Positions 1 through 64,000 of a stretch of DNA of 64,000 bases are shown here, piece by piece. The notes beneath the pieces were generated by a model. The model was not told the DNA's origin, did no database searches, and was given only the letters and a program-made list of their open reading frames with translations. The translations under genes and the position numbers were made by a program. This DNA is from an uncultured Chloroflexia bacterium (lineage in GTDB: Bacteria > Chloroflexota > Anaerolineae > JAAYZQ01): the NCBI GenBank assembly GCA_963700285.1, contig CAVOXA010000010.1, positions 1,888,001-1,952,000 on the forward strand, read 5' to 3'. Within the stretch, counting starts at the first letter, position 1; every line of letters begins with the position of its first letter.

Positions 1-70
1 GGGCTCTACGGAGCCCCTTTGTGCTGGGTGGAGGTGGTATCGACAAGAATTTGGAGCGGATGCTATCGTT

Positions 71-1123
71 ATGTTATTAAAGCCAACTCGCGACGTGGGT
101 ATTGCCGGCTACGGGGCCTATGTGCCCCGCTACCGCCTGCCTGGAAGCGAAGTGGATAGGGTGTGGAAGGACGGGGGAGGGGGCTCACCCATCCGGGAAA
201 AGGCGGTGCCAGGCCCGGACGAAGACACAGCCACCATGTCGGTCGAGGCCGCCCGCAACGCATTGGCCAGGGCCGGTATAGTCCCAACTGCCCTTCGCGC
301 CGTGTGGGTGGGCAGCGAATCCCATCCCTACGCCGTCAAGCCTACGTCGACCATCGTGGCCCAGGCCGTCGGTGCCGTGCCGGCTACCCAGGCCGCTGAT
401 TGGGAGTTTGCCTGCAAGGCAGGCACCGAGGCGTTTCAAGCGGCGGTGGGTTTTGTCGGTTCAGGCATGGCAGATTATGCCCTGGCCATTGGCATGGATA
501 CAGCCCAGGGGCGGCCGGGCGACGCGCTGGAATACACGGCGGGGGCCGGTGGAGCCGCCTACATCGTCGGTCCGGCAGAGGATAGCTTGGCGATTGTTGA
601 GGGTTCCTTTTCCTACGTGACCGACACACCCGACTTTTTCCGGCGGCCGCACGAGCACTATCCCCAGCATGGCAGTCGTTTCACCGGTGATCCGGCTTAT
701 TTTACGCATGTGCTGGCTGCCGGCCGGCAGTTGATGGAGGCGCTAGGCAGCGCACCGGAGGACTATGCGGCGGCGGTTTTTCACCAGCCAAACCCCAAGT
801 TCCCGGAACGGGCGGCCAAGATCTTGGGCTTCAAACCGGAGCAGACGCGTGCCGGCCTCCTGTGCCCGATGGTGGGCAATACCTATGCCGGCTCCTCACT
901 GCTGGGCCTGACGGCCATCCTGGATGGCGCCCAACCAGGAGATCGTGTGCTGCTGGTCTCTTTTGGCTCAGGGGCAGGTAGCGACGCCCTTTCCTTGCGG
1001 GTCACAGACAAGATCGAGGCGCGCCGCGACCGCGCACCCCGCACCCAAACCTACGTCCAGCGGCGCAAGGCCATAGATTACGGCATCTATGTACGCTACC
1101 GCAAAAAGTTACACATGCACTAA
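71..1123 (+). CDS. mvaS: Hydroxymethylglutaryl-CoA synthase, archaeal type
   Basis: 350 aa. Motifs [12 protein letters not shown] (Glu), FACKAGT (Cys), FHQPN (His), GNTYAGS. First gene of an HMGCS-thiolase-DUF35 triad. Confidence 0.9.
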
Positions 1124-1198
1124 TCTCCAATCCCCGCGATTGGGCCTATGATAGTGGTCCCGAAACGGAGATTGGACATTGGATACTCGAGAACCTGA

Positions 1199-2365
1199 AT
1201 GAGAGATGTAAGCATCATTGGCCTCGGCCAGACACAAGTTGCGGAACACTGGGACCGGTCGCTGCGGCACCTGGCAGCGGACGCGGTTCTGGCGGCGATG
1301 AAGGATGCCGGCATGGATCCAGGAGCGGTAGATGCCCTGTACGTGGGCAATATGCTCTCCGGCTTGCTCACCGGGCAGGAGCACCTGGGAGCGCTCATTG
1401 CTGATTTTGTGGGACTGCGGGGCATTGAGGCCCTCAAAGTGGAGGCGGCCTGCGGTTCTGGCGCGGCGGCGCTGCGCCAGGGCTACATTGCTGTGGCCGG
1501 GGGGCTGCACGATTTCGTCATCATCTGCGGTGTAGAAAAGATGACGGACACGGTCAACGCCGAAACGACTACGGGCCTGGTGATGGCTGCCGACGCCGAT
1601 TATGAGTCGATCCACGGCCTGACCTTTGTCAGCATCAACGCCTTGTTGATGCGGCGCTACATGTACGAGTATGGCGTCCAGCACAAAGACTTTGCCGGAT
1701 TCGCCGTCAATGCCCATCGCAACGCGGTAGGCAACCCCAATGCCCTGTACCGCCGGCCCATCACGGCCGAGCATTTCGCCGGCGCCCGGATGATCGCCGA
1801 TCCCATCAACCTGCTCGACTCATCGGGCATCGGGGACGGGGCCGCGGCGGTGGTGCTTTGCCCCAGCAGCATGGCCCGCGAATATAGCAACGGCCGCGCG
1901 GTACACATCAAGGCCTCATCCATGGCCACCGACGCTGTGGCAGTCCATGACCGTCCTGACCCGCTCTGGCTGTCTGCAGCCGAGGCGTCGGCCTTCAAAG
2001 CATACCAGCAGGCGGGTGTCGGGCTGCGCGATATCGATCTGTTCGAAGTCCATGATGCTTTCACCATCATGTCGGCCTTGAGTTTGGAGGCGGCTGGTTT
2101 TGCCGAGCGGGGCAAAGGCACCCAGTTGGCCCTGTCCGGTGAGATAACCCGAGAAGGCCGGATTCCCACTTGCACCATGGGCGGTCTGAAAGCGCGAGGC
2201 CACCCCGTGGGCGCGACCGGCATCTACCAGGTAGCCGAAGTGGCCCAGCAGTTGCGCGGCCAGGCTGGCGACAACCAGATCCCCAATGCCCGGCTGGGTA
2301 TGGCCCAGAACATCGGGGGTAGTGGGGCCACCGTGATCACACACATTCTTGAGGCACAGAATTAG
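1199..2365 (+). CDS. Acetoacetyl-CoA thiolase (archaeal/SCP-x-like)
   Basis: 388 aa. Motifs EAACGSG, FEVHDAF, ARGHPVGATG, QNIGG. Confidence 0.9.
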   Translation: MRDVSIIGLGQTQVAEHWDRSLRHLAADAVLAAMKDAGMDPGAVDALYVGNMLSGLLTGQEHLGALIADFVGLRGIEALKVEAACGSGAAALRQGYIAVAGGLHDFVIICGVEKMTDTVNAETTTGLVMAADADYESIHGLTFVSINALLMRRYMYEYGVQHKDFAGFAVNAHRNAVGNPNALYRRPITAEHFAGARMIADPINLLDSSGIGDGAAAVVLCPSSMAREYSNGRAVHIKASSMATDAVAVHDRPDPLWLSAAEASAFKAYQQAGVGLRDIDLFEVHDAFTIMSALSLEAAGFAERGKGTQLALSGEITREGRIPTCTMGGLKARGHPVGATGIYQVAEVAQQLRGQAGDNQIPNARLGMAQNIGGSGATVITHILEAQN

Positions 2366-2438
2366 GCGTCACTGGCGCAAAGGTTTGGAACCTTTCGCAA
2401 CGGTGATCCATCGGAGAACTGATACAGGAGGGTACAAA

Positions 2439-2843
2439 ATGAGTATTCCAAGGCACTGGCGACTGCGAAATCAGCGGTATTCCATGGTCGGCGAAGAATG
2501 CCACACCTGTGGGGCCAAACTTTTCCCGCCCCGCGACGTCTGCCCCGAGTGCAGCAAACCGGCCTATGAGCCCTATACATTCAGTGGCAACGGCAAGGTC
2601 TATTCCTATTCGACCGTCTACCAGGCGCCCACCGGCTATGAGGATTTTGTTCCCTACACGGTGGCCTTGGTGGAACTCGACGAAGGGCCGCTGGTGACGG
2701 CGCAGCTCACCGATGTGGACCAGGACGAGGTCGAGATCGGCATGCCCGTGGAGATGGTGACCCGTAAGCTTCGGGAAGAGGGCGAAGACGGGCTCATCGT
2801 CTACGGCTACAAGTTTCGAAGGCCCATTCACGAAGCAGCGTAG
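2439..2843 (+). CDS. DUF35-family Zn-ribbon/OB-fold protein (thiolase-HMGCS scaffold subunit)
   Basis: ATG 2439 after GGAGG. CHTCG...PPRDVCPEC zinc ribbon followed by OB fold (GKVYSYS, PYTVALVELDEG, YGYKFRR). Confidence 0.9.
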   Translation: MSIPRHWRLRNQRYSMVGEECHTCGAKLFPPRDVCPECSKPAYEPYTFSGNGKVYSYSTVYQAPTGYEDFVPYTVALVELDEGPLVTAQLTDVDQDEVEIGMPVEMVTRKLREEGEDGLIVYGYKFRRPIHEAA

Positions 2844-2855
2844 ATAGATTGAGAC

Positions 2856-2925
2856 ATCCCAGGGCCACAGAAGTGCCCTGGGGATCTTTGCGTTCACAAG
2901 CCACTGTCGCGCGACAGTGGCTTGT
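2856..2925. terminator. Hairpins after the operon, including a perfect 30-bp palindrome
   Basis: ATCCCAGGGCCAC-AGAA-GTGCCCTGGGGAT, then ACAAGCCACTGTCGC/GCGACAGTGGCTTGT (2896-2925). Confidence 0.55.
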
Positions 2926-3053
2926 TGTGTTCTTTCCTCAGTTTGTGGTCGGTACCCAGCCTCCCCGATTTCTCCGAAGACCAGGCCATCGGGTTCATGT
3001 GGTTTGATGCTGGGTGTGTTTCAGATTTCTGGACAACACAAAGCCCGGTGCAC

Positions 3054-3121
3054 GTCATTCCGAACGAAGTGAAGAATCTCGCTTGCGCCCAACCGAGATC
3101 CTGCGCTTCGCTCAGGATGAC
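3054..3121. repeat. REP/RPE-like palindromic intergenic element
   Basis: GTCATTCCGAACGAAGTGAAGAATCTC...GAGATCCTGCGCTTCGCTCAGGATGAC. Further partial right arms (CTCAGCATGAC, CTCAGAATGAC) at ~3177 and ~3240. Confidence 0.7.
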
Positions 3122-3407
3122 GACTACCCAAGGGTGACTTTCTTGTACATAGAGTGGCACCCCGCGCCATGGAACACTCAGCATGACGGGCTGAGGGGCA
3201 AGTCTTCGCAAATCGAGAGGCTTTCTGCATTATGGGCCGCTCAGAATGACGGCATCTCTGCCCAAGCCACCCAAAAAGTTGGACTACCCCCTTTGATGCT
3301 TGGGGATCTTTTGCAATTTGACAAGGCCGCCGGATCCCGGTACGATACAGCCACATGGAAAACCGCCAACTCATTTCTGTTATCTGGGACGATGGGAGTC
3401 TAGGCTG

Positions 3408-4100
3408 ATGAGGATCCTGGCCATCCAGAATTGCAGCGCCGAAGGTTTCGGTCTGTACGAGCGGGCCCTTCAGGAACTCGGGGCTGGCTACAGGCTGGTT
3501 CACGCCTACAGGGATGAATCCCTTCCACCCCACGAGAACTTTGACGCGATACTGGTCGGCGGCACGCCTGTTTCGGCCTATGAAGCCCACGCCCACCCTT
3601 TCCTGCAGGCAGAGCGCGAGTACCTGCAGGACGCGGTGCAAAAGGGAAAAGCCTGCCTCGGCATCTGCTGCGGCGCCCAGATCCTGACCCAGATACTGGG
3701 TGCAGACGTGCGTCGCTGTCAGCGGATGGAGATCGGCGTCTATAAAGTACAGCTCACAGAGGCGGGCTGCAAGGATGGCCTGCTAAAGGGCTTTCCCCCT
3801 CGTTTTCCGGTTTTCCACTGGCACGGGGATACCTTTGACATCCCGGAGGGCGCTGAATTGCTGGTCCAGGGCCAGGACTGCCCCAATCAGATGTTCCGCC
3901 GGGGCAAGGTAGTAGGTGTACAGTTCCACCTTGAAGTGACCAGCAGCACCGCAGGCATCTGGGCCGACGAGTATCGAGATGAACTGGCAGCCTTTGGCAA
4001 GAGCAAGGCAGAGGTCGTCGCCGAATGTCGGAAACGAGAGCAAGAGATGAACACCCTGGCGGCACGATTGCTGGAAAATTTCCTTGAGATAGCTCTATGA
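3408..4100 (+). CDS. Class I glutamine amidotransferase-like protein (GMP synthase GATase-like)
   Basis: LGICCGAQ (Cys), FHWHGDTF, GVQFHLE (His-Glu). Start set at MRILAIQN. Confidence 0.88.
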   Translation: MRILAIQNCSAEGFGLYERALQELGAGYRLVHAYRDESLPPHENFDAILVGGTPVSAYEAHAHPFLQAEREYLQDAVQKGKACLGICCGAQILTQILGADVRRCQRMEIGVYKVQLTEAGCKDGLLKGFPPRFPVFHWHGDTFDIPEGAELLVQGQDCPNQMFRRGKVVGVQFHLEVTSSTAGIWADEYRDELAAFGKSKAEVVAECRKREQEMNTLAARLLENFLEIAL

Positions 4101-4150
4101 AAGCAATCGATGGCCTATGCATTTCGAAGGCACAACCTGGGGGTGACCGT

Positions 4151-4744
4151 ATGCACGTCTACATCCTGTTCGCTCACCCAAGCAAAAAATCCTTTAGTCA
4201 GTCTGTGCTGCAAGCTTTCACACGCGGTCTGGCAGAAGCGGGACACAGCTTTCAAGTCGGCGACCTGTATGAAATGGGCTTCCAATCGGAACTGGACGAG
4301 GATCAGTATATCCGTGAACTGGGGCTGGACCCTCGCGCCCCCGTGCCCGACGATGTGGCGGCAGAGCAAGCCAAGATCGACGCGGCCGGCGCCCTGGTCT
4401 TTATCTATCCGGTCTGGTGGAGCGACTGTCCGGCCAAGCTGAAGGGCTGGTTCGACCGGGTACTGACCTACGGCTACGCCTATTTCTACGACACGGACGA
4501 GCAGCGCTTGTCCCGCATCTCCATCGAAAAGGCCCTCGTGCTCTGTTCGGCGGGCCACACCGTCGAACACCTGGAAGAGACCGGCATCGCCGAGAGCATG
4601 CGCTGCATCATGCTCAACGATCGCCTGCTGGGAGTCGGCGTCAAGGCCACCCAGATGGAGATCCTGGGCGGCATGATGCCGGGGGATGACACCCACCGGC
4701 AAGAGAATCTGAGCAGGGCTTATGAATTGGGCCGTACGTTCTAG
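4151..4744 (+). CDS. NAD(P)H-dependent quinone oxidoreductase (flavodoxin-like fold)
   Basis: ILFAHPSKKSFS and FIYPVWWSDCPAKLKGWFDRV. Confidence 0.88.
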   Translation: MHVYILFAHPSKKSFSQSVLQAFTRGLAEAGHSFQVGDLYEMGFQSELDEDQYIRELGLDPRAPVPDDVAAEQAKIDAAGALVFIYPVWWSDCPAKLKGWFDRVLTYGYAYFYDTDEQRLSRISIEKALVLCSAGHTVEHLEETGIAESMRCIMLNDRLLGVGVKATQMEILGGMMPGDDTHRQENLSRAYELGRTF

Positions 4745-5167
4745 CCTACCCTTCCCCCCGGACTGGGCCGCGGCCTCCGCCGCTGCGACGTCGACAGTCA
4801 CAGCCAGACCGCCACCGCCCCCGACGGCCGCACCCTCTATTTCGACCTGGAGAGCTGGGCGGCGCTGAGCCGCTACCTGGCCGCCCGGGGCGACGCGGTC
4901 AACTATCCCCTGCTCCAGTGGAACCTGCCGCTCTTTGCCCGCCACAACTCGGCCAGCGTCGGCCAGCCCCTGCAGGCACTGAACCGGGCATCTGTCAAGA
5001 GCGTCATCGTTGCCCTGTAGCCCTCTGCCGGGCTACAGGCCCGCAACCTCAGGACCCGCTTTGCCCACCTCGTCCTGGCCGCCACAAAAGACGAAGCCGG
5101 CACCGCCAAGCTCCTCGGCCTCCGCAGCCCCGAAAGCATCCGCCGCTACGTCCCCGAAGACGATTGA
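4745..5167 (+). pseudogene. C-terminal relic of a tyrosine recombinase/integrase
   Basis: Manual translation: ...WAALSRYLAARGD...PLFARH...VIVAL*PSAGLQARNLRTRFAHLVLAATKDEAGTAKLLGLRSPESIRRYVPEDD*. Matches the HxLRHxFA...LLGHxSxxxTxRY box. No start codon; in-frame TAG at 5018. Confidence 0.65.
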
Positions 5168-5266
5168 CCCCCAACCCGCCAAAACCCGCTCGAGTCTGGC
5201 ATGACCCTCCCCATCATCCCCTCTGCCTGGGCCACACGCACCCTCTCTCGGTCTCCCCCTCACCCC

Positions 5267-7758
5267 TCACCCCCTCTCCCCCTCCGCGTCCAGCTCCTCT
5301 TCCACCAGCTTCTGGCGCAGGACCTTGCCCACAAAGGATCGGGGCATCTCGTCGCGAAAGCGTACCCTGCGCGGCACCTGGTAGGAGCGCAGCCGATCCT
5401 GGCAGAAGGCGATGATCTCCTCGGCCGTGGCCTGCTGGCCGGGACGCAGCACGATATGGACCCGGACCTCGCCGCGCCCGTCGTCGCCCGGAACGCCAAT
5501 GGCCGCGGCTTCCTGCACGCTGGGATGCTCGTACAAGCACCTCCTCCACATCGCGGGGATAGACCTGGTGGACGCCAACACGGATCAGGTCGCGGATGCG
5601 GTTGATGATCCGGAAATAACCATCGCTGTCCATCTGGGCCAGGTCGCCGGTGTGGAGCCAGCCATCGCGCAGCGCCTCCTCGGTCTCTTCGGGCCGGCGC
5701 CAGTAGCCCTGCATCACCTGAGGTCCGCGGATCACCAGCTCGCCGACTGGCCCGGCTTGAGCTCGCGCCCGCTGCGAGGGTGCACGATGCGGGCGTCGGT
5801 ACCGGGCAGGGGGATGCCGATGGCTGCCCACCTTGCGCTGGCCAAAGAGGGGGTTGGCGTGGGTCACAGGGCTGGCCTCGGTCAGGCCATAGCCCTCCAC
5901 CAGCCGCCCCTTGGTCAGCTTCTCAAAACCCTCCTGCACTTCGATGGGCAGCGGGCTGGCCCCGCTGATGCAGGCCTTGATGCTGGCGATCTCATAGTCG
6001 CGCACGTTGGGGAACTCGTTGATGGCCGCGTACATCGCCGGCACACCGGGGAACAGGGTGGGATGATGGCGGCGGATGGCCTTCAGGACCGCCTCGGTAT
6101 CGAAGCGTCGGAAGCAGCACCACCGCCGAACCGCTGAGCATCGCCAGGTTCAGGCAGGCGGTCAGGCCATAGGAGTGGGAAAAGGGCAGCACGCCCAGAA
6201 ACCTCTCCTGTCCCTCCCGCAGGTCCGCGAACCAGGCACGGGTCTGGATGGCGTTGGCCACCAGGTTGCGGTGCGAGAGCATGACCCCTTTGGGCTCGCC
6301 CGTGGTGCCGCCCGTGTAGAGCAGGACCGCCAGGTCGTCGGCGATGACCGGCACAGGCTGGTAGCTCGCCGGGACGTGCGGCGCATCAGCCGCTCCCACC
6401 AGAGGACCTTTTCCGCTTCGTAGGCCGGCAGGCGGTGTCCTTCCTGCCGCTCGCGGGTGAAGCGAAAGATGGTCCGCTGCAGCCAGGGCAGATAGGTCTT
6501 GACGTTGGTCAGGATCACGTTGCGGATCCTGTCCCTCCTGCTGCAGAGGGCGGACCACGTCGGGGTAGAAGCGGCTGAGGGTGAGTACCGTCTCGGCGCC
6601 AGAGTCGGCCAGTTGGCGGGCCAGTTCCTCTCGGTCGGACAGGGGATTGACCAGCACGGCCACTGCTCCGGCCATCAGCGCGCCGTACAGACCGATGACT
6701 GCCTGGGGGACGTTGGGCAGCAGGATGAGAAACCGGTCGCCCTTGCGTACGCCCAGGTCGCGCACAATGCCGGCCCAACGCTGCGCTTCCTCGGCCACAA
6801 ACCGGTACGACAACGGGCGACCGCCATAGATGAGGGCTGGCCGATCGGGCCAGCGGCGGGCCGATTCCTCCAACAAGTGGTGCACGGGTTGATCGGGGAT
6901 GGTGATCTCGGCAGGGACGCCCTTTTCATAGTGTTCCAGCCAGGGCCGCTCGTGGGCCACGGCCTTGGCTTCCTCCACGCCGCTGCGCCAGGAGCGCAGG
7001 CCCGTTTCCAGGAAACGTTCCAGGGCACGGTTGACGGCCGCCGGCCGTCTCCAGAGGCGACTGGTGGCCTGCCGCCCTGATGATCTCCAGGCGGGCGCGG
7101 GGCATCTCGTAGGCGGTGCGGCGCGATAGCGAAGGGCGCACGTACCAGTCGCGCTGGCCGGCGATGACCAGCGTCGGTGTGGTGATCTCGGGCAGCAGAT
7201 CCCAGCCCTGCCACGAGCCGACGCTGTTCTCGACAAAGTTCTTGAAGACGTGGGGCGGCGCGTTAAAGCGTCCCCGGCGTTGCAGGAAGGGACGGATCAG
7301 GACCATGAGCACGGAAGGAATGCGCAGCGCCAGGCGCATCGCACTTGGAAAGGGGCAGACTGGGCAGCCGTGTTGACCAGGGCCAGCTTGGTCAGCCGCT
7401 CCGGATAGCGAGCGGCAAAGTTGATGCCCAGCAGCCCGCCGGCCGAGTGGGCCAGCAGCACCACCGGTTCCCGGACGTCCAGCCCATCCAGGACTGCCAC
7501 CAGATCGGCTGTAACCTGATCCACGGTATAGCCATCGCGGGGCTTGTCAGATCGGCCGTGGCCCCGCAGGTCGGGAGCGATACAGCGGTGGCGCCGGGAA
7601 AAGTGGCGGAGCTGGTTGACCCACTGCAATGCATGGCCGCCAGCCCCCTGGACGAAGAAAAGGGCCGGTCCATCACCACGCGGCCCGGCGTCGATCACGC
7701 TCAGACGGACAGATGGTTGGACCTGTACCTGGATCCGGTCTGAATCAAACTCACTCAT
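5267..7758 (-). CDS. Alpha/beta-hydrolase fused to long-chain fatty-acid-CoA ligase (multiple frameshifts)
   Basis: Hydrolase motifs APDLRGHG, AHSAGG, AGHQSPLE. Ligase motifs YTGGTTGEPKG, EGYGLTEASP, WLHTGDLA. About 8 indels split it across several ORFs. Confidence 0.8.
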
Positions 7759-7864
7759 CCAGCGGAAATCCCTTTTTCGGAGATCAGGGCCTTTGAAAAG
7801 TCAACGCTGAGGATCCTACCCCTGGTACCGTGGCTCATACTTCACCTCCGTCAGGACCAACTAG

Positions 7865-7892
7865 ATTATACCATAGCAAGTACAGATGTCAA
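7865..7892 (-). promoter_or_regulatory. sigma70-like promoter of the hydrolase-ligase gene
   Basis: Minus strand TTGACA-16-TATAAT with extended TG. Confidence 0.6.
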
Positions 7893-8144
7893 CGGCTTCT
7901 CCTTTGCGGTAGCGTATCACTTTCGGTGGAATTACCGCCAAGCCGACCTGTCATTCCCGCATGCTTTTAGCGGGAATCCATGCCACCAGCAACCGTCACC
8001 GCTACAGAGTAGATGCCCGCTAGAACCATGCAAATACAAATGTCAACGGGTTCTCTTTCACGACAGCCCATCACTTTCGGTGGAAGATTAGCCCAGCTGA
8101 CCTTTCATTTCCGCACGCTTTCAGCGGGAATCCATGCCACCGGC
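7877..8144. repeat. Degenerate tandem duplication (~114 bp aligned, 154-bp period) containing GTCATTCCCGC..GCGGGAATCCA elements
   Basis: Copies at 7877-7990 and 8031-8144 share ATGTCAACGG, ATCACTTTCGGTGGAA and AGCGGGAATCCATGCCACC. Confidence 0.8.
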
Positions 8145-9916
8145 GTATCATCTCAATAACTGGGGGTAAGTTAGGCAGCGCGACCATGAAGCACTGAGCC
8201 TCAGCTCACTGGCACGTGCTTCGATCAGGCTCGCCAACGATGGAATCTGGTTCGACTTGGAAATCCGATCGTGAATGTACTGGTAGAAGCTAATGCCCAG
8301 TTTCCTGGTCGTGGCGACCAGGCTCATAAAGGTGTCCCACGCTCTGACACCATCTTGCGTGCGCGGGCCGAAGCTGACGTCGCGCTTCCGCACCCGTTGA
8401 CGCGCTTCCAGCTCGACCGGATTGTTATGCAACGGGATCTCCGGGTATTTGAGCACCATCAGCAAAGACGCTTTCTTTGCCCGCGTCTTGGCAATCCGGG
8501 CATCCAGGGCATCATAGCCGGTGCAGGTCGAAAACAGCCGGTCAAACTCCGTTTCCAACCGGGCACTTTCTTCTGGGGTTGGGTGCTGTTGGTAGGCCAA
8601 CAACTCGTCGTAGAACTCCCAGAACTGCTTTCGAAAATCGCTCAGCAGTTCCAGATGGTGGACGAAAACCGGCATCAGCTTCTTGTAGTGTCGCCCCTCA
8701 TGCACCCAGCACAGGGCCAACTCTTCCGCGAGCCAGTTGAACTGCGGCGCATCGTCGCAGACCAGCAAGCGCACAATGGGGCATGCCCTCTTCGGCGTGA
8801 TAGGCCGCCACGGCTGCCGCACTCAGAATCGCCTGCCGCTGTTGCGCGTTCAGCTTCGGCCATCTGCTGTCCAGCCGCTCCACAAAGGTCTGCTCGTCCC
8901 AGTCCTGGTCACTGCACTCGGCCGACAACCAGGTGCGCGTGGCTTTCGACAATGGAACAGACTCCAGATAGCCCAGCGCCTCCTCGTTCAACCGAAAGCG
9001 ACGCGCTCGACCGTTGCGCAGCACGTCCAGCACGCTCAAACGATCCTTGCTCGGCGTGGTCGTGTAGACGGTGTACAGCGGGTTGCAGACAATGTTGCAG
9101 TGCTGGTTCTGTCCGTCTACCCGCGTGCTGGTTTGATCGATATGTTGAAAGGGGCTGCTCCCCAATCCCGCTTCGCAGACCTCTGCCTTCTCGGCGTGAA
9201 ACACCTCTTGTCCTTTGATCAACAGATTGGACAGTTGGCCCGTCGAGATCTGGACGCCCATGTTCTCGTACAACTCCAGGATCTTGGGCTCGCTCATCCC
9301 GCCGCCAAAGTACAGGGTCACGGTCAGGGCTTTGAGCCCCGGCCCAAACTGCCCCTCGTACCCGAGTGGCAGCGGGGCCAGAAAGGTTTGGCCCGTCGAC
9401 GGCGCCCAATACTTCTCCTTGTGGAAGCATACGTTGTCGGCGCGAAAGATGAGATCCTGCACCACAACGTCTTCGTAGCCCTTGAACTCGGCATCCGGCG
9501 GCAAGCTGGCTTTGTCCACTTCCAGCGTCTGTTCGCGATGAATCTCGAGGTTTGCTTTCTTGGCTCGCTTCTGACGGGGCTTGGGTTTGCGCCGCTCTTG
9601 CTCCGACGAGTAATCAACCCGAGGCGGCTTGGGCGTGTTGGCCTTGATCTTGGGCTTTCCTTGCTCGCCTTTCAACCGATTGTTCTCGTCCCGCAAACGC
9701 TGAATCTCGGCCTGTGCATCCCGCAAGTCGGCTGGTCACGGCTTCGATCAGGTTCATCAACCGGACAATCAGTTGCCGGGCATTCTCGTCTTGGATGTTG
9801 CTCAGGTCAATGTCTTCCAACATAATGGCGCTATTCTATTCACTTTTGCTCAAAACGGCAAGTTTGCTCCTGCGTCTGTCCTTCGGGGGCTTTCCCCCGG
9901 TTTATTGAGATGATAC
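8145..9916 (-). mobile_element. IS66-family insertion sequence, single-ORF type, 1772 bp
   Basis: Terminal inverted repeats GTATCATCTCAATAA(CTGGGGGTAAG) and (CTTTCCCCCGGT)TTATTGAGATGATAC. No target-site duplication seen. Confidence 0.85.
8148..9823 (-). CDS. IS66-family transposase (two frameshifts)
   Basis: Pieces 9614-9823, 8698-9726 and 8148-8822. Motifs HIDQT, LVCDDAPQF, LCWVHEGRH, PLHNNPVELEAR. Confidence 0.85.
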
Positions 9917-9932
9917 GCTGAACTCAAAGTAT

Positions 9933-9961
9933 TTGACCGAAAGATGGAAATATGATATAAT
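9933..9961 (+). promoter_or_regulatory. sigma70-like promoter of the STAND NTPase pair
   Basis: TTGACC-17-TATAAT with extended TG, 16 bp beyond the IS end. Confidence 0.65.
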
Positions 9962-10002
9962 TAGACTATAACAGAACGTAAATCGCTTGAATTATCTATG
10001 CC

Positions 10003-11160
10003 ATGAAGCTTGGAAGTGAATTTGTGGGCGTCCGCTACACAAACGAGAGAGCGCTGCTCCCTGCCCGTGGCACCATGGCGCACAGGCAACCCCGGGGCGC
10101 GGAGCAAAGCATTTCCGCTGGCTATGACCGGGGGCTATTTGTGATTCCGGGGGACATCTACCAACGCGTGCTTGCCAAGCTGCGGGGGTGGAAAGGATCT
10201 GAGCGGGATGGGTCCAACAAATCCGGGGACAGGGCCGTAGAGAATCTCGGCCCGCGGCTGTCGCCGGTGGACCAGGTCCTGCGCCTGGTGGGTGAGCGCG
10301 GGGTGGGCAAGACCTGGTTGCTGCGACACTTGGCGGAGGACGACGAGCAGGTGGTGCCAGCCGCAGTATACGTTGACCTGCTTGAGCGATGTGACTTTGG
10401 GACACCGGAGGACTTTTGCGACGCGGTCCAGCGACAGATAGGGCTTCGGTGTGGGTCGAAGAGCGCCATCTTGCTACTCGATACCGTTCCCTTGCATCTG
10501 GATGATCACCTTAGAGCACTGGAGAACAAGGTTCTCCGTCCGCATCTGTCTCAAAGGGGGTCGATGGTGATCATGGCCCTGAGCCATCCCTCGCGCGATG
10601 GCTGGCGCGCGCCCATTCTCAGGGGAGGCGAGAGCCTCTGGCTGCACTCCTTTGTACAGCCGCAGACCCTTAGCCAGTTACAGCGTCTAGAGAAGGCCGG
10701 TCAGGTCAAGGTCCGCTTGAACGCGGCCGCTGTTCAAGATCGTGGCGGGGGACTGCCACTTCTCAACTATCTTTTCACCCAATACGAACAGGATGTGGCC
10801 TTCGAGTTCCTTCTAGAGTACGTTTTTCGGCAGATTCCAGCCCAAGAGCGGGCCGCGGTACGGAGCTATCTGGACGCAGTCTGTGTCCTGGAGTCTCTGG
10901 AGCGTACATCCATTGAAGGCGCGCTTCGGGTATACCATCGCGGGCAGCCCCAGGCTGGGCCATACCACCCTCATGCCAGACGAGCCCACAATACTCTCCG
11001 CGAATATGGGCTGGCCCGATCATCTCCCGATCTGCCTGGCAGAATCGTACTGGTTGAAAGCGTTCGACGTGCTGCCAGGGAGGTCCTGCAAGTACGTGCG
11101 CCCAGTTTGTACGCGGCGATGAATGAAGCTGCCCACGGTGCAAGGAGAGGAAAGCCGTGA
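10003..11160 (+). CDS. Short STAND-like P-loop NTPase (start uncertain)
   Basis: Walker A GERGVGKT, Walker B-like ILLLDTV, GxP motif GGGLPLL, helical C-terminus, no repeat region. Confidence 0.7.
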   Translation: MKLGSEFVGVRYTNERALLPARGTMAHRQPRGAEQSISAGYDRGLFVIPGDIYQRVLAKLRGWKGSERDGSNKSGDRAVENLGPRLSPVDQVLRLVGERGVGKTWLLRHLAEDDEQVVPAAVYVDLLERCDFGTPEDFCDAVQRQIGLRCGSKSAILLLDTVPLHLDDHLRALENKVLRPHLSQRGSMVIMALSHPSRDGWRAPILRGGESLWLHSFVQPQTLSQLQRLEKAGQVKVRLNAAAVQDRGGGLPLLNYLFTQYEQDVAFEFLLEYVFRQIPAQERAAVRSYLDAVCVLESLERTSIEGALRVYHRGQPQAGPYHPHARRAHNTLREYGLARSSPDLPGRIVLVESVRRAAREVLQVRAPSLYAAMNEAAHGARRGKP

Positions 11161-14100
11161 ACCCATCGGATTTCACCGGTGCCCGACGTATCCCTTTGGT
11201 TGGGCGCCATAGTTTCCTGGAAGATGCCCGGCAGCACCTCAGGCAGGGAGGGGCTTACCTCCTCTATTTTGAGGGGGATGGCGGCATTGGAAAAACGGCT
11301 CTCCTCGAGACCATCATGGAGCGCAGCCGGCGCGAAGGTGAGGAGCGCGTCCGTTACTCTGGCCGCGTCGCCGACGAGATCATTGATCTGTACCACATTG
11401 ACGTCCACACGCCAGAGGGCCTCATTCGCAGGATCGTTCAGGTGCTGGATGCTACCTCCTTCAGAAGGACCCAGAATCTACTGAATACCCTCGATTGGGC
11501 CCGCAGCATTGGCGATGTAGATGTGGCCAGCGAGGAATCGCGCGCCCTCCATGCAGCATTCCTGGAGGAGTTCGGGTTTCTGGCAAAGGATGGGGTTGTA
11601 CTGGCATTTGACACTATGGAGGTGCTCGAGTACGAGCGCGATGCCTTCCAGGAAGAACTGGGTACAGAGGTCCCCATCCTCAGTGCGGGGCAGTGGTTGT
11701 TCGAATCCTTCTTTCCAGCAGTTCAAGGCAATGTTTTGCTCCTCCTCGCCGGGAGACCAGACAGTCTGAGGCAGAGACTCCAGACGCTTCGTGAGCGCCG
11801 GCCCCATGTCCGGGTACGTTATGCCAGGGTGGATGCGCTTCAAGAAAATGAGGTCATCCAATATCTACAAACAGTCGCCCAAGCCGAGGGCGAGCAGGGT
11901 GATTTTGATGCCGCTGCACGGCTGTGGGATTTTGCTGACGAACGCGGTGACGTTGTGCACCGTTTGACCGGGGGCAGGCCCATCCTCCTGGCCTTGGTAG
12001 CTGACTTGGTGGCCCATGGCTGGGCGCTGCCTACCTCGTTTGGACGCACACTGGAAGATCTGAGCGAACAGAGCCCACAAGTATGGTCGCGGGAGATCGA
12101 GTCGGCGCTGGTTGTACGCATCCAGGAAAGCCCCTCACCCATTGGAGAAGCCATCCACGCCCTGGCCTGGCTCCGCAAAGGGGCCACGCCCGCTCTCCTG
12201 GCCCGCGTGATGGCTCTGAACACAGCCGATGGTAGCTGGGATTTGGGAACGGCCCAGGAGTACCTGGAGGAGGTGGCGCGTCTGACCCTGGTCAAGGTCC
12301 GCTCCGGCGACGGCCGAGTCTTTCTCCATGACGAGCTTTATGCGCTCATGGGCAATCATATCTTGCAGGAATGCAGCCAGGCGGAGCGAGATCGAGTCTA
12401 CCAGGCAGTGTTGGATTACTATGACGATCTCGTCGCCGACCTTGGGCGGCGCGTGGACCGGTCTTCAGTTATCCTGCCCCTCATACACGCCCGCCTTCGC
12501 CAGGCCTACGTCGAACAGATGCATTACAGACTCTGTCATCGCCCTGCCCTGGGCTTTGCCATGTATTTCTGGCTAGCGGAGGAAGCCTTGGGCGGTCGCG
12601 ACGCTGAGATGGATATGCTGCTGCACACGGAACTCTTGCGCACGGTCCGTCTGCTCGACCAGTCTGGCTCTCTTGACGGGCTGGATCCCAAAGAGCTGCA
12701 GTTGGATGCGGCTGTGCGCTGGGGGATGCGAGCGCTATTTCTTGGTAACGATCCAGATGGAGCGCTCGAAATCTTTGACAAGCTGTACCAGGATAGAAGA
12801 GGGGATGCAGAGGATCCGAGTCCGGCGTGGACCCACATGCGTCTCTATCAGGCCGCGGCGAGAATAGAGCGAGCGGGAGAAGGAGACTGGCAGAAAGCCA
12901 GACAACTACTCTGTGGCGTAGTGCAAGAGATGGACGAGATACCCGCTGGCCTTGCAGCACCATCGCCTATGAAGGGAGTATTCTGGTGGGCTCAAGCCAA
13001 TGCAGTTCCTGCAGGGGCGTCGGTGGCAGAAGGCAGGTATTGGCTATCCCGAACACTGGGAGCGCTGGCCCTCAACTACGAGGGGTATCTGGACCAGCAG
13101 CAGGGACGGTATACGGAGGCCATGGCTCACTATCAGGCATCTGCCATGCTCCAACGGCGCCTGGCTATGGCCGGATTGGCTCCCACGCTGACCAATCTTT
13201 CCCATACCATGGCGCTGATAGGCCAGTTTCAGAATGCTCGCCTTCTGGCTCAGGAGGCTGAACGGTGGGCAAGGCACAGCGGCAAAGAGTACGTGCTGGC
13301 CCAGGCCCTGAATGCCCGGGCCCTGGTAGAAATCTACGACAACCACCACAGGGATGCGCTGCGCTACACCGATCAGGCGCTCAAAATCGCTGAGGGGCTG
13401 CGCGCTCCCCGCGTGCGGGGGATGCTTTTCCTCACCAGGGCCAGAGCCCAACGCTATTTGCTGCTTGGGGAGGAGACCAAGATCCCCGAGCCCCAGGTCC
13501 TGGACGAAGCTCTGAAGGAAGCCAATCAGGCCGTGAATCTTCTGAAGAGCAGTCCACCAGACAGAGTGCTGGCCCTTGTCGAGCGAGGATGCCTGCTTCG
13601 GGAGGTAGCCCGTGGCTACTATTTGCAGCAGCGCTACGAACAGGCGGACAGAGCGGCACACAACAGCCAGCGAGATCTGGAACGAGCGGCGGCGCTGGCA
13701 GAAGCCTTGGGCCTTCCCGACCAGCAAGCTCTGGCCTTGATCGGTCTGGCTTGGCTGTGGTATCAGACTGGCCAGATAGATCAAGTGGATGAGGCTCTGC
13801 GCCAGGTGTACCCGGTTGTCCCATCAGGGTACAGATTCCCCCGGGAGGGGGAGCTTCCGCCCATGGCCTGGGCTGACCGCAAGTCGCAAGCTTGCCTGCC
13901 TTTCTGGAGCGTCCTGGGCAAAGCGGAAATGCTCAATGCCTTTGTCGCCCTCGATCAGGCCCAATCCGCCTCGCGCCATATAGAGCAAGTGGGGAGGCTT
14001 CACCAGGCCGTGAGGACCATAACCCTGTCCTTGGCCTACGAAGAGCAGATTGCCGACGCTCACTTTGATATGACCCGCGCGGAAGCCAGCCTGCACCGGC

Positions 14101-14240
14101 GCATCCTTCATGACAGGCTTAGTATCGCTGGCCTGCACCAACATGCCCAGCAAGTCGCTGAAGAACTGAACCTGTCCCGCCCCACCCGTTTTCAAAGGTT
14201 TTTGGATCGGCTGTTTGGGCCGGCTGACTTGTGGGTATAG
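11157..14240 (+). CDS. STAND NTPase with C-terminal TPR array
   Basis: PLVGR, Walker A GDGGIGKT, Walker B VLAFDTME, LAGR, TGGRPILLAL, LHDEL, then TPR-like helices (ALALNYEGY...GRYTEAMAHYQAS). GTGA overlap with the upstream gene. Confidence 0.8.
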   Translation: MNPSDFTGARRIPLVGRHSFLEDARQHLRQGGAYLLYFEGDGGIGKTALLETIMERSRREGEERVRYSGRVADEIIDLYHIDVHTPEGLIRRIVQVLDATSFRRTQNLLNTLDWARSIGDVDVASEESRALHAAFLEEFGFLAKDGVVLAFDTMEVLEYERDAFQEELGTEVPILSAGQWLFESFFPAVQGNVLLLLAGRPDSLRQRLQTLRERRPHVRVRYARVDALQENEVIQYLQTVAQAEGEQGDFDAAARLWDFADERGDVVHRLTGGRPILLALVADLVAHGWALPTSFGRTLEDLSEQSPQVWSREIESALVVRIQESPSPIGEAIHALAWLRKGATPALLARVMALNTADGSWDLGTAQEYLEEVARLTLVKVRSGDGRVFLHDELYALMGNHILQECSQAERDRVYQAVLDYYDDLVADLGRRVDRSSVILPLIHARLRQAYVEQMHYRLCHRPALGFAMYFWLAEEALGGRDAEMDMLLHTELLRTVRLLDQSGSLDGLDPKELQLDAAVRWGMRALFLGNDPDGALEIFDKLYQDRRGDAEDPSPAWTHMRLYQAAARIERAGEGDWQKARQLLCGVVQEMDEIPAGLAAPSPMKGVFWWAQANAVPAGASVAEGRYWLSRTLGALALNYEGYLDQQQGRYTEAMAHYQASAMLQRRLAMAGLAPTLTNLSHTMALIGQFQNARLLAQEAERWARHSGKEYVLAQALNARALVEIYDNHHRDALRYTDQALKIAEGLRAPRVRGMLFLTRARAQRYLLLGEETKIPEPQVLDEALKEANQAVNLLKSSPPDRVLALVERGCLLREVARGYYLQQRYEQADRAAHNSQRDLERAAALAEALGLPDQQALALIGLAWLWYQTGQIDQVDEALRQVYPVVPSGYRFPREGELPPMAWADRKSQACLPFWSVLGKAEMLNAFVALDQAQSASRHIEQVGRLHQAVRTITLSLAYEEQIADAHFDMTRAEASLHRRILHDRLSIAGLHQHAQQVAEELNLSRPTRFQRFLDRLFGPADLWV

Positions 14241-14247
14241 TCGTTGC

Positions 14248-17028
14248 TCAGCCCTGCTTGTTCTGAACGTCCAAGATCACGCCGTCGGGCGCGCGCATGT
14301 ACAACGTGGGAATGACCCAATCTACAAACCTGTTCCACTCAGCATCGAGTACGGTCATGATACCGCGCCGCCCCTCTTGCACGGCGGCATCGACAGGCCA
14401 GCCGCTGGCCAGTGCGCCATAGAACTCGCGACTGAAAGCACCCGCAGTTTGGTCGGCGATGGGCTGCTGCATGGCCACAACTGCAGGGATCCCGCCCTTG
14501 ACCAGTTGTTGCGCCGCGCCACCCAAGGTGATCTCGGAACCGTTGGACGAAGTCTCACAGGCGTTCAGTACAACCAGTCGCAGCTCACTATCAGCAACCA
14601 TCTGGCCCAGCAGCAAAGCTGAAACCGGATCAGCCCGTCCCTCCGAGTCCTCTAGCATCAAGTAGCCATCCTCGCCCTCAAAGGTGCCGTGACCAATATA
14701 GTGCAGTACGTGATAGCCGCCGCGCAACCTGCTCAGCAACTGCTCACGGCGGGTACCCTGCATTACGTCCACTTCTATCCTATTGGGTAGCCGGGCCAGT
14801 GCCGTCTGAATATGACCAAGCTCATCCTCCACATCAAAGGGCCTCAGGTCCTGGGGTTGCGATACCGCTATGAGTACGCGTAGGGGTGGGCGGACGGCCA
14901 GCGGCTTTGGAGGATGGGGTAGATCAAGATAGCGCACAAGGGGAAAACGTACGCGCAATGCCAGGTATTCTTCCTCAAAGATCAACTCCCAGGGCAGACT
15001 CATCAATTCCAGCGGCCCCACGTGCAGCCTGATACGGAGGCCCATCCCCTCTTCCAGACTGCCCACGGTCCGCAGCCAGAGCTTCAGGACGCGTGTCGGA
15101 AAGAGGGCATCAAACAGGGTCACCCCAACCGCCTGCATGTCCTCTGCCGTCGTGTTCTGGCGCTGGATACCTTGCAGGCGCCGCTGGAGCGCGCGGTCGG
15201 GCGGAAAAACGAGTGGCTGCGGAGACACACTGCCAGCCCCCAAAGTATCAGCCTCAACCGTATAGCCCGTGGCGATATCGCCGCGGACACGCAGGTCAAA
15301 GTTCCTGTAGACCTTGAGCCCAGTCTCATTCTGCGCGCCAGGTGCTCCCTGCTCGTCAGCAGGCATCTGGGCATCGTAGGCCGGCTCAGCGCCGCTGACA
15401 AACTGGTCACCGCGACCGGCATGGACCTGTCCGCTCACCGGCTCCCAAAAGTTGTTGATGTAAGTCTGGACAACAGAGGGCAACGGCGCTCTGTATACGC
15501 GATTTCTGCGCAGTCGATACAGCGTGCTTCCTTCAATGTAAAAGTAGTCGTCCTTCTCGCTCCAAGGCCGGCCGACCTCAGCAAAGATGCTTGCCATCCG
15601 TTTCTGGAACCAATGATTGGGCGCTATGCTCCAGACCTCTTCCCTGGGTACCGTCGTGACATGGCCATTGAGACAACGAAGCACGACAGACTCCCCATCA
15701 GATATGGACGCCCTACACTCCTTGCATCTGAGCTGTGGTCCATTGAGATCAAGCTTCTCGCTTTCGCACTTGGGACAAAGGTCTGCTGTCTCCTCGCACT
15801 GACCACATTGCACGCGGAGATATGGGCTAAAGTACTTGCCTGCCAGTGCCTCATAGATGGCCAGCGCGGACTGGGGCACTGTCACACTGGTCAATTCCTC
15901 CCGCTCCGTCTGGAGCAGCGCCTCGACGATGCCCATGATGGCTCCCTTGCCCGCTGAGCGCATCCGCATGCGCTGGATCGCGTCAATGGAGCGATAGAAA
16001 GAGCCCGGCTGGCTGGCCCTCAATTCCTTCACATCGCGTACCAGGTCGGGCAGTCGCTGTATCCCCCAGGCCCGTACCACTGAGGTTGGCAGCTTCTTTG
16101 TAAAATAGATCTTGCCCTTGTTCGAGGTCACACCCAGCCCGCTGGTCATGCCGTTGCCGAATTCCTCCTCGTAGAGGGAACTGGGCCGGGCGTAGATTTG
16201 CTCGCGGTTCAATAATTCTTGCTCGTGAGACTGCCACAAGCTTCGTCCAGAGATGGACTGTCGCACCCCGCTGCCGGGGTCATAGTGAGATACCCTTTTG
16301 ACCTTCTCGATGGAAAAGTGCTTGTCAACAAGCTCCTTCGGGAAACTGACCCGCAGGGGAAAAGCCCTCAGACAGGTGCCCAAGGCTTGTGTCAGCAAGT
16401 CATTGACCCGTTCGTCGCGGGAGAGAATGACGAGATAGCCCAGGTCCAGATCGAGCCATAGGAAGCCGTAGCGGCTCTGAAGAACCTGGTCGGACTCCTC
16501 GTCGGCATTGAGGAAACGATGGGCGACATAGTAGCGGAAGCGGACTTCGCGGATGCCATCGAATCTCTCCTCGTCGAGCAGTACGATCTGACCTGGTGCT
16601 GTCTCGGCCTCATAGTCTTCGCCCGCCACAGACAGCTCAGCCAGCTCAAGGTGATTTGAAGTGCCTAGCCCATCCAGAGCGTCCTGGACAGGTTCCATCG
16701 CCGGTGAGGTCAAGCCATCCGGGAGCAAGTAGAGGTAGAAAGAAAACTGCCGTCCATAGCGATAGTTCTCGTACAGGGTTTCGACGTCAGCAACCGAAAT
16801 GGCTGGCAGCCTATCAGCTTCGGCCACCAGGTCAGCCTGGCTCACGTGACCCAAAGTTGGTTCTGACTGGCGGCTCTCCAGCAACTCACGGAGGGCAAAG
16901 ATGGGTATGTGGTAGAGTTTTTGGAGGTTTGGGAGGCGAGGTCTTTCCGCGAGCCTTTCAGTCTCAACATCGGCAGGCGTGCCTGCTCCCCTGTCTTCTT
17001 CTATCTTTGGCAGGGGCTGATCAAGCAT
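14248..17028 (-). CDS. CHAT (caspase-like) domain protein with unknown N-terminal domain and Cys-rich Zn ribbon
   Basis: C-terminal LPWELI, HYIGHG (His), LVVLNAC (Cys), AVVAMQ, FYGAL. Central CGQC..CPKC..CKEC..CLNGH. Confidence 0.85.
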   Translation of the reverse strand: MLDQPLPKIEEDRGAGTPADVETERLAERPRLPNLQKLYHIPIFALRELLESRQSEPTLGHVSQADLVAEADRLPAISVADVETLYENYRYGRQFSFYLYLLPDGLTSPAMEPVQDALDGLGTSNHLELAELSVAGEDYEAETAPGQIVLLDEERFDGIREVRFRYYVAHRFLNADEESDQVLQSRYGFLWLDLDLGYLVILSRDERVNDLLTQALGTCLRAFPLRVSFPKELVDKHFSIEKVKRVSHYDPGSGVRQSISGRSLWQSHEQELLNREQIYARPSSLYEEEFGNGMTSGLGVTSNKGKIYFTKKLPTSVVRAWGIQRLPDLVRDVKELRASQPGSFYRSIDAIQRMRMRSAGKGAIMGIVEALLQTEREELTSVTVPQSALAIYEALAGKYFSPYLRVQCGQCEETADLCPKCESEKLDLNGPQLRCKECRASISDGESVVLRCLNGHVTTVPREEVWSIAPNHWFQKRMASIFAEVGRPWSEKDDYFYIEGSTLYRLRRNRVYRAPLPSVVQTYINNFWEPVSGQVHAGRGDQFVSGAEPAYDAQMPADEQGAPGAQNETGLKVYRNFDLRVRGDIATGYTVEADTLGAGSVSPQPLVFPPDRALQRRLQGIQRQNTTAEDMQAVGVTLFDALFPTRVLKLWLRTVGSLEEGMGLRIRLHVGPLELMSLPWELIFEEEYLALRVRFPLVRYLDLPHPPKPLAVRPPLRVLIAVSQPQDLRPFDVEDELGHIQTALARLPNRIEVDVMQGTRREQLLSRLRGGYHVLHYIGHGTFEGEDGYLMLEDSEGRADPVSALLLGQMVADSELRLVVLNACETSSNGSEITLGGAAQQLVKGGIPAVVAMQQPIADQTAGAFSREFYGALASGWPVDAAVQEGRRGIMTVLDAEWNRFVDWVIPTLYMRAPDGVILDVQNKQG

Positions 17029-17262
17029 CGTTGTATTTTCCTTTCATCCTCACGAATGGCCCTGGCAAGGTATTCTGACTGTCACACCCGAGGCATCTGC
17101 ACATTCTGGAGCACCCTTCGCATACCATGCTACCATCCATGCGGCGCCTGCGCCCGGGGACCGTGGAATTGGCCCAGTCACGATCCCGGCTGAAATCCGG
17201 CCTAGAACATTCTTTTCTTCTAAAATAAGAGACAAGTAAGGTGAACTAGCTTCTTTATACTG

Positions 17263-17291
17263 ATTATACCACGTTTCTATCTTTTTGACAA
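17263..17291 (-). promoter_or_regulatory. sigma70-like promoter of the CHAT gene
   Basis: Minus strand TTGTCA-17-TATAAT with extended TG, about 235 nt upstream of the start. Confidence 0.6.
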
Positions 17292-17321
17292 ATCAGACAG
17301 AACCCAGTCAGCGGCAAGGAA

Positions 17322-17347
17322 AAGGCCACTCATGAATGAGTGGCCTT
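17322..17347. terminator. Hairpin terminator downstream of the small ORF
   Basis: AAGGCCACTCAT-GA-ATGAGTGGCCTT. Confidence 0.6.
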
Positions 17348-17409
17348 CTGCTACCGGCTGTCCTTGAACGCCAAGCGTCTGGACGCACATACTCCCCTTT
17401 CAGTTGGGG

Positions 17410-17739
17410 CTAGCGGCCTGGGGCGTGAAACTCCAGGCTTCCATCCTGGTAGAGGGCAAGCAGGGCGCTGTATTGCCCGCAAGCAGCCTCAAGGGCTCCG
17501 GGGCCTGACGTACCCACAGAACCCGCTGCAGCGCAACTCGATGCAAAGCCAGCCGATGAACTGGGGGCTGCCTCATTCTCCACCGCTACGATCTCGAACT
17601 GAGACTCATGATGGGTCGAGGCGTGGTCAGCCCAGGCAAACTGGACCGATACCACTGTCATAAAGAGGACAAGTGCCAGTGCTATTGACAGCGCCAGAAT
17701 CCTCTTTTTGTCCTGGCTAAGAATGTACAGATCGCTCAT
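17410..17739 (-). CDS. Small exported/membrane-anchored hypothetical protein
   Basis: GAGGAGG RBS, KKR followed by a hydrophobic helix and AWA signal-like cleavage site, two Cys. Confidence 0.6.
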   Translation of the reverse strand: MSDLYILSQDKKRILALSIALALVLFMTVVSVQFAWADHASTHHESQFEIVAVENEAAPSSSAGFASSCAAAGSVGTSGPGALEAACGQYSALLALYQDGSLEFHAPGR

Positions 17740-18021
17740 TTCTATTCCTCCTCTCTGTTTTCTGTAATACGCTATGGCCAGAATATCACGTGTGATCCTA
17801 CAAAGTGTGTACAGATCTTAACAGGGCCATCAACCGTCTGGCGGGGTCTTGTGTAAGGTTTGTATCGATGCTGTGCCCAAGCAGCCGCGGGGAACCTGGC
17901 AAGGGGGCTTGTTGACATTTGCTGCCTGCTGGCTTTTTGGGTATAATCAGCCAACATCTCTGGCCTGTGCCAAGTGGAACAGTCCAAGATCTGGGACCTC
18001 AAGGATCCATGGGAGTAACTT

Positions 18022-20781
18022 ATGGCTGACCCCGCCAAATTGGTGCTGATTGATGGCCATGCGCTGGTATACCGCGCCTACTTTGCCCTGCCTTCCACCA
18101 TGGCGACCGCAAAAGGAGAACTGACCAACGCGGTATTCGGCTTTGCCTCGATGCTGCTCAATGTCCTGCGCGACGAGCAGCCCGATTTCTTGGCCGTGAC
18201 CTTTGATCTGGGCCGCACCTTTCGCCACGATGATTATGCCGAGTACAAGGCCAACCGGGCCGAGATGCCCGACGATCTGCGCGTGCAATTCAGCAGGATC
18301 GACGAGCTGCTGGCAGCGATGGACATTCCTACCTATTCGGCCGAGGGCTACGAGGCTGACGATGTGCTGGCTGCCCTGGCCCAGCAGGCGGAGGCCGAGG
18401 GCGTAGATACGCTCATTGTAACCGGGGACACCGATACTTTCCAGCTTATCGGCCCCCACGTACGTGTGCTCGCCCCCCGCCGCTCCTTTGGCGACACGCT
18501 AATCTATGACGAGGATGGCGTCCGCGAGCGATACGGGTTGGAGCCCAAACAACTGATCGATTACAAGGCCCTCGTCGGCGATACAAGTGACAACGTGCCC
18601 GGCGTCCGTGGGATTGGGGCCAAGACAGCGACCAAGCTGTTGCAGGAATATGGCAGCGTCGAGGCCATTTATGACCATCTGGAAGAGATAAGCAGCCCCC
18701 GCTTCCGGAGCGCCCTGGAAAAGGGCCATGATGATGCCTTTCTCAGCAAACACCTGGTAACGATCGTCACCGATTTGCCAGTAAGCCTAGACTTGGGGGC
18801 CTGCCGAGTAGGACGGGTCAACCGCGAGCAGGTTGTAGAGCTTTTTCGCGAACTGGAGTTTAGGGCGTTGTTGGACCGCGTGACACCCACTGCTGAGGCA
18901 GGTACTCCGGCACAGCTCTCCCTGTTTGATGAACAAGCCCCTGCTCCTGCTAGGAAAGTGGGGGACTACCAGATCGTGGACAGTGTGGCAACGCTGGAGG
19001 CAGCGGCAGCCGAGTTGGGGCAGGGGAAGGCCGTCGTTGTGGACGTCGAGTCCACGAGCACGGATCCCATGGCAGCCAAGCTGGTAGGTATTGCCATCAC
19101 TGCCCAAGAGGGCAAGGGCTACTATGTCATTGTAGGGCATCGGGACGCTGCCAATCTCTCACTGGAGACGGTCGGCCAGGTGCTTGCACCACTGCTCCAG
19201 GATCCGGCCATACCCAAGTATGCTCACAACGCCAATTATGATTTGACGGTGCTGGCCGAGCATGGTCTCGACGTGACTCCCATGACCTGTGATACGATGA
19301 TCGCCGAATGGCTGCTGAACCCAGCCAGCCGGAATCTGGGACTCAAGAACCTGGCCTGGAACCGCCTGGGTGTTGAGATGACGCCCATCAGCCAACTCAT
19401 CGGCAGCGGGAAAAAACAGGTCACCATGGACCGGGTTGCGGCGGAAAAGGCCGCACCCTATGCTTGTGCCGACGTGGACATGACCCTGCGCCTGGCAGGC
19501 CAGCTCCTGCCAGAATTGCACGAAAAGGAACTGTGGTCCCTCTACTCCGAGGTTGAGATGCCGCTGGTGCCGGTCATCGTCGATATGCAGCGAGCCGGCG
19601 TCAAGCTGGACGTGGTGACCCTGACCAGGATGAGCCGCCAGTTGGGCGAGCGGTTGGGTGAACTGCAGACAGAGATCGAGGGACACGTGGGCCGCGCCAT
19701 CAACATCAATTCGACCCAGCAGCTCAGCGTGGCGCTCTTTGATGAGATGGACCTGGCCTTGCCCTGGATGCGCCGGGGAGCATCGGGGTACTATTCCACC
19801 GCTGCCGATGTCCTGGAAAAGATACGGGACAAGCATCCGGTCGTCGAGTTGATCTTGGAGCACCGCCAACTGTCCAAGCTCAAGGGCACCTACGTGGATG
19901 CCTTGCCCGCGCTGGTTAACCCGCGCACAGGACGCGTGCATACTTCTTACAACCAGACCGGCTCGGTTACTGGGCGCTTTTCGTCGTCCAATCCCAACTT
20001 GCAGAACATTCCCATTCGTACCGAGCAGGGGCGCGAGATCCGCCGCGCCTTTGTGGCTGATGATGGTTGGTTGTTGCTGGCCGCCGACTATTCGCAGGTC
20101 GAGCTGCGGGTCCTGGCTCATATCTCTGGCGACCCGACCATGCTGGACGCCTTTGCCCGGGGAGAGGACATCCACGCCAGCACGGCGGCGGCCATCTATG
20201 AGGTGCCCCTGGACGAGGTGACCTCGGACCAGCGCCGGGTAGCCAAGATGACCAACTTTGCCATCAGCTATGGTGTGACCGGTTTTGGCCTCGCAGAGCG
20301 GACGGGGTTGGACCCGAAGGATGCCGAGGCCTTCATTCAGACCTATTTTGCGACCTATCCCAGGGTCAAAGAATACATTGACCGGACTCACGAACAGGCC
20401 CGGGACCAGGGCTACGTCGAAACGCTATTGGGGCGCCGCCGCTACTTCCACGAGTTGGGCACCACGTCCCGTGCGCACCACAATGCCCGCCAGCAAGCCG
20501 ACCGGATGGCCATCAACGCCCCGATCCAGGGCACGGCCGCCGACATCCTGAAGGTGGCCATGAATAGGTTGTGGCGTGAATTGCGGGCGCGTGGATTACG
20601 CAGTCGCATGATACTGCAGGTGCACGACGAACTGGTGCTGGAAGTACCCAAAGAGGAACTGGACGAGGCGGCGTCCCTGGTCATCGAAATGATGGAGGGG
20701 GCCTATACCCTCGATGCTCCGCTGAAAGTGGATGCCAAGATAGGTCCAAACTGGCTGGAGATGGACGAATACAGACGATAG
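18022..20781 (+). CDS. polA: DNA polymerase I
   Basis: LIDGHAL 5'-3' exonuclease, GYEADD, ADYSQVELR, NAPIQGTAAD, LQVHDELV. Confidence 0.98.
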   Translation: MADPAKLVLIDGHALVYRAYFALPSTMATAKGELTNAVFGFASMLLNVLRDEQPDFLAVTFDLGRTFRHDDYAEYKANRAEMPDDLRVQFSRIDELLAAMDIPTYSAEGYEADDVLAALAQQAEAEGVDTLIVTGDTDTFQLIGPHVRVLAPRRSFGDTLIYDEDGVRERYGLEPKQLIDYKALVGDTSDNVPGVRGIGAKTATKLLQEYGSVEAIYDHLEEISSPRFRSALEKGHDDAFLSKHLVTIVTDLPVSLDLGACRVGRVNREQVVELFRELEFRALLDRVTPTAEAGTPAQLSLFDEQAPAPARKVGDYQIVDSVATLEAAAAELGQGKAVVVDVESTSTDPMAAKLVGIAITAQEGKGYYVIVGHRDAANLSLETVGQVLAPLLQDPAIPKYAHNANYDLTVLAEHGLDVTPMTCDTMIAEWLLNPASRNLGLKNLAWNRLGVEMTPISQLIGSGKKQVTMDRVAAEKAAPYACADVDMTLRLAGQLLPELHEKELWSLYSEVEMPLVPVIVDMQRAGVKLDVVTLTRMSRQLGERLGELQTEIEGHVGRAININSTQQLSVALFDEMDLALPWMRRGASGYYSTAADVLEKIRDKHPVVELILEHRQLSKLKGTYVDALPALVNPRTGRVHTSYNQTGSVTGRFSSSNPNLQNIPIRTEQGREIRRAFVADDGWLLLAADYSQVELRVLAHISGDPTMLDAFARGEDIHASTAAAIYEVPLDEVTSDQRRVAKMTNFAISYGVTGFGLAERTGLDPKDAEAFIQTYFATYPRVKEYIDRTHEQARDQGYVETLLGRRRYFHELGTTSRAHHNARQQADRMAINAPIQGTAADILKVAMNRLWRELRARGLRSRMILQVHDELVLEVPKEELDEAASLVIEMMEGAYTLDAPLKVDAKIGPNWLEMDEYRR

Positions 20782-20834
20782 TGGATGTGGCCCCGAGGAG
20801 CCAAATCACACCTGTAACTAGGCAAAGGATACAC

Positions 20835-22535
20835 ATGATTAGAGACGAACTTGCTGAACTGATCTACAACGCGGCGTACAAAGCCCAGAAGAAAAAGAGC
20901 TTGCCCCGGACCGAGATCCCCGAGGTGCTCATCGAACGGCCCCGGCGGGAAGAGCATGGCGACTATGCCACCAGCCTGCCGCTCAAAATGATCGCCGACG
21001 TCAACCGGGAACTCAAAGCTGCCGGGAAGCCAAAGCTGAGCCCCATGCAGGTGGGCAAGAGCATTGTGCACCGAATGGAGCCAGTCCCCTTTGTCGGCCA
21101 GATGGACGTAGCGCCACCCGGTTTCATCAATGTCACACTGGACCAGGGCTGGCTGGCCCAGCAGGTGGAGGTGATCCTGGATGCTGGCGAGACCTTTGGA
21201 AGTGTGGATCTGGGCCACGGCAAACGTGTGCAGGTGGAATACGGGAGCATCAACCCCACCGGTCCCTTACACGTCGGGGCCGGTCGCAACCTGGCGCTGG
21301 GCGATACCATCGCCAACGTCCTGGGTGCCGCCGGGTACGACGTGCAACGCGAGTACTATATCAACAATGCTGGCTCGCAGATGGAAAAGCTGGGCGAGAG
21401 TCTGTACGTGCGCTATTGCGAGCTGTTGGACCGCGATGCAGGCGGGATTCCTGAGGGCGGCTACGTAGGCCTGTATGTCATCGATTGGGCAAAGCAGGTA
21501 ATAGATGAGGAAGGGGACCGCTACCTGCGCCTGCCGCGCGAGGAAGCCGTGGCCCTGATGCGGGACGTGGCCTACCGGTTGGCCATGGAGGACATTCGCG
21601 CGGATTGTGCCCGCATGAACGTCCACTATGACAATTGGTTCTCCGAGCAAGCGCTGTACGACGAGGGCCTTTTTGAACACGTCATGAGCATTTTGCGCCA
21701 GGGAGACCATCTCTATATGGCCGACGGTGCAGTTTGGTTCAACGCCAAAGCCTTGGGCGCTGATAAGAATGAGGTGATCATCCGCTCCAACGGCCAGCCT
21801 GGCTACTTTGTCTCGGACGTCGCCTATCATTACAACAAGTTTGTGCAAAGGGGCTTTGAGTGGGTGATCGACGTCTGGGGCGCCGACCACCAGGGCCATG
21901 TGCCGCGCATGAAGGCCATGATGGAAGCCCTGGGCTTGGATCCGGAGAAACTGACGCTCTACATATACCAGATGGTGACCATCCTGGACTTGGGGGAGCA
22001 GGTACGTCTCTCTAAACGGGCAGGTACCTCGGTGGATCTGCGCGAAGTCTCGGACGACATTGGCCCCGATGTCCTGCGCTTCTTCCTGGTGGCCCGAGCT
22101 GCCGACAGCCAGATGGATCTAGATCTGGGTCTTGCCCGCCAGGAGTCGGACGAGAACCCGGTTTACTATGTGCAGTACGGCCACGCTCGCATTGCCAGCG
22201 TCCTGCGCTACGCCGAGGAGCAAGGCTACACTGATGAGGGGGCCGATGTGTCTTTGCTCAGCCATCCCTCGGAGCTGGCCCTGATCCGCAAGATGCTCGA
22301 GCTGCCCGAAGTCGTGGCCCTGTCTGCCGAGAACCTGGCGCCCCATCACCTGGCGCACTATGCCCAGGACCTGGCGTCCACGTTCCACTCTTTCTACCGC
22401 GACTGCCGGGTTGTCAGCTCGGAGCCTGCTGACACCGAATTGACCAAGGCCCGCCTGAGGTTGGCCAAGGCAGCCAAACACGTACTGGCACGTACGCTCA
22501 CGCTCATAGGAGTGGCCGCGCCAGAGAGGATGTAG
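20835..22535 (+). CDS. argS: Arginine--tRNA ligase
   Basis: EYGSINPTGPLHVG, WGADHQG, LSKRAG, NPVYYVQY, APERM C-terminus. Confidence 0.97.
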   Translation: MIRDELAELIYNAAYKAQKKKSLPRTEIPEVLIERPRREEHGDYATSLPLKMIADVNRELKAAGKPKLSPMQVGKSIVHRMEPVPFVGQMDVAPPGFINVTLDQGWLAQQVEVILDAGETFGSVDLGHGKRVQVEYGSINPTGPLHVGAGRNLALGDTIANVLGAAGYDVQREYYINNAGSQMEKLGESLYVRYCELLDRDAGGIPEGGYVGLYVIDWAKQVIDEEGDRYLRLPREEAVALMRDVAYRLAMEDIRADCARMNVHYDNWFSEQALYDEGLFEHVMSILRQGDHLYMADGAVWFNAKALGADKNEVIIRSNGQPGYFVSDVAYHYNKFVQRGFEWVIDVWGADHQGHVPRMKAMMEALGLDPEKLTLYIYQMVTILDLGEQVRLSKRAGTSVDLREVSDDIGPDVLRFFLVARAADSQMDLDLGLARQESDENPVYYVQYGHARIASVLRYAEEQGYTDEGADVSLLSHPSELALIRKMLELPEVVALSAENLAPHHLAHYAQDLASTFHSFYRDCRVVSSEPADTELTKARLRLAKAAKHVLARTLTLIGVAAPERM

Positions 22536-22669
22536 CAATCGGAATCATAAGCCGGATGCTAGAGGGCCTGAAAGGAGTAGCCAGTTCCCGTCAGGCCCTT
22601 TGCTGTGGATCGGATAAAGCCCAGGAAGTGAGCCATCTGCCCATACAACAGAACAAAGGAGTTGAATCA

Positions 22670-23872
22670 GTGTCCAACAATCGAAGCCCAGTGATTGTCA
22701 GCGCCGCACGGACAGCCATCGGTAGTTTTGGCGGGACCCTTGCCACCATCCCGGCGCCCGAGTTGGGCGCGGCAGCGATCCGCGCCGCTGTAGAGCGGGC
22801 TGGGATCGACCCTGGCTCCATCGACGAGGTACTGATGGGTTCCGTGGTCACAGCCGGCCAGGGGCAAGCGCCGGCGCGCCAGGCGGCCATCAAGGCCGGC
22901 ATTCCTGCCCGCGTCGGCGCCGTGACCTTGAACAAGGTCTGTGGTTCAGGCCTCAAGACGGCGATGCTGGCTGCTGGCTTGGTCAAGGCCGGAGACGGGG
23001 ACATCTATGTCGCCGGTGGGATGGAGAACATGAACAGAGCGCCTTACCTGCTGCCGCAGGGGCGCACAGGTTACCGGTTGGGCCATGGTCAGGTGCTGGA
23101 TGCCTGCGTGCGTGATGGGCTGTGGTGTGGTTTTGAGGATCAGCACATGGGACTGGCTGCCGAGTGGATCGCCAAGGAAGTTGGCGTCAGCCGCGAGGAG
23201 CAGGACCGCTTCGCTCTGGAAAGCCACCGGAAAGCCGTGGCAGCCCAGGATGCCGGGCGTTTCACAGAGGAGATTGTCCCGGTTGAGGTGCCCCAGAGAA
23301 AGGGTGAACCCCTCGTCTTTGATGTCGACGAAAATCCTCGCCAGGACACCTCGCTGGAGAAGCTGGCGCAGCTCCGGCCGGTCTTCAAGGTAGATGGAAC
23401 CGTTACCGCCGGCAATGCCTCAGCCATCACCGATGGTGCGGCCGCCGTCGTCATCATGAGCCAGGCAAAGGCGCAGGAGCTTGGCATTCAACCGTTGGCC
23501 CGCATTACAGGCTATTGCTACGGCGCGGTCGAGCCGATTGAGATTTTTACTGCGCCTGTGCTTGCGCTGCGGAACCTCATGCAAAAGACCGGAACAAAGC
23601 TGGATGACTATGATCTCTTTGAACTCAACGAAGCGTTTGCGGCCCAGTGCCTGGGCGACGGCAAACTTCTGGCCGGTGAGGGCTGGAATTGGGACAAGGT
23701 CAACGTGAATGGCGGAGCCATTGCGCTGGGCCATCCCATCGGCTGTAGCGGTACGCGGGTTCTGGTAACCCTGCTCAACGCCTTGCGGCAGCGCGACCTC
23801 CAGACCGGCATTGCCAGCCTGTGCTTGGGTGGCGGCGAGGCCGTGGCCATGAGCGTTGAAATGCTGAGCTGA
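22670..23872 (+). CDS. atoB: Acetyl-CoA C-acetyltransferase (bacterial biosynthetic thiolase)
   Basis: GTG start after AAGGAG. NKVCGSG, NEAFA, GAIALGHPIG, LCLGGG. Confidence 0.92.
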   Translation: MSNNRSPVIVSAARTAIGSFGGTLATIPAPELGAAAIRAAVERAGIDPGSIDEVLMGSVVTAGQGQAPARQAAIKAGIPARVGAVTLNKVCGSGLKTAMLAAGLVKAGDGDIYVAGGMENMNRAPYLLPQGRTGYRLGHGQVLDACVRDGLWCGFEDQHMGLAAEWIAKEVGVSREEQDRFALESHRKAVAAQDAGRFTEEIVPVEVPQRKGEPLVFDVDENPRQDTSLEKLAQLRPVFKVDGTVTAGNASAITDGAAAVVIMSQAKAQELGIQPLARITGYCYGAVEPIEIFTAPVLALRNLMQKTGTKLDDYDLFELNEAFAAQCLGDGKLLAGEGWNWDKVNVNGGAIALGHPIGCSGTRVLVTLLNALRQRDLQTGIASLCLGGGEAVAMSVEMLS

Positions 23873-23903
23873 TTGTAACATCTCATCTCCAATGGAGGGT
23901 GGA

Positions 23904-25058
23904 ATGGCTGGAACAGAGTACTATGAGATCACCCGCGATGATCTAGGCCGCTTTTCGAACCGGGGGCCGGCTTTTGTAACCTTTGGCGAGGTGATGGTTC
24001 GCGACACCCCTGCTGACCTGGAACGCCCGGAGCGAACTCGTTTGGTGCAGCTTTCCATGGCGGGCAGCGAGTATACACTGGCAATGGGCCTGAGCCGTCT
24101 CGGGATCCCTTCATCCTTTATCACCCGCGTTCCCGACAATCCTTACGGCTGGGCGCTGCGCAACATCGCCCGCGAACAGGGTATCGACACCAGTCACATC
24201 GTCTGGGCTCCCAAGACCGAGCCCCTTGGCCGCCTCATCTACGAGATCGGGCGCACGCCTCGAAAGAACACCGGCGTGTATCAGCGAATGTATTCGGCTG
24301 CCTCCCGTCTGGATGCAGGCATGGTTGATTGGCAGGTCGCGCTAAAGGATGCCATGCTCTTTCACAGCTCGGGCATCACCTTCGGCCTGGCAACCCACAG
24401 CAATTACGAGCGCAACTACTGCCTTGATGCCTTCAAGGAAGCCATCGCCAACAAGCCCAAGGGCTGTCTGGTGGGCATGGACTTTAACTACCGCGGCACA
24501 TTGTGGTCGCCTGCTCAGGCCCGCGAGATCCTGACTCCGGTCATCACCGATCATGTGGACATCCTGATCACGACTATCGAGGACATGGCCAGGCTGTACG
24601 ACATCGGCTGCGGGCAGTATTCGGCCAAACAGGTTGTCGATGGAGAGTTGGGGCAGATCGGAGACGACGACATCCGAGTATTTGCGGCACAGGTGCGCGA
24701 GCTGTTCGAGGTCAGCATCGTGGCCATCACCATTCGCTACCCCGATTCTTTTGAGCAGCACCGTTGGGAATCGGCGGCGATGGATGACCAGGGCACTTTT
24801 TTCCGTTCGCCCGCCGTCAGGCCGATCACCCTATGGGACCGCCTGGGCGGAGGCGATACGTGGAACGCGGGCTTTTATTACGGTCTTCTCACAGAGGATT
24901 CCGGAAGTGAGGGCCTAAGAAAGGGAGTACTTGTGGGCGATGCGGCTACCCGCTTGAAGCAGACGCTGATGTTCGATCTGCCCATCGTTGACAAGACCGA
25001 GGTCGAAGCGTTGATGAAGGCTGAGGTGTTAGGCGGCGGCAAGAGAACGTCGCGATAA
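23904..25058 (+). CDS. kdgK: PfkB-family sugar kinase, 2-keto-3-deoxygluconate kinase-like
   Basis: FGEVMVR, DFNYR, DRLGGGDTWNAG. Directly upstream of eda. Confidence 0.75.
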   Translation: MAGTEYYEITRDDLGRFSNRGPAFVTFGEVMVRDTPADLERPERTRLVQLSMAGSEYTLAMGLSRLGIPSSFITRVPDNPYGWALRNIAREQGIDTSHIVWAPKTEPLGRLIYEIGRTPRKNTGVYQRMYSAASRLDAGMVDWQVALKDAMLFHSSGITFGLATHSNYERNYCLDAFKEAIANKPKGCLVGMDFNYRGTLWSPAQAREILTPVITDHVDILITTIEDMARLYDIGCGQYSAKQVVDGELGQIGDDDIRVFAAQVRELFEVSIVAITIRYPDSFEQHRWESAAMDDQGTFFRSPAVRPITLWDRLGGGDTWNAGFYYGLLTEDSGSEGLRKGVLVGDAATRLKQTLMFDLPIVDKTEVEALMKAEVLGGGKRTSR

Positions 25059-25069
25059 AGGGGAAAACC

Positions 25070-25720
25070 ATGGACAAGGTTGACATACTCAATATCATTC
25101 GCGAGACCGGCATCATTGCCATTATGCGCGCCCAGTCCTCTGGTCAGCTGATCGCAGCGGCCGATGCCATCAAGCTGGGCGGCGTGCGGGCCATCGAAGT
25201 GACCATGACCACACCGGGTGCTCTGGACGTCATCGCCAAAGCCAAGGACAGATACGGCTCCGACGTCATCTTTGGTGCCGGGACGGTTCTGGATGCCGAA
25301 ACAGGGCGGGCGGCGATCCTCGCCGGCGCCGATTTCATCGTGTCCCCCACCCTTAATCTCGATCTGGTTGCGCTCTGCAATCGCTACGGCATCCCGGTCG
25401 CGCCCGGCTGCTATTCGCCGACTGAGGTGCTCGCCGGCTGGCAAGCTGGCGCCGATTTCATCAAGCTCTTCCCGGCCAGTGTGGGCGGCCCGGGGTTGAT
25501 CAAAGCGATCCTGGCTCCTCTGCCCCAGGTGCGCATCATTCCGGTAGGCGGGGTAAATTTGGATACGGCGGCCGATTTCATCCGGAACGGCGCGGTCGCC
25601 CTTGGTGTTGGCAGTAGCCTGGTCAGTCAGAAGTTACTGGACAGCGGTGACCTGGACGAACTGACGCGTCGGGCGGGCGCCTACGTCGAACAGGTGCGAG
25701 TGGGAAGGGGACTGGACTGA
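25070..25720 (+). CDS. eda: KDPG/KHG aldolase
   Basis: IEVTMTTP, GAGTVLD, IKLFPA, PVGGVN. Confidence 0.93.
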   Translation: MDKVDILNIIRETGIIAIMRAQSSGQLIAAADAIKLGGVRAIEVTMTTPGALDVIAKAKDRYGSDVIFGAGTVLDAETGRAAILAGADFIVSPTLNLDLVALCNRYGIPVAPGCYSPTEVLAGWQAGADFIKLFPASVGGPGLIKAILAPLPQVRIIPVGGVNLDTAADFIRNGAVALGVGSSLVSQKLLDSGDLDELTRRAGAYVEQVRVGRGLD

Positions 25721-25791
25721 GCGTTGCCCAGCGATAATTCCTTGTCTTTGCCAGTGGGGCCCTCAAGTGGATACTATAAAAGCGCGGAACC

Positions 25792-27181
25792 TCAAAGCTG
25801 GCCCGACTCGTCCCAATCATCCAGCAGGGTTCGGTAGCTTGGATCCTCGTACCGCTCCAACAGGAACCAGTGCGCGTACGGTGGCACATCGCCCCCCGTC
25901 ACGTGGGCGGCCAGCAGCTCGCCTGCGCCGCAGCCGGCCATGATGCCAAAGCCTGACAGTGCCCCGATGATGTAGGCTCCTTCGACGGGCAGGGGTCCGA
26001 TCAGAGGCCGGTTCTCGCGCGTCTTGGCATAGTAGCCGCCATCCACCACCGGACGCGGAAGCCGATCAAAGTAGCCCCGCAGCCCAGGGATCATCCTGGA
26101 CAGGCCACGCAGTACAACCTCAAAGTAGTGGGGATCGTGCGGAGGCAGCGGCACTACCGGCTCCACCGTCTCGATATCGTAGGTCCACAGGCAGAGCTGG
26201 CTCCGGCTGCCCGGGGTGCCCTCCGGCAGTCCATGTGGGCCAGAGGGAAACGGCTCCAACAGCCACTGCATCTCCTCAGACTCGGCCAGCAGCTCCCGCT
26301 CTTCGTCCGACCAGGGCAGTCTGCTGGGGATCGGCCCAGTAGTACAGGGGCGCGCTCTGGGGGATGATGCCCAGGGAGTCGTTGTAGGCGATCTTGGCGT
26401 GCAGCTCACAGATAGATGGGCAGGTCCACGCCCACCATCTCGCCCACCTGCTTTGACAAAGGGTCCGGCGGCGTTGACAAAGGTATCGGTAGCGATGGTC
26501 TGCGACCCTGAGCCGTCGCTCAGCCGCACCGCCCGCACCCGACCGCCCTGCACATCTACGCCCTCCACACGGGCATGCAAGAGCCGGGTGCCGCACTTCC
26601 GAGCCTGTTCCAGCATGTACATGCCCAACTGCTGCGCGCTCATCCGGCCGCAACGGCGGGTGTGCAGCGCCGCGATGACGTCCTCGGACAGGAAGGGAAA
26701 GTGCTTGTGGATCAGGGGCGGATCGAGGATCAGGTCGGCGCCGGTGGGCAGGTCCTCAAAACCGCTGGTCGGCGCCGGGGTGTAGGCCGGATCGCCAGCC
26801 CGCCCGTCTATGGATGCGAAGCGGTCCAGCTCCCAGCGCACAGGATTCCTCCGCCGCCCGCTCAAAGTCGGGGATGCGGGCCGGGTCCGCTGTAACAAAG
26901 AGGTAGCCCCGCCGGCTCAGGTGGAAGACGTTGTCGCTTTCGCGAGCAAGCTCTTCCATGATGTCGATGCTACGATTCGTCAGTCGCACCATGGTATCCC
27001 CGGGCCCGGGCCACCAGTTTCGGTAGCATTCCGTCGACTTGTCGCTGGTCAGGCTGAAGGGGTCGCGTTCGTCGACCAGGATCACGTTCCTGATGCCCTG
27101 CCGGACGGCCAGATGGTAGGCGGCGCTGATCCCGCCGATGCCGGCGCCACAGATGACGACACTACTGGTTTGAGAGGTCAT
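25792..27181 (-). CDS. FAD-dependent oxidoreductase (DAO/sarcosine oxidase beta-like), frameshifted
   Basis: GAGIGG Rossmann motif, VNAAGP, GGYYAKTRENRPLIGP, ALSGFGIM. Several indels. Confidence 0.8.
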
Positions 27182-27289
27182 AGCGTTCCCTCGTTTTCAT
27201 CAGAGGTTGCATTGGTCAGACTGATCCGCGGATAGACATGACGAGAAAATGGCCTGTCCTTGGGGTGCGTCAAAGTTTGGCGTACTTGC

Positions 27290-27613
27290 TCATTGCCGCT
27301 CAGGCTTGATACGCCCAAGCCTAAATACTTTGTCGACCATTGCGCTCCGCCAAAGACCTGGTGGCTCTGATTCGAGCTGCTCGTAGATCGCGATATACCG
27401 GGCGCGGACCTGACATAACTGTGGGCTGTCAACCGTCTCTTGGGCCCATCGCATAGCATCCGCATCCCACAACGCCCAGATCTCGGGCGGCACGTATTCA
27501 AGATACTCCTCTTCGGCGTAATTCGAGCCGTGCCAGATGTCCAGTTTGTCTTGCTCCCGGCCAAGGAGACGTGAAATCAGATAGAGATTGGACAAAGTGA
27601 TCGCGGTCGGCAA
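27290..27613 (-). CDS. Hypothetical protein or gene fragment
   Basis: 107-aa ORF with protein-like composition (WHGSN, several Trp). Upstream TTGTCA-18-TATAAT; weak TTG start. Confidence 0.4.
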   Translation of the reverse strand: MPTAITLSNLYLISRLLGREQDKLDIWHGSNYAEEEYLEYVPPEIWALWDADAMRWAQETVDSPQLCQVRARYIAIYEQLESEPPGLWRSAMVDKVFRLGRIKPERQ

Positions 27614-27657
27614 CAGTGATTGCGAGGTGATTATACCCTGGGGAGTACCCCTTTGAC

Positions 27658-27689
27658 AAAAAAAGGACCCCGAAGGGCCCTTTTTCTTT
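27658..27689. terminator. Intrinsic terminator after the cytochrome fragment
   Basis: A-run, GGACCC-CGAA-GGGCCC, T-run. Confidence 0.6.
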
Positions 27690-27726
27690 GACTGAGGTGG
27701 GCCGAAGCCCAGCTCACATTCCTCAT

Positions 27727-28332
27727 TTAGTCAAAGAGCGCCAAGATCTCGCCGATTACCATCATCATCTGTTCTTGGGCTCCCTGATTATCGGCGCTCT
27801 CCTCGACAAGATAACCACCCTGCTTGGTATGCCAGTTAAAGGGGATAAGCCGACCAGCATCATCCTCGTCGATCAATTCAGCCCTATGACATCCACCACA
27901 GGCTCTTGAAGCTGGACCGGTGATATAAGCCGGTACCTCACCGATGTTACTGTCCCAGCCATTGAGTGGGGAATCAGATGCCGACAACAAACCAGGTAGC
28001 GACTTTGTCTGATCGGGCACATCATAGGTGCCTTCAAGGTGGCAGGACTCGCAGTATTCTGTTCCATGAGTGGGATACGGGAACTCGATGTGATGCTCAT
28101 ACTCCAGGGCCTCCACCGGATCGGTGAAATCGATATCGCCAATATCAAAGGCCTGGCCTGAACGGATCGCGTGGACATAGGAGTCAATCGACCTCGACTG
28201 CATCTCCAAATGAGAACCGTCACTCTTTGTGATGTGACACATCCTGCAGACAACGATACTCCCGCCTCTATCCGGCGAGTGGTAGTTGGTTGCCAGTGCA
28301 TCATGGCAGTTCTGACACTTGTCCACGTCCGC
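27727..28332 (-). pseudogene. C-terminal fragment of a multiheme c-type cytochrome (MtrC/OmcA-like)
   Basis: CQNCH, CRMCH, CESCH, CGGCH and VHAIRSG. No signal peptide; abuts the transposase stop codon. Confidence 0.8.
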
Positions 28333-29421
28333 CTAGACTGCGGCCCAAGTGAGAGCATTCTCAGGCGTCATGTCGCTGAAGAACGCTTCCACAGTCTCGA
28401 GCAATACCTTCATCGAGCCGTATAGCCGATTGGCGGCAACGTGGTTCTTGAGGCGCAGCCAGATGTCTTCAACGGGGTTCAGGTGGGAGCAATACTTGGG
28501 CAGATAGTACAGCTGGAGCTGTGGGTGAATCTCCAACCAATCACGGACGAGGTGGGCAGTGTGGCTGCTGTAGTTGTCCACAATCAAGATAATGGGCTGA
28601 TGGGAATAGACAATCAACAGATGTTCCAGGAAAGCGAGAAGTCCTCTTTGCGTACCCGCTCGCGGACGAGGTAGGTCCATTGTCCCGTGCGGATGTTCAA
28701 TGCACCGAACAAGGCACGGGTCGTGTTCGAGCCTGGCGTCGGAACGCGAACCTGTTGACTGGCCCAGTGCCACATGGCGCGGATCAGTGGCAAGAGCTGG
28801 ATCCGCGATTCGTCCGCATACAAGATGGCTGTTTCCGGTGGTGCTTCCACTGCTGCCTTGACGATTGTCCACTGTTTCTGCGCTTTCTCAGGATCGACCT
28901 TGGCTGGCATTGCCAGTCGAGGACGACCCCAGCGCAATCCCATCTGATGCAGTGTTCTACGCAAAGCGCTCAGGCTGAGGGTTACTTTCAGCTCATGGGT
29001 CAGAGCCAGGGCCAGCGTGGCGACTGTCCAAAAGGTTGCCAGATAGCCTTCCTGCTGTGGATCCTCTTGCATCAGTTGAACCACTATACCTTGCACCTCA
29101 TCGGTGATCTTTTGCGGTCGACCGCTGCGCGGTTGATCATACAAACCGCTCGGACCGTGTTTGTTGAAGCGGTGGATCCAGAAACGGACGGTAGCACGAC
29201 AAACGCCAAAGATGTCAGCGAGCTCGGGTACCTTCTTTCGCCGAGTGGACAACAGAATCATCTGCGCTCGCTGGCTGACTCGTCCGACCTCTTGGCGAAC
29301 CATGCGCTCGAGTTCTCTTTGTTCTTCATCTGTCGGTTCTCGGGCATAAAGCATTTTGCACCTCCGCTATCATTGTACCACCATTGCGGAAAAGTGCAAT
29401 AGACTTTCTGCTACCTACTTA
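28333..29421 (-). mobile_element. IS630-family element (frameshifted transposase, one end apparently missing)
   Basis: HTH N-terminus (29354 start), YADES, IVDNYSSH, HLNPVED. Upstream end TAAGTAGGTAGCAGAAAG; no matching IR after the stop. Confidence 0.85.
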
Positions 29422-29463
29422 GGGCCATTCGCTGTACCTCCCAAAACCAGTCTCTCGCTACCC

Positions 29464-30630
29464 TCAGCCGAGAGCGGTTTTCATTCTATCCAACGCCTCA
29501 AGCAGCACCGAGCGCTGGCAGGCAAAGTTCAAGCGCACGAATCCTTCGCCCCCCGTACCAAAGCTTGCGCCATCCGTGAGAGCAACGCGAGCTTGCTCCA
29601 GAAAAAAGCGAGAGGGGTTCCCCGGAATTGAGGTCTGGCGGCAGTCCAACCAGGCCAGATAGAGGGCTTCCGGCCGGGTCGTACTGATTCCGGGGAGGTT
29701 GCGTTCGACATAGTCGACGACCAGATCCCGATTGGCCTGCAGGTACTGTAGCACCTGGTCGAGCCAATCCTGGCAATCACGATAGGCTGTCAAGGCAGCC
29801 ACGAAGCCCAAGGTGTTTACCTCGGGAAAATACGCGGACGCAGCCCTTTGCAGTTTGCTGCGCAATGCCGCATCGGGGATGATGGCCATTGAACAGCGCA
29901 AGCCGGGTAGGTTAAAAGTCTTGCTTGGGGCGATCAGGGTAACCGTCTTTCGTGCGATTTCTGGATCCAGGGAAGCGATGGGGATATGTTTGCTCCCTGA
30001 GAAGACGAGGTCGCAGTGAACCTCGTCTGAGCAAATGAGAACATCGTTGCTCAGGCAGATCTCGGCCATCCGTTCCAGCTCCTGGAGCTGGAACACACGG
30101 CCCACCGGATTGTGTGGATTGCACAGAATAAAGACCCGAGTCCGATCCGTGATGGCAGCCTCAAACACCTGAAAGTCGATTCCATAGTTCCCGCTGGACT
30201 CCTGGACCAGTTCTACCTCGTTGCGGACCAGATGATCCAAGCCTGGCATGTCATAGATCGGGCCAAAGACAGGTGGTTGGACCAACACGCCATCGCCAGG
30301 CAGCGCAGACACACGGCAGACGCGCGTGAATCCGAGGATCACACCCGGTTGGAACACGATCCACTCCGGGGATACCTGCCAGCCATATAGCCGCTTCATC
30401 CGATCTGCGATTTCCTCTCTCAATTCAGATGGCTCTGCGCAGTAGCCAAAGATTCCGTGCTCAACCCGAGCATGCAGCACCTCGATCACTGGCTCAGGCG
30501 ACCGGAAATCCATGTCGGCCGTCCAGAATGGGAGTACATCTTGGCCGTAGCATAGCCACTTGGAACTGTCTGATTGGCGCCTATCGACGATCTTGTCAAA
30601 ATCATACGGGGTCTTTGCCTTTGAGAGCAT
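29464..30630 (-). CDS. patB: MalY/PatB-family PLP C-S lyase
   Basis: WTADMDF, LCNPHNPVG, SDEVHCD, APSKTFN, FVRLNFAC. Confidence 0.9.
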   Translation of the reverse strand: MLSKAKTPYDFDKIVDRRQSDSSKWLCYGQDVLPFWTADMDFRSPEPVIEVLHARVEHGIFGYCAEPSELREEIADRMKRLYGWQVSPEWIVFQPGVILGFTRVCRVSALPGDGVLVQPPVFGPIYDMPGLDHLVRNEVELVQESSGNYGIDFQVFEAAITDRTRVFILCNPHNPVGRVFQLQELERMAEICLSNDVLICSDEVHCDLVFSGSKHIPIASLDPEIARKTVTLIAPSKTFNLPGLRCSMAIIPDAALRSKLQRAASAYFPEVNTLGFVAALTAYRDCQDWLDQVLQYLQANRDLVVDYVERNLPGISTTRPEALYLAWLDCRQTSIPGNPSRFFLEQARVALTDGASFGTGGEGFVRLNFACQRSVLLEALDRMKTALG

Positions 30631-30685
30631 TGCCTGACTTCCTTTTCTATTTCAGTTTGAACGTGCCCAGGACAAAGCCTGGCGA

Positions 30686-31855
30686 TCACTCAAGCGCAGC
30701 GTTATGCCAAAGCTCCGTCTCAAGGAATCGATCCAGGATAGCCCGGGATTTCTTGAACAGCTCCAGATCGATATACTCGTCGGGTCGGTGTGCTTGAGCG
30801 GGCTGCCCCGGACCAAAGATGACAAAGGGCAAGTCACCTTCAGGAGCCAGTTCCAGGATATCGGAGCCGCCCAGGCCCACACCCAGAGTTGGAGCGCAGC
30901 CCTCTATGGACTCGTAGGCGCGTGCGAAGCGGGCAACCCAAGGGTCGGTCGCCGGCGTCAACAGGGGCTTGGCCTGGTACGATATTTCACTGCGGTACGT
31001 GCCCGGAGACGCTGCCTTTTCGGCCAGCTCTGCCAGGGTTCCAAGGTATACCTCTTTCTGGGCCTGGCTCGCACAGCGCATGTCCAGGTCGGCGTGACAC
31101 TGGGCAGCAACGATGTTTGTGGCGCGTCCTCCAGCAATCGTGCCCACGTTTAGCGTCGCTCGCAGGGTGAGGTCATCCGAGTATTTGTAGACCGGGAGAG
31201 TCTCCACCTGCTGTTCCATGGCCAGCAGGAACCTGGCGCAGGCGAGGATGGCATTGATGCCTTTGGCGGGTGTAGCGGCGTGGGCTTCCTGGCCTTCAAA
31301 CGTGACGCGCGTGAGCACACCACCCATTGAGCCGATCCCCAGTTCTGCGTTGGTCGGTTCGCCAATGATGAGAAAGGTTAGATTGTCTACCAGACCGGCT
31401 TCGCGGAGCGTCTGGGCGCCTCTCAGCTTCGTCTCTTCTGAGGCCGACAACAGGAGCGCTAGCCCTCTTTGCAGGCGACGTCCCGATTTGACGGCGCGCG
31501 CCACCCGGCAGAAGGCCGCCAGCAACATGGCTACACCGCCCTTCATGTCGCTAGCGCCCAGCCCATACAACCGGCCGTTTTGAAGTACGGGCGTCGTGGG
31601 GGGCAAGGTCCATCCGCCGGAGGCAGGAACCGTGTCTAGATGGCCAGACAGGCCAATCCATTCGGGCAGTTCCCCGGGTATCTCGGCGTACAGCGAGGCC
31701 CGGCCGGGTTCAAGGGGCACCAGGCGGCTGTTTATCCCTTGACTGGCCAGGTAGTCAGCCACATAGCGGGCAATCCGTTCCTCGTTGCCAGGCGGATTGG
31801 CGCTATCCATCGAGATCAATTTCCGAAGCAGCCTCGTTTGCTCGTCCTCGCACAT
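30686..31855 (-). CDS. M20 (ArgE/DapE-like) metallo-deacylase
   Basis: SGHLDTV, GASDMKGG, SEE, IGEPT, AHRPDEY. Confidence 0.88.
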   Translation of the reverse strand: MCEDEQTRLLRKLISMDSANPPGNEERIARYVADYLASQGINSRLVPLEPGRASLYAEIPGELPEWIGLSGHLDTVPASGGWTLPPTTPVLQNGRLYGLGASDMKGGVAMLLAAFCRVARAVKSGRRLQRGLALLLSASEETKLRGAQTLREAGLVDNLTFLIIGEPTNAELGIGSMGGVLTRVTFEGQEAHAATPAKGINAILACARFLLAMEQQVETLPVYKYSDDLTLRATLNVGTIAGGRATNIVAAQCHADLDMRCASQAQKEVYLGTLAELAEKAASPGTYRSEISYQAKPLLTPATDPWVARFARAYESIEGCAPTLGVGLGGSDILELAPEGDLPFVIFGPGQPAQAHRPDEYIDLELFKKSRAILDRFLETELWHNAALE

Positions 31856-31913
31856 GGAACACGCTCACCTATCAGAATCGTGAAAGTCTGCCTGGACTTA
31901 TCGGCACGGAAAG

Positions 31914-33134
31914 CTAGCTTACAGGACCAGGCACATACTTGGGGATCATGGGAACATCGAGATTGATGTCCGGCCCAAAGAACTTGAAGATGATCAGATC
32001 TTCCGAACCGGTATTCTCAACGACAATGGGTGTGGTCGCCCTCTCGTGAGAGACGAGGAGTTCGTCGTAGCCAAAGTTGCCGGTCTCGATCTCGTGGCCA
32101 TCGTAGCGACCAAGCCCCCGCCACACCAAGATGTTATAGACGCCCTTGTCCATACTGATGAAACGTTGGCCCGGCTTGACTACCAACCTTTTGCCGCTGA
32201 ATTTGGTGGTGTTGTAATAGATCCAGTGCTCCTCGCCACCGTCCTGTACCGACCCTTGGACGGGCTGGGGTGACGTGTGACGATTCTCGTAGAAATAAGG
32301 ATCCCCACAGATCTCCCAGTTGATTTGGCCCAGGATGGCCCGCTCACCGTACTTTTCGCGATCTTGCTTGCGCACATCTTTGAAGAGCAGATCTTTGGAA
32401 ATGAGCTTGCCCGCGACCAAGGCCTGGAGCATGGCGAAAACGTCGGAATCCTCCTGCAGCTCGAAGGTAAGGGCAGTGCCCGGGGCGTGCAGAACGCCGG
32501 AGGGCAGATGAAAGCCCTCGCCAGGCACCAGCAGATAGGCCCTGGAGTGCCTCAGGATGAGATCGTCCTTCCATTCCACCAGATAGGGCAGGAGGATGTC
32601 GTACTCCTGCCGTTCAGCGATGTAGGGGTGCACGCCGAAAAAGGTCTCCGGGTGGGGCCCGACTGGCACATCCTCCGGAAAGTAATATGCTTCCTCTTTC
32701 GAGTTGGCACCGACCAACGCCGCGTCCTTTTTCATCTGGTGCAGGTGGTACGGGATCCGGGCGCCAAAGTCATAGATCTTGGCCAAGCGTCCTAATCCAA
32801 GGTGCGTTCGGGCATACTCTGCGCCCATGATGGCCGGGCCAGCAATCTCGACTGCTTCCTTGAGGGTCATACGCTGACCGTTGCCCAGGCTCACATAGGA
32901 CAAGCCCTCGTCGGGAGGGCCGATACGATTGTCAGCCTTGGTGACAGAGCCAATCCAACGCTCACTGATCCAACCCCGCTCCCCGACCTCGTACTCCTCC
33001 TCCTTCAATCCCAGCCGGCGTCCGGGTGGTAAAAAGTCCCTGGCCACCCAGGCTGGTTCGAGCCTGAGGATCCCATTGTTCTTGCCCAGGTTTTCCACAA
33101 CGATCTCTTGCCGCTTAACCCCATCGCTTGCCAT
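31914..33134 (-). CDS. Cupin protein, phosphomannose-isomerase type I-like (function uncertain)
   Basis: ERWIGS, PYHLHQ, KEEAYYF, PSGVLHAPG, ELQEDSD. Confidence 0.65.
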   Translation of the reverse strand: MASDGVKRQEIVVENLGKNNGILRLEPAWVARDFLPPGRRLGLKEEEYEVGERGWISERWIGSVTKADNRIGPPDEGLSYVSLGNGQRMTLKEAVEIAGPAIMGAEYARTHLGLGRLAKIYDFGARIPYHLHQMKKDAALVGANSKEEAYYFPEDVPVGPHPETFFGVHPYIAERQEYDILLPYLVEWKDDLILRHSRAYLLVPGEGFHLPSGVLHAPGTALTFELQEDSDVFAMLQALVAGKLISKDLLFKDVRKQDREKYGERAILGQINWEICGDPYFYENRHTSPQPVQGSVQDGGEEHWIYYNTTKFSGKRLVVKPGQRFISMDKGVYNILVWRGLGRYDGHEIETGNFGYDELLVSHERATTPIVVENTGSEDLIIFKFFGPDINLDVPMIPKYVPGPVS

Positions 33135-33411
33135 GAACTCCTCCCCGCTGGATGATGCCAGTCGCGCTGAGAACTGCCATAGTCGCCATTTTACGAACCT
33201 GACATACGCTCCGCATTGTAGCATGGAGCTGGGTGCTTGCCAAGTCATTGCACCGGACGCGTGGCCACTACCCGCCGGCAGCGGCGATATTGGACTTGTA
33301 CAGTCAGGTCTGTTAAGATCCTGGCTGGGGCCACAGCGGCAGTTGAGCAGCTTGTGGCAATACCGGCATCACCTATGCCATGCAGGCGGGAATTGAGAAA
33401 AGGGTTTCCAC

Positions 33412-33862
33412 ATGGAACTAGCGATATCAGCGCAACACTTGTCACAGATTGCCCGGCACTGCCAAAATGCCTATCCCTACGAAGGCTGCGGCATTTTGCT
33501 CGGCCTGGCCGAGAACGGTTCCAAGACGGTGGTAGATGTGCTGCCTACAGGCAACGCCCGCGAAAAAGCCGACCAACATAACCGCTACCTGATACCGCCC
33601 GAGTCGCTTTTGGAGGGTGAGCTGCAGGCAGAGGAGCGAGGGCTGGAGGTCATTGGTTATTTTCACTCCCCACCCCGATCACCCGGCCCTCCCTTCAGCC
33701 TTCGACCTCGAGCAAGGATGGCCCTGGTACTCTTACCTGATCGTGTCAGTGTACAGCGGCAGGGCTGTCGCCAGCCGCTCATGGCAGTTGCGCGAGGATC
33801 GCAGCAGCTTTGACGAAGAGACTGTTGTCCAGACTGCCCGGGCACTAGCCGACGTGTCGTGA
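33412..33862 (+). CDS. JAB/MPN (M67) metalloprotease, +1 indel in a C-run
   Basis: YPYEGCGILLG, then FHS(H)PDHPALPSAFD after correcting an extra C at ~33668. Confidence 0.85.
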
Positions 33863-34004
33863 CTACTCTTTTCCTCTGATTCGCAGGCTTCTTGGCGCGC
33901 CAGCGCTCCCATTCGTTTGGGGCCGCCGGCGCGTTGTGCTCCTTGTTCTACTAACCGCTTCGTGCTATAATCAGCAGCAGGCACACAAGCACAGGGGGGA
34001 GAGC

Positions 34005-36737
34005 ATGTCTAAGGGAATCACGCTGAAGGTCAATGGCCACAGCCATCATGTCGATGTCGAAGCGGACACACCGTTGATCTATGTCCTGCGCAATGATCTG
34101 AACCTTAAAGGGGCCAAGTTTGGCTGCGGACTGGAGCAATGCGGCGCTTGTATGGTCCTGATCGACGGAGAGGCTGTGCCCTCATGCCGGATACCGGTTC
34201 GGTCCCTTCAAGGCCGTGAGATCACGACGGTGGAGGGGCTGGGAACAAGTACTGATCCACATCCGCTTCAGATAGCATTCATCGAGGAACAGGCCGTGCA
34301 GTGTGGCTTTTGCACACCAGGTATGCTCATCGCCGCCAAGGCGCTGCTCGACCGGAATCCCCAGCCGACCGATGGCGAGATTCGGGCCGAGCTGGCGGCG
34401 AATCTGTGCCGCTGCGGGATCTATGATCGGATCTTCCGAGCGGTCAAACGCGCGACAGGACAGCCTGTGCCATCCCCTCAGTATGAAGTAGAGAGCAGTA
34501 CGGAGCCCGAAATCAAGACGCTGACCGAAACCGCACTGCTGCCCGGTTCTCTCGCGCAAACACCCGAGATTGACTCTTGGGTACGCATCAACACTGACGG
34601 TACCATTACCCTGTTCACCGGCAAAGTCGAGCTGGGCCAGGATATCAGGACTTCCATCGCCATGATCGGGGCCGAGGAGCTGGACGTGTCGCTGGAGCGG
34701 ATCCGCGTTGTCTCTGGGGATACGGCCCAAACCCCCAACGAGGGTTACACGGTCAGCAGCATGTCCCTGGAGACTTCGGGAAACGCCGTCCGCGCTGCGG
34801 CCGCCGAGGTCAGGCAGATCGCGCTCTCGGTGGCACACGAAGAACTGGAGGTACCTATCGAGCGCCTCAAGGTGGTCGACGGAACGATCACGGATCTGGA
34901 GACCGGACATCGCGTCACCTATTGGGATCTTTTCGGCGGAAAAAGGTTTGGCTCCAGAGTGGCTGGGGCAGGCCAACCAAAGAAACCAGAGGCGTACAGG
35001 ATTGTGGGGCATCCTGCAGAGCGCCTGGATCTGCTGGCAAAGGTGATGGGTAGCGCTTGTTTTGTGCAGGACTTGGCAATGCCAGGCATGGTCCACGGCC
35101 GCGTGGTCCGTCCTCCTACCTATGGCGCTAGGCTGTTCGCTGCGGATGAGGCGGCGGTAGGGCGAATGGCAGGCGTCATCCAGGTTGTGCGAGACGGTAG
35201 CTTTTTGGCCGTTGTCGCCGAGCGCGAGGAGCAGGTTGTCCAGGCGGCCGAGACCCTCGGCAGGACGGCCACCTGGGAGGGCGGACGCGTCCTACCGGCC
35301 CGAGAGGCCTTTGCCGATCACCTGTTGAGCCAGCCTGACCAAGCCTTTCTTGTCGTCGACGGCAGACCAGTTGACGGTCCAGTACCGCCCATTGAAACGC
35401 CGCCAGAAGCAACGCAAACCCTGGCCACCACCTACTACCGGCCCTTCCACATGCACGCCTCACTGGGCCCATCGGCAGCTGTGGCCCAGTTGGTCGATGG
35501 ACGACTCACGGTCTGGACACACAGTCAGGGAGTCTATCCACTGCGGGCAGCGCTGGCCCAGGTTCTGGGGATGTCCGAGGACGAGATCCGTACCATCCAC
35601 GCGGATGGGCCGGGCTGTTTTGGCCACAATGGTGCGGATGATGCGGCCCTCGATGCGGCGCTGCTGGCCCGCGCGGTACCGGGACGGCCGGTATCGCTGA
35701 AATGGACGCGTTCCGACGAGCATCAGTGGGAGCCCTATGGCGCGGCAACGGCGATCAGAATGCAAGCCAGCCTGAATGCTGGGGGAGAGGTCGTCGACTG
35801 GAACCACGACGTCTGGGGCTATACTCAGACAGGCCGCGCCGTACCGGCCGGAGATACATCTGGATTGCTGGCAGCCTGGCACCTGGCAGAACCGTTCGCC
35901 CGACCCCGGGCACAGCCCCGGATGCTGCCCGAGATGGGTATTCACCGCAACGCGGACCCGCTGTACACTTTTCCCCGGCGGCGCATCGTCAAACATTTCC
36001 TGCCGGACAGCCCACTGCGCGTGTCAGCTTTGAGAGGACTGGGGTCCTATGCCAACGTTTTTGCCATCGAATCCTTCATGGACGAGTTGGCACACGCTGC
36101 GGGGATTGACCCGGTTGAGTTTCGCCTGCGCTACCTGGCCGATGAACGGGCCCGGGCCGTCATCAAGGCCGCAGCCAAGGCAGCCGGACCGCTGGTCGGA
36201 GGGCTGGGACGCGGCCTTGGCTTTGCCCGCTACAAGAACCGCCAGAGCTATGTGGCAGTGACCGTAGATCTGAGCGTGAATCACGACAGCGGTCACATCC
36301 GTCTGGAGCATGCGGTCATTGCCGTCGATGCTGGGCAGATTGTCAACCCGGATGGTTTGAGCAACCAGATCGAGGGCGCTTTTACCCAGTCTGCAAGCTG
36401 GACGCTGAAGGAGCAGGTCACCTTTGACCAAGACGGCATCACCAGCGTTGACTGGCGCAGTTATCCGATCTTGCGTTTCCGTGAAGCACCCGAGATCGAG
36501 ACTGTGCTGGTCAATCGCCCCGGCCAGCCCTATCTGGGGGTTGGCGAGGGCGCGCAGGGGCCTGTCCCCGCAGCCATTGCCAACGCGGTTTTTGACGCTG
36601 CCGGTATCCGCCTGTGCCAAATTCCCTTCACACCGGAACGAGTCAAGGCGGCATTGAGGGAGAACAGCCGCGAAAACTCGCAAGATACAACGAGCCATCC
36701 TTTTGACCAAGACATCGCTCAATTTGACATCATCTGA
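34005..36737 (+). CDS. Molybdopterin oxidoreductase with fused 2Fe-2S subunit (IorA-IorB/NicAB-like)
   Basis: GCGLEQCGAC, QCGFC, LCRC, GKVELGQ, SALRGLG, GVGEG. Extended -10 TGCTATAAT at 33963. Confidence 0.9.
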   Translation: MSKGITLKVNGHSHHVDVEADTPLIYVLRNDLNLKGAKFGCGLEQCGACMVLIDGEAVPSCRIPVRSLQGREITTVEGLGTSTDPHPLQIAFIEEQAVQCGFCTPGMLIAAKALLDRNPQPTDGEIRAELAANLCRCGIYDRIFRAVKRATGQPVPSPQYEVESSTEPEIKTLTETALLPGSLAQTPEIDSWVRINTDGTITLFTGKVELGQDIRTSIAMIGAEELDVSLERIRVVSGDTAQTPNEGYTVSSMSLETSGNAVRAAAAEVRQIALSVAHEELEVPIERLKVVDGTITDLETGHRVTYWDLFGGKRFGSRVAGAGQPKKPEAYRIVGHPAERLDLLAKVMGSACFVQDLAMPGMVHGRVVRPPTYGARLFAADEAAVGRMAGVIQVVRDGSFLAVVAEREEQVVQAAETLGRTATWEGGRVLPAREAFADHLLSQPDQAFLVVDGRPVDGPVPPIETPPEATQTLATTYYRPFHMHASLGPSAAVAQLVDGRLTVWTHSQGVYPLRAALAQVLGMSEDEIRTIHADGPGCFGHNGADDAALDAALLARAVPGRPVSLKWTRSDEHQWEPYGAATAIRMQASLNAGGEVVDWNHDVWGYTQTGRAVPAGDTSGLLAAWHLAEPFARPRAQPRMLPEMGIHRNADPLYTFPRRRIVKHFLPDSPLRVSALRGLGSYANVFAIESFMDELAHAAGIDPVEFRLRYLADERARAVIKAAAKAAGPLVGGLGRGLGFARYKNRQSYVAVTVDLSVNHDSGHIRLEHAVIAVDAGQIVNPDGLSNQIEGAFTQSASWTLKEQVTFDQDGITSVDWRSYPILRFREAPEIETVLVNRPGQPYLGVGEGAQGPVPAAIANAVFDAAGIRLCQIPFTPERVKAALRENSRENSQDTTSHPFDQDIAQFDII

Positions 36738-36752
36738 GAAGGGTGGTATAAT
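36724..36752 (+). promoter_or_regulatory. Perfect consensus sigma70 promoter of the cold-shock gene
   Basis: TTGACA-17-TATAAT with extended TG. Confidence 0.8.
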
Positions 36753-36885
36753 GTGGCCGTAGGATGAAGTAAGAATCTGGTTCGGCCACCGCAAGATGAG
36801 CACCCAGGCTTACACGTCTGGGTGCTTTTTCCTAGATGACGGCCAGCGGTACCTTCCTCCTAACAATATCGATGAAAGGTGAGAA

Positions 36886-37101
36886 ATGTCTGACAGAGAA
36901 ACTGGAACCGTCAAGTGGTTCAATGGAAGCAAGGGCTATGGATTCATTGAGCGCGAGGGAGGACCTGACGTGTTCGTCCACTTTTCCGCGATCCGGGGTG
37001 AGGGATTCCGGAACTTGGAAGAGGGGCAGAAGGTCGAGTTCAACGTCGAGCAGGGTCAGAAGGGGCCGCAAGCGACCGACGTGGTTGCGATAGGCTGGTA
37101 A
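36886..37101 (+). CDS. cspA: Cold-shock protein
   Basis: [27 protein letters not shown]. Confidence 0.95.
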
Positions 37102-37110
37102 CCAAGTGGC

Positions 37111-37225
37111 ATGAGCCAAATTCTATGTCGGTAGCCTGAGTTCTGATACCACTGCCGACATGCTGCAAACTTTGTTTGCCTAGTATGGCGAGGCGGATAG
37201 CCTCACCCACAGTGTAGTGCTGTGA
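37111..37225 (+). pseudogene. RRM RNA-binding protein relic
   Basis: KFYVGSLSSDTTADMLQTLFA*YGEA matches RNP-2 and helix 1. Frameshift after the ATG, internal TAG, truncated. Confidence 0.65.
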
Positions 37226-37261
37226 AGCGCGGACCAAAGAAGAACTGGTCCGCGCTTTTTT
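37225..37261 (+). terminator. Intrinsic terminator
   Basis: AAGCGCGGACCA-loop-TGGTCCGCGCTT followed by a T-run. Confidence 0.8.
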
Positions 37262-37307
37262 CATGTAACAGCGTGCTACGCACGAGCCATTCGTGAAGGA
37301 GCCACAC

Positions 37308-38078
37308 ATGAACGACACCATTGAGGTAATTCTGAACCGCAGGTCGGTAAGAGCCTACGAAGACAAGCCAATCGACAGCGAGACGGCCAACCTAATCGTG
37401 CACTCTGCGATGCGTGCTCCAACAGCGGGGGGCATGATGCTGTATTCTATCATTGAGATTGAGGATCAGAACCTGAAGGAGAAACTCGCGATATCCTGCG
37501 ACAACCAGCCCTTTATTGCCAAGGCGCCGCTGGTCCTGCTCTTTCTTGCGGATTACCAACGGTGGTTTGACTTTTTCATCGCATCGGATGTGGAGCCATA
37601 TTGCGAGGCCGAGGGCAAGAAGCTTCGCTTTCCAGGTGAAGGTGACCTTCTCCTGGCATGTTGCGATGCTTTGATTGCAGCTCAGACAGCCGTGATCGCT
37701 GCAGAATCGCTGGGCATTGGCTCCTGCTACATTGGCGATATCATGGAGAACTATGAATACCACCAGGAGCTATTAGACCTGCCGCAGTACGCTTTTCCGA
37801 TCGCACTTCTCTGCTTCGGCTACCCAAAAGCATCGGCCTTGGCAAGAAATTTGGTTCCAAGATACCCCCGGGAGTATATCTGTTTCAAGGATAAATACGA
37901 AAGACTGGACGAGGCAACACTGGCCCGGATGTTCAAGTCCGACGAGCTCCACCGGTACTCCGGCGCCAGCAACCTTGGGCAGCACGTCTATGCCCGGAAA
38001 TTCGCGTCAGATTTTGCTGTTGAGTTGACACGATCAGTCGGAGAAGCCATAAGGACTTGGAAGGGAAAGCAAAGCTAG
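37308..38078 (+). CDS. Nitroreductase (NfsA/NfrA-like)
   Basis: RRSVRAY, RAPTAG, AQTAVIAAESLGIGSCYIG, LCFGYP. Confidence 0.9.
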   Translation: MNDTIEVILNRRSVRAYEDKPIDSETANLIVHSAMRAPTAGGMMLYSIIEIEDQNLKEKLAISCDNQPFIAKAPLVLLFLADYQRWFDFFIASDVEPYCEAEGKKLRFPGEGDLLLACCDALIAAQTAVIAAESLGIGSCYIGDIMENYEYHQELLDLPQYAFPIALLCFGYPKASALARNLVPRYPREYICFKDKYERLDEATLARMFKSDELHRYSGASNLGQHVYARKFASDFAVELTRSVGEAIRTWKGKQS

Positions 38079-38089
38079 CAGCCCGGCAT

Positions 38090-39025
38090 TTATGCAAGGA
38101 ACTGAGACACCCTTGAGGCCCGGCCGCGGTAGCCATCGATGAATCCCACCCACGCCGGGTTGATGAGAGCCGGCTCACTATGCACAAGATCCCGGACTGC
38201 TGTCAAGGCCAACTTGACCAGCAGGTAGCCCAGGGTGAGAGCGCGTGAGAAGCCGTGGGGATGCGCTTGATAGAAGTGCGCCCGTCCCCAGAATTCCGCG
38301 TATCGGGTACCCGGCTTGGATTTGCGGGCGCTCAGTGACACCTTGTGCCACATCTTGGCTTGCGGCGCGCACCAGATCCCAAAGCCAGCCAGCCGCGCCC
38401 GGCGGCAGAAATCAGCGTCCTCGAAATAGAAAAAGTAGCGGGTATCGAGCAGCCCAATCGCCTCAAAGACATCTCGCCGGACCAACATCCCGCAGGCAGT
38501 CACATAGTCAGCAGAGAAGGGAGCGCCGGCTGCTTCAACAATCGCATGGTCTGGCAGCTTCAAGGGGACAGGCAGACCGCGAACCTCTCGGTCGCCAAAA
38601 CGCCAAACCTGTTCTGGCCGATCATGGTAGTAGATGATAGGCCCTACGATGCCAGCGTTGAGGGAATGGTCAGCTGCCAGAACTAGTTGCTCAATCATGT
38701 CTGGGTCAACGATGGTATCGTTGTTCAGAAGCAGAACCGACTGGGCTCTTTTGCTTATGGCCCTTTCAATGCCAACGTTGACCCCGCCTGCAAAGCCCAG
38801 ATTCTCCCCAGTGGCAAGGACCGTGACCTCACTGCCCAGGCGATCCTGGAACAGCGCTAGAGAATCATCTGTAGAGCCATTGTCCACAATGACGATCTCG
38901 ACGCCGTTGGGAGCGCCGGCCTGGACCGATTCAACGCAGTCTATCGTGTCCCAGGGCAGGTTCCAGTTAAGGATTACTACGTGCATTGGGTAGAGGGCCT
39001 GGGGATCGTGCTCGCGACGGTTCAT
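38090..39025 (-). CDS. Glycosyltransferase family 2
   Basis: VILNWN, VDNGSTD, NLGFAGG, LLNND, YFEDADFC. Confidence 0.9.
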   Translation of the reverse strand: MNRREHDPQALYPMHVVILNWNLPWDTIDCVESVQAGAPNGVEIVIVDNGSTDDSLALFQDRLGSEVTVLATGENLGFAGGVNVGIERAISKRAQSVLLLNNDTIVDPDMIEQLVLAADHSLNAGIVGPIIYYHDRPEQVWRFGDREVRGLPVPLKLPDHAIVEAAGAPFSADYVTACGMLVRRDVFEAIGLLDTRYFFYFEDADFCRRARLAGFGIWCAPQAKMWHKVSLSARKSKPGTRYAEFWGRAHFYQAHPHGFSRALTLGYLLVKLALTAVRDLVHSEPALINPAWVGFIDGYRGRASRVSQFLA

Positions 39026-39447
39026 AGCACCCTCCTCCCCATACCCAGGCGCCGTTCAGATGCAAGAGTGTGCACGGAAGACTCTTTGTCAGCATGGGAT
39101 GCCTCTGAACTCATGGGACTGGCTCCTATCAATACTGATGAGAACTGTACCAAGCATAGCACAGTACCGTTGCTGGGTCAAACCCTCAGCGATCGCCTAG
39201 ACCACAGTCCCAGTATTATGACTCCAAGGGGGAGCATCTTGGCGTATTTGTGCCATTGTCCGCCGCTCAGTTTCTTGAAAAGGAGGGCCAAGAGTCATCA
39301 TTGGAGGATGACGATTGGTTCACCACCTACCAAGTGCAGCCGGCGGGCAGGTGACAAAGGGCATAAACAGCGCAGCGCCGAGCGCTCACTTGTGGTTAGA
39401 GAGAATGCCTGCCAAAACACAAATTGCTATTCTCTCCAGCATCCTTG

Positions 39448-39801
39448 TCATCTCGCAACCAGTCCCGAGTCGATGAGCCGGTAGAGCCCCATGGCCAATA
39501 GCCATACCGAATAACCCACAGCCAGTACCAGCCACAGCGACCATCCTTGCCGAAACCCGAACCAGCAGGCCACAACAAACAAGGCCGTCGGAATGAGGCC
39601 GAACAGCAGCATCCGGGCAAAGTCGGCGGTCACGTTGGTATCGCCACTGGCGCCCGTATGGATGAACCACATCGCCAGCGTCATACTCAAGGGCAGGACT
39701 GCCAGGACAGAGGCCAGGACGCGAGATCTGTCGCTGGCAATGGCTATGGCTGTGATAATGGCGAGCGAAATCAAGAGCTGATAAACGCGTTGTGTACTCA
39801 T
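39448..39801 (-). CDS. Small 4-TM membrane protein (DUF3147-like)
   Basis: Four hydrophobic segments and LAVLPL motif. Confidence 0.65.
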   Translation of the reverse strand: MSTQRVYQLLISLAIITAIAIASDRSRVLASVLAVLPLSMTLAMWFIHTGASGDTNVTADFARMLLFGLIPTALFVVACWFGFRQGWSLWLVLAVGYSVWLLAMGLYRLIDSGLVAR

Positions 39802-39909
39802 GCTCCAGGTAGAAAACTACAGCCCCACCAGGGGCTGTAGCATTGTGCGCCGAAGGTTCATGTTATATGGCAGGCAGCGACAGGTATCCCAGCTAGCCGC
39901 CAGTAGCGC

Positions 39910-41007
39910 TCACAAGATCTCCAGAATCGCGGGCCGGCTGTGGGTCCGTCCCTCCGCCTCAACTTCCAACATCGGCCAGCCCTCGATCTCTGTGATGACT
40001 CTATAGCCAGCCTCGCCGACCAGAATCGTATCCTCCGACTTTGTGCCCGTGATCGATGGATTCCAGGCATAGGCCTGCCCGGCAAACACAAGGTCGGTCG
40101 AGCCGGGTGTGGCCACATACTCACGCGGCTCGTAAGCGGCTGGACCGCCCTGGTGATGCAACTGCCATTCATCCGGGAAGCCGGCCGCGGCGTAGGCCAC
40201 CATCGCCTCCTGAAAGACCTCGCCCAGGCTCCGCCCTGGACGGGAGGCGGCAAGGAATACAGCATCTATTTGGGCCACGGCCTCTGCCTTGCGCCTTAGC
40301 TCATCGGGTAGAGGGCCAAAGTGTACCAGCCGCGTCACCGAGGCCACCAGCCCCCACTGCCGCGCGCAGAGCACCAGCATGGCATAGCGCTCTAACTCCT
40401 TACCGGTGGGCAAGGGGTGCCGGTAATTGTAGATACGCTGGTCGGTGGCGATGAGGTTCACTGTCACCTGCACTCCGTGCTTTTCGCCCTCGCAGGCCAG
40501 TAGGCTGGCGATCTCATATTCGGTCTGGCCGGGGCATATAACCCGCACCGCGCTGTCCATGGCCTCAGCGCAGAGCCGGCCCACTGTGCGAAAGCGATCG
40601 CCTTCCTCCGCGGTCAAGTTGGCTCGCAATCGGGCCAGTTCGTCCGAGAGATCCGTAGCACCAGCGTAGGGCCCATCAGCACCCAATCTGAGCCCCTGGG
40701 TCCGTTGGGCCACTGCCGCCTGCGGCTCGTACCAGGGCCCGACACATAGCTCCCATCCCTGGGCTGCCAGGCCCTCTTCTTGCTCCAACCGCGGCGCCTC
40801 GATGTTGTTGGTGATCACATACCTGCCGGCAGGCGTGATAAGCAGCGATGCCTCGCCGGTGCTCGAAGCCGTGTGCACGTAGGATGCCCGGCCACAGGTG
40901 GCCCAGGCGAAGCTGCTTACCCGCTGCAAGAGCAGGGCATCAAGGCCGCGCTCTGCCAGCAAGGCCTGGATGCGTTCTTGTTTTCCCTCGAATTCAGTCA
41001 TGGGCAT
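39910..41007 (-). CDS. M24 (pita-bread fold) hydrolase, creatinase/prolidase-like
   Basis: YRHPLPT, LHHQGG, AWNPSITGTKSEDT. Confidence 0.8.
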   Translation of the reverse strand: MPMTEFEGKQERIQALLAERGLDALLLQRVSSFAWATCGRASYVHTASSTGEASLLITPAGRYVITNNIEAPRLEQEEGLAAQGWELCVGPWYEPQAAVAQRTQGLRLGADGPYAGATDLSDELARLRANLTAEEGDRFRTVGRLCAEAMDSAVRVICPGQTEYEIASLLACEGEKHGVQVTVNLIATDQRIYNYRHPLPTGKELERYAMLVLCARQWGLVASVTRLVHFGPLPDELRRKAEAVAQIDAVFLAASRPGRSLGEVFQEAMVAYAAAGFPDEWQLHHQGGPAAYEPREYVATPGSTDLVFAGQAYAWNPSITGTKSEDTILVGEAGYRVITEIEGWPMLEVEAEGRTHSRPAILEIL

Positions 41008-41031
41008 ACTCCTTGCGCCGGGCCCACACGC

Positions 41032-42447
41032 TCAGCATGTAGGCGCGTGATAGTAGACATCCCAGCCCATGTATTTGGCCAGCGCCTCATTCACGGCAGC
41101 CGCCACCTGCGAGCGGTTCATGGCTACGTGGTGCTCGTAGCCGTTTTCACAGATGTGCTTCAGCAACCCCTGGAATTCGGGTATCTCGATGACGCCAAAG
41201 CCGCCAAACGTATCCAGCGGGTCGTCGGTGATCCGTCCCTCACCCAGGTAGACACGGATGGCACCCCGAGCGTCGTCCGTCGACACGCGGCAGTAGCTGA
41301 ATGGCCCGCTCTTCACCCGCCCTACCACCGTGCCGTAGGTGTTCTCCTTGCCCACTGACCCGGCGATGATGTCCTGGTAGGACATCTCGGTTTCCTCAAA
41401 AAAGTCCTTGGGTAAGTTGCTACAGTGAAACATCACGCCCTTGTTGGGATCGTCGCCATAGTTATTGTTCCAGTCCAGCAGAGCGCTGGGCCTGTCCGAG
41501 GCGAGGGCCATGGCGTACATGCCTATCGCGCCGGTGATGTCGGTCTCGCAGGCGCTGGGCCTCAGTGTGTTGCTCAGCATGCTCATCACCGTGCAGGGCA
41601 CGATACCAAAATACTCCTCGATGGCAGTCCAGCACTGGAACGCCGTGGCTACCAGTTCATTTTCGTCCATCCATCGCTCCACCACCAGAGCGAATTTGGC
41701 CATTTTCATCAACGCCCCGGCCGGTATGCTCTGCGTCGGGACGTAGTCCTTGATCGCTTTGAGCTTTTCCTGTACCTCGGGATCATCGTCGGCCAGCTTG
41801 CCGACCCGGCCAAAGGCATCCGACAGGTCCAGGGAATCGACACTGATGCCGGCCCGCTCCAGGAGTTTCTCGCTAAAGCGCACGGTGATGAACGCCGCCG
41901 GGCGGGCGCCGAGCATACCAAACTTGGCTCCCCGCAGGCCCCGCACAACCCGGCAGGTACCGGCAAACTGGCGTAGATCCTGACGAAAACTCTCCGAGTC
42001 CGGCGCAACGGTGTGCAGGCTTGTCAGGGTGTAGGGGATGTCGTACTGCCACAGGCTGTTGCACAGTGACATCTTGCCGCAGAAACTGTCCCGCCGGTTG
42101 GCCAGCGTCATTTTGCCCACCTCGTCGGGAAAGGCCTGGACCAACACCGGCACGTCCAATCCCGACAAACGGACAGCATTGGCCGCGCCCCTTTCATCAC
42201 CAAAGTTGGGCAGGGTGATCAGGATGCCATCAATCTTTTGGCCATGCTCCTTGAACAGTGCAGCGCACTTTTTCGCATCTTCCAGTGTCTCCACCGAACC
42301 AAAGGGCGTGTCCTCAATACCCAGAAACACTGCCCCGATGCCTTCTTTTTCCAGCACGCGCAGGACCTCCGCGCGCCCAGTCTCACAAAGGTGGTCGGGG
42401 AAGAAACCCCGGTTGGCGACGATGACACCCAATGTTGTCTTGCTCAT
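41032..42447 (-). CDS. L-fucose/L-arabinose isomerase family protein
   Basis: PNFGDE, RRDSFCGK, QCW, ACETD, FHCSN, EHHVA. Confidence 0.85.
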   Translation of the reverse strand: MSKTTLGVIVANRGFFPDHLCETGRAEVLRVLEKEGIGAVFLGIEDTPFGSVETLEDAKKCAALFKEHGQKIDGILITLPNFGDERGAANAVRLSGLDVPVLVQAFPDEVGKMTLANRRDSFCGKMSLCNSLWQYDIPYTLTSLHTVAPDSESFRQDLRQFAGTCRVVRGLRGAKFGMLGARPAAFITVRFSEKLLERAGISVDSLDLSDAFGRVGKLADDDPEVQEKLKAIKDYVPTQSIPAGALMKMAKFALVVERWMDENELVATAFQCWTAIEEYFGIVPCTVMSMLSNTLRPSACETDITGAIGMYAMALASDRPSALLDWNNNYGDDPNKGVMFHCSNLPKDFFEETEMSYQDIIAGSVGKENTYGTVVGRVKSGPFSYCRVSTDDARGAIRVYLGEGRITDDPLDTFGGFGVIEIPEFQGLLKHICENGYEHHVAMNRSQVAAAVNEALAKYMGWDVYYHAPTC

Positions 42448-42533
42448 ATCTTGCCTACCTCCTTGCGTTTCTCATGGGATGATAGACTGCCATTGTGTTC
42501 TCTGTGCGAACGATGGCAATCTGGTCCGATAGT

Positions 42534-43844
42534 CTACAGCCTCTCGGCCTCTTCGCGGGCGATTTGCACCCACCGGACCACCCGTCTGGGATCCTTGCCA
42601 ATGGTGTGATTGTCCTTCATGATCACTTCTACCCGGCAGTCACGGGTAGGGCGCAGCGCATCGCGCAACTGTTTCCGGACCTCCTTCTCATCAAAGTAAC
42701 TCACAGCCAGCGGCGTGGGGCTGGGCTTGATGGACATGATGAAGCGATCCTCCATCATGGCGGCCAGGTCGGGGATGTTGGCCCAGGGCGAGACAGAAAC
42801 ACGCCGCAGGCGAGGAATATCCTTGATGTACTCCCAGCGCTTGTCCACCGGCTCGCAGCAACCATAGCAATTCAGGCCAAAGCGTTCCAGGATAGGGATC
42901 TGGTAGGGCAGAATAGACTCGGCAAACATCTTGGGTGAGACGCCAATGGTCTCCTGGCTCTCGCCAAAACCCCACATGTCGATGGTGCGTACTCTGCCGT
43001 CAAAATCCGACTGGGGAAGCTCGTCGCTCCAGCCGAAACCACCCGAGCCCACATAAGTGCCATCGTTGTTGAGGCTCAGCAGTCCATTCTCCTCCAGATA
43101 GTCCAGCTTGGCCAGGTGGCCGTCACGCAGAATCGTCAACAGTTGGTGCACCTGGTCAGGACTGTCCATCAGGTCATACATAAAGTTGGTCAGGCCGCGT
43201 AAATTAATGAGCGTCCAGGTCATGCCCAGCGTCCACCACCAGGCGGTCTGAAGGCGTACCTCCAGCAAATCGCCCAGGGTCTCCTCCGCCAGCTCGACCA
43301 CCCGGGCTGTAGCTTCCCCGTCTACCTCGATAACCGGTGCGTGCAGTTTCTCCAGATCGTCAAAGCTCTTCAGGGGCGCCTCCCAGATATAAGAGCCACC
43401 ATCGTGCCCGCCGATCTTGTTCTCGTGCATGCCCCAGTCGCTCTCGGTGTACACGTGGGGTACAATAAAGCGGGGCAACACCACCCGATCGTCACACATT
43501 TCCGCACCCCAGAAGATCTCCTTGCGCAGGGTCATCTCCCAGCGCAGGGCCAGATCCCCCTCACACTCTAACTGGTCAAGGGTTATGATCTCGTTCCAGC
43601 CGTTCTCCGGGTCACAGAAAATGACCGGACGCGTGGGCTCCAGGGCATTAAGCTTGTACCATAGCTTGCGTTTCTCCTGCTCCACGGGACGCGCGGCCAG
43701 CTCGGCTACTTGAGCCGCCAGCCGGCGCAGTACTTGCCGGTCAGTGGGGCTGATCCTCAAGTCAGTGGCTACCTCGCCCATTGTGCTCAGCGTAGCCGCT
43801 GTTTGATCAAGCAACCTCTTTTTGACATCCGTATCAGCCATCAT
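42534..43844 (-). CDS. UroD/MtaA-like TIM-barrel protein of unknown function
   Basis: LRGLTNFMYDL, VSPKMFAE, YGCCEP, SVSPW. Confidence 0.65.
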   Translation of the reverse strand: MMADTDVKKRLLDQTAATLSTMGEVATDLRISPTDRQVLRRLAAQVAELAARPVEQEKRKLWYKLNALEPTRPVIFCDPENGWNEIITLDQLECEGDLALRWEMTLRKEIFWGAEMCDDRVVLPRFIVPHVYTESDWGMHENKIGGHDGGSYIWEAPLKSFDDLEKLHAPVIEVDGEATARVVELAEETLGDLLEVRLQTAWWWTLGMTWTLINLRGLTNFMYDLMDSPDQVHQLLTILRDGHLAKLDYLEENGLLSLNNDGTYVGSGGFGWSDELPQSDFDGRVRTIDMWGFGESQETIGVSPKMFAESILPYQIPILERFGLNCYGCCEPVDKRWEYIKDIPRLRRVSVSPWANIPDLAAMMEDRFIMSIKPSPTPLAVSYFDEKEVRKQLRDALRPTRDCRVEVIMKDNHTIGKDPRRVVRWVQIAREEAERL

Positions 43845-43865
43845 AACTTCTCTCTCTCGTTCAGC

Positions 43866-45518
43866 CTATTTTATTACTGCGCCTCGGTCGGCCGGGCCAA
43901 CGAGACGAGAATAAGTCGCCAAGAATCCAGTGGTGACGGCAGGCTCGCGCCGCTTCCAGCTGACCAGCCGGTCTCGGATTTCCTCATCAGAAAGCCGGAC
44001 GTCCAGGCGACGGTTGGGGATGTCAATTTCGATCAGGTCCCCCTCTTGTACAGCAGCCAGCGGCCCCCCGGCGTAAGCCTCTGGGGTTACGTGTCCAATG
44101 CAGGGGCCGCGGGTGGCGCCAGAATAGCGACCGTCGGTGACCATGGCCACCGAATCGCCAAGCCCCATGCCGACCAGCATCGCCGCCGGGATCGACAGCT
44201 CGCGCATGCCCGGGCCGCCTGCTGGCCCCTCGTTGCGGATCACCAGCACGTCGCCGGGTCGGACGCTGCGCGACATGAGCGAGTCACGCACCTCGTCCTC
44301 GCTTTCGAACACCCGGGCGGGTCCCACGTGACGGAGCATCTCGGGGTGTACCGCACTCTGCTTCACCACGGCTCCGCGCGGCGCCAAGTTGCCCTTGAGC
44401 ACTGCAATGCCGCCCTCCAGGGCCAGGGGTTTGTCGAGCGAACGTACCACATCACCATCTGGATCCGGGGCATCTTCCGCAATCTGCCCGATAGTACGGC
44501 CGCCGACGGTGGGTGTGCCGCCATCCAGCAGAGGCGCCAGAACCTTGAGTACAGTGGGAATACCCCCGACCCGATCCAGGTCCACCACAGTATGCTGGGT
44601 CGCGGGTTTGAATTTGGCGATCAGGGGCGTGGTCCGGCTCAGCCGGTCGAAATCGTCGGGGGTCAACTCCAAGCCCGCACAGTCAGCCACTGCCGGCAGG
44701 TGCAAGGTGGCATTGGTTGAGCCTCCCAAAGCCAGACAGACCCGCACCGCATTTTCCAGGGATGGCCGGGTCAACATCTCCTTTGCAGTCCGCCCTTCTC
44801 TCACCAGCGCTACAGCCTGACGGCCACTGGCGCGGCACAACTCAGCCCGGCGGGAGTCAGTGGCTGGCAGCGTGGCGCAGCCCGGCAGTGTGAGGCCCAG
44901 CGCCTCGGCGACACTGGCCATTGTATTGGCCGTACCCATGAAGGCACAGGCCCCTGGGCCGCCACAGGCCAGACACTCGATCTCGTAGAAGGTTTCTTCA
45001 GAGATATGGCCGGCCTTGTAGCGCCCCATGGCCTCCTTGACGTCGCTCAGGACGATGGTCTTGCCCTCGTATTGGGCTGGGGCCATGGGACCCCCTGTGA
45101 CGATCACTGCCGGCAGGTCAATGCGCGCCGCCGCCATAAGCAGGCCGGGGATGATTTTGTCACAAGTACCCAGCATCACCATACCCTCAAAGCGATTGGC
45201 CCCCGCCATCAGTTCCACGCTGGCGGCGATGGCGTCGCGCATGGGCAGGATGTAGTGCATGCCCCGCCCCTGGGCGATGCCGTCACAGGGGGCGACCGTG
45301 TTAAACTCCACGGGCATGCCTCCAGCCTCGTGGACCCCCTCCTTGACCCACTCGGCCAACTGGCGCAAGTGATAGTGTCCCGGATTAACCTCGCTCCAGG
45401 AATTGGCAATACCAATCAATGGTCGCTCAAAATCGGCGTCGCCAAAGCCCATTGCCCGGTACAGCGACCGCGGGTAGGCACCGGCGATTCCCTCAAATAC
45501 ACCCCGTCCTTTTGACAT
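43866..45518 (-). CDS. IlvD/Edd-family dehydratase
   Basis: PCDGIAQG, TCDKIIPG, CAFMGTANTM, GGSTN, GPGMRE, TDGRYSG. True start at MSKGRG. Context favours a sugar-acid substrate. Confidence 0.9.
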   Translation of the reverse strand: MSKGRGVFEGIAGAYPRSLYRAMGFGDADFERPLIGIANSWSEVNPGHYHLRQLAEWVKEGVHEAGGMPVEFNTVAPCDGIAQGRGMHYILPMRDAIAASVELMAGANRFEGMVMLGTCDKIIPGLLMAAARIDLPAVIVTGGPMAPAQYEGKTIVLSDVKEAMGRYKAGHISEETFYEIECLACGGPGACAFMGTANTMASVAEALGLTLPGCATLPATDSRRAELCRASGRQAVALVREGRTAKEMLTRPSLENAVRVCLALGGSTNATLHLPAVADCAGLELTPDDFDRLSRTTPLIAKFKPATQHTVVDLDRVGGIPTVLKVLAPLLDGGTPTVGGRTIGQIAEDAPDPDGDVVRSLDKPLALEGGIAVLKGNLAPRGAVVKQSAVHPEMLRHVGPARVFESEDEVRDSLMSRSVRPGDVLVIRNEGPAGGPGMRELSIPAAMLVGMGLGDSVAMVTDGRYSGATRGPCIGHVTPEAYAGGPLAAVQEGDLIEIDIPNRRLDVRLSDEEIRDRLVSWKRREPAVTTGFLATYSRLVGPADRGAVIK

Positions 45519-45619
45519 TGCTGAGCAAAGAGCCTCCAGCCAGAATCTGGCAAGACCCACGACCCCTGCAAAGAACCAAACAAGGCACAGCCTTGCCGCC
45601 TTAGCAAGGGGACGTCTTC

Positions 45620-46009
45620 TTAGTTGAAATAATCTACGTTCATGAGCAGCCCGACGATGACCAGGAACCACAGAAAGGCCACCGCCAGCGCTACAACCGG
45701 TGCGCTGACGATCAACAGGAACCACCGGGCCGCACCCATGGCGGCAAAGACGAGGCCCAGGCCAAAACCGACGATGCTGCCCTTCAAAATGCGCCGGCCA
45801 GCATAGAAAGCTCCAATGGCCACGATCAGGTCGAACAGGCCATAGGCCACCAGACCGACCGTATGGGTCACGATCCAAAACTGATCAAAGCCTTCCGGCC
45901 TAATGACGGCAGCCAGAGCGGAGATCAGCGCAAAGGCGGCCAACACGAACAGCATGATGGCGGCGTAGGTCACCATTCCGGGGCGTTTTCTCTCGAGCCT
46001 GTGGGACAT
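45620..46009 (-). CDS. Small membrane protein
   Basis: RPGMVT followed by four hydrophobic helices; GGAGG RBS. Confidence 0.7.
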   Translation of the reverse strand: MSHRLERKRPGMVTYAAIMLFVLAAFALISALAAVIRPEGFDQFWIVTHTVGLVAYGLFDLIVAIGAFYAGRRILKGSIVGFGLGLVFAAMGAARWFLLIVSAPVVALAVAFLWFLVIVGLLMNVDYFN

Positions 46010-46055
46010 TTGCGTTCCTCCTCCTTGGATTCAGGGTTTCTGCAGTCAATAGGGA

Positions 46056-46688
46056 TCAGGTCCTCATCCGCTCCTGGAAGGCATGTTGGAGCTGCGGATC
46101 CTCGATAGAGTTGACGTCGATCAGTTCCTTGATGCCAGGGAATTCAACCGCTGGCTTGATGACCCCATCCGGAAGCATAGCAATGATATCGGTAAAAGGC
46201 CTGTGGGTCAAGTCTGATACCCCCTCCAGGGTCTCTCGTGACGCGCGCTGGGACGCTTGTCGGTGAGCCGGATACCCACAACCGCTTTCCACACTGAAGA
46301 GCCTGTCAAAAATGAACTGAAGGTTTACGTCGGCCGCCCAACCGTAGCCCTGGTTCAGCATCAGGGATATGCAGTTCCCACCGTTAATCTGTGTAAAGAG
46401 CCAAGCATCCAGTGAAGTCAGGATGTGGCCACAGAACACGCCCGGATACTGCATCACCGCATTGAGGTAGCCCTGCCCGGTACCACAGCCGCCGATGACA
46501 AAGTCAACGCGTTTCAGGTTCAGCAGGATCGCCGAGATCAACCCGGTGTGAATATAGGTGATTTCCGGCGTGGCACCATTCTTGGTCATTCCGGCATTGA
46601 TCACCTCGTGGCCACGACCCTCAAAAGCCGCCAGGATATCGGCGTTGCGGTCAGCAGCGCTGGTTTCATTGACAACTGCTATCTTCAT
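46056..46688 (-). CDS. RpiB/LacAB-family isomerase (long form)
   Basis: MKIAVVNE, GGCGTGQG, QINGGN, GYGW. Confidence 0.85.
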   Translation of the reverse strand: MKIAVVNETSAADRNADILAAFEGRGHEVINAGMTKNGATPEITYIHTGLISAILLNLKRVDFVIGGCGTGQGYLNAVMQYPGVFCGHILTSLDAWLFTQINGGNCISLMLNQGYGWAADVNLQFIFDRLFSVESGCGYPAHRQASQRASRETLEGVSDLTHRPFTDIIAMLPDGVIKPAVEFPGIKELIDVNSIEDPQLQHAFQERMRT

Positions 46689-46750
46689 ATTCGATCTCCT
46701 TCGGTAAATCCCAAGTCCTTCGACTTTGCTCAAGACAAGGCCAGAACAGG

Positions 46751-47701
46751 TTACTTGCGCTCTAGCACGTGTTCGGCTGCGGCGACGACATCGTCCACCG
46801 CCAGACCAAAAGCATCCATCAAAGTCTCCGGGTCACGGGCGGTAAGAGCAAAAGTATCGGCCACCCCCACTCGGACCAGTGGCGTCGGACAGCGCTCGCC
46901 GAGCGCCTCTGCCACTGCTCCTCCGAGCCCACCAATGATCGAATGCTCCTCGGCCGTGACGATGGCTCCGGTTTCCGCGGCTGCTTGACAGATGAGATCC
47001 ACGTCGAGCGGCTTGATGGTATGGATCTCCAACACCCGGGCATTGATCCCCTTCTGGGCCAGTTTTCCGGCAGCCAGCAAGCTTCGGCCGACCATGGCCC
47101 CCGTGGCAACGATGGTCACGTCACCACCGTCCCTCAGGCCGATGCCCTTGCCGATCTCTACCTCAAGCCCCTCATCGTGCACAGGGATCGTCGTTGCGCG
47201 GCTGAGGCGCAGGTAGACCGGCCCATCATATTCGGCGATCACCGGTACCCATTTTCCTGCTTCTACCGTATCAGCCGGCACAATCACCGTCATGTCGGGC
47301 ATCGCCCGCAGGATGGCAATATCTGTGATGGCGTTGTGGGTAGGACCATCCTTAAAGTCCGACAGCCCCGCATAGCCAGCAGCCAGCTTGACATTTGTCC
47401 GGGCGTAGGCCACGCAAGTACGGATCTGTTCTGCGGCCCGCAGGGATAGCAGGGCGGCAAAGGCGTTGGCAAAGGGAATTTTGCCCCCCAGAGCCAGCCC
47501 AACTGCCACGTCCACGAGGCAGGGCTCCGCGATGCCGATATTGTAGAACCGTTCGGGGTAGCGCTGGGCAAAAAAGTGGGCCAGGGTTGAGCTAGAGGTA
47601 TCCGCGTCCAGGACAACGACGTCCGGGTTCACCTCGCCGTATGCCATCAGCGCGCGCCCGTAGCCTTCTCGCATGGGCATGGTCTGAGTAATGGCTGTCA
47701 T
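46751..47701 (-). CDS. Transketolase, C-terminal subunit
   Basis: NIGIAE, RAAEQIR, DGPTH, GPVYLRL, AEEHSIIGGLG. Confidence 0.92.
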   Translation of the reverse strand: MTAITQTMPMREGYGRALMAYGEVNPDVVVLDADTSSSTLAHFFAQRYPERFYNIGIAEPCLVDVAVGLALGGKIPFANAFAALLSLRAAEQIRTCVAYARTNVKLAAGYAGLSDFKDGPTHNAITDIAILRAMPDMTVIVPADTVEAGKWVPVIAEYDGPVYLRLSRATTIPVHDEGLEVEIGKGIGLRDGGDVTIVATGAMVGRSLLAAGKLAQKGINARVLEIHTIKPLDVDLICQAAAETGAIVTAEEHSIIGGLGGAVAEALGERCPTPLVRVGVADTFALTARDPETLMDAFGLAVDDVVAAAEHVLERK

Positions 47702-48540
47702 TGTGCCACCTCCTCTCCCAACTCAGCCAAGGCCTGGGCATATTCATCATCGCTGGGTGGGATCCCGTGCCACTTGGCTTTGTCCTCCATAAAAGAGACC
47801 CCTTTGCCCTTGGTCGTGCGGGCGATGATGACCGTCGGCCGGTTGTGGATCTCGGCTGCCATATCCAGCGCCTCCAGCACCTCGCGCAGGTTATGGCCAT
47901 TGATCTGCAGCACGGCCCAGTTGCAGGCGCGCCACTTGTCGGCCAGGGGCTCCATGGGCATGATCTCGTGCACGGCCCCGTCAAGCTGCACGTTGTTATA
48001 GTCCACGATGGCCGTGAGTCGGGACAGCCGGTACTTGGCTGCCGTCATCGCTCCCTCCCAGACCACGCCGGCCTGGCATTCCCCATCCCCAAGCAGGGTG
48101 TAGACCCGAGAGCTTTGGCCGTCCATCCTCGCGGCCAAGGCGAGCCCCGCTCCAATGGCCACACCATGGCCCAGCAAGCCCGAGGTCATCTCCACCCCGG
48201 GCGTCTTGAGGCGGTCGGGATGGCCTTGGAGATGGCAGTCGAGATCTCCCCATGCTTCCAAGTCCTCCATGGGGAAGAACCCGCGCCGGGCGAGGGCCGA
48301 ATACAGTATGGCGGAAGCATGCCCCTTGCTGAGGATAAACCGATCGCGCTCGGACCAGTCCGGCTGCTGAGGATCAAGGCGCATCTTTTGGAAAAAGAGG
48401 GCAGCCATGATCTCGGCGGATGACAGCGACCCGCCCGGGTGGCCGGCCCCCCTGCGATAGATCATCTTGATACTGTCCAACCGCAGCTCACGGGCTCTTT
48501 CCTGCAGTTCAAGGATCAAGGACTCGGGATAGTGAACCAT
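47698..48540 (-). CDS. Transketolase, N-terminal (ThDP-binding) subunit
   Basis: GHPGGSLS, DRFILSKGH, LQGHP, GDGE...N motif, KWHG. Confidence 0.92.
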   Translation of the reverse strand: MVHYPESLILELQERARELRLDSIKMIYRRGAGHPGGSLSSAEIMAALFFQKMRLDPQQPDWSERDRFILSKGHASAILYSALARRGFFPMEDLEAWGDLDCHLQGHPDRLKTPGVEMTSGLLGHGVAIGAGLALAARMDGQSSRVYTLLGDGECQAGVVWEGAMTAAKYRLSRLTAIVDYNNVQLDGAVHEIMPMEPLADKWRACNWAVLQINGHNLREVLEALDMAAEIHNRPTVIIARTTKGKGVSFMEDKAKWHGIPPSDDEYAQALAELGEEVAQ

Positions 48541-48723
48541 GGATATTCCTCCTCTTTGGTCAGAGTCAGGCAACCGGTAGTCTGGATCCAGTATCGACAA
48601 CCGCTTACGGATGAGATGGGTGACCGGGAGGCATTGGGCTTGACGCGGTTACATCTGCCCCAAGGCAGCCCAAACAAGCAGGGATTCTGAGCGCTGTCAT
48701 AGCCTGTACTCTCTCGTATTGAC

Positions 48724-49875
48724 TCACAGAGCCTGCCGGTACAGGTCGACGACTTGCTCATAGGTTGGCTTGCGAGGATTGACCACCTGCGCGTTGCCGC
48801 TCTCAAAGGCATCCCGAGCCATCTGTGGGATAAACTCCTCGGTCACGCCGACGTCGCTCAAGCGCGAAGGGATTCCTACTTGTGTGTTGAGCTGGTGTAC
48901 GGCTTGGACAGCAGCTTGCCCACTCGCTGCCGTGCCCATGGCCACCCCCACCCGCGCCAATTTGGCTTCACAGGCCGGCAGGTTGAAGGCCAACACAGCG
49001 GGGAGGAGGATGGCGTTTGCCAGACCGTGAGGCACGTCATAATAGGCGCTCAAAGGGTGGGCCATACCATGAACCAGTGCGGTCCGGGCATAGCTAAAGG
49101 CCATTCCCGCCATCGTACTGGCGTACAGAAGGTTCGCCCGGGGATCCAGTTCCGGCACGCGCACAGCAGCCGGCAGATTGGCAGCGATGAGGCGGATGGC
49201 TTCCAATGCCAGCCCGTCCGTGAAAGGCCCGGCAAAGAGCGAGATGACGCTTTCGATGGCATGCGTCAGCGCATCGATCCCGGTCGATGCTGTAAGGCTG
49301 GCTGGCAGCGAAAGAACCAATTCAGGATCCAAGACCGCGATATGGGGTGCCAGCAGTGGGGATCCCAGCACAACCTTTTTGCGCTGGGCCAGGTCGGTGA
49401 TGACGGCCCAGGTGGTTACCTCACTACCGGTGCCGACGGTGGTCGGCACGGCCAGGAGCGGCGCCAGGGGCTGGACGATCTTGCCCACGCCGACATAGTC
49501 CGCCAGTTCACCGCGATTCGTGGCCAGGGTGGCGACGGCTTTGGCCGCATCTATGGGGCTGCCCCCACCAACTGCTACGACGCCCTCGCAGACTGCGTCC
49601 CGGTAGAGGGCCAAGGCTTTTTCAACCGTCTCTATGCTGGGGTTGGGCTCGACGCCGTCGAAAATGGCGACGTCGATGCCTGCTCCGTCCAAGGCGGCTG
49701 TGACTCGGGTAGTGATTCCTGCCCGAGAAACTCCTTCGTCGGTTACAACCAACAGCCTGGCAACAGTGAGGCGTTGAGCCAGTTCGCCTATCCTGGCAAC
49801 CGCCCCTGGTCCATAGATGACCTCAGTGGCGGCCTGAAAGTTGGCAAGGGGGCCAGCATTTTTCGTCGTTGTCAT
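48724..49875 (-). CDS. Iron-containing alcohol dehydrogenase
   Basis: GGGSPIDAAK, PTTVGTGSE, DALTHAIE, HGMAH, HGLANA. Confidence 0.92.
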   Translation of the reverse strand: MTTTKNAGPLANFQAATEVIYGPGAVARIGELAQRLTVARLLVVTDEGVSRAGITTRVTAALDGAGIDVAIFDGVEPNPSIETVEKALALYRDAVCEGVVAVGGGSPIDAAKAVATLATNRGELADYVGVGKIVQPLAPLLAVPTTVGTGSEVTTWAVITDLAQRKKVVLGSPLLAPHIAVLDPELVLSLPASLTASTGIDALTHAIESVISLFAGPFTDGLALEAIRLIAANLPAAVRVPELDPRANLLYASTMAGMAFSYARTALVHGMAHPLSAYYDVPHGLANAILLPAVLAFNLPACEAKLARVGVAMGTAASGQAAVQAVHQLNTQVGIPSRLSDVGVTEEFIPQMARDAFESGNAQVVNPRKPTYEQVVDLYRQAL

Positions 49876-49892
49876 CTGGATGAGCCCCTCGC

Positions 49893-50909
49893 TTACACTC
49901 GGCGCCGGCGCCGGACATAGTCAAAGGTGATGGCTACCAGCAAAACCATATAGATCACGATCCTGTGCCAGTAGGGGTTGATGTTGAGGATGATCATCTC
50001 GTTCTGCAGTACACCGATGAGCATGGAACCGACGATGACGCCCGGAACGCTGCCTTCACCGCCCATCAAGCTCAGCCCGCCCAGGATACAGGCCGCGATA
50101 GCCAGTAGCTCATAGCCTTCGCCGGTACCGGGGTGACCGAGGCTCATGCGGCCAGCCTGGATCATGCCCACGGTCACAGCACAAACCACCGAGACGATGT
50201 AGCAAAGGATGATCCGGGCATCGACGTTGACCCCCGAAAAACGGGCCGCTTCCTTGTTCCCACCGGCGGCATAGATCTGGCGGCCGATGAAGGTATAGCG
50301 CAGCAAATAGTGGGCAAGGACGGCGACAAAAACACAGATGATCACCGGCACGGGAATGATGTCAAAGAGGTAGCCCTGCCCCATGGCGCTAAAGGCGCGC
50401 GGGAGTCCGGTGATGGGGAAAGCGTTGGTCACCACCAAGATGAATCCGCGGGCCACGCCCATGGTCACCAGGGTGATTAGAAAACCATGCATGTTGAGCT
50501 TGGTCACAAAAAGGCCATGGATCATGCCCACGCCCAAACCCAGTGCCAGCGTCATGAGGATAGCGAGCCAGATGGGCAAGCCCATGTTCATCATGAAATA
50601 GGCAGACATGACGCCGCCAAAGCCCACCATAGAACCAACCGACAGGTCGATACCGGCTGTAATAATGGTAAAGCCCACACCGATGGCTGCGATGGCCAGA
50701 ATGCCAACGTCACGAGTCATGATCTTTAGATTGGCCCCTGACATGAGCCGGGGGTTGATGATCGTCCCCACGACCAACAGCAAGATCACGATCAAAAAGA
50801 TTACAAACTCGGTGACACTAAACAGGCCCTTGATGGATTCCCAGATGCCTGGTCGGGCTGCCCTGCTTCGGGGTCCGTTCCCCTTGACGTCCGTCGTTGC
50901 ACTTTCCAT
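49893..50909 (-). CDS. Monosaccharide ABC transporter permease (RbsC-like)
   Basis: GIDLSVGS, GGNKEAARFSG, YELLAIAACILGG. Confidence 0.92.
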   Translation of the reverse strand: MESATTDVKGNGPRSRAARPGIWESIKGLFSVTEFVIFLIVILLLVVGTIINPRLMSGANLKIMTRDVGILAIAAIGVGFTIITAGIDLSVGSMVGFGGVMSAYFMMNMGLPIWLAILMTLALGLGVGMIHGLFVTKLNMHGFLITLVTMGVARGFILVVTNAFPITGLPRAFSAMGQGYLFDIIPVPVIICVFVAVLAHYLLRYTFIGRQIYAAGGNKEAARFSGVNVDARIILCYIVSVVCAVTVGMIQAGRMSLGHPGTGEGYELLAIAACILGGLSLMGGEGSVPGVIVGSMLIGVLQNEMIILNINPYWHRIVIYMVLLVAITFDYVRRRRRV

Positions 50910-50926
50910 TGTGAACTGCCTCCAGA

Positions 50927-52471
50927 CTATCCGTGGTGATTTTCGGTCCCGATTTCGGACAATGCTTCCAGTTTTAGGAACTTGGTGGCGGCGGTCATGA
51001 TCTCTTCTTGCGTCGTCCCCTTGGCATCAAACTCGCCTGTGACCCTGCCCTGGCACATGACCACCACTCTATCGCTCATACCCAGGATCTCGGGCATTTC
51101 GGACGAGATCATCAGAATGCCCATACCTTGCTGGGCCAGGCGGCTCATCAGGGCGTGGACCTCGGCCTTGGCGCCCACATCAATGCCCCGAGTGGGCTCG
51201 TCCATGATCAGGATCTTGGGCTCGGTACTCAGCCACTTGGCCAGGACCACTTTTTGTTGGTTGCCGCCGCTCAGATTGCTCACCGTCTGCGACAGGCTGG
51301 GGGTGGCAATCGAAAGAGCCTCCACATAGCGAGCCGCGATATCTGACTCTTTCTTTGTGCTGATGGCTCCCAATAGGTTTGAGATCCGTTGCAGAATTGC
51401 CATGGTAGTGTTCTGCTTGACGTCCATGCTCAAGATCAAGCCGTGCTGTTTGCGATCCTCAGGCACCCAACCGATGCCAAGCTTGACAGCATCGCCGGGA
51501 TGGCCTATGTCGACTTTTTTGCCTTCCACCAATATCTCGCCGCCGGTTAGCCGATCCACGCCGTTGATGAGGCGAGCAACGTCTGTTCGACCAGCGCCCA
51601 CAAGGCCAGCCAGTCCAACAATTTCGCCAGCATGCACCGTAAAGCTCACGTCCCGGACACCCCTGTCACCCGAGAGATTGCGGACCTCGAGAACCGGCTC
51701 CCGGATCTCGGCCTCCTCCTTGGGGAACAACTTGACCTGCCGTCCCACCATGTGGCGGATGATCTTTTCCTCGGTAGCATCAGCCGAGTCCAAGTCGCCC
51801 ACTCGACGGCCATCGCGCATAACCACGATGCGGTCGACTACCTCGAGAACCTCATCCAGGCGGTGGCTTACAAAGACGACCGGCACCCCCTTCTCTTTCA
51901 GGCGCCGCATCAGAGCGAAAAGCGCATCCACCTCTTTGCTGGACAGAGCTGAGGTGGGTTCATCCATCTGGATCAGGCTGGCATTCTGTGCGACAGCCTT
52001 GGCAATCTCTACCATTTGCTGGGCAGCGACAGGCAGCTCTCTGACCGTCGTTTTCCCAGAGATATCGGCGCCCAGGTCGTGCAGAATCGCTTCTGATTCC
52101 CGGTTCATGCGCCGGAAATCCACCATGCCCAGGGCGGGCACGCGAAGAGGTTCCTGGTTGAGGAACACATTCTCAGCAACGGTCAAGTGCGGCACCAGCG
52201 CCAATTCCTGGTAGATGGTACTGATACCCAGCTCCTGAGCCTCGTGGGGCGTTCGCGGTTCAACTTGCTTCCCGTTCAACCAGATCGCGCCATCATCCAA
52301 CTCGTACACGCCCGACACGATCTTGATGAGCGTTGACTTGCCGGCCCCATTCTCGCCGACTAGACCCAGGATCTCCCCCGGATAGACCTCAAAGTCCACG
52401 TCATCCAGAGCCTGGACACCCGGGAAGGCCTTGTAAATCCCTTCCATACGAAGCAAAGGGTCAGTTTCCAT
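50927..52471 (-). CDS. Monosaccharide ABC transporter ATPase (RbsA-like)
   Basis: GENGAGKST, LSGGNQQK, DEPTRGIDVG. Confidence 0.95.
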   Translation of the reverse strand: METDPLLRMEGIYKAFPGVQALDDVDFEVYPGEILGLVGENGAGKSTLIKIVSGVYELDDGAIWLNGKQVEPRTPHEAQELGISTIYQELALVPHLTVAENVFLNQEPLRVPALGMVDFRRMNRESEAILHDLGADISGKTTVRELPVAAQQMVEIAKAVAQNASLIQMDEPTSALSSKEVDALFALMRRLKEKGVPVVFVSHRLDEVLEVVDRIVVMRDGRRVGDLDSADATEEKIIRHMVGRQVKLFPKEEAEIREPVLEVRNLSGDRGVRDVSFTVHAGEIVGLAGLVGAGRTDVARLINGVDRLTGGEILVEGKKVDIGHPGDAVKLGIGWVPEDRKQHGLILSMDVKQNTTMAILQRISNLLGAISTKKESDIAARYVEALSIATPSLSQTVSNLSGGNQQKVVLAKWLSTEPKILIMDEPTRGIDVGAKAEVHALMSRLAQQGMGILMISSEMPEILGMSDRVVVMCQGRVTGEFDAKGTTQEEIMTAATKFLKLEALSEIGTENHHG

Positions 52472-52508
52472 GTGGTAGTCCCTTCTTCTCGACTATTGAC
52501 AGCGAGTG

Positions 52509-52539
52509 GGGTGCTCTCCCCTGCAAGGGGAGAGCACCC
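52509..52539. terminator. 14-bp stem-loop after the binding-protein gene
   Basis: GGGTGCTCTCCCCT-GCA-AGGGGAGAGCACCC. Typical position for an mRNA-stabilising or partial-termination hairpin. Confidence 0.65.
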
Positions 52540-52580
52540 GCCTCAAACCTACTCAAGTAGGTCGTCTACTACCTTGGACG

Positions 52581-53807
52581 CTACTGTGACGGGATACCGA
52601 TGGAGTCCAGGTACTCCTGGTACAAGCCAAAGGTGTCGGCCAGGATCACATCGACGCCGGTGTTCAGGCGAATCTTGCCCTCGTCACCCAGCTCGTCCAG
52701 ATAGGGATCCAGGAGTGCCATCGTCTCTTCCACGCCAAGGATGGTCATGGCGTTCATGACGTAGCCGCTCAGGTAGCCGTAAAAGTACACGCGCTGCCCG
52801 ATCATGGCCTGGACTGCGCCGTCTTCCATGCAGCGCTGCGTTTCCGGCTCGGCGTCAAAGGCCACGATCTTGACCTCGCCTTCCTTGCCCGCCTGTTTGA
52901 CCGCCTGGCAGGCCGCCGGGCCATCGTAGGAGTAGAAGGTGATAAAGCCGGCCAGGTCCTCGTACTTTTGCATGGCCGTCTGGGCGTTGCTCAGGGCAAC
53001 CTCGGGCTTGATGTCGTCCAGGAGCACCTCGACCATCTCCAGGCCGGTGCCTTCCAGCACGTCATTGACTCCGGCGATGCGGTCCTGGGCGTTCTGGGCC
53101 GTGGCATAGCCAACCAGGCCAACCACCTTGCCCTCGCCGATGAGATCCAGAGCCGCCTGGCCCGCCGCACGACCCGCATCGTAGTCGGACATACCGATGT
53201 ACATGGATCGCTCGCTGCCGGTAGCATCCGAGTCGGTGTTGATGACGTGAATGCCCTTGGCCACCGCATCCGCGATGATGTCGTGCGGGGCTTCGCGGTC
53301 AATGGACGAGAAGGTGATGGCATTGTAACCATCGTTTACAAAGGTCTCCAGCATGGTAAGCTGCTGAGAGAGCTTCTCAGCGGCGGTTGGCGCCTGGAAC
53401 ATGATGGGAACATTGATCTCCAACGAGGCGCGCGACGCACCGGTCTGAGCCGCGGTCCAGAAGGGAGCCACGGCATTGGTCAGCAGCACGTACTTGGCCC
53501 CACCAGGAGGCGCCATGCCTTCGGTGGCTGCCTTCAAGACTTCTACTGCTTCGAACAGGTCGTCGGGCTTGTAGGGGTTAGGGGCGCCCGCCTCGGGCGC
53601 GGCCGGAACCTCGACCTCGACGGTCACGACCTTTTCGACCTCTTTCTCGACCTCGACGACCTCGGTCACGATCTTTTCAACCTCTTTTTCGACCTCGACC
53701 ACTACAGTCTCGACCACGACCTGAGGTTCCGGCGCAGCGCCGCAACCGGCCAGCACCAGCGCCAGAATGGCCAACAAACTGACAAGCAAAGCTACTTTGG
53801 TCTTCAC
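52581..53807 (-). CDS. Sugar ABC substrate-binding lipoprotein
   Basis: GTG start after GGAGG, lipobox LAGC, EVEK-repeat linker, RbsB-like domain (PFWT, NTDSD, VAFD). Confidence 0.9.
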   Translation of the reverse strand: MKTKVALLVSLLAILALVLAGCGAAPEPQVVVETVVVEVEKEVEKIVTEVVEVEKEVEKVVTVEVEVPAAPEAGAPNPYKPDDLFEAVEVLKAATEGMAPPGGAKYVLLTNAVAPFWTAAQTGASRASLEINVPIMFQAPTAAEKLSQQLTMLETFVNDGYNAITFSSIDREAPHDIIADAVAKGIHVINTDSDATGSERSMYIGMSDYDAGRAAGQAALDLIGEGKVVGLVGYATAQNAQDRIAGVNDVLEGTGLEMVEVLLDDIKPEVALSNAQTAMQKYEDLAGFITFYSYDGPAACQAVKQAGKEGEVKIVAFDAEPETQRCMEDGAVQAMIGQRVYFYGYLSGYVMNAMTILGVEETMALLDPYLDELGDEGKIRLNTGVDVILADTFGLYQEYLDSIGIPSQ

Positions 53808-54069
53808 GATCTTTTTCCTCCTTTGGTTGTGCATGTGGTTTGAACTACCTCTTGCCTCTCGACCTGCCCCTTGAATCTGGGCCACCGCATCGAGCGGCAT
53901 CTTCCTGATGACGGCTTGCTTTGTTTGGGTGTGCACCTCCTTTCGGTAGTGCGCCTATCCAGGGAGCCACCACAGCCAGCCCTGTGCGGCAGGGTCTTGG
54001 CGGCCACCATGGCAGCAATGTATTCCAGCCGCACGGCGACGAGCCCACTGAACAGGACAAGGCTCCAAC

Positions 54070-54852
54070 TCAGCATGAACAAACATAAAAGTCACCCGGA
54101 GCCATGACAACAGGCCGCGCCTTGCTGCCTTCGCTGGTGAGCGCCGCAACGAAATCGGCAGAGTCGGCCGTATTTTCGGCGACCAAACCCCAGTGCATGG
54201 GGATGACCACGGTTGGCTCGACCTCCCTGGTCAATTTGCCCGCTTCCTCCGGCGTCATGTTTCCGTATTGGCCATTGATGCAGACCAACATGATGTCTGG
54301 CTGAAAGGCGCTGGCTGCTTTGAGATCGGGATGGTAGAGCGTGTCGCCAGTATGGTAGACGATGATCCCCTCCAGGTCAAGAACAAAGCCTACTGCGTCC
54401 GGCTGGGGCGCGCCAGCCTCGGACTCGTGGTGGGCAAAGACAGCCGAGACGGGAACACCCGCGATCGTCTGACTCTCGCCCCGGTTGATCTCGACGATGC
54501 GCCCGGCCGGAATCCCCCAATCCCGCATGGCCTGGACGCACAGCGCCGGTCCGGCGATGATGGTATCACTGGCAGCCGCGATGTCGGGGATCGAGTGCGG
54601 ATCCAAATGGTCCTCGTGTGCATGCGTTGCCAGCACCAGGTCCGCCTCTACCTCGCTGGGCGGGAAAGGAATCGGCGAACCCGGCAGGCGCTGCCACGAA
54701 TAGAAATGATCGAGGGAGTCAGAGAGGTAGGGATCCACGTAGACGATCTTGCCCCCGCCCGTCTTGAAGGCAAAGCCCGCTCCCCCCAGCCAGAAAACGG
54801 CCAGGCTGCCGGATGGGACTGAAAGGTCTCGAATACTCTTGGCAAGGGTCAT
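54070..54852 (-). CDS. Metallo-beta-lactamase fold hydrolase (UlaG-like lactonase)
   Basis: FWLGGAG, THAHEDHLD, YHTGDT, IPMHW. Confidence 0.85.
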   Translation of the reverse strand: MTLAKSIRDLSVPSGSLAVFWLGGAGFAFKTGGGKIVYVDPYLSDSLDHFYSWQRLPGSPIPFPPSEVEADLVLATHAHEDHLDPHSIPDIAAASDTIIAGPALCVQAMRDWGIPAGRIVEINRGESQTIAGVPVSAVFAHHESEAGAPQPDAVGFVLDLEGIIVYHTGDTLYHPDLKAASAFQPDIMLVCINGQYGNMTPEEAGKLTREVEPTVVIPMHWGLVAENTADSADFVAALTSEGSKARPVVMAPGDFYVCSC

Positions 54853-54857
54853 CAGAA

Positions 54858-55928
54858 TTACAGTCCTCCCGGAGCCACCAGGATCTTGAGGTTCCCCGCT
54901 CGATCCCTGAGCAACTCCTCCAGTCCTTTCTCGACAATGTCATCCAGGGCAATACGGCCAGTGATGAGCGGTTCGGCATCGATCCGCCCATCGCCCAACA
55001 GTTTGACGGCCGAGGCAAAGTCCTCGTCGTAGACGTGGGAAAATGAGCCGATCAACTCGATCTCATCGCAGACCAATGGGAAAAAGTTGATCGGAACCGG
55101 TTCGTTGGTCAGGCTCAGAACGACGACGCGCCCCCGTTTGCAGGCGAGCTTGGGGGCCAGAGCGATCGTCTCGGCATTGCCGCCTGACTCCAGCACGACG
55201 TCAACCCCACGGCCACCGGTGAGATCCTTGATGGACTGAACGACGTCGACCTCCGCCGGATCGAATACCTGGGCGGCGCCCATCCGGGACGCAAGCTCGC
55301 GGCGGCTGGCCTCGATCTCGATGACGTATACCTCTGAGGCACCGGCCAGGAGAGCCGTCTGCAGGCAGAGCAAACCAATGGTCCCAGCGCCAACCACCGC
55401 CACCGTATCCCCAAACGTTGTTCGTGCCTGGCGATTGGCCCGGATGGCGACCGAAGCCGGTTCGCCCAGCACGGCAACCTCGGACGAAACGCCGGGTGGT
55501 AGGTGGAAGCACATGTAGGTGGGCGCGTTCACATACTCGGCAAAGCCGCCATGGGTCATCAAGCCCAGGATGGCCAGGTTCTCGCACTGGTGTACCAAAT
55601 GGCGCTTGCACCAGTGGCACTCCCCACAGTGGATCAACGTATCGGGCGTGACGACGTCTCCCACCTCAAAGCCGGTGACACCGGGTCCAATCTCGGCTAT
55701 CGTGCCGACGAATTCGTGACCCAGAATCATCGGCGCCTGGACCCCTGTGAGCGGGTTCGGCTCGTCCACCGGGATATAGAGCGGTCCGAAGAGATACTCC
55801 TCCAGGTCGGTGCCGCACAGGCCACACCACTCAACCTTGATCTTGATCTCGCCCTCGCCCGGCGCTGGCGGATCGGGAAACTCTATGACGCGGATGTCGC
55901 GTCGGCCGTACCAGACTGCTGCTTTCAT
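54858..55928 (-). CDS. Zn-dependent polyol/butanediol dehydrogenase family
   Basis: CGTD, GHEF, CGECHWC...C, GAGTIG. Confidence 0.9.
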   Translation of the reverse strand: MKAAVWYGRRDIRVIEFPDPPAPGEGEIKIKVEWCGLCGTDLEEYLFGPLYIPVDEPNPLTGVQAPMILGHEFVGTIAEIGPGVTGFEVGDVVTPDTLIHCGECHWCKRHLVHQCENLAILGLMTHGGFAEYVNAPTYMCFHLPPGVSSEVAVLGEPASVAIRANRQARTTFGDTVAVVGAGTIGLLCLQTALLAGASEVYVIEIEASRRELASRMGAAQVFDPAEVDVVQSIKDLTGGRGVDVVLESGGNAETIALAPKLACKRGRVVVLSLTNEPVPINFFPLVCDEIELIGSFSHVYDEDFASAVKLLGDGRIDAEPLITGRIALDDIVEKGLEELLRDRAGNLKILVAPGGL

Positions 55929-56003
55929 CCTAGCCTCACCTATAGTACGCGGTCTCTAGCGCGCCTCAGTTCCTCCACTTTCTCACAAATCTACGCAGGC
56001 ATC

Positions 56004-57098
56004 TCACACAGGACTCAGAGCCGCGGACAGCCCAAGCTCCGAGCCGCAGGGCACACGGTCCGGGAGCGCAGCAACTGGCCTGCAAGAGTCACGTTCTACC
56101 AGCATAGTGCCAAGACTGTAGGTGCGCGGCTTGTCAGGGGGATGTCCCTCCCTGATCCAGCGCAACAACAGATCCACGGCCAACATTCCCATCTCCTCCA
56201 CAGCGATATCGACCGTGGTGACAGGCGGTTGCCAGAAACTGAGCCATTCGGAATCGTCAAAGGCAACAACGGACATCTCATCGGGAACACGAACACCACG
56301 CCTGGCCAGGGCCGTCATTGTCCCCACCAAAAGGCGGTTGCTGGTGGCAAAGATGGCGGAAGGCCGGGGGGAAAGCGCAAGCAGTTGTTCGGTAGCCTCA
56401 AGGCCATGATCCTTGCTAAAGTCCCCAACCTTGAGCAGTTGGGGATCGATGGCCAGGCCGGCATCCATCATGGCGTGCTTGAAGCCCTGGATCCGATCCG
56501 CACCTGTCGTGGTCTCTGGTGAGCCAACAACCAGGGCAATGCGCTCGTGGCCCAAACCGATGAGGTGCTGGGTTCCCCGATAGGCGCCCCTCAGGTTGTC
56601 AGCCAGTACACAATCTAGCAGATCCGCCTCGCGCTGCCTGTTGATTTCTACAAAGGGAATGCCCTGGCGGACAAAGCGGCGGGTGTGGTCGGAATAGTCA
56701 CCATCGGCTGGCGGCACATAGATGATGCCATCGACTTTCCGTTCCCAGAGAAACTGCAAATAGTCGATATACCGCTCAGTAGATTCCCTCGTAATGCCCA
56801 AGAGCATGATGTAGCCACGCTGCGCGAGATGATGCTCTATCGCCTGAGACACTCCGGTATAGTAGACGTTCAAGATATCAGGAATAATGAGCGCCACCAG
56901 CTTGGATGGCATCCCCCGCAGGCCTCGGGCGCGTGCATCGGGGCGGTAGTCTAATTCCACAATCGCCCCTTCGACGCGCTGGCGGGTCTTTTCCCCGACG
57001 TAGCCGCTGTCATTCAGGACACGGGAAACGGTCGCGGGCGACACCTCAGCGAATCTGGCGATGTCCTTGATAGTCACATGAGACTTGGCTTCTGTCAC
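56004..57098 (-). CDS. LacI-family transcriptional regulator
   Basis: TIKDIARFAEVSPATVSRVLN HTH, VPDEMSVVAFDD. Confidence 0.93.
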   Translation of the reverse strand: MTEAKSHVTIKDIARFAEVSPATVSRVLNDSGYVGEKTRQRVEGAIVELDYRPDARARGLRGMPSKLVALIIPDILNVYYTGVSQAIEHHLAQRGYIMLLGITRESTERYIDYLQFLWERKVDGIIYVPPADGDYSDHTRRFVRQGIPFVEINRQREADLLDCVLADNLRGAYRGTQHLIGLGHERIALVVGSPETTTGADRIQGFKHAMMDAGLAIDPQLLKVGDFSKDHGLEATEQLLALSPRPSAIFATSNRLLVGTMTALARRGVRVPDEMSVVAFDDSEWLSFWQPPVTTVDIAVEEMGMLAVDLLLRWIREGHPPDKPRTYSLGTMLVERDSCRPVAALPDRVPCGSELGLSAALSPV

Positions 57099-57167
57099 AC
57101 CATCCCCACACACCCTGGTATAGGCAATAAACAGCAAATAGATCTGGCTCGTCAATGAAACCGGGGC

Positions 57168-57213
57168 TGAAAACGATTTCATATATTCTACCATATTTGG
57201 CCAGGGATGTCAA
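57168..57213 (-). promoter_or_regulatory. Promoter with LacI-type operator
   Basis: TTGACA-17-TAGAAT (57213-57185). Near-palindrome TGAAAACGATTTCA at 57168-57181 over the predicted start site. Confidence 0.75.
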
Positions 57214-57255
57214 GTGTCCCTTTTGCACCGCGACGCTGCCCAACAGATCGATTGC

Positions 57256-58488
57256 TTACTGGAGCAAGGGCTCGCGCAGGATGTCGTCCAGAACCAGCGC
57301 TACCGCGCCCAGGACACAGGCATCTGCTCCATGGGCAGCCGTGACCACCTGGACCCCCTGGCGAGCCAGCGCCAGGGCGTGCCGCCGCATCGCCGCATCG
57401 ATGGCTGGTAGCAGAAAAACGCTGGCCAGGCTCAGCGCCCCGCCCAGAACGACCATTTCCGGATTGAAGGCATTGACCAGATTGGCGATGCCTATTCCCA
57501 ACTGGACGCCGACCGCTTGCAGCGCCGCCTTGGCCACAGGATCCCCGTCCTCGGCAGCCTGTACGACGATGCTCACATCCATCGAGCCCAGATCACCGTC
57601 GACAAGGGACCTCATCCGGCTCGGGGTACCGCTCTCAGCGATTAGTCTCTCAACACGCCTCACAATCGCCTGGGGCCCCACCACGGTCTCCCAGCAGCCT
57701 CGCTTGCCACAGCCGCAGGGTTCACCGTCAGGATCGACCGTCATGTGCCCGATCTCGCCCGCATAGCCGCCGCTGCCCCGGAAGAGCTTGCCGTTGAGGA
57801 TGATGCCTCCACCGAGGCCGACACCGGCGCTCAAATAGATGAGACTCCCCACGTCACGGGCCACGCCGAAATAGTACTCACCCAGAGCCGCGGCATTGGC
57901 CTCATTCTCGACAAAGACGGGCAGATTGAACCGTTCAGTGAATATTCCACGCAAGGGCACGTCGTACCACCCCAGGTTCGGGGCGAAGGCGAGGCTACCC
58001 TGACGGGTGTCTACCAGGCCTGGCACGCCCAAGCCAATGCCCAAAGGCCGCAGATCTTTCGCCTGGCCGGCGCCCAGTGCTGCCTGGATAAGAGACGCAG
58101 TACGCTCGACAATGACAGCCTGCAGATCCTGTGGATGCGAAGGTACCCGCTGCAGCCACAGGGTCTGGGCCAGAAAATCCGTAGCGGCCACGCAGATATA
58201 GTCGACGCCGATCTCGACGCCAACGGCAAAGCCGCCGTCGGGGCTGAGCTCCAGCAACATGCCAGGGCGCCCGCGCTCAGAGGGCGCCAAGCCGATCTCG
58301 CGGACGTATTGTTCCTGTAACAGGTCGTTGATGACACTGGAGACGGTACTGCGGTTCAGACCGGTAGCGGCCGAGAGACCCGCGCGCGACAGGGGTCCGC
58401 GCATGCGCAGGCACTCCAGGATATGTGAGGTGTTTAGTTTGCGAACCAGGACCTGATCGGCGGTCCCTGACTGCTCGGCCACGAGCAT
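57256..58488 (-). CDS. ROK-family (XylR-like) repressor
   Basis: SRAGLSAATGLNRSTVS HTH, ENEANAAALGE, GEIGH, CGCGKRGCWE. Confidence 0.92.
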   Translation of the reverse strand: MLVAEQSGTADQVLVRKLNTSHILECLRMRGPLSRAGLSAATGLNRSTVSSVINDLLQEQYVREIGLAPSERGRPGMLLELSPDGGFAVGVEIGVDYICVAATDFLAQTLWLQRVPSHPQDLQAVIVERTASLIQAALGAGQAKDLRPLGIGLGVPGLVDTRQGSLAFAPNLGWYDVPLRGIFTERFNLPVFVENEANAAALGEYYFGVARDVGSLIYLSAGVGLGGGIILNGKLFRGSGGYAGEIGHMTVDPDGEPCGCGKRGCWETVVGPQAIVRRVERLIAESGTPSRMRSLVDGDLGSMDVSIVVQAAEDGDPVAKAALQAVGVQLGIGIANLVNAFNPEMVVLGGALSLASVFLLPAIDAAMRRHALALARQGVQVVTAAHGADACVLGAVALVLDDILREPLLQ

Positions 58489-58553
58489 TTCTCCGGGTTG
58501 CACCGGCTCTTCAGGCCGGTTCTGGTGTCTGGCGGCGGACTGTGGCCCACCGT

Positions 58554-58609
58554 CTTTTGTTTGTTGCAGCGACAAACAAAAGTATAGCATGAATTGCTGA
58601 GCATGTCAA
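58554..58609 (-). promoter_or_regulatory. Promoter with XylR-type operator
   Basis: TTGACA-17-TATACT (58609-58581). 29-bp inverted repeat CTTTTGTTTGTTGC-A-GCGACAAACAAAAG (58554-58582). Confidence 0.75.
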
Positions 58610-59046
58610 GTCCTGGCTTCTCTGCCTTGTGGATCGTTTTCGGCGAGAACCATCTGTCGTGTGCGCAGGCTGGAACGCACGTCTTTCTGACTGATTCGAG
58701 TGGGAACACCTTGGTCCGCGTGATAGCCCTGGGCGATGGCGATTTCAGACCAGGAACAGCAAGGCCCCCTCATGGACCCCGGAGGTTTTCTGCAACCTCC
58801 GAGGTCTGAGTAAGATGGTCGCCGGGCTCGGGATCGGGTAGAGGCTCGTCGACGTCGGGGTCGATGCGGACGGTTCTGGTGAACAGACGCGCGGGGATGG
58901 CGATGGTGGGGTGGGTTGGGATGTCTGAGACTCGGATTAGTTGCATGGTTGCTGGTTTCGTGTTCCTAGTTTCTAGACCCTTAGGGTCCAAGGCAGACCC
59001 TAAGGGTCAAGATGAGATCCTTCACTCCGTTCAGGATAGCCTTCGG

Positions 59047-60268
59047 CTATTCCTCTCCTGCCGCGTAGGTGAAGCTGAGGCCGGTCAGGCGGACGTCGGC
59101 GGTGGCGCTGGTGTCGGATAGCTCGATCTTGAGCTTGAGGCGGTAGAAGCTGACGGATAGGTCGGAGGCGGTGACGCGGGAATCGGCGCCGGTGTTGGTG
59201 GCGGCCTGGGTGTAGGCGCCGCTGTCGTCGGCCTGGTACTTGATGGTGACGGTGGTGTTGGCCGGTGGCGTTCTTGACGGTGGCGGTGATGTTGAGCAGG
59301 CGCTTCTCGACGCCGGGGCGGTCGCCGTCGTGCCAGGAGGTCTCGAGAGCGCCGTCCTGCAGGGCGGAGCCGCCGTCCTGCAGGGCGGAGCCGCCGTCCT
59401 GCAGGGCGGAGCCGCCGGCGTGGCAGATGCCCTCGTCGCTGCCGGACTTGCCGGTAAGGATGATCTCACCGCCGCAGCTGGCGGCAATAGGCGTCATGCC
59501 GCTGGCGCCGAAGGTGGGAGTGAGGAAGTCGGTGAAGTGGTTGCCGACCAGGAGCTTGAAAGCGGCGGAGCTGGTGGTCAGCTCGTAGTAGAGCAGCTCG
59601 CCGCGCCAGGTCAGGAGGCCGATGCTGGAGGGGCTGGCGGCGGAGTCGGGGATGCGGGCGACGCGCTCGACACGGTAGCCGGTGTAGGCCAGGAGGTCGC
59701 GGGTGACGGTGCCGTCGGGGTTGGGGTGGGCGCCGGAGAGGAGCCAGAGGTCGTTGTCGTGGACGCAGAAGGGGCAGCCAGCGGAGGGATAGGCGCCGGT
59801 GTCGGCGGGCAGGACGGCCATGTCCTCGAGCTTGCGGACGGAGGTCTTGGCGTAGGCAACGGTGCGCATGACGCGGAGCTCGCCGTTGAGAATCGAGCAG
59901 ACGATGAGCAGGTCGTCCTTGAGGCCGGTGGCGAAGATGGGGACCAGGTCGTCGGCGGGGTTGTAGTGGCCCTCGAGGAGCGAGCCGTCGGTCATCATGC
60001 GGTAGATGCGGCAGTCGGGCTGGACGAGATAGACCCGGCCGCCGACGTAGGAGCGGGCGTTGGGGGCGTCATAGAAGATGCCCTCGACGGCGGTCAGGCC
60101 GGAATGGGTCAGGTGGGATGAGAGGGCCGGGGCGCGGCGCAGCTCCTGGCGGTCGAGGGTGGGCAGGAGGCCGGTCAGGGTGTATAAGTCGCCGGGCTTG
60201 CGGTGGATGTGCTGGCCGGCATTGGTCCAGAGGTTCTGGTGGATGCGGTGGAGGCGGATCTTGGGCAT
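59047..60268 (-). CDS. Putative phage tail nozzle/tubular-B-like protein (frameshift at ~59260)
   Basis: Beta-rich N-terminal part, then LETSWHDGDRPGVEKRLLNI...YRLKLKIEL...LTGLSFTY C-terminal sandwich. Assignment is by resemblance only. Confidence 0.5.
59351..59413. repeat. Perfect 21-bp x3 in-frame tandem repeat
   Basis: GCCGTCCTGCAGGGCGGAGCC three times, encoding GGSALQD repeats. Confidence 0.95.
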
Positions 60269-60343
60269 GGGTTAGGGCCTAGCCACGAATTGCACGAATT
60301 ACACGAAGGGGGAGGATGGGATCTCTTCGGAACCCGGAGGAGC

Positions 60344-60601
60344 TCATGGTAGGGGGCTCGTGGGTAGAGGTTCTACCCTGACGTTTTCTAGGACCCAGGC
60401 GCTTAGTTCTACGTCCCATTCTAGGTCGCCGGCGACTATCTTGCCGTTGATTAGGGGCGCGGGCGGGGGTTCGGTGAGGCCGTGGCACTCGACGAGGATG
60501 ATGGGCTGGGCGGTGTCGTGGTCGGGGATGATTTGCATGACGGTGTAGCTGTCGGGCGGGCAGGTCTTGGACCATTGTAGGTAGTCGGTGGGTTGGGTCA
60601 T
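60344..60601 (-). CDS. Small hypothetical protein
   Basis: 85 aa, GGGAGG RBS, own promoter TTGACG-17-TATAAT (60691-60663). Confidence 0.6.
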   Translation of the reverse strand: MTQPTDYLQWSKTCPPDSYTVMQIIPDHDTAQPIILVECHGLTEPPPAPLINGKIVAGDLEWDVELSAWVLENVRVEPLPTSPLP

Positions 60602-60699
60602 TAACTGGCCTCCCGTGTACGAGTGTCAAGCTCAGTGTAGGCAGATGTGCTGTCTGTTGAACATTATACGACGAAACGGGAATGGCGTCAAGTCTAGAC

Positions 60700-60713
60700 C
60701 GAACAAGTGTTCG
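60700..60713. promoter_or_regulatory. Candidate LexA (SOS) box
   Basis: CGAAC-AAGT-GTTCG between divergent promoters. Confidence 0.55.
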
Positions 60714-60828
60714 GAACGGGAAGGGGATAGGACACGGGTAGGGTTGCGGAGGGCTGCTTGCGGTTCAGGTCGATCCATGGTATACTTTGAGCAGCTCCGA
60801 GCATCTAATGTCCCAAGGGAGAGAGAGA

Positions 60829-61869
60829 ATGCGGGGTCGGCTTCGCGCTACGACGGTTGCTGTTGCAGTGTTGCTTGTGGCGATGGGGATCCTTGCCGTC
60901 GTGGTGGCTGGCTCCACCCTGGATGGCGCGTTGTATGAGGGTTCGGACTCTCAAGCGTTCCTACCAGTGGTAATGCAACCTCTGCCGACGCCATCCACTC
61001 CACCCATTTCTGTCCAGCGTTATCGAATGGAGTATGCCATTCAGACTGCGGAGCAATATGTGTGGATGCCTGCTCCGCGCTATTGGGATGGCAATGGGGT
61101 ACGCCAACTCTCGATTCTTCAGGTTTCCCCTGCCCCAAAAGATCGCTTCCGAGAGAAGAATGGAACGGAGATAGTCTACTGGGAGAACCCCGCCCAGATA
61201 ACCCAGACGTTCAAGGTTGTTTTTGATACGGAGATTGGCTTGCTGGAGTACGGCATTGACGAAAACAGACAGTGGGTGCCCTATGATGCCCTCTCAGATC
61301 TGTATCAGAAGAACACCGCGGCGACCATACACACACAAGTAGACCATCCGGAGATTCAAAGTCAGGCGAAACTGATCATTGGCGACGAGGCAAATCCATA
61401 CCACAAAGCGAAGCTGATCCATCGGTGGGTAGCGCAGAACATCGGAGAGGGCGACGGACCTGAAGATGCACTCTCAACTCTGCGGCGCGGGACTGCTGCC
61501 TGTGGAGGCCATGCCAACCTCTTTACAGCTCTGTGCCGGGCTAGCGGGGTGCCGGCTCGCAACGTATCGGGAATGCATAATCCTCGCGGGACGCTCTTCC
61601 AAAGCGGAAGCTTGCTTGACGGAACCCTGGGCTTTCATGTTTGGTCTGAGTTCTACCTACCTGACTACGGTTGGGTGCAGGTTGAGCCATCCGTGGACGC
61701 CATGTTCACACAGATTGACAGAGCCCGGCTACCAACCTCTAAGGGCAATGACATACATCTGGGGAACGGTCATGCTTGGGATGAGCTGTTCTGGTTTCAT
61801 GTTCCGTGGCATCGGACTAGTCAGCTAGAGCATAGTCCCGTGTGGTTGACGGTTACGAGGCTGCCCTAG
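60829..61869 (+). CDS. Exported transglutaminase-like domain protein
   Basis: Signal/TM helix, AFLPVVM, Pro-rich linker, GTAACGGHANLF, FHVWSEFY, GWVQVEPS. Promoter TTGCGG-17-TATACT; alternative start 60808. Confidence 0.85.
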   Translation: MRGRLRATTVAVAVLLVAMGILAVVVAGSTLDGALYEGSDSQAFLPVVMQPLPTPSTPPISVQRYRMEYAIQTAEQYVWMPAPRYWDGNGVRQLSILQVSPAPKDRFREKNGTEIVYWENPAQITQTFKVVFDTEIGLLEYGIDENRQWVPYDALSDLYQKNTAATIHTQVDHPEIQSQAKLIIGDEANPYHKAKLIHRWVAQNIGEGDGPEDALSTLRRGTAACGGHANLFTALCRASGVPARNVSGMHNPRGTLFQSGSLLDGTLGFHVWSEFYLPDYGWVQVEPSVDAMFTQIDRARLPTSKGNDIHLGNGHAWDELFWFHVPWHRTSQLEHSPVWLTVTRLP

Positions 61870-61965
61870 CCAGACTGCTACCCAGCCTATTTGTTTGCGG
61901 GCCGCGCTGAGCTGCACTCGGGGCGGTCCGCTGCTGATCTAGGGCTTTGAAGACAAGCGATTGGG

Positions 61966-63319
61966 CTACCAGCCGTCCTGCCGGTCCCAACGGTCTAGGG
62001 GAGGCAGGTGGCCGAGGCCGGCGGCGGTGGCGGCCTGGCGGCGGGCGTAGGCTTTGAGGCCGCGGTCGAAGTCTCTGAGGCGGGCGCTGGCCCACTCGCG
62101 GAACTTGCGGGGGACGCGGTAGCCGGGGGTTTCCATGATGCGCTCCTCGGCGACGTAGCCGACGGCGCCCTGGATGATGAGGAGGAGAGTTCCCTCCTGC
62201 GTCGGGACATGCTCGGCGTCGTCGGGGATGGTGGTGGCAGAGGCGCCGTCCAGGCCGTTGAGGGTGCAGAGGCGCTGGTACCAGACGCGGACGACGTCGC
62301 CGGACTGGGGCTCGGTGGATGAGTCAATGAAGAGGGTGTCGCCCCAGACCTCGTAGCTGATCCACTCGGGCGGGAACTTGGGCGAGCCGGCCGTGTAGGG
62401 CCACCAGACGCGGGTGACGCGGAGCAGGTCGGTGATGGTGGACAGGTCAATCTCGCGGCCGTTGGCGGAGAGGGTCAGAGTGGTGATGGTCTCCTGGGGG
62501 GCGATCTCGTTGAAGCGGCCGACGGCCCAGCGGATGGCCTCGTCGATGTCGGCCTGGTCGAAGGCGTAGGCGTAGCGCCACCAGGCGGGCTGGTCGTGGC
62601 GGATGCCGTAGCGTCCGCCGCAGCATCCGCCGATGCGGAAGGCTTTGCCGTGCTGGCTGGCCCAGTCGAGCAAGCGCTTGACGACGTCGGAGTCGACGGT
62701 CAGGGACTCGGATAGCTCGACGGCCCGCTGGTGGGCGGCGTAGTGGCAGGCGCCGTTGATGAGGTAGGTGATGTCATCGGCGGGGATGGTGGTCGACGTC
62801 GCGCCGTTGAGGCCGTTGAGGAGAGCGGGCGTGGAGTACCAGATTCTGACCTTTTCGCCGGTAGCGGGTTCGGTGCGGCTGTCGACGTAGAGGATGGCGC
62901 CGGGCCAGATGTCGAACTGGGCCCAGGCGGGCGGGTAGCCGGGGTCGGCGCTGTCGTAGGGCCACCAGACCTTGTGGACACGGAGGATGTCCGAAAGACT
63001 GGAGATGTCGATCTCGCGGCCATCAGCGGAGAGGGTCAGGGTGGTGACGGCCAGGCGGGGGCTGTGGCGGTTGTATTCCTCGATGGCCTTCTCGATGGCT
63101 TCGTCGACGACGTCGGCGTCCCATTTCTCGTTGCCGCTGTCCTGCAGGTGGAGCTCGACGCGGTCGCGGAGGGTGGATCAGGGTCTCGGTGGAGGAGAGA
63201 ACGGGGACGGGGTCGGGGGCGCCGTGGGCGTGCTCGAGCTGGGTGCGGACGCGGTCGCGGATGGCGTTGAGGGTCAGGCTGCTGGCGGTGGTGGCCGGGG
63301 TGCCGGTGCCGGTGGACAT
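61966..63319 (-). CDS. Putative phage head-tail adaptor-like protein with internal duplication (frameshift at ~63176)
   Basis: Open frame 63177-61966 holds two homologous units (DEAI...TTLTLSAxGREIDxS...VWWPY...VRxWY...LNGLxGAxxTTIPxD). N-terminus TLNAIRDRVR. Confidence 0.55.
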
Positions 63320-63329
63320 GGCGTTAGCT

Positions 63330-63565
63330 CGTTGGAAGGTTGGAACGTTGGAACGTTCGTGGGTGGCCGTTGCTGTTGACCGAGCCACGAATTGCACGAA
63401 TTCTGCGAATTGGGTTCATGGTGTCTCCCAAGCTCACCGCAAAGACGCGAAGGGCGCCAAGGTTTTCGGAAGACGGCTGGACTGTGGTCCAGCCGGAGCA
63501 GTTGGAAAGCAAGCCCCTCGTTGGGTAGTTGGGGATTGCTTCGTCGCTTCGCTCCTCGCAATGAC
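63330..63565. repeat. Cluster of short intergenic repeats
   Basis: GTTGGAA(G/C) x3, GCCACGAATTGCACGAATT (also at 60282), CACCGCAAAGACGCGAAGGGCGCCAAG, GGGATTGCTTCGTCGCTTCGCTCCTCGCAATGAC. Confidence 0.7.
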
Positions 63566-63569
63566 GTGA

Positions 63570-63951
63570 TCACGAGACTGTCTCCTGGTCGGGGTTGGTG
63601 AAGTCCCAGCCGGCTTTTTGGCGCCAGACGTAGATGGTGCCGGCGTCGAGGTAGAAGGTGACCTGGCCGTTGGCGTTGGTGCGGCCGGAGGCGATGGTTG
63701 TGGTGCCGCCAGCGTCGCTGGTGACCCAGACGCGGGCGTCGGGAATGGGGCTGGCGTCGGCGTCGGAGGTCAGGGTGTAGGTGAAGGTGGTGGCACCGGT
63801 GCCCGCGCCGATGGCGGCGAGCTGGGGCTTGGTGTAGATAAAGACGGGCTCGATGCTGACGTTGGAGGTGCTGGAGCTGGCGGTCAGGAGGACCAGGTCG
63901 GCGCTGCTCTCGGCCTGGGTGAGCGTGAAGAGGTAGACGCCGGGGGAGAGC
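63570..63951 (-). pseudogene. 5'-truncated virion-like beta-sandwich protein
   Basis: Manual translation LSPGVYLFTLTQAE...PIPDARVWVT...GRTNANGQVTFYLDAGTIYVWRQKAGWDFTNPDQETVS*. No start codon upstream. Confidence 0.5.
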
Positions 63952-64000
63952 AGTGATCGATTGAGGTCAGAGCTCTTCGGCCAGTCTCAAAACCTCGGCA

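Follow-up and report, generated by a model that had tools for sequence, protein, structure and literature searches.

Gene C, which lies tail to tail with the gene pair A-B in the window (the whole 64,000-nucleotide stretch of DNA analyzed), encodes what is apparently a previously undescribed combination: a caspase-like protease fused to a predicted RdgC-fold domain. The A-B pair and C are probably two separate modules; on this reading, C is a self-contained immune sensor-protease that would dimerize and clamp DNA via its RdgC fold, and A-B is what is left here of the core of a conserved multi-STAND operon.

The gene order is as first described (Table 1): the ORF coordinates bear out the translational coupling of A and B through a GTGA overlap and the 7 bp between the stop codons of B and C. 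An IS66 remnant lies directly upstream of A, at a place occupied by other genes in a locus of the same genus (L058); it is a flank, outside both modules. Sites resembling σ70 promoters precede both A-B and C, in a scan that returned 6 sites versus 2.9 ± 2.0 in shuffled sequence. Each of the three genes is single-copy in the source genome, which is 89% complete, and all three are under purifying selection when compared with the metagenome locus L059 (dN/dS 0.24-0.32 for A, 0.12 for B and 0.10-0.12 for C; polA, 0.08). As anticipated, PADLOC gave no system hit for A, B or C; an NCBIfam search of the three gave no system-level match.

Table 1. Features of the A-B and C modules and their flanks (window coordinates).
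Feature	Coordinates	Strand	Description or basis
IS66-family transposase remnant, two overlapping frames	8148..9726	-	Pfam DDE_Tnp_IS66, E 1e-5 and 3e-4
σ70-like promoter site for A-B	9933..9961	+	TTGACC-17-TATAAT, 11/12, extended -10 TG; consensus match only
Gene A	10003-11160	+	385 aa, small STAND-type NTPase
Gene B	11157-14240	+	1027 aa, STAND NTPase, winged helix and TPR-like solenoid
Gene C	14248-17028	-	926 aa, predicted sensor-protease
C residues 634-892, CHAT caspase-like protease domain	14353..15129	-	Pfam CHAT, dyad H780/C824
C residues 521-541, Gly/Val/Thr-rich linker motif	15406..15468	-	Conservation; candidate amyloid-type adaptor
C residues 408-456, Zn-ribbon region	15661..15807	-	Invariant Cys/His columns in 52- and 27-row alignments
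C residues 92-338, RdgC/Iml3/CENP-L/N fold, predicted homodimer	16015..16755	-	Foldseek, VIA, dimer prediction
C residues 33-89, small helical domain, weakly SAP-like	16762..16932	-	VIA Z 5.0-5.6 to FAN1 and PIAS1 SAP regions, under the tool's bar of about 8; a lead only
σ70-like promoter site for C	17263..17291	-	TTGTCA-17-TATAAT, 11/12, TG; consensus match only

A predicted RdgC-like clamp fused to a protease

From its N-terminus, C comprises a helical cap, the RdgC-like fold, Zn ribbons, a linker motif and the CHAT domain. The protease and the ribbons had been recognized from the start, and rightly so: the Pfam CHAT match is strong (E 9e-26; 91 bits against a cut-off of 24) and the His/Cys dyad, H780/C824, is intact, while the ribbons are marked by the invariant cysteines C408-C452 plus H456. 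What the first reading missed is that the ~370 residues before the ribbons form a large folded domain. The unannotated N-region (~500 aa; C-N hereafter) is modeled with a pLDDT of 84; residues 1-630 gave no Pfam hit at E 0.01, the RdgC profile included, and PADLOC gave no meaningful hit on 27 N-domain homologs. An Atlas feature search of the N-region returned scores of 0.82-0.83, under the reliable range, and its hint of GAPS4b_N (15% of one cluster) was set aside.

Structure comparison of the model points to one fold family. Residues 92-338 match RdgC in Foldseek (E 1e-4) and in VIA (Z 11.0, rmsd 4.3, 214 residues aligned), followed by Iml3 (Z 10.5) and CENP-L (9.7); RexA, at 5.1, falls under the bar. 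RdgC, Iml3 and CENP-L/N fill the top seven VIA rows, after which Z drops to 6.1, and the segment is thus predicted to adopt the RdgC/CENP-N fold. C-N is also predicted to form a ring-like homodimer: its score was 0.63 versus 0.00 for the best of 3 controls, with at least 64% of contacts common to the runs and a pLDDT of at least 76, on an input alignment built in this analysis. Among solved homodimers, 20 of 30 attain the mark that it passed, against 1 of 23 single chains; resemblance to solved RdgC may lie behind the pass. C would therefore resemble RdgC, RexA, Iml3 and CENP-L/N both in fold and in its two-site homodimer, yet it is only about 9% identical to RdgC, lacks a Pfam RdgC hit, and differs from RdgC and RexA in the added helical cap, Zn ribbons, linker motif and fused protease; unlike in RexAB, no RexB-like membrane gene lies beside it in the window. 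KwaB of the Kiwa system may be RdgC-like as well, a parallel for which the open-access literature gave no confirmation and which is set aside in our argument.

What would such a clamp do? In the model that we favor, the RdgC-fold dimer would clamp foreign or damaged DNA, bringing the fused CHAT domains into proximity and thereby activating them, possibly with the aid of self-assembly of the 521-541 motif; the outcome would be cell death or dormancy. The anti-phage protein RexA of phage λ has an RdgC fold and binds DNA; its DNA binding is reported to be not strictly required for exclusion, mutants uncoupling the two (PMC11077077). The RexA mutants leave room for a variant of the same scheme, in which naked DNA is not the trigger: the RdgC-like region would instead recognize a protein, or a protein-DNA complex that has stalled, an idea already put forward for Rex-type exclusion. 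The region is indeed acidic in its first half (K+R 11, D+E 24; second half, K+R 19, D+E 13), a point that also counts against DNA clamping, but the closest folds (RdgC, Iml3 and CENP-L/N) contact DNA, and relatives of C fused to a nuclease imply a nucleic-acid target; protein sensing is highly improbable.

The CHAT part invites another comparison. Like Craspase TPR-CHAT and SAVED-CHAT proteins, C fuses a CHAT His/Cys dyad to a regulatory N-terminal module, and the PADLOC match to SAVED_CHAT (E 6e-12) is confined to the CHAT part; unlike them, C has neither a TPR nor a SAVED domain, its sensor being of a different fold. No Cas genes were found among the 25 window ORFs scanned (1-30 kb).

Swapped outputs and a candidate amyloid-type motif

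Among the relatives of C, outputs are swapped on a constant N-region. The CHAT dyad is intact in 46 of 84 homologs, degenerate in 14, and the domain is absent from 24. Distant homologs end in an Mrr-like nuclease instead, and these genes close restriction-type operons, following either DUF499/DUF3780/DUF1156/PLD-helicase genes (L050) or a mad8/DndH-like gene (L100); in 5/5 genomes of another family, the N-domain gene is immediately preceded by a free-standing CHAT gene. A representative-library search, made with a profile that still held CHAT columns, was swamped by CHAT proteins and yielded only some distant N-domain homologs. In a phylum-wide sample of 401 genomes, the C-N profile had matches in 2. 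C is concentrated in one family, where it is present in 9/15 genomes of the class sample, the source genome included, and was not found in 12 of the 23 genomes of the family sample. Phage records gave no match and plasmids one weak partial match; unlike mobile defense genes, C recurs in the same chromosomal neighborhoods and evolves nearly as slowly as polA.

Could C then serve in housekeeping or development, as an RdgC-like regulator that binds the nucleoid and, with a HetF-like protease attached, works in DNA repair, division or the differentiation of filaments? A single-copy gene with a dN/dS near that of polA, found mainly in one family and nearly missing from phage and plasmid records, would suit such a role, as would the likeness of its CHAT part to HetF, which lies far below the cut-off, and the modulation of RecA by RdgC described in the RexA report (PMC11077077). 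Slow evolution is also a point against an immune sensor. Against it, 38 of 84 homologs have a degenerate protease or none at all, its place can be taken by an Mrr-like nuclease next to restriction-type operons or by motif-linked partners (membrane and DUF4062 proteins), and the gene was not found in about half of the family sample; we regard this alternative as unlikely and keep to the immune sensor-protease.

The linker motif of C may supply a further connection to effectors. In a 55-row alignment, residues 521-541 have a conservation of 0.76, against 0.23 for the block that follows. No second carrier was found among the 42,614 ORFs of the source genome, and the motif does not match A or B (482/500 and 321/500 shuffles score as high). 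At 6 related loci, the motif at the tail of the sensor is matched in the adjacent gene, which encodes a membrane, DUF4062 or helical protein, and the motif type differs from locus to locus; each of the 8 comparisons gave 0/500 shuffles scoring as high, for loci hand-picked after the pairs had been seen and with shuffles that are not a full control for low complexity. This arrangement recalls BASS systems (BASS1-10 with NLRs; Bab/Agp, BASS11): a locus-specific motif of 20-25 residues, rich in G/V/I/T/N, is common to the products of adjacent genes and goes with effectors of CHAT, TIR-like, membrane and helical types. The differences are as follows: (i) the C-type receptor has a predicted RdgC fold and a C-terminal motif, whereas BASS receptors are NLR or TGP proteins with an N-terminal motif; (ii) in the helical partner of C relatives, the domain comes after the motif, not before; (iii) the main C motif has a conserved Pro, whereas BASS motifs, compared here by their descriptions, are reported without Pro; and (iv) in the source genome, C is the sole carrier. 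A broader proposal, which we put forward tentatively and hold with less confidence than the two-module reading, is that C is the founding member of a novel class of bacterial immune receptors. In this scheme, a ring-forming clamp of RdgC/CENP-N fold would bind invader DNA and pass the signal on, either by way of the protease or nuclease fused to it or by an amyloid-type tail able to recruit effectors of membrane, NADase or helical type that are encoded separately.

The A-B pair and its relation to C

STAND proteins are defined by a P-loop with Walker A and B motifs, a GxP motif, a winged helix and, in full-length members, repeats; B has this set, and A has the Walker and GxP motifs but no repeats. 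In A, the Walker A motif (G97-T104) is intact (Pfam AAA_22, E 8e-9) and, like the GxP motif G250-x-P252, is kept in an 11-row alignment; Walker B reads LLLDxV (x = T, A, H, N, S or G) in 10/11 aligned homologs, the second acidic residue missing. Judged by these motifs, A is a STAND-type NTPase with a weak Walker B. B carries a Walker A motif at G40-T47 and matches AAA_16 and TPR_12 below threshold; G45-K46-T47, D152, P275 and H391 are invariant in 41 rows. Its AlphaFold model (pLDDT 87.6) shows an NTPase, starting at about residue 14, followed by helical repeats, and Foldseek places the archaeal STAND-TPR protein 6mfv on top (E 5e-11), followed by Avs3 (E 2e-7, TM 0.16), the Apaf-1 fold also being matched. 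Model and match agree with the earlier assignment of B as a STAND-TPR protein without an effector domain. B thus resembles Avs and bacterial NLRs in its combination of STAND, winged helix and TPR, and differs from Avs in lacking an N-terminal effector (PADLOC, no Avs model hit at E 0.1), in being paired with a second, small STAND within an operon of several STANDs, GNAT and radical SAM genes, and in a repeat region that is not diversifying (dN/dS 0.12).

In the 401-genome class sample, 35 genomes are A-positive; B lies directly downstream of A, on the same strand and at 9-883 bp, in 34 of them, one case being a fusion (L089, a single 1504-aa ORF), so the two form the tight unit that had been proposed. 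The 35 other A-B or B loci show the company that the pair keeps: radical SAM downstream in 29, STAND-wHTH in 22, Sll1717-like ATPase in 20 and GNAT in 15. A-B occupy the middle of a larger multi-STAND operon whose last genes encode GNAT and radical SAM proteins; in the relatives' operons, the first gene shows a TIR domain and a weak match to EAD7. In the source genome (89% complete), tblastn found no ortholog of the operon partners, only generic radical SAM and wHTH matches. A-B may act as a paired NTP switch, with the B repeats as sensor and A, weak in its Walker B, as the partner; the usual output would be the GNAT and radical SAM genes. Purifying selection on A and B in the absence of operon partners implies that they still do something, which sits awkwardly with a mere leftover. 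The conflict systems of Kaur et al. (2020, 2021), which include MoxR-vWA ternary systems, EADs and a two-STAND system with GT4/HEPN effectors, likewise join a constant core to variable effectors and use STANDs, caspases and peptide-modifying accessories, as far as the available parts of those papers go; no MoxR-vWA couple is seen here, and neither the A-B operon nor an RdgC-fold sensor is described in those parts.

Does A-B drive C? The original prediction had the three genes as one co-occurring unit in which A and B oligomerize on a phage protein and activate the CHAT domain of C in trans; in a family-specific form, C would replace the GNAT/radical SAM output. Such a role would give the pair a reason to be kept under selection without its usual partners, and B has repeats but no effector, just as the CHAT of C has no TPR domain. 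Within the source genome's family, A and/or B do adjoin C more often than expected by chance, in two orientations: B is convergent with C in G286 and L077, and A lies directly upstream of C in G129, L061 and L063 and three genes upstream in L065. In a quick tree of C, linked copies fall in at least four separate branches; with 48 of 49 rows kept, long outgroup branches and open forks, the tree shows only that they are not one tight branch. In three further cases, on indirect evidence, a B and a C homolog may come from one genome. The ~580-aa genes in L065 and L077 were considered as radical SAM enzymes and rejected, the L077 protein being TM0106-like; the TM0106-like ortholog lies elsewhere in the source genome.

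Beyond this partial linkage, the modules are largely independent. C-N occurs in only 2 of 34 A-B genomes, both of one genus, and neither a CHAT nor a C-N gene was found at any of the 35 other A-B or B loci, where the conserved partners are other STANDs, GNAT and radical SAM. Close orthologs of all three genes occur together only in G000 and G263 among the 23 family genomes; in G048, B and C lie on different contigs and A is absent. The linkage of C to fabF/plsX, pentapeptide proteins and a TM0106-like nuclease is equally patchy, as expected from inherited gene order. Finally, C has its own promoter-like site and a predicted sensor, and its motif is unmatched in A or B. The single unit thus does not hold up, signaling from A-B to C is distinctly unlikely, and two separate modules remain our preferred reading.

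A possible DNA clamp in cell-death immunity

The logic of a sensor coupled to an effector is itself already known; in the open-access literature, no report was found of an RdgC-fold domain that controls a caspase-like protease or an amyloid-type adaptor. The multi-STAND/radical SAM operon around A-B is a second, separate lead. If C works as we infer, it would add a DNA-clamp receptor to bacterial cell-death immunity, provide a single-chain, DNA-triggered protease that could be tested in vitro, and extend amyloid signaling beyond NLR and TGP receptors. It would also tie the fold of RexA, whose trigger is a long-standing question, to a measurable protease output. Should the clamp-receptor proposal prove true, amyloid and caspase signaling would both issue from a DNA clamp, not an NLR.

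The A-B pair and its operon

Genes A (a small STAND-type NTPase, 385 aa), B (a STAND-TPR protein, 1027 aa) and C (a CHAT protease, 926 aa) have the open reading frames, the GTGA overlap of A with B and the 7-bp tail-to-tail gap between B and C that the original prediction gave them. It was also right about the CHAT domain of C (residues 634-892, dyad H780/C824 present), about B, a STAND protein with helical repeats and no effector domain (model pLDDT 87.6), and in expecting no system-level PADLOC match: A, B and C have none in PADLOC or NCBIfam. A matches AAA_22, and B matches AAA_16 and TPR_12, both weakly; the best structure match of B is 6mfv, with Avs3 ranking lower (TM 0.16). The second acidic Walker B residue is missing from A in 10 of 11 aligned homologues. 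A, B and C are each present once in the genome (7.05 Mb, 89% complete); a sigma70-like site (11/12 to consensus) lies before A-B and another before C, as consensus matches only. All three are under purifying selection: dN/dS against the metagenome locus L059 is 0.24-0.32 for A, 0.12 for B (equal in NTPase and repeats) and 0.10-0.12 for C, with polA at 0.08. No terminator-like site was found at the close B/C junction, so the convergent transcripts may overlap as antisense RNA. The window is rich in mobile elements. In L001, a close relative, A carries two frameshifts, for which assembly error is the likely cause because polA is also split there.

A and B are the tight unit that had been claimed. 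Profile searches of 401 genomes of the class found A in 35 and B in 81; in all of the A-positive genomes except G129 (34 of 35), B follows A on the same strand, at a distance of 9-883 bp, and in locus L089 the two form a single 1504-aa ORF. B also persists alone, as many homologues of ~1010 aa and B-only loci indicate; in three loci (L043, L057, L003) neither A nor radical SAM accompanies the B orthologue. The home of the pair is a larger operon without C. Across 35 A-B or B loci (26 chosen from the class matches and nine from the family, at most 20 kb each, several ending at contig ends), the genes recur in this order: a variable first gene, STAND-wHTH (22/35), an Sll1717/DS-41-like ATPase (20/35; DS-41 score under cut-off), A, B, GNAT (15/35) and radical SAM/SPASM (29/35, one weak; three of the six misses end at a contig end). 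The first gene encodes membrane segments, or TIR in L098, plus a common weak STAND-like region. None of the 35 loci has a CHAT or C-N gene (C-N being the N-region of C, ~500 aa). In PADLOC the operon matched no system, giving just generic TPR, mad8 and viperin-like rSAM hits; its partners were not found in the window's genome, except for generic radical SAM and wHTH matches. Several loci (L091, L084, L090, L092 and others) share a conserved six- to seven-gene version in which as many as five genes encode STAND-type NTPases, alongside GNAT and radical SAM/SPASM; the latter enzyme has a Cys-rich (DCAC) N-terminal stretch, and L084 and L090 hold two A copies each.

Coordinates of genes and neighbouring features
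Feature	Location	Strand	Remark
Gene A	window 10003-11160	+	
Gene B	window 11157-14240	+	
Gene C	window 14248-17028	-	
Stops of convergent B and C	window 14240-14248		7 bp apart
IS66 remnant	upstream of A		
polA	beyond C		
IS630-like transposase	window 28614-29354		HTH + DDE_3
Further possible transposase ORF	window 59000-60268		
Frameshifted A	L001:6857-8001		
A + B fusion	L089:6737-11251		
Multi-STAND operon	L091:4797-17162		
A and/or B near C	metagenome loci		L059 A + B; L061, L063, L065 A; L077 B
TM0106/RecB-like nuclease	L077:1453-3219; L065:3261-5003		
TM0106/RecB-like gene	G000:C22:89266-90984		window's genome
Mrr-nuclease-NB-ARC-TPR gene	L065:5071-7875		
Second CHAT gene region	G000:C1:403977-410913		window's genome

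Does C travel with A-B?

The original prediction had made A, B and C one unit; as a conserved unit this did not hold. C-N occurs in 16 of the 401 class genomes, and in that sample only G000 (the window's genome) and G263, of one genus, combine it with the A-B pair. Among 23 family genomes (A in 7, B in 11, C-N in 11), close orthologues of all three meet in the same two; G401 has A-B plus a C-N homologue (24%) on a different contig. C is mostly found without A and B, and what was framed as a three-gene finding is largely a juxtaposition.

Could A-B still activate C in trans? Within the family, linkage survives in patches. In G286, where the contig ends inside B, B and C are convergent; in G129, A is the gene immediately upstream of C; and A and/or B lie near C in 5 of 19 metagenome loci, many of the other 14 being short. 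Three B/C homologue pairs have longest contigs of equal length (17,656; 15,353; 20,810), only indirect evidence of linkage. A quick C tree places the linked copies on four branches or more, so the association looks old. However, the surroundings of C repeatedly hold fabF/plsX, pentapeptide and TM0106-like genes, just as patchily, a pattern consistent with inheritance of gene order at a spot of conflict genes, and trans-activation seems quite improbable. A TM0106/RecB-like nuclease with an RNase H domain follows B or A in two family loci; its counterpart in the window's genome lies elsewhere, beside another ATPase-like gene. In L065, an Mrr-nuclease-NB-ARC-TPR gene is inserted directly upstream of C and overlaps its start region.

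A constant N-region and its linker motif

The N-region is the constant part of C, and its output varies. Among 84 C homologues (509-1621 aa; from the best 7,988 candidates scored), the CHAT dyad is intact in 46 and degenerate in 14, and 24 have no CHAT, some of these possibly truncated where a contig ends. A different C-terminal domain occurs in four distant proteins and in two loci (667-700 aa); in P0228, a distant homologue, it is Mrr-like (features 0.92; structure TM about 0.6, model pLDDT 0.56). Two loci show the context of such C-N genes: the one in L050 is the last gene of a DUF499/DUF3780/DUF1156/PLD-helicase operon, and the one in L100 comes after a mad8/DndH-like gene. In another family, f23, CHAT has its own gene, immediately upstream of the N-domain gene (25-31% identical), in 5/5 genomes, with no A or B match in the five loci; this is C's pairing, split and in reverse order.

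The linker motif, C521-541, has a conservation of 0.76, the block that follows it one of 0.23 (55 full-length rows), and long C forms repeat the motif ahead of a C-terminal helical domain. In six loci, chosen after the motif was noticed, the N-domain ends at the motif and a neighbouring gene has a matching one (eight comparisons, each 0/500 shuffles). The motif is GPVTGPVHTGSGD in L060 and L064, GD-I-IG-GKNI in L074 and L076 and ISGG-QGAVG in L073; the gene at L049 may be broken. Among the partners are a CyanoTRADDas two-helix membrane protein, helical proteins and a DUF4062 protein, of a family described in the available text as TIR-like NADases of defence (10.64898/2026.05.01.722283). A matched motif in the adjacent gene recalls BASS amyloid pairs, which are so defined and include CHAT and TIR partners (10.1101/2020.01.06.895854, in part); BASS-type pairs, Bab/Agp, act in phage defence (10.1101/2024.11.07.622273, in part). 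Unlike BASS motifs, which tend to lack Pro, the main motif of the C family has prolines. A and B gave no match to it, and C is its only carrier among 42,614 ORFs of the window's genome; there, the motif could act only between C molecules. A second CHAT gene of this genome carries, after the protease, a Gly/Ile-rich stretch and a helical tail, and the next gene opens with a similar motif, GD-V-IGKNI; the two may be a motif pair of the second type, and the genes upstream are also conflict-gene-like.

Predicted fold and action of C

What would C sense? In the predicted model of residues 1-543 (pLDDT 84), residues 92-338 resemble RdgC (Foldseek E 1e-4; VIA Z 11.0, rmsd 4.3, 214 aligned), Iml3 (Z 10.5), CENP-L (9.7) and CENP-N (8.6), and the top-ranking unrelated row has 6.1; for residues 33-89 there is no more than a lead, a weak SAP likeness (Z 5.0-5.6), and the RdgC-like region is followed by Zn ribbons. 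Some CENP-L/CENP-N alignments run from the helical cap through the RdgC-like lobes (C 32-335): 7pkn_L aligns with 34-335 (Z 9.7) and 7xhn_N with 32-329 (rmsd 9.1), making the modelled cap-plus-lobes order a possible parallel to kinetochore proteins. A homodimer is predicted from two copies of C 31-508 (0.63, against 0.00 for the best control; at least 64% of contacts common to the runs, pLDDT at least 76); the mark, reached by 20/30 solved homodimers and 1/23 single chains, is rough here with a self-supplied alignment, and passing it may reflect likeness to RdgC. Two symmetric sites, near C165-186 and C253-268, are among the confidently predicted contacts, an arrangement that would fit a ring; the first RdgC-like lobe is acidic and the second basic. 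RdgC itself forms ring dimers encircling DNA, and RexA, an anti-phage protein, has the RdgC fold, its DNA binding not being strictly required for exclusion (PMC11077077, in part).

C is rather likely a DNA clamp: it would close on foreign or damaged DNA, clustering would draw CHAT domains together, and substrate cleavage would lead to cell death or dormancy. A housekeeping or developmental role is unlikely, and a protein as the trigger very improbable. A constant core with variable effectors was laid out by Kaur et al. 2020, 2021 (PMC7159879, PMC8195603), where the available text does not describe C's sensor or the A-B operon; in mostly non-subscription literature on RdgC with caspase, anti-phage, KwaB or CENP-N, only RexA was relevant. 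C apparently represents an undescribed sensor-protease family, and one worth testing.

Follow-up and report, generated by a model that had tools for sequence, protein, structure and literature searches.

The window, by which we mean the whole 64,000-nucleotide stretch of DNA analysed, carries between positions 39910 and 58609 a run of minus-strand genes separated by distances of -4 to 262 bases. Gene calls together with Pfam and model searches bear out every gene that the earlier note had named here, co-oriented and in the order it gave: ROK, LacI, Zn-dehydrogenase, UlaG-like hydrolase, ABC importer, Fe-containing alcohol dehydrogenase (Fe-ADH), split transketolase, RpiB-type isomerase, IlvD-type dehydratase, UroD-like protein, fucose-isomerase-like (FucI-like) protein and M24 hydrolase. 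The same searches find no kinase or glycosidase family among the cluster's own genes, as that note had said. Gene presence and order alone do not make one pathway of all 15 genes.

The ROK-family gene (57256..58488, minus strand; PF00480 and HTH matches) has an N-terminal HTH, which gives its product the architecture of a repressor; its model scores are 233 for NagC, 198 for Mlc and 220 for ROK glucokinase, the last below the cut-off of 260. A relative is present in 1 of the 80 RpiB-subfamily loci that we compared. The LacI-family repressor (56004..57098, minus strand; PF00356, PF13377; probable start GTG at 57098) has relatives at 46-59% identity in five related loci. Because two near-consensus sigma-70-type promoters are predicted, TTGACA-17-TATACT for the ROK gene (58609-58581, minus strand) and TTGACA-17-TAGAAT for the lacI operon (57213-57185, minus strand), each with 11 of 12 consensus matches, the sequence suggests that the ROK and LacI genes each begin their own transcript. 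A palindrome with 14-nt arms, 93% complementary (58554..58582), lies over the predicted ROK transcription start and is probably the ROK operator; a genome search tolerating up to 5 mismatches found this one copy alone, and the palindrome resembles XylR operators. Immediately behind the lacI promoter, an operator-like site of LacI type (57168..57181) is the sole match in the window to the LacI-type consensus, with 0.10 expected by chance; the exact pattern occurs three times genome-wide.

The lacI operon continues, on the minus strand, with a Zn-dependent medium-chain dehydrogenase (54858..55928; PF08240/PF00107), whose nearest solved relative is (R,R)-butanediol dehydrogenase 6IE0 (234 bits; the next reaches 188) and whose best NCBIfam model is IolM (233, below the cut-off of 450). 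The metallo-beta-lactamase-fold hydrolase that follows (54070..54852, minus strand; PF13483) is distantly UlaG-like, scoring 62 against the UlaG model cut-off of 306 and 47 bits to structure 2WYL, and it occurs jointly with the dehydrogenase in L078, L084, L141, L150 and L214. We rejected this pair as sulfo-ED enzymes: the families differ, and KDSG aldolase is missing from the cluster. The importer, also on the minus strand, is of the CUT2 monosaccharide type and comprises a binding lipoprotein (52581..53807; PF13407; probable start GTG at 53807), an ATPase (50927..52471; PF00005; XylG/RbsA-type models under cut-off) and a permease (49893..50909; PF02653). The best solved relatives of the binding lipoprotein are 2QVC/2H3H/3C6Q (180 bits), which bind neutral aldoses. 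The Fe-ADH (48724..49875, minus strand; PF00465) is closest among solved structures to 1,3-propanediol oxidoreductase (295 bits), with the sulfoacetaldehyde reductase SarD only its ninth-best model (243 against 700).

The transketolase is split into an N-terminal, ThDP-binding subunit (47698..48540; PF00456), which retains four catalytic-type His positions, and a C-terminal subunit (46751..47701; PF02779/PF02780), both on the minus strand and overlapping by 4 bases. The head-group site of the C subunit reads R11-S38-F81-Y110-R168 (RSFYR). It has Tyr where enzymes of the phosphate type have His and the published sulfo-enzymes have Asp (RAFDR); the Ser and the two Arg residues that belong to the phosphate site are retained. 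In natural transketolase substrates the phosphate is bound by His461, according to the excerpted text of PMC3657141, and an excerpt of PMC12016104 describes the cleavage of 5-ketogluconate by an engineered R358I/H461S/R520Q transketolase. RSFYR is found in all 42 related C subunits long enough to read; among 150 background representatives, 31 have Tyr and 92 His at the head-group position. In a tree, the related C subunits, except for one stray row, group into two clades rich in Tyr and stand apart from the sulfo-TK control, and 37 of 43 rows, the window's own included, share one clade, so the uniformity of RSFYR reflects shared descent to a large extent. Tyr is also present in transketolase clades whose gene neighbours are unknown.

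Next comes an RpiB-family isomerase of 210 aa (46056..46688, minus strand) with an intact CGTG active-site loop. It belongs to the long PRK09273/DhuI clade (PRK09273 model 194, above the cut-off of 137) and scores 140-149 bits to 2PPW, 3ONO, 4U8E and 3C5Y, against 22-23 to ribose-5-phosphate isomerases; 4U8E/gbs1892 is DhuI. The host genome has a single copy of the gene. A SqwI assignment was rejected on clade, since a YihQ-marked sulfo-TK locus identified in this analysis has a 157-aa type. Between this gene and ilvD lies one that the earlier note overlooked, encoding a 129-aa membrane protein (45620..46009, minus strand) with a weak DUF7144 match (28.1 against 27) and absent from all 80 RpiB loci. 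The IlvD/Edd-family dehydratase (43866..45518, minus strand; PF00920) starts at the ATG at 45518 rather than as a 670-aa ORF. It clears the ordinary ilvD cut-off (683 against 618), and a housekeeping-type ilvD lies at C1:343679 amid branched-chain amino-acid genes. Partners of the system lie near IlvD-subclade genes in 27 of 46 loci, as against 0 of 33 for more distant IlvD genes; by sequence, the cluster's IlvD is thus a second copy, of a subclade tied to this transketolase/RpiB system. The subclade is seen in just 4 of 50 core-bearing genomes, with fragments in a fifth (G062), and in L021 an arabinonate-dehydratase-like IlvD of a different clade adjoins the core.

The last three genes, also on the minus strand, appear to be a separate piece, probably shuffled in and only loosely attached. 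The UroD-like protein (42534..43844) has no Pfam match, and its predicted structure (pLDDT 89) is most like UroD and the fold of the methyltransferase MtaA; we count it as accessory. The L-fucose/L-arabinose-isomerase-family protein (41032..42447; PF02952) was rejected as an SqvD or sulfoquinovose (SQ) isomerase: it scores 91 with the SQ-isomerase model (cut-off 700), against 232-314 for the isomerases of SQ-marker loci. Close relatives occur in 72 of 251 genomes of the class; ribulokinase is the usual neighbour of the family, and AraD and M24 genes also adjoin its members. In 3 of 20 loci, an M24 gene like the accessory one here (39910..41007; PF00557) has a FucI-like gene nearby. The earlier note counted all three genes as pathway parts; they do not accompany the core, being found in 1 (UroD), 0 (FucI) and 0 (M24) of the 80 RpiB loci, and L136, the closest related locus, has no UroD-like gene between IlvD and M24. 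That note had also considered that the enzymes might need substrates phosphorylated by a kinase encoded elsewhere. For the FucI-like gene this is probably the case, because its relatives adjoin ribulokinase and AraD, both encoded elsewhere in the host genome, and its product likely belongs to a separate kinase-dependent system.

Across related loci, the conserved core is the RpiB-family isomerase plus the RSFYR transketolase. A transketolase subunit of at least 40% identity is found in 47 of the 80 RpiB loci (49 at E<=1e-8), and in L139, L150 and L152 a TIM-barrel isomerase replaces RpiB next to the same transketolase. Depending on the locus, the core is fed by IolD-like enzymes or by the Zn-dehydrogenase/hydrolase/IlvD set, and core loci end in enzymes for small acidic aldehydes, with MMSDH-type and BKACE partners commoner than SauS-like ones. 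Pfam searches find no further kinase or glycosidase among the unlabelled co-directional neighbours. In the host genome, which is 89% complete, neither the Gfo/Idh/MocA partner nor the MMSDH of the most similar loci was found.

We give about even chances to the reading that the part from lacI to ilvD degrades a non-sulfonated sugar or cyclitol through an unphosphorylated sugar acid, with a dedicated split transketolase making xylulose 5-phosphate. A neutral sugar or cyclitol would be imported by the CUT2 system; the butanediol-dehydrogenase-like enzyme would oxidise a secondary hydroxyl, and the metallo-hydrolase would release an acid by opening a lactone or keto-ring. In most related loci this task would fall to IolD-like thiamine enzymes. 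The isomerase would convert the aldehyde-ended acid (uronate type) to a ketose acid, which the transketolase would cut once or twice, passing two-carbon ketol units to glyceraldehyde 3-phosphate, with a carboxylate in place of phosphate or sulfonate. The Fe-ADH would probably reduce the small acidic aldehyde that is left; in relatives, an MMSDH-type, SauS-like or AOR enzyme would oxidise it instead. Either ahead of the transketolase step or following it, the IlvD paralogue would form a 2-oxo acid by dehydrating a 2,3-dihydroxy acid. This agrees with the broader suggestion of the earlier note, that a split transketolase together with an RpiB-type isomerase cuts an unphosphorylated sugar bearing a terminal substituent, which fits the comparative evidence. 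Our literature look-up found no paper on such a sugar-acid transketolase route. The reading is weakened by the retained Arg, Ser and Arg, though the acceptor needs them too; by SauS-like dehydrogenases in three loci and kinases in a few relatives; by the neutral aldoses that the binding protein's nearest solved relatives bind; by an IlvD that passes the ilvD cut-off and whose subclade is in few core-bearing genomes; and by the two partners not found in the host genome.

Those retained residues would also suit phosphorylated pathway intermediates, derived from a pentose, polyol or branched sugar of an unusual kind, with the kinase encoded elsewhere and the cluster a rearranged xylose-type uptake region; we consider this unlikely. 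A xylulokinase lies behind IlvD in four metagenome loci (L148-L151; one tested, above the XylB cut-off), a glycerol-kinase-like FGGY gene (at least 40% identical to the query) in 4 of the 80 RpiB loci, and the host genome has 16 FGGY tblastn matches; a phosphorylated lactone is the substrate of the UlaG reference enzyme, and the binding protein and ROK operator resemble xylose systems. However, Tyr replaces the phosphate-binding His in 42 of 42 subunits, the isomerase is of the DhuI clade and far from ribose-5-phosphate isomerases, such a kinase accompanies only 1 of the 47 transketolase-bearing loci, and the MMSDH, IolD-like and BKACE partner enzymes act on free acids. It is quite unlikely that the substrate carries a sulfonate, as a sugar or sugar acid distinct from sulfoquinovose or one entering by an unknown route, and yields sulfoacetaldehyde for the Fe-ADH to reduce as SqwF does. 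The logic at family level is that of sulfo-TK; SauS-like dehydrogenases come near the cut-off in L051, L053 and L082 (561-568 against 600), the L051 binding protein is 57% identical to the cluster's, the cluster bordering L054 includes SQ-isomerase-like, transaldolase and UxaA/SuyAB-like genes, and 11 of 50 core-bearing genomes match the SQ-isomerase model at E<=1e-50. These genomes are incomplete MAGs, and in them a strong SQ-isomerase match is missing from 39 of 50, YihQ from 46 and SqvB above cut-off from 47. Against this option also stand RSFYR in place of RAFDR, the tree position, the lack of any sulfonate exporter family in the cluster (Pfam and model searches), the excess of MMSDH-type and BKACE partners, and the low rank of SarD.

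It seems to us improbable that two regulators here govern genes gathered from several sugar systems with no relation to each other, that IlvD serves branched-chain amino-acid synthesis and that there is no single pathway. Such a patchwork would account for the two promoters, for the tail and small membrane gene that do not accompany the core, for the differing gene content of L136 and for the ilvD score, but the set of Zn-dehydrogenase, hydrolase, ABC, Fe-ADH, transketolase, RpiB and IlvD recurs jointly at 53-77% identity in L084, L078, L141, L145, L150 and L139, the partner counts set the IlvD subclade apart, and a housekeeping-type ilvD is present on C1. We regard as highly improbable the hybrid that the earlier note suggested, sulfoquinovose degraded by sulfo-TK and sulfo-ED combined, with the FucI-like protein as SqvD. 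PF02952, PF02502, PF02779, PF00465 and PF00920 are indeed the Pfam families of SqvD, SqwI, SqwGH, SqwF and the SG dehydratase, but four cluster enzymes are only 23.5, 26 (over 93 aa), 41 and 38% identical to those of the YihQ-marked sulfo-TK locus, while true orthologues are 58-68% alike. The hybrid fails further on RSFYR, on an RpiB of the wrong clade, on the dehydrogenase and lactonase families and the missing aldolase, and on a host genome (89% complete) with no detected YihQ, SqvB or convincing SQ isomerase.

We return to the sugar-acid reading and compare the cluster with known systems. The myo-inositol pathway comprises IolG, IolE, IolD, IolB, IolC, IolJ and IolA, and a Thermotoga variant uses IolG/IolM/IolN. 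Related loci have Gfo/Idh/MocA, IolD-like and IolA/MMSDH-type genes around the core, and IolM is the best model of the cluster's Zn-dehydrogenase; however, scores stay under cut-off (IolD 157 and 323 against 715, IolM 233 against 450), kinase and aldolase are absent, and the cluster lacks IolD-like, IolE and MMSDH genes. DhuI, the characterised member of the long RpiB clade, isomerises a non-phosphorylated uronate (excerpt of PMC12838403). The cluster isomerase shares this clade but only about 40% identity with DhuI, and a transketolase stands where that system has DhuD/KduD, KdgK and KdgA. From the oxidative deoxyribonate pathway, as far as the excerpted text of bioRxiv 10.1101/205583 describes it, the cluster differs in lacking BKACE and in using transketolase, RpiB and IlvD. 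Sulfo-ED of Pseudomonas putida SQ1 likewise has an IlvD/Edd-family (PF00920) dehydratase next to a dehydrogenase and a hydrolase, but its own enzymes, in the excerpted text of PMC9594981, are an SDR (PF13561), a lactonase of family PF08450 and an aldolase of family PF03328. The dehydrogenase of the cluster is a Zn-MDR, its hydrolase has the metallo-beta-lactamase fold, and an aldolase is lacking. Sulfo-TK (SqvD, SqwGH, SqwI, SqwF; Clostridium sp. MSTE9, Faecalicatena), as described in excerpts of PMC9594981, PMC11659671 and PMC13219744, differs in that the cluster has RSFYR, a long DhuI-clade RpiB and a CUT2 importer, is without YihQ, SqvB or exporter, has a FucI-like gene distant from SqvD, and has relatives that end in MMSDH-type enzymes. 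The two share a kinase-free cluster with split transketolase, RpiB-family isomerase and Fe-ADH, and probably the same logic, in which ketol units are peeled onto glyceraldehyde 3-phosphate and the leftover aldehyde is reduced; the cluster is best read as a likely kinase-free, sugar-acid counterpart of sulfo-TK.

Family searches find fifteen minus-strand genes between 58488 and 39910 in the families named in the earlier note, and they bear out its statement that the cluster has no sugar kinase and no glycosidase: family and model searches detect neither among the cluster genes, nor any aldolase or sulfonate-exporter family. The ROK protein has an HTH and scores below the kinase cut-off. The earlier note had overlooked a gene for a 129-aa membrane protein, located between RpiB and IlvD. 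Two promoters, each an 11/12 match, are found ahead of ROK and ahead of LacI, with an operator-like site behind each; a genome scan for the XylR-type operator gives no further site. The host genome (G000), of which the window is C10:1888001-1952000, has 7.05 Mb and is 89% complete, and Anaerolineae are the majority of the named records nearest to the window's proteins. Next to the cluster, a 117-aa membrane gene (39448-39801) with a weak likeness to PRK09272, whose number adjoins that of the RpiB model PRK09273, comes after M24 both in the window and in L136, the closest related locus. Further along (33936-36737), a 933-aa ORF, read from its translation, resembles a fused 2Fe-2S and molybdopterin oxidoreductase subunit. 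The region 59000-64000 is a phage-like remnant with a weak SU10 adaptor match and a probably frameshifted ORF (59000-60268); it also holds a transglutaminase-like gene on the opposite strand and a 32-base stretch (63534-63566) that matches many unrelated RNA contigs. Two sediment RNA runs contained only 5-6% of the sampled words. Among the contig pieces listed, at least 8 of 151-269 bases match the cluster with 0-1 differences, and a 5.3-kb phage-like control, which is shorter and perhaps strain-specific, matches only pieces of about 30-40 bases. We do not count these matches as evidence of expression, since contigs cannot show transcription.

The transketolase has neither of the two published head-group motifs, which in the available sections of PMC11659671 are RSFHR for phosphate transketolases and RAFDR for sulfofructose transketolases. 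In TK-C, one of the two subunits of the window's split enzyme, the site reads R11, S38, F81, Y110 and R168. The His expected at the H461 position of a pentose-phosphate type enzyme is absent and Tyr110 takes its place; a transketolase paralogue of the same genome (C10:162563) retains the His. According to excerpts of the respective papers, His461 is a phosphate-binding residue (PMC3657141) and one of those altered in an engineered variant that cleaves 5-ketogluconate (PMC12016104). RSFYR is present in all 42 TK-C subunits spanning the whole site, a count that leaves out partial and divergent fused subunits, while the same position in 150 background representatives is Tyr in 31 and His in 92. 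In a FastTree tree, the 43 rows counted (the window's included) divide into 37 that share one Tyr clade, 5 that share a second Tyr clade and a single row placed with His enzymes. Much of the 42/42 count is thus shared descent, and the spread over two Tyr clades and the His enzymes implies repeated origin or exchange of the pairing of RpiB with a Tyr transketolase. The second Tyr clade, seen beside the same RpiB in L066, L069, L072, L081 and L087, has the conserved D469 replaced by Ala.

The RpiB isomerase, a single-copy gene, is a 210-aa member of the PRK09273 clade; four long RpiB structures match it at 140-149 bits, ribose-5-phosphate isomerases at 22-23. Its type is uncommon in the class (9/251 genomes). 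We scanned GTDB with it, found 197 relatives, and retained the best 80; partners were counted at 40% identity or more to the queries, and all counts are lower bounds since many loci are short contigs. Among these best 80 of 197, a transketolase is present in 47, and IolD-like thiamine enzymes in 41 (two clades, 33 and 8). Gfo/Idh/MocA proteins also form two clades (30 and 11), followed by IclR (25), an MMSDH-type dehydrogenase (17) and a GPH symporter (15). Rarer are AOR, IlvD and BKACE (5 each, none of the BKACE loci having a transketolase), a SauS-like protein (3), the hydrolase (2), Fe-ADH and UroD (1 each), and FucI and M24 (0 each). PDB sequence searches with the Gfo and IolD-like partners return nothing specific. 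The IolD-like enzyme was considered as a universal component and rejected: of the five genomes with the window's transporter type, one has a full-length orthologue and one a contig-end fragment. [quoted passage not shown] In L077 (10651-13041) and L085 a glycyl radical enzyme, over cut-off only for the general PFL2-3 subfamily, lies directly behind RpiB.

The window's IlvD identifies a second set of neighbourhoods. A metagenome scan gave 80 loci, 46 at 57.5% identity or more, 33 below, and one (L174) unscored; system partners occur in 27 of the 46 and in none of the 33. The set of hydrolase, Zn-dependent dehydrogenase (ZnDH), ABC importer, Fe-ADH, transketolase, isomerase and IlvD recurs, whole or in part, in L084, L078, L139, L141, L145, L150, L152 and L214, all of them free of IolD-like genes; some have an MMSDH, and in some a TIM-barrel isomerase replaces RpiB. 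Other IlvD loci have IolD-like and Gfo genes and no hydrolase/ZnDH pair. This separation suggests that the acid could be made in either of two interchangeable ways, by hydrolase and ZnDH or by IolD-like and Gfo enzymes. The host genome also holds an orphan Gfo/Idh/MocA and IolD-like pair (C9:58926-61810), 49% and 77% identical to genes ahead of the two transketolase genes and RpiB in other Anaerolineae; acting in trans, this pair may feed the window's core. MMSDH queries against this genome find one weak aldehyde-dehydrogenase match and otherwise none, consistent with Fe-ADH as the aldehyde sink there; the same 7 Mb contain 16 aldehyde:ferredoxin oxidoreductase-like matches and one acylating dehydrogenase-like match. 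A housekeeping-type ilvD is on C1, amid branched-chain amino-acid genes by the names read from translations. We rejected the IlvD subclade as a part of the core (RpiB plus Tyr-type transketolase), as it is found in 4-5 of 50 core-bearing genomes.

Reading the families together with their neighbourhoods, we give an even chance to a route that starts from a neutral sugar or cyclitol and passes through a sugar acid. The neutral compound would be imported, oxidised, and hydrolytically opened to the acid, which would be isomerised from aldose to ketose. The transketolase would then move a ketol unit to G3P, making xylulose 5-phosphate, and the leftover acidic aldehyde would be reduced. Along the route, IlvD would dehydrate a 2,3-dihydroxy acid. 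Schemes from a C5 acid to malonate or tartronate semialdehyde, from a C6 acid to malate semialdehyde or 2,4-dioxobutanoate, and a two-round C7 scheme each fit parts of the neighbourhood, so a single specific substrate could not be fixed.

The earlier note had proposed a sulfoquinovose (SQ) pathway combining sulfo-TK and sulfo-ED chemistry. The sulfo-TK enzymes are SqvD (PF02952), SqwGH, SqwI (PF02502) and SqwF (PF00465), usually in the company of YihQ or SqgA, SqvB and an exporter, and the Faecalicatena and MSTE9 orthologues are 58-68% identical (available parts of PMC9594981, PMC11659671 and PMC13219744). Four window enzymes share Pfam families with this route, which explains the proposal, and the cluster is kinase-free as sulfo-TK is. 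It has no RAFDR motif, SQ isomerase, SqwI-type RpiB, YihQ or SqvB. The FucI-like protein scores 91 bits on the SQ-isomerase model NF048012 (best in the genome, 120), against 232-314 for isomerases from SQ-marker loci; we compared scores because the model's cut-off, 700, is set too high for sulfo-TK-type isomerases (32% to SftI), one of which, in a YihQ-marked locus, reaches only 232. None of 401 spirochaete-phylum genomes passes the SftI cut-off, and plasmid searches find only isomerases of Zymomonas and Chlorohelix. In the 89% complete host genome, the best YihQ score is 229 against a cut-off of 553 (a model that none of 14 controls passed and on which L135 scored 919), and there is no DUF4867 match for SqvB, a family matched in 3/50 other genomes. 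Some sulfo-TK genomes are described as lacking both known SQases (PMC13219744, in part). For SqgA (GH188), the NAD+-dependent SQase, the comparison used the Gfo protein of the SQ-like locus L110, to which the best host matches are 22-34% identical over partial lengths, none in the cluster. Fe-ADH belongs to the Pfam family of SqwF; compared by family models, it scores 243 against 700 on the SarD model, the 9th best for it. The binding protein is of CUT2 type, nearest to 2QVC, 2H3H and 3C6Q, which we take to be Thermotoga glucose/xylose-binding proteins, whereas the transporters of the SQ-isomerase-like loci L110, L126, L131 and L134 are of CUT1 type. Our stand-in for characterised sulfo-TK enzymes was L135, a spirochaete locus identified from its genes. 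Besides YihQ (919 against 553), it has a split transketolase, an RpiB of 157 aa and a gene resembling SQ isomerase (232 bits). Window proteins are 41% (TK-N), 38% (TK-C), 26% (RpiB, over 93 aa) and 23.5% (FucI-like) identical to those of L135. In the tree, the TK-C of L135 joins two representatives that carry Asp (support 98), away from the window's. In pairwise alignment its Ser site holds Ala, as in RAFDR, but its His site holds Ala too, where RAFDR has Asp, and this makes L135 an imperfect control. The locus itself (L135:7972-18327, genome G076) is a probable sulfo-TK cluster: alongside YihQ, the split transketolase and the short RpiB, it encodes an SqvD-like isomerase, a GPH symporter and a DASS transporter. 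Its head-group site reads R-A-F-A-R, a variant of the published RAFDR, and the D469 position is Asn. Sulfo-ED relies on an SDR, with a lactonase of PF08450, a dehydratase of PF00920 and an aldolase of PF03328 (PMC9594981, in part). The dehydratase component survives at family level only (PF00920 at 400 bits; ilvD model 683 vs edd 274). In place of the SDR SQ-1-dehydrogenase (PF13561) and the lactonase, the window has PF08240/PF00107 and PF13483 proteins, and the cluster genes include no family of KDSG aldolase. The nearest solved relatives are (R,R)-butanediol dehydrogenase for ZnDH and 1,3-propanediol oxidoreductase for Fe-ADH, and the hydrolase has a metallo-beta-lactamase fold. We regard the SQ hybrid as highly improbable. 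Another sulfonate as substrate is also doubtful, with several findings against the sugar-acid reading in its favour: the SauS-like acylating dehydrogenases of L051, L053 and L082 reach 561-568 against a cut-off of 600, and in two of these loci they lie directly behind the core; L054 adjoins an SQ-isomerase-like/transaldolase/UxaA-like cluster; and in the 50 core-bearing genomes covered, of 78 intended, a strong SQ-isomerase match occurs in 11, YihQ over cut-off in 4 and SqvB over cut-off in 3. As a separate observation, the Chloroflexota MAG loci L109, L110, L112, L126, L131, L132, L133 and L134 recurrently combine ROK, an SQ-isomerase-like gene (250-314 bits) and a CUT1 ABC importer with a transaldolase-like gene, a UxaA/SuyAB-like lyase, LarA racemase, and a YeiH exporter or GH4 glycosidase; these are likely sulfo-TAL-type SQ clusters, possibly with desulfonation and with GH4 replacing YihQ.

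UroD, FucI and M24 make up the tail of the cluster. Close relatives of the FucI-like protein occur in 72/251 class genomes. In 20 FucI-like loci (best matches on long contigs, one mapped without the gene), M24 occurs in 3, ribulokinase in 3 and an AraD-type epimerase in 6, and neither RpiB nor transketolase in any. The host genome has a lone ribulokinase-AraD pair (C15:146112-148509; 69% and 77%), a likely partner of the window gene. The kinase-free claim therefore probably fails for the FucI-like gene. Also against the sugar-acid reading, xylulokinase comes after IlvD in L148-L151, and a glycerol-kinase-like gene occurs in 4 of the best 80 of 197 RpiB loci. With Tyr at the phosphate-binding position of the transketolase, we consider a kinase elsewhere unlikely. 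The window IlvD is over the ordinary ilvD cut-off, as accretion would allow. Its subclade occurs in few core-bearing genomes, which also counts against the sugar-acid reading. UroD-like relatives are located in varied sugar loci. The closest related locus (76-91%) runs Fe-ADH, IlvD, M24, without UroD and FucI. The recurrence of the hydrolase-to-IlvD set speaks against accretion, which we judge improbable. The UroD-like protein has no Pfam match and its Atlas neighbours are named URO-D-like; its predicted model (pLDDT 89) best matches solved UroD and an M. mazei methyltransferase, and PDB sequence searches with it and with the FucI-like protein return nothing. A second cluster (C10:1045538-1070000) carries FucI-like (49%) and M24 (36%) paralogues and, by names read from translations, sulfatase-like genes, a gene resembling UroD, and lipoate genes along with a complex like acetoin dehydrogenase.

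The sugar-acid route may extend beyond the window. With somewhat less than even confidence, we propose that the Tyr-pocket transketolase family and the uronate-type isomerase form the equivalent of sulfo-TK for carboxylates: a core that is modular, saves ATP and takes sugar acids directly to xylulose 5-phosphate in uncultured Chloroflexota, spirochaetes and Acidobacteriota. In the window's version, the acid would come from dehydrogenase, metallo-hydrolase and IlvD chemistry, not from an IolD-like enzyme. A narrow keyword search of the open-access literature found no description of such a route. Transketolases using unphosphorylated donors are natural in sulfoglycolysis and otherwise engineered at the same His position, as far as the excerpts of PMC12016104 and PMC3657141 extend. 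If true, kinase-free transketolase catabolism reaches beyond sulfosugars, a recurrent unannotated gene set of anaerobic sludge, sediment and peat bacteria is explained, and ready-made biocatalysts become available. Among known systems, the D-apiose transketolase pathway uses the apiose isomerase ApsI, the apulose kinase AplK and AptAB; in a comparison by family models, the cluster has no kinase, no TIM-barrel isomerase and no apiose-named NCBIfam match. The DhuI-DhuD uronate route shares its isomerase clade with the window (it passes the PRK09273 cut-off and matches 4U8E, presumably DhuI, at 147 bits), at clade level only, and its adjacent SDR reductase DhuD/KduD has no SDR counterpart in the cluster; an SDR is present in 9/76 mapped RpiB loci. 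DhuI, of the same family as the window RpiB, isomerises free uronate (PMC12838403, in the part available). Family-level likeness to SqwGH, SqwI, SqwF and SqvD is insufficient to call sulfoglycolysis, and it is the head-group motif and the RpiB clade that discriminate: compared with sulfo-TK, the window cluster would work alike, but it lies outside that family of systems.
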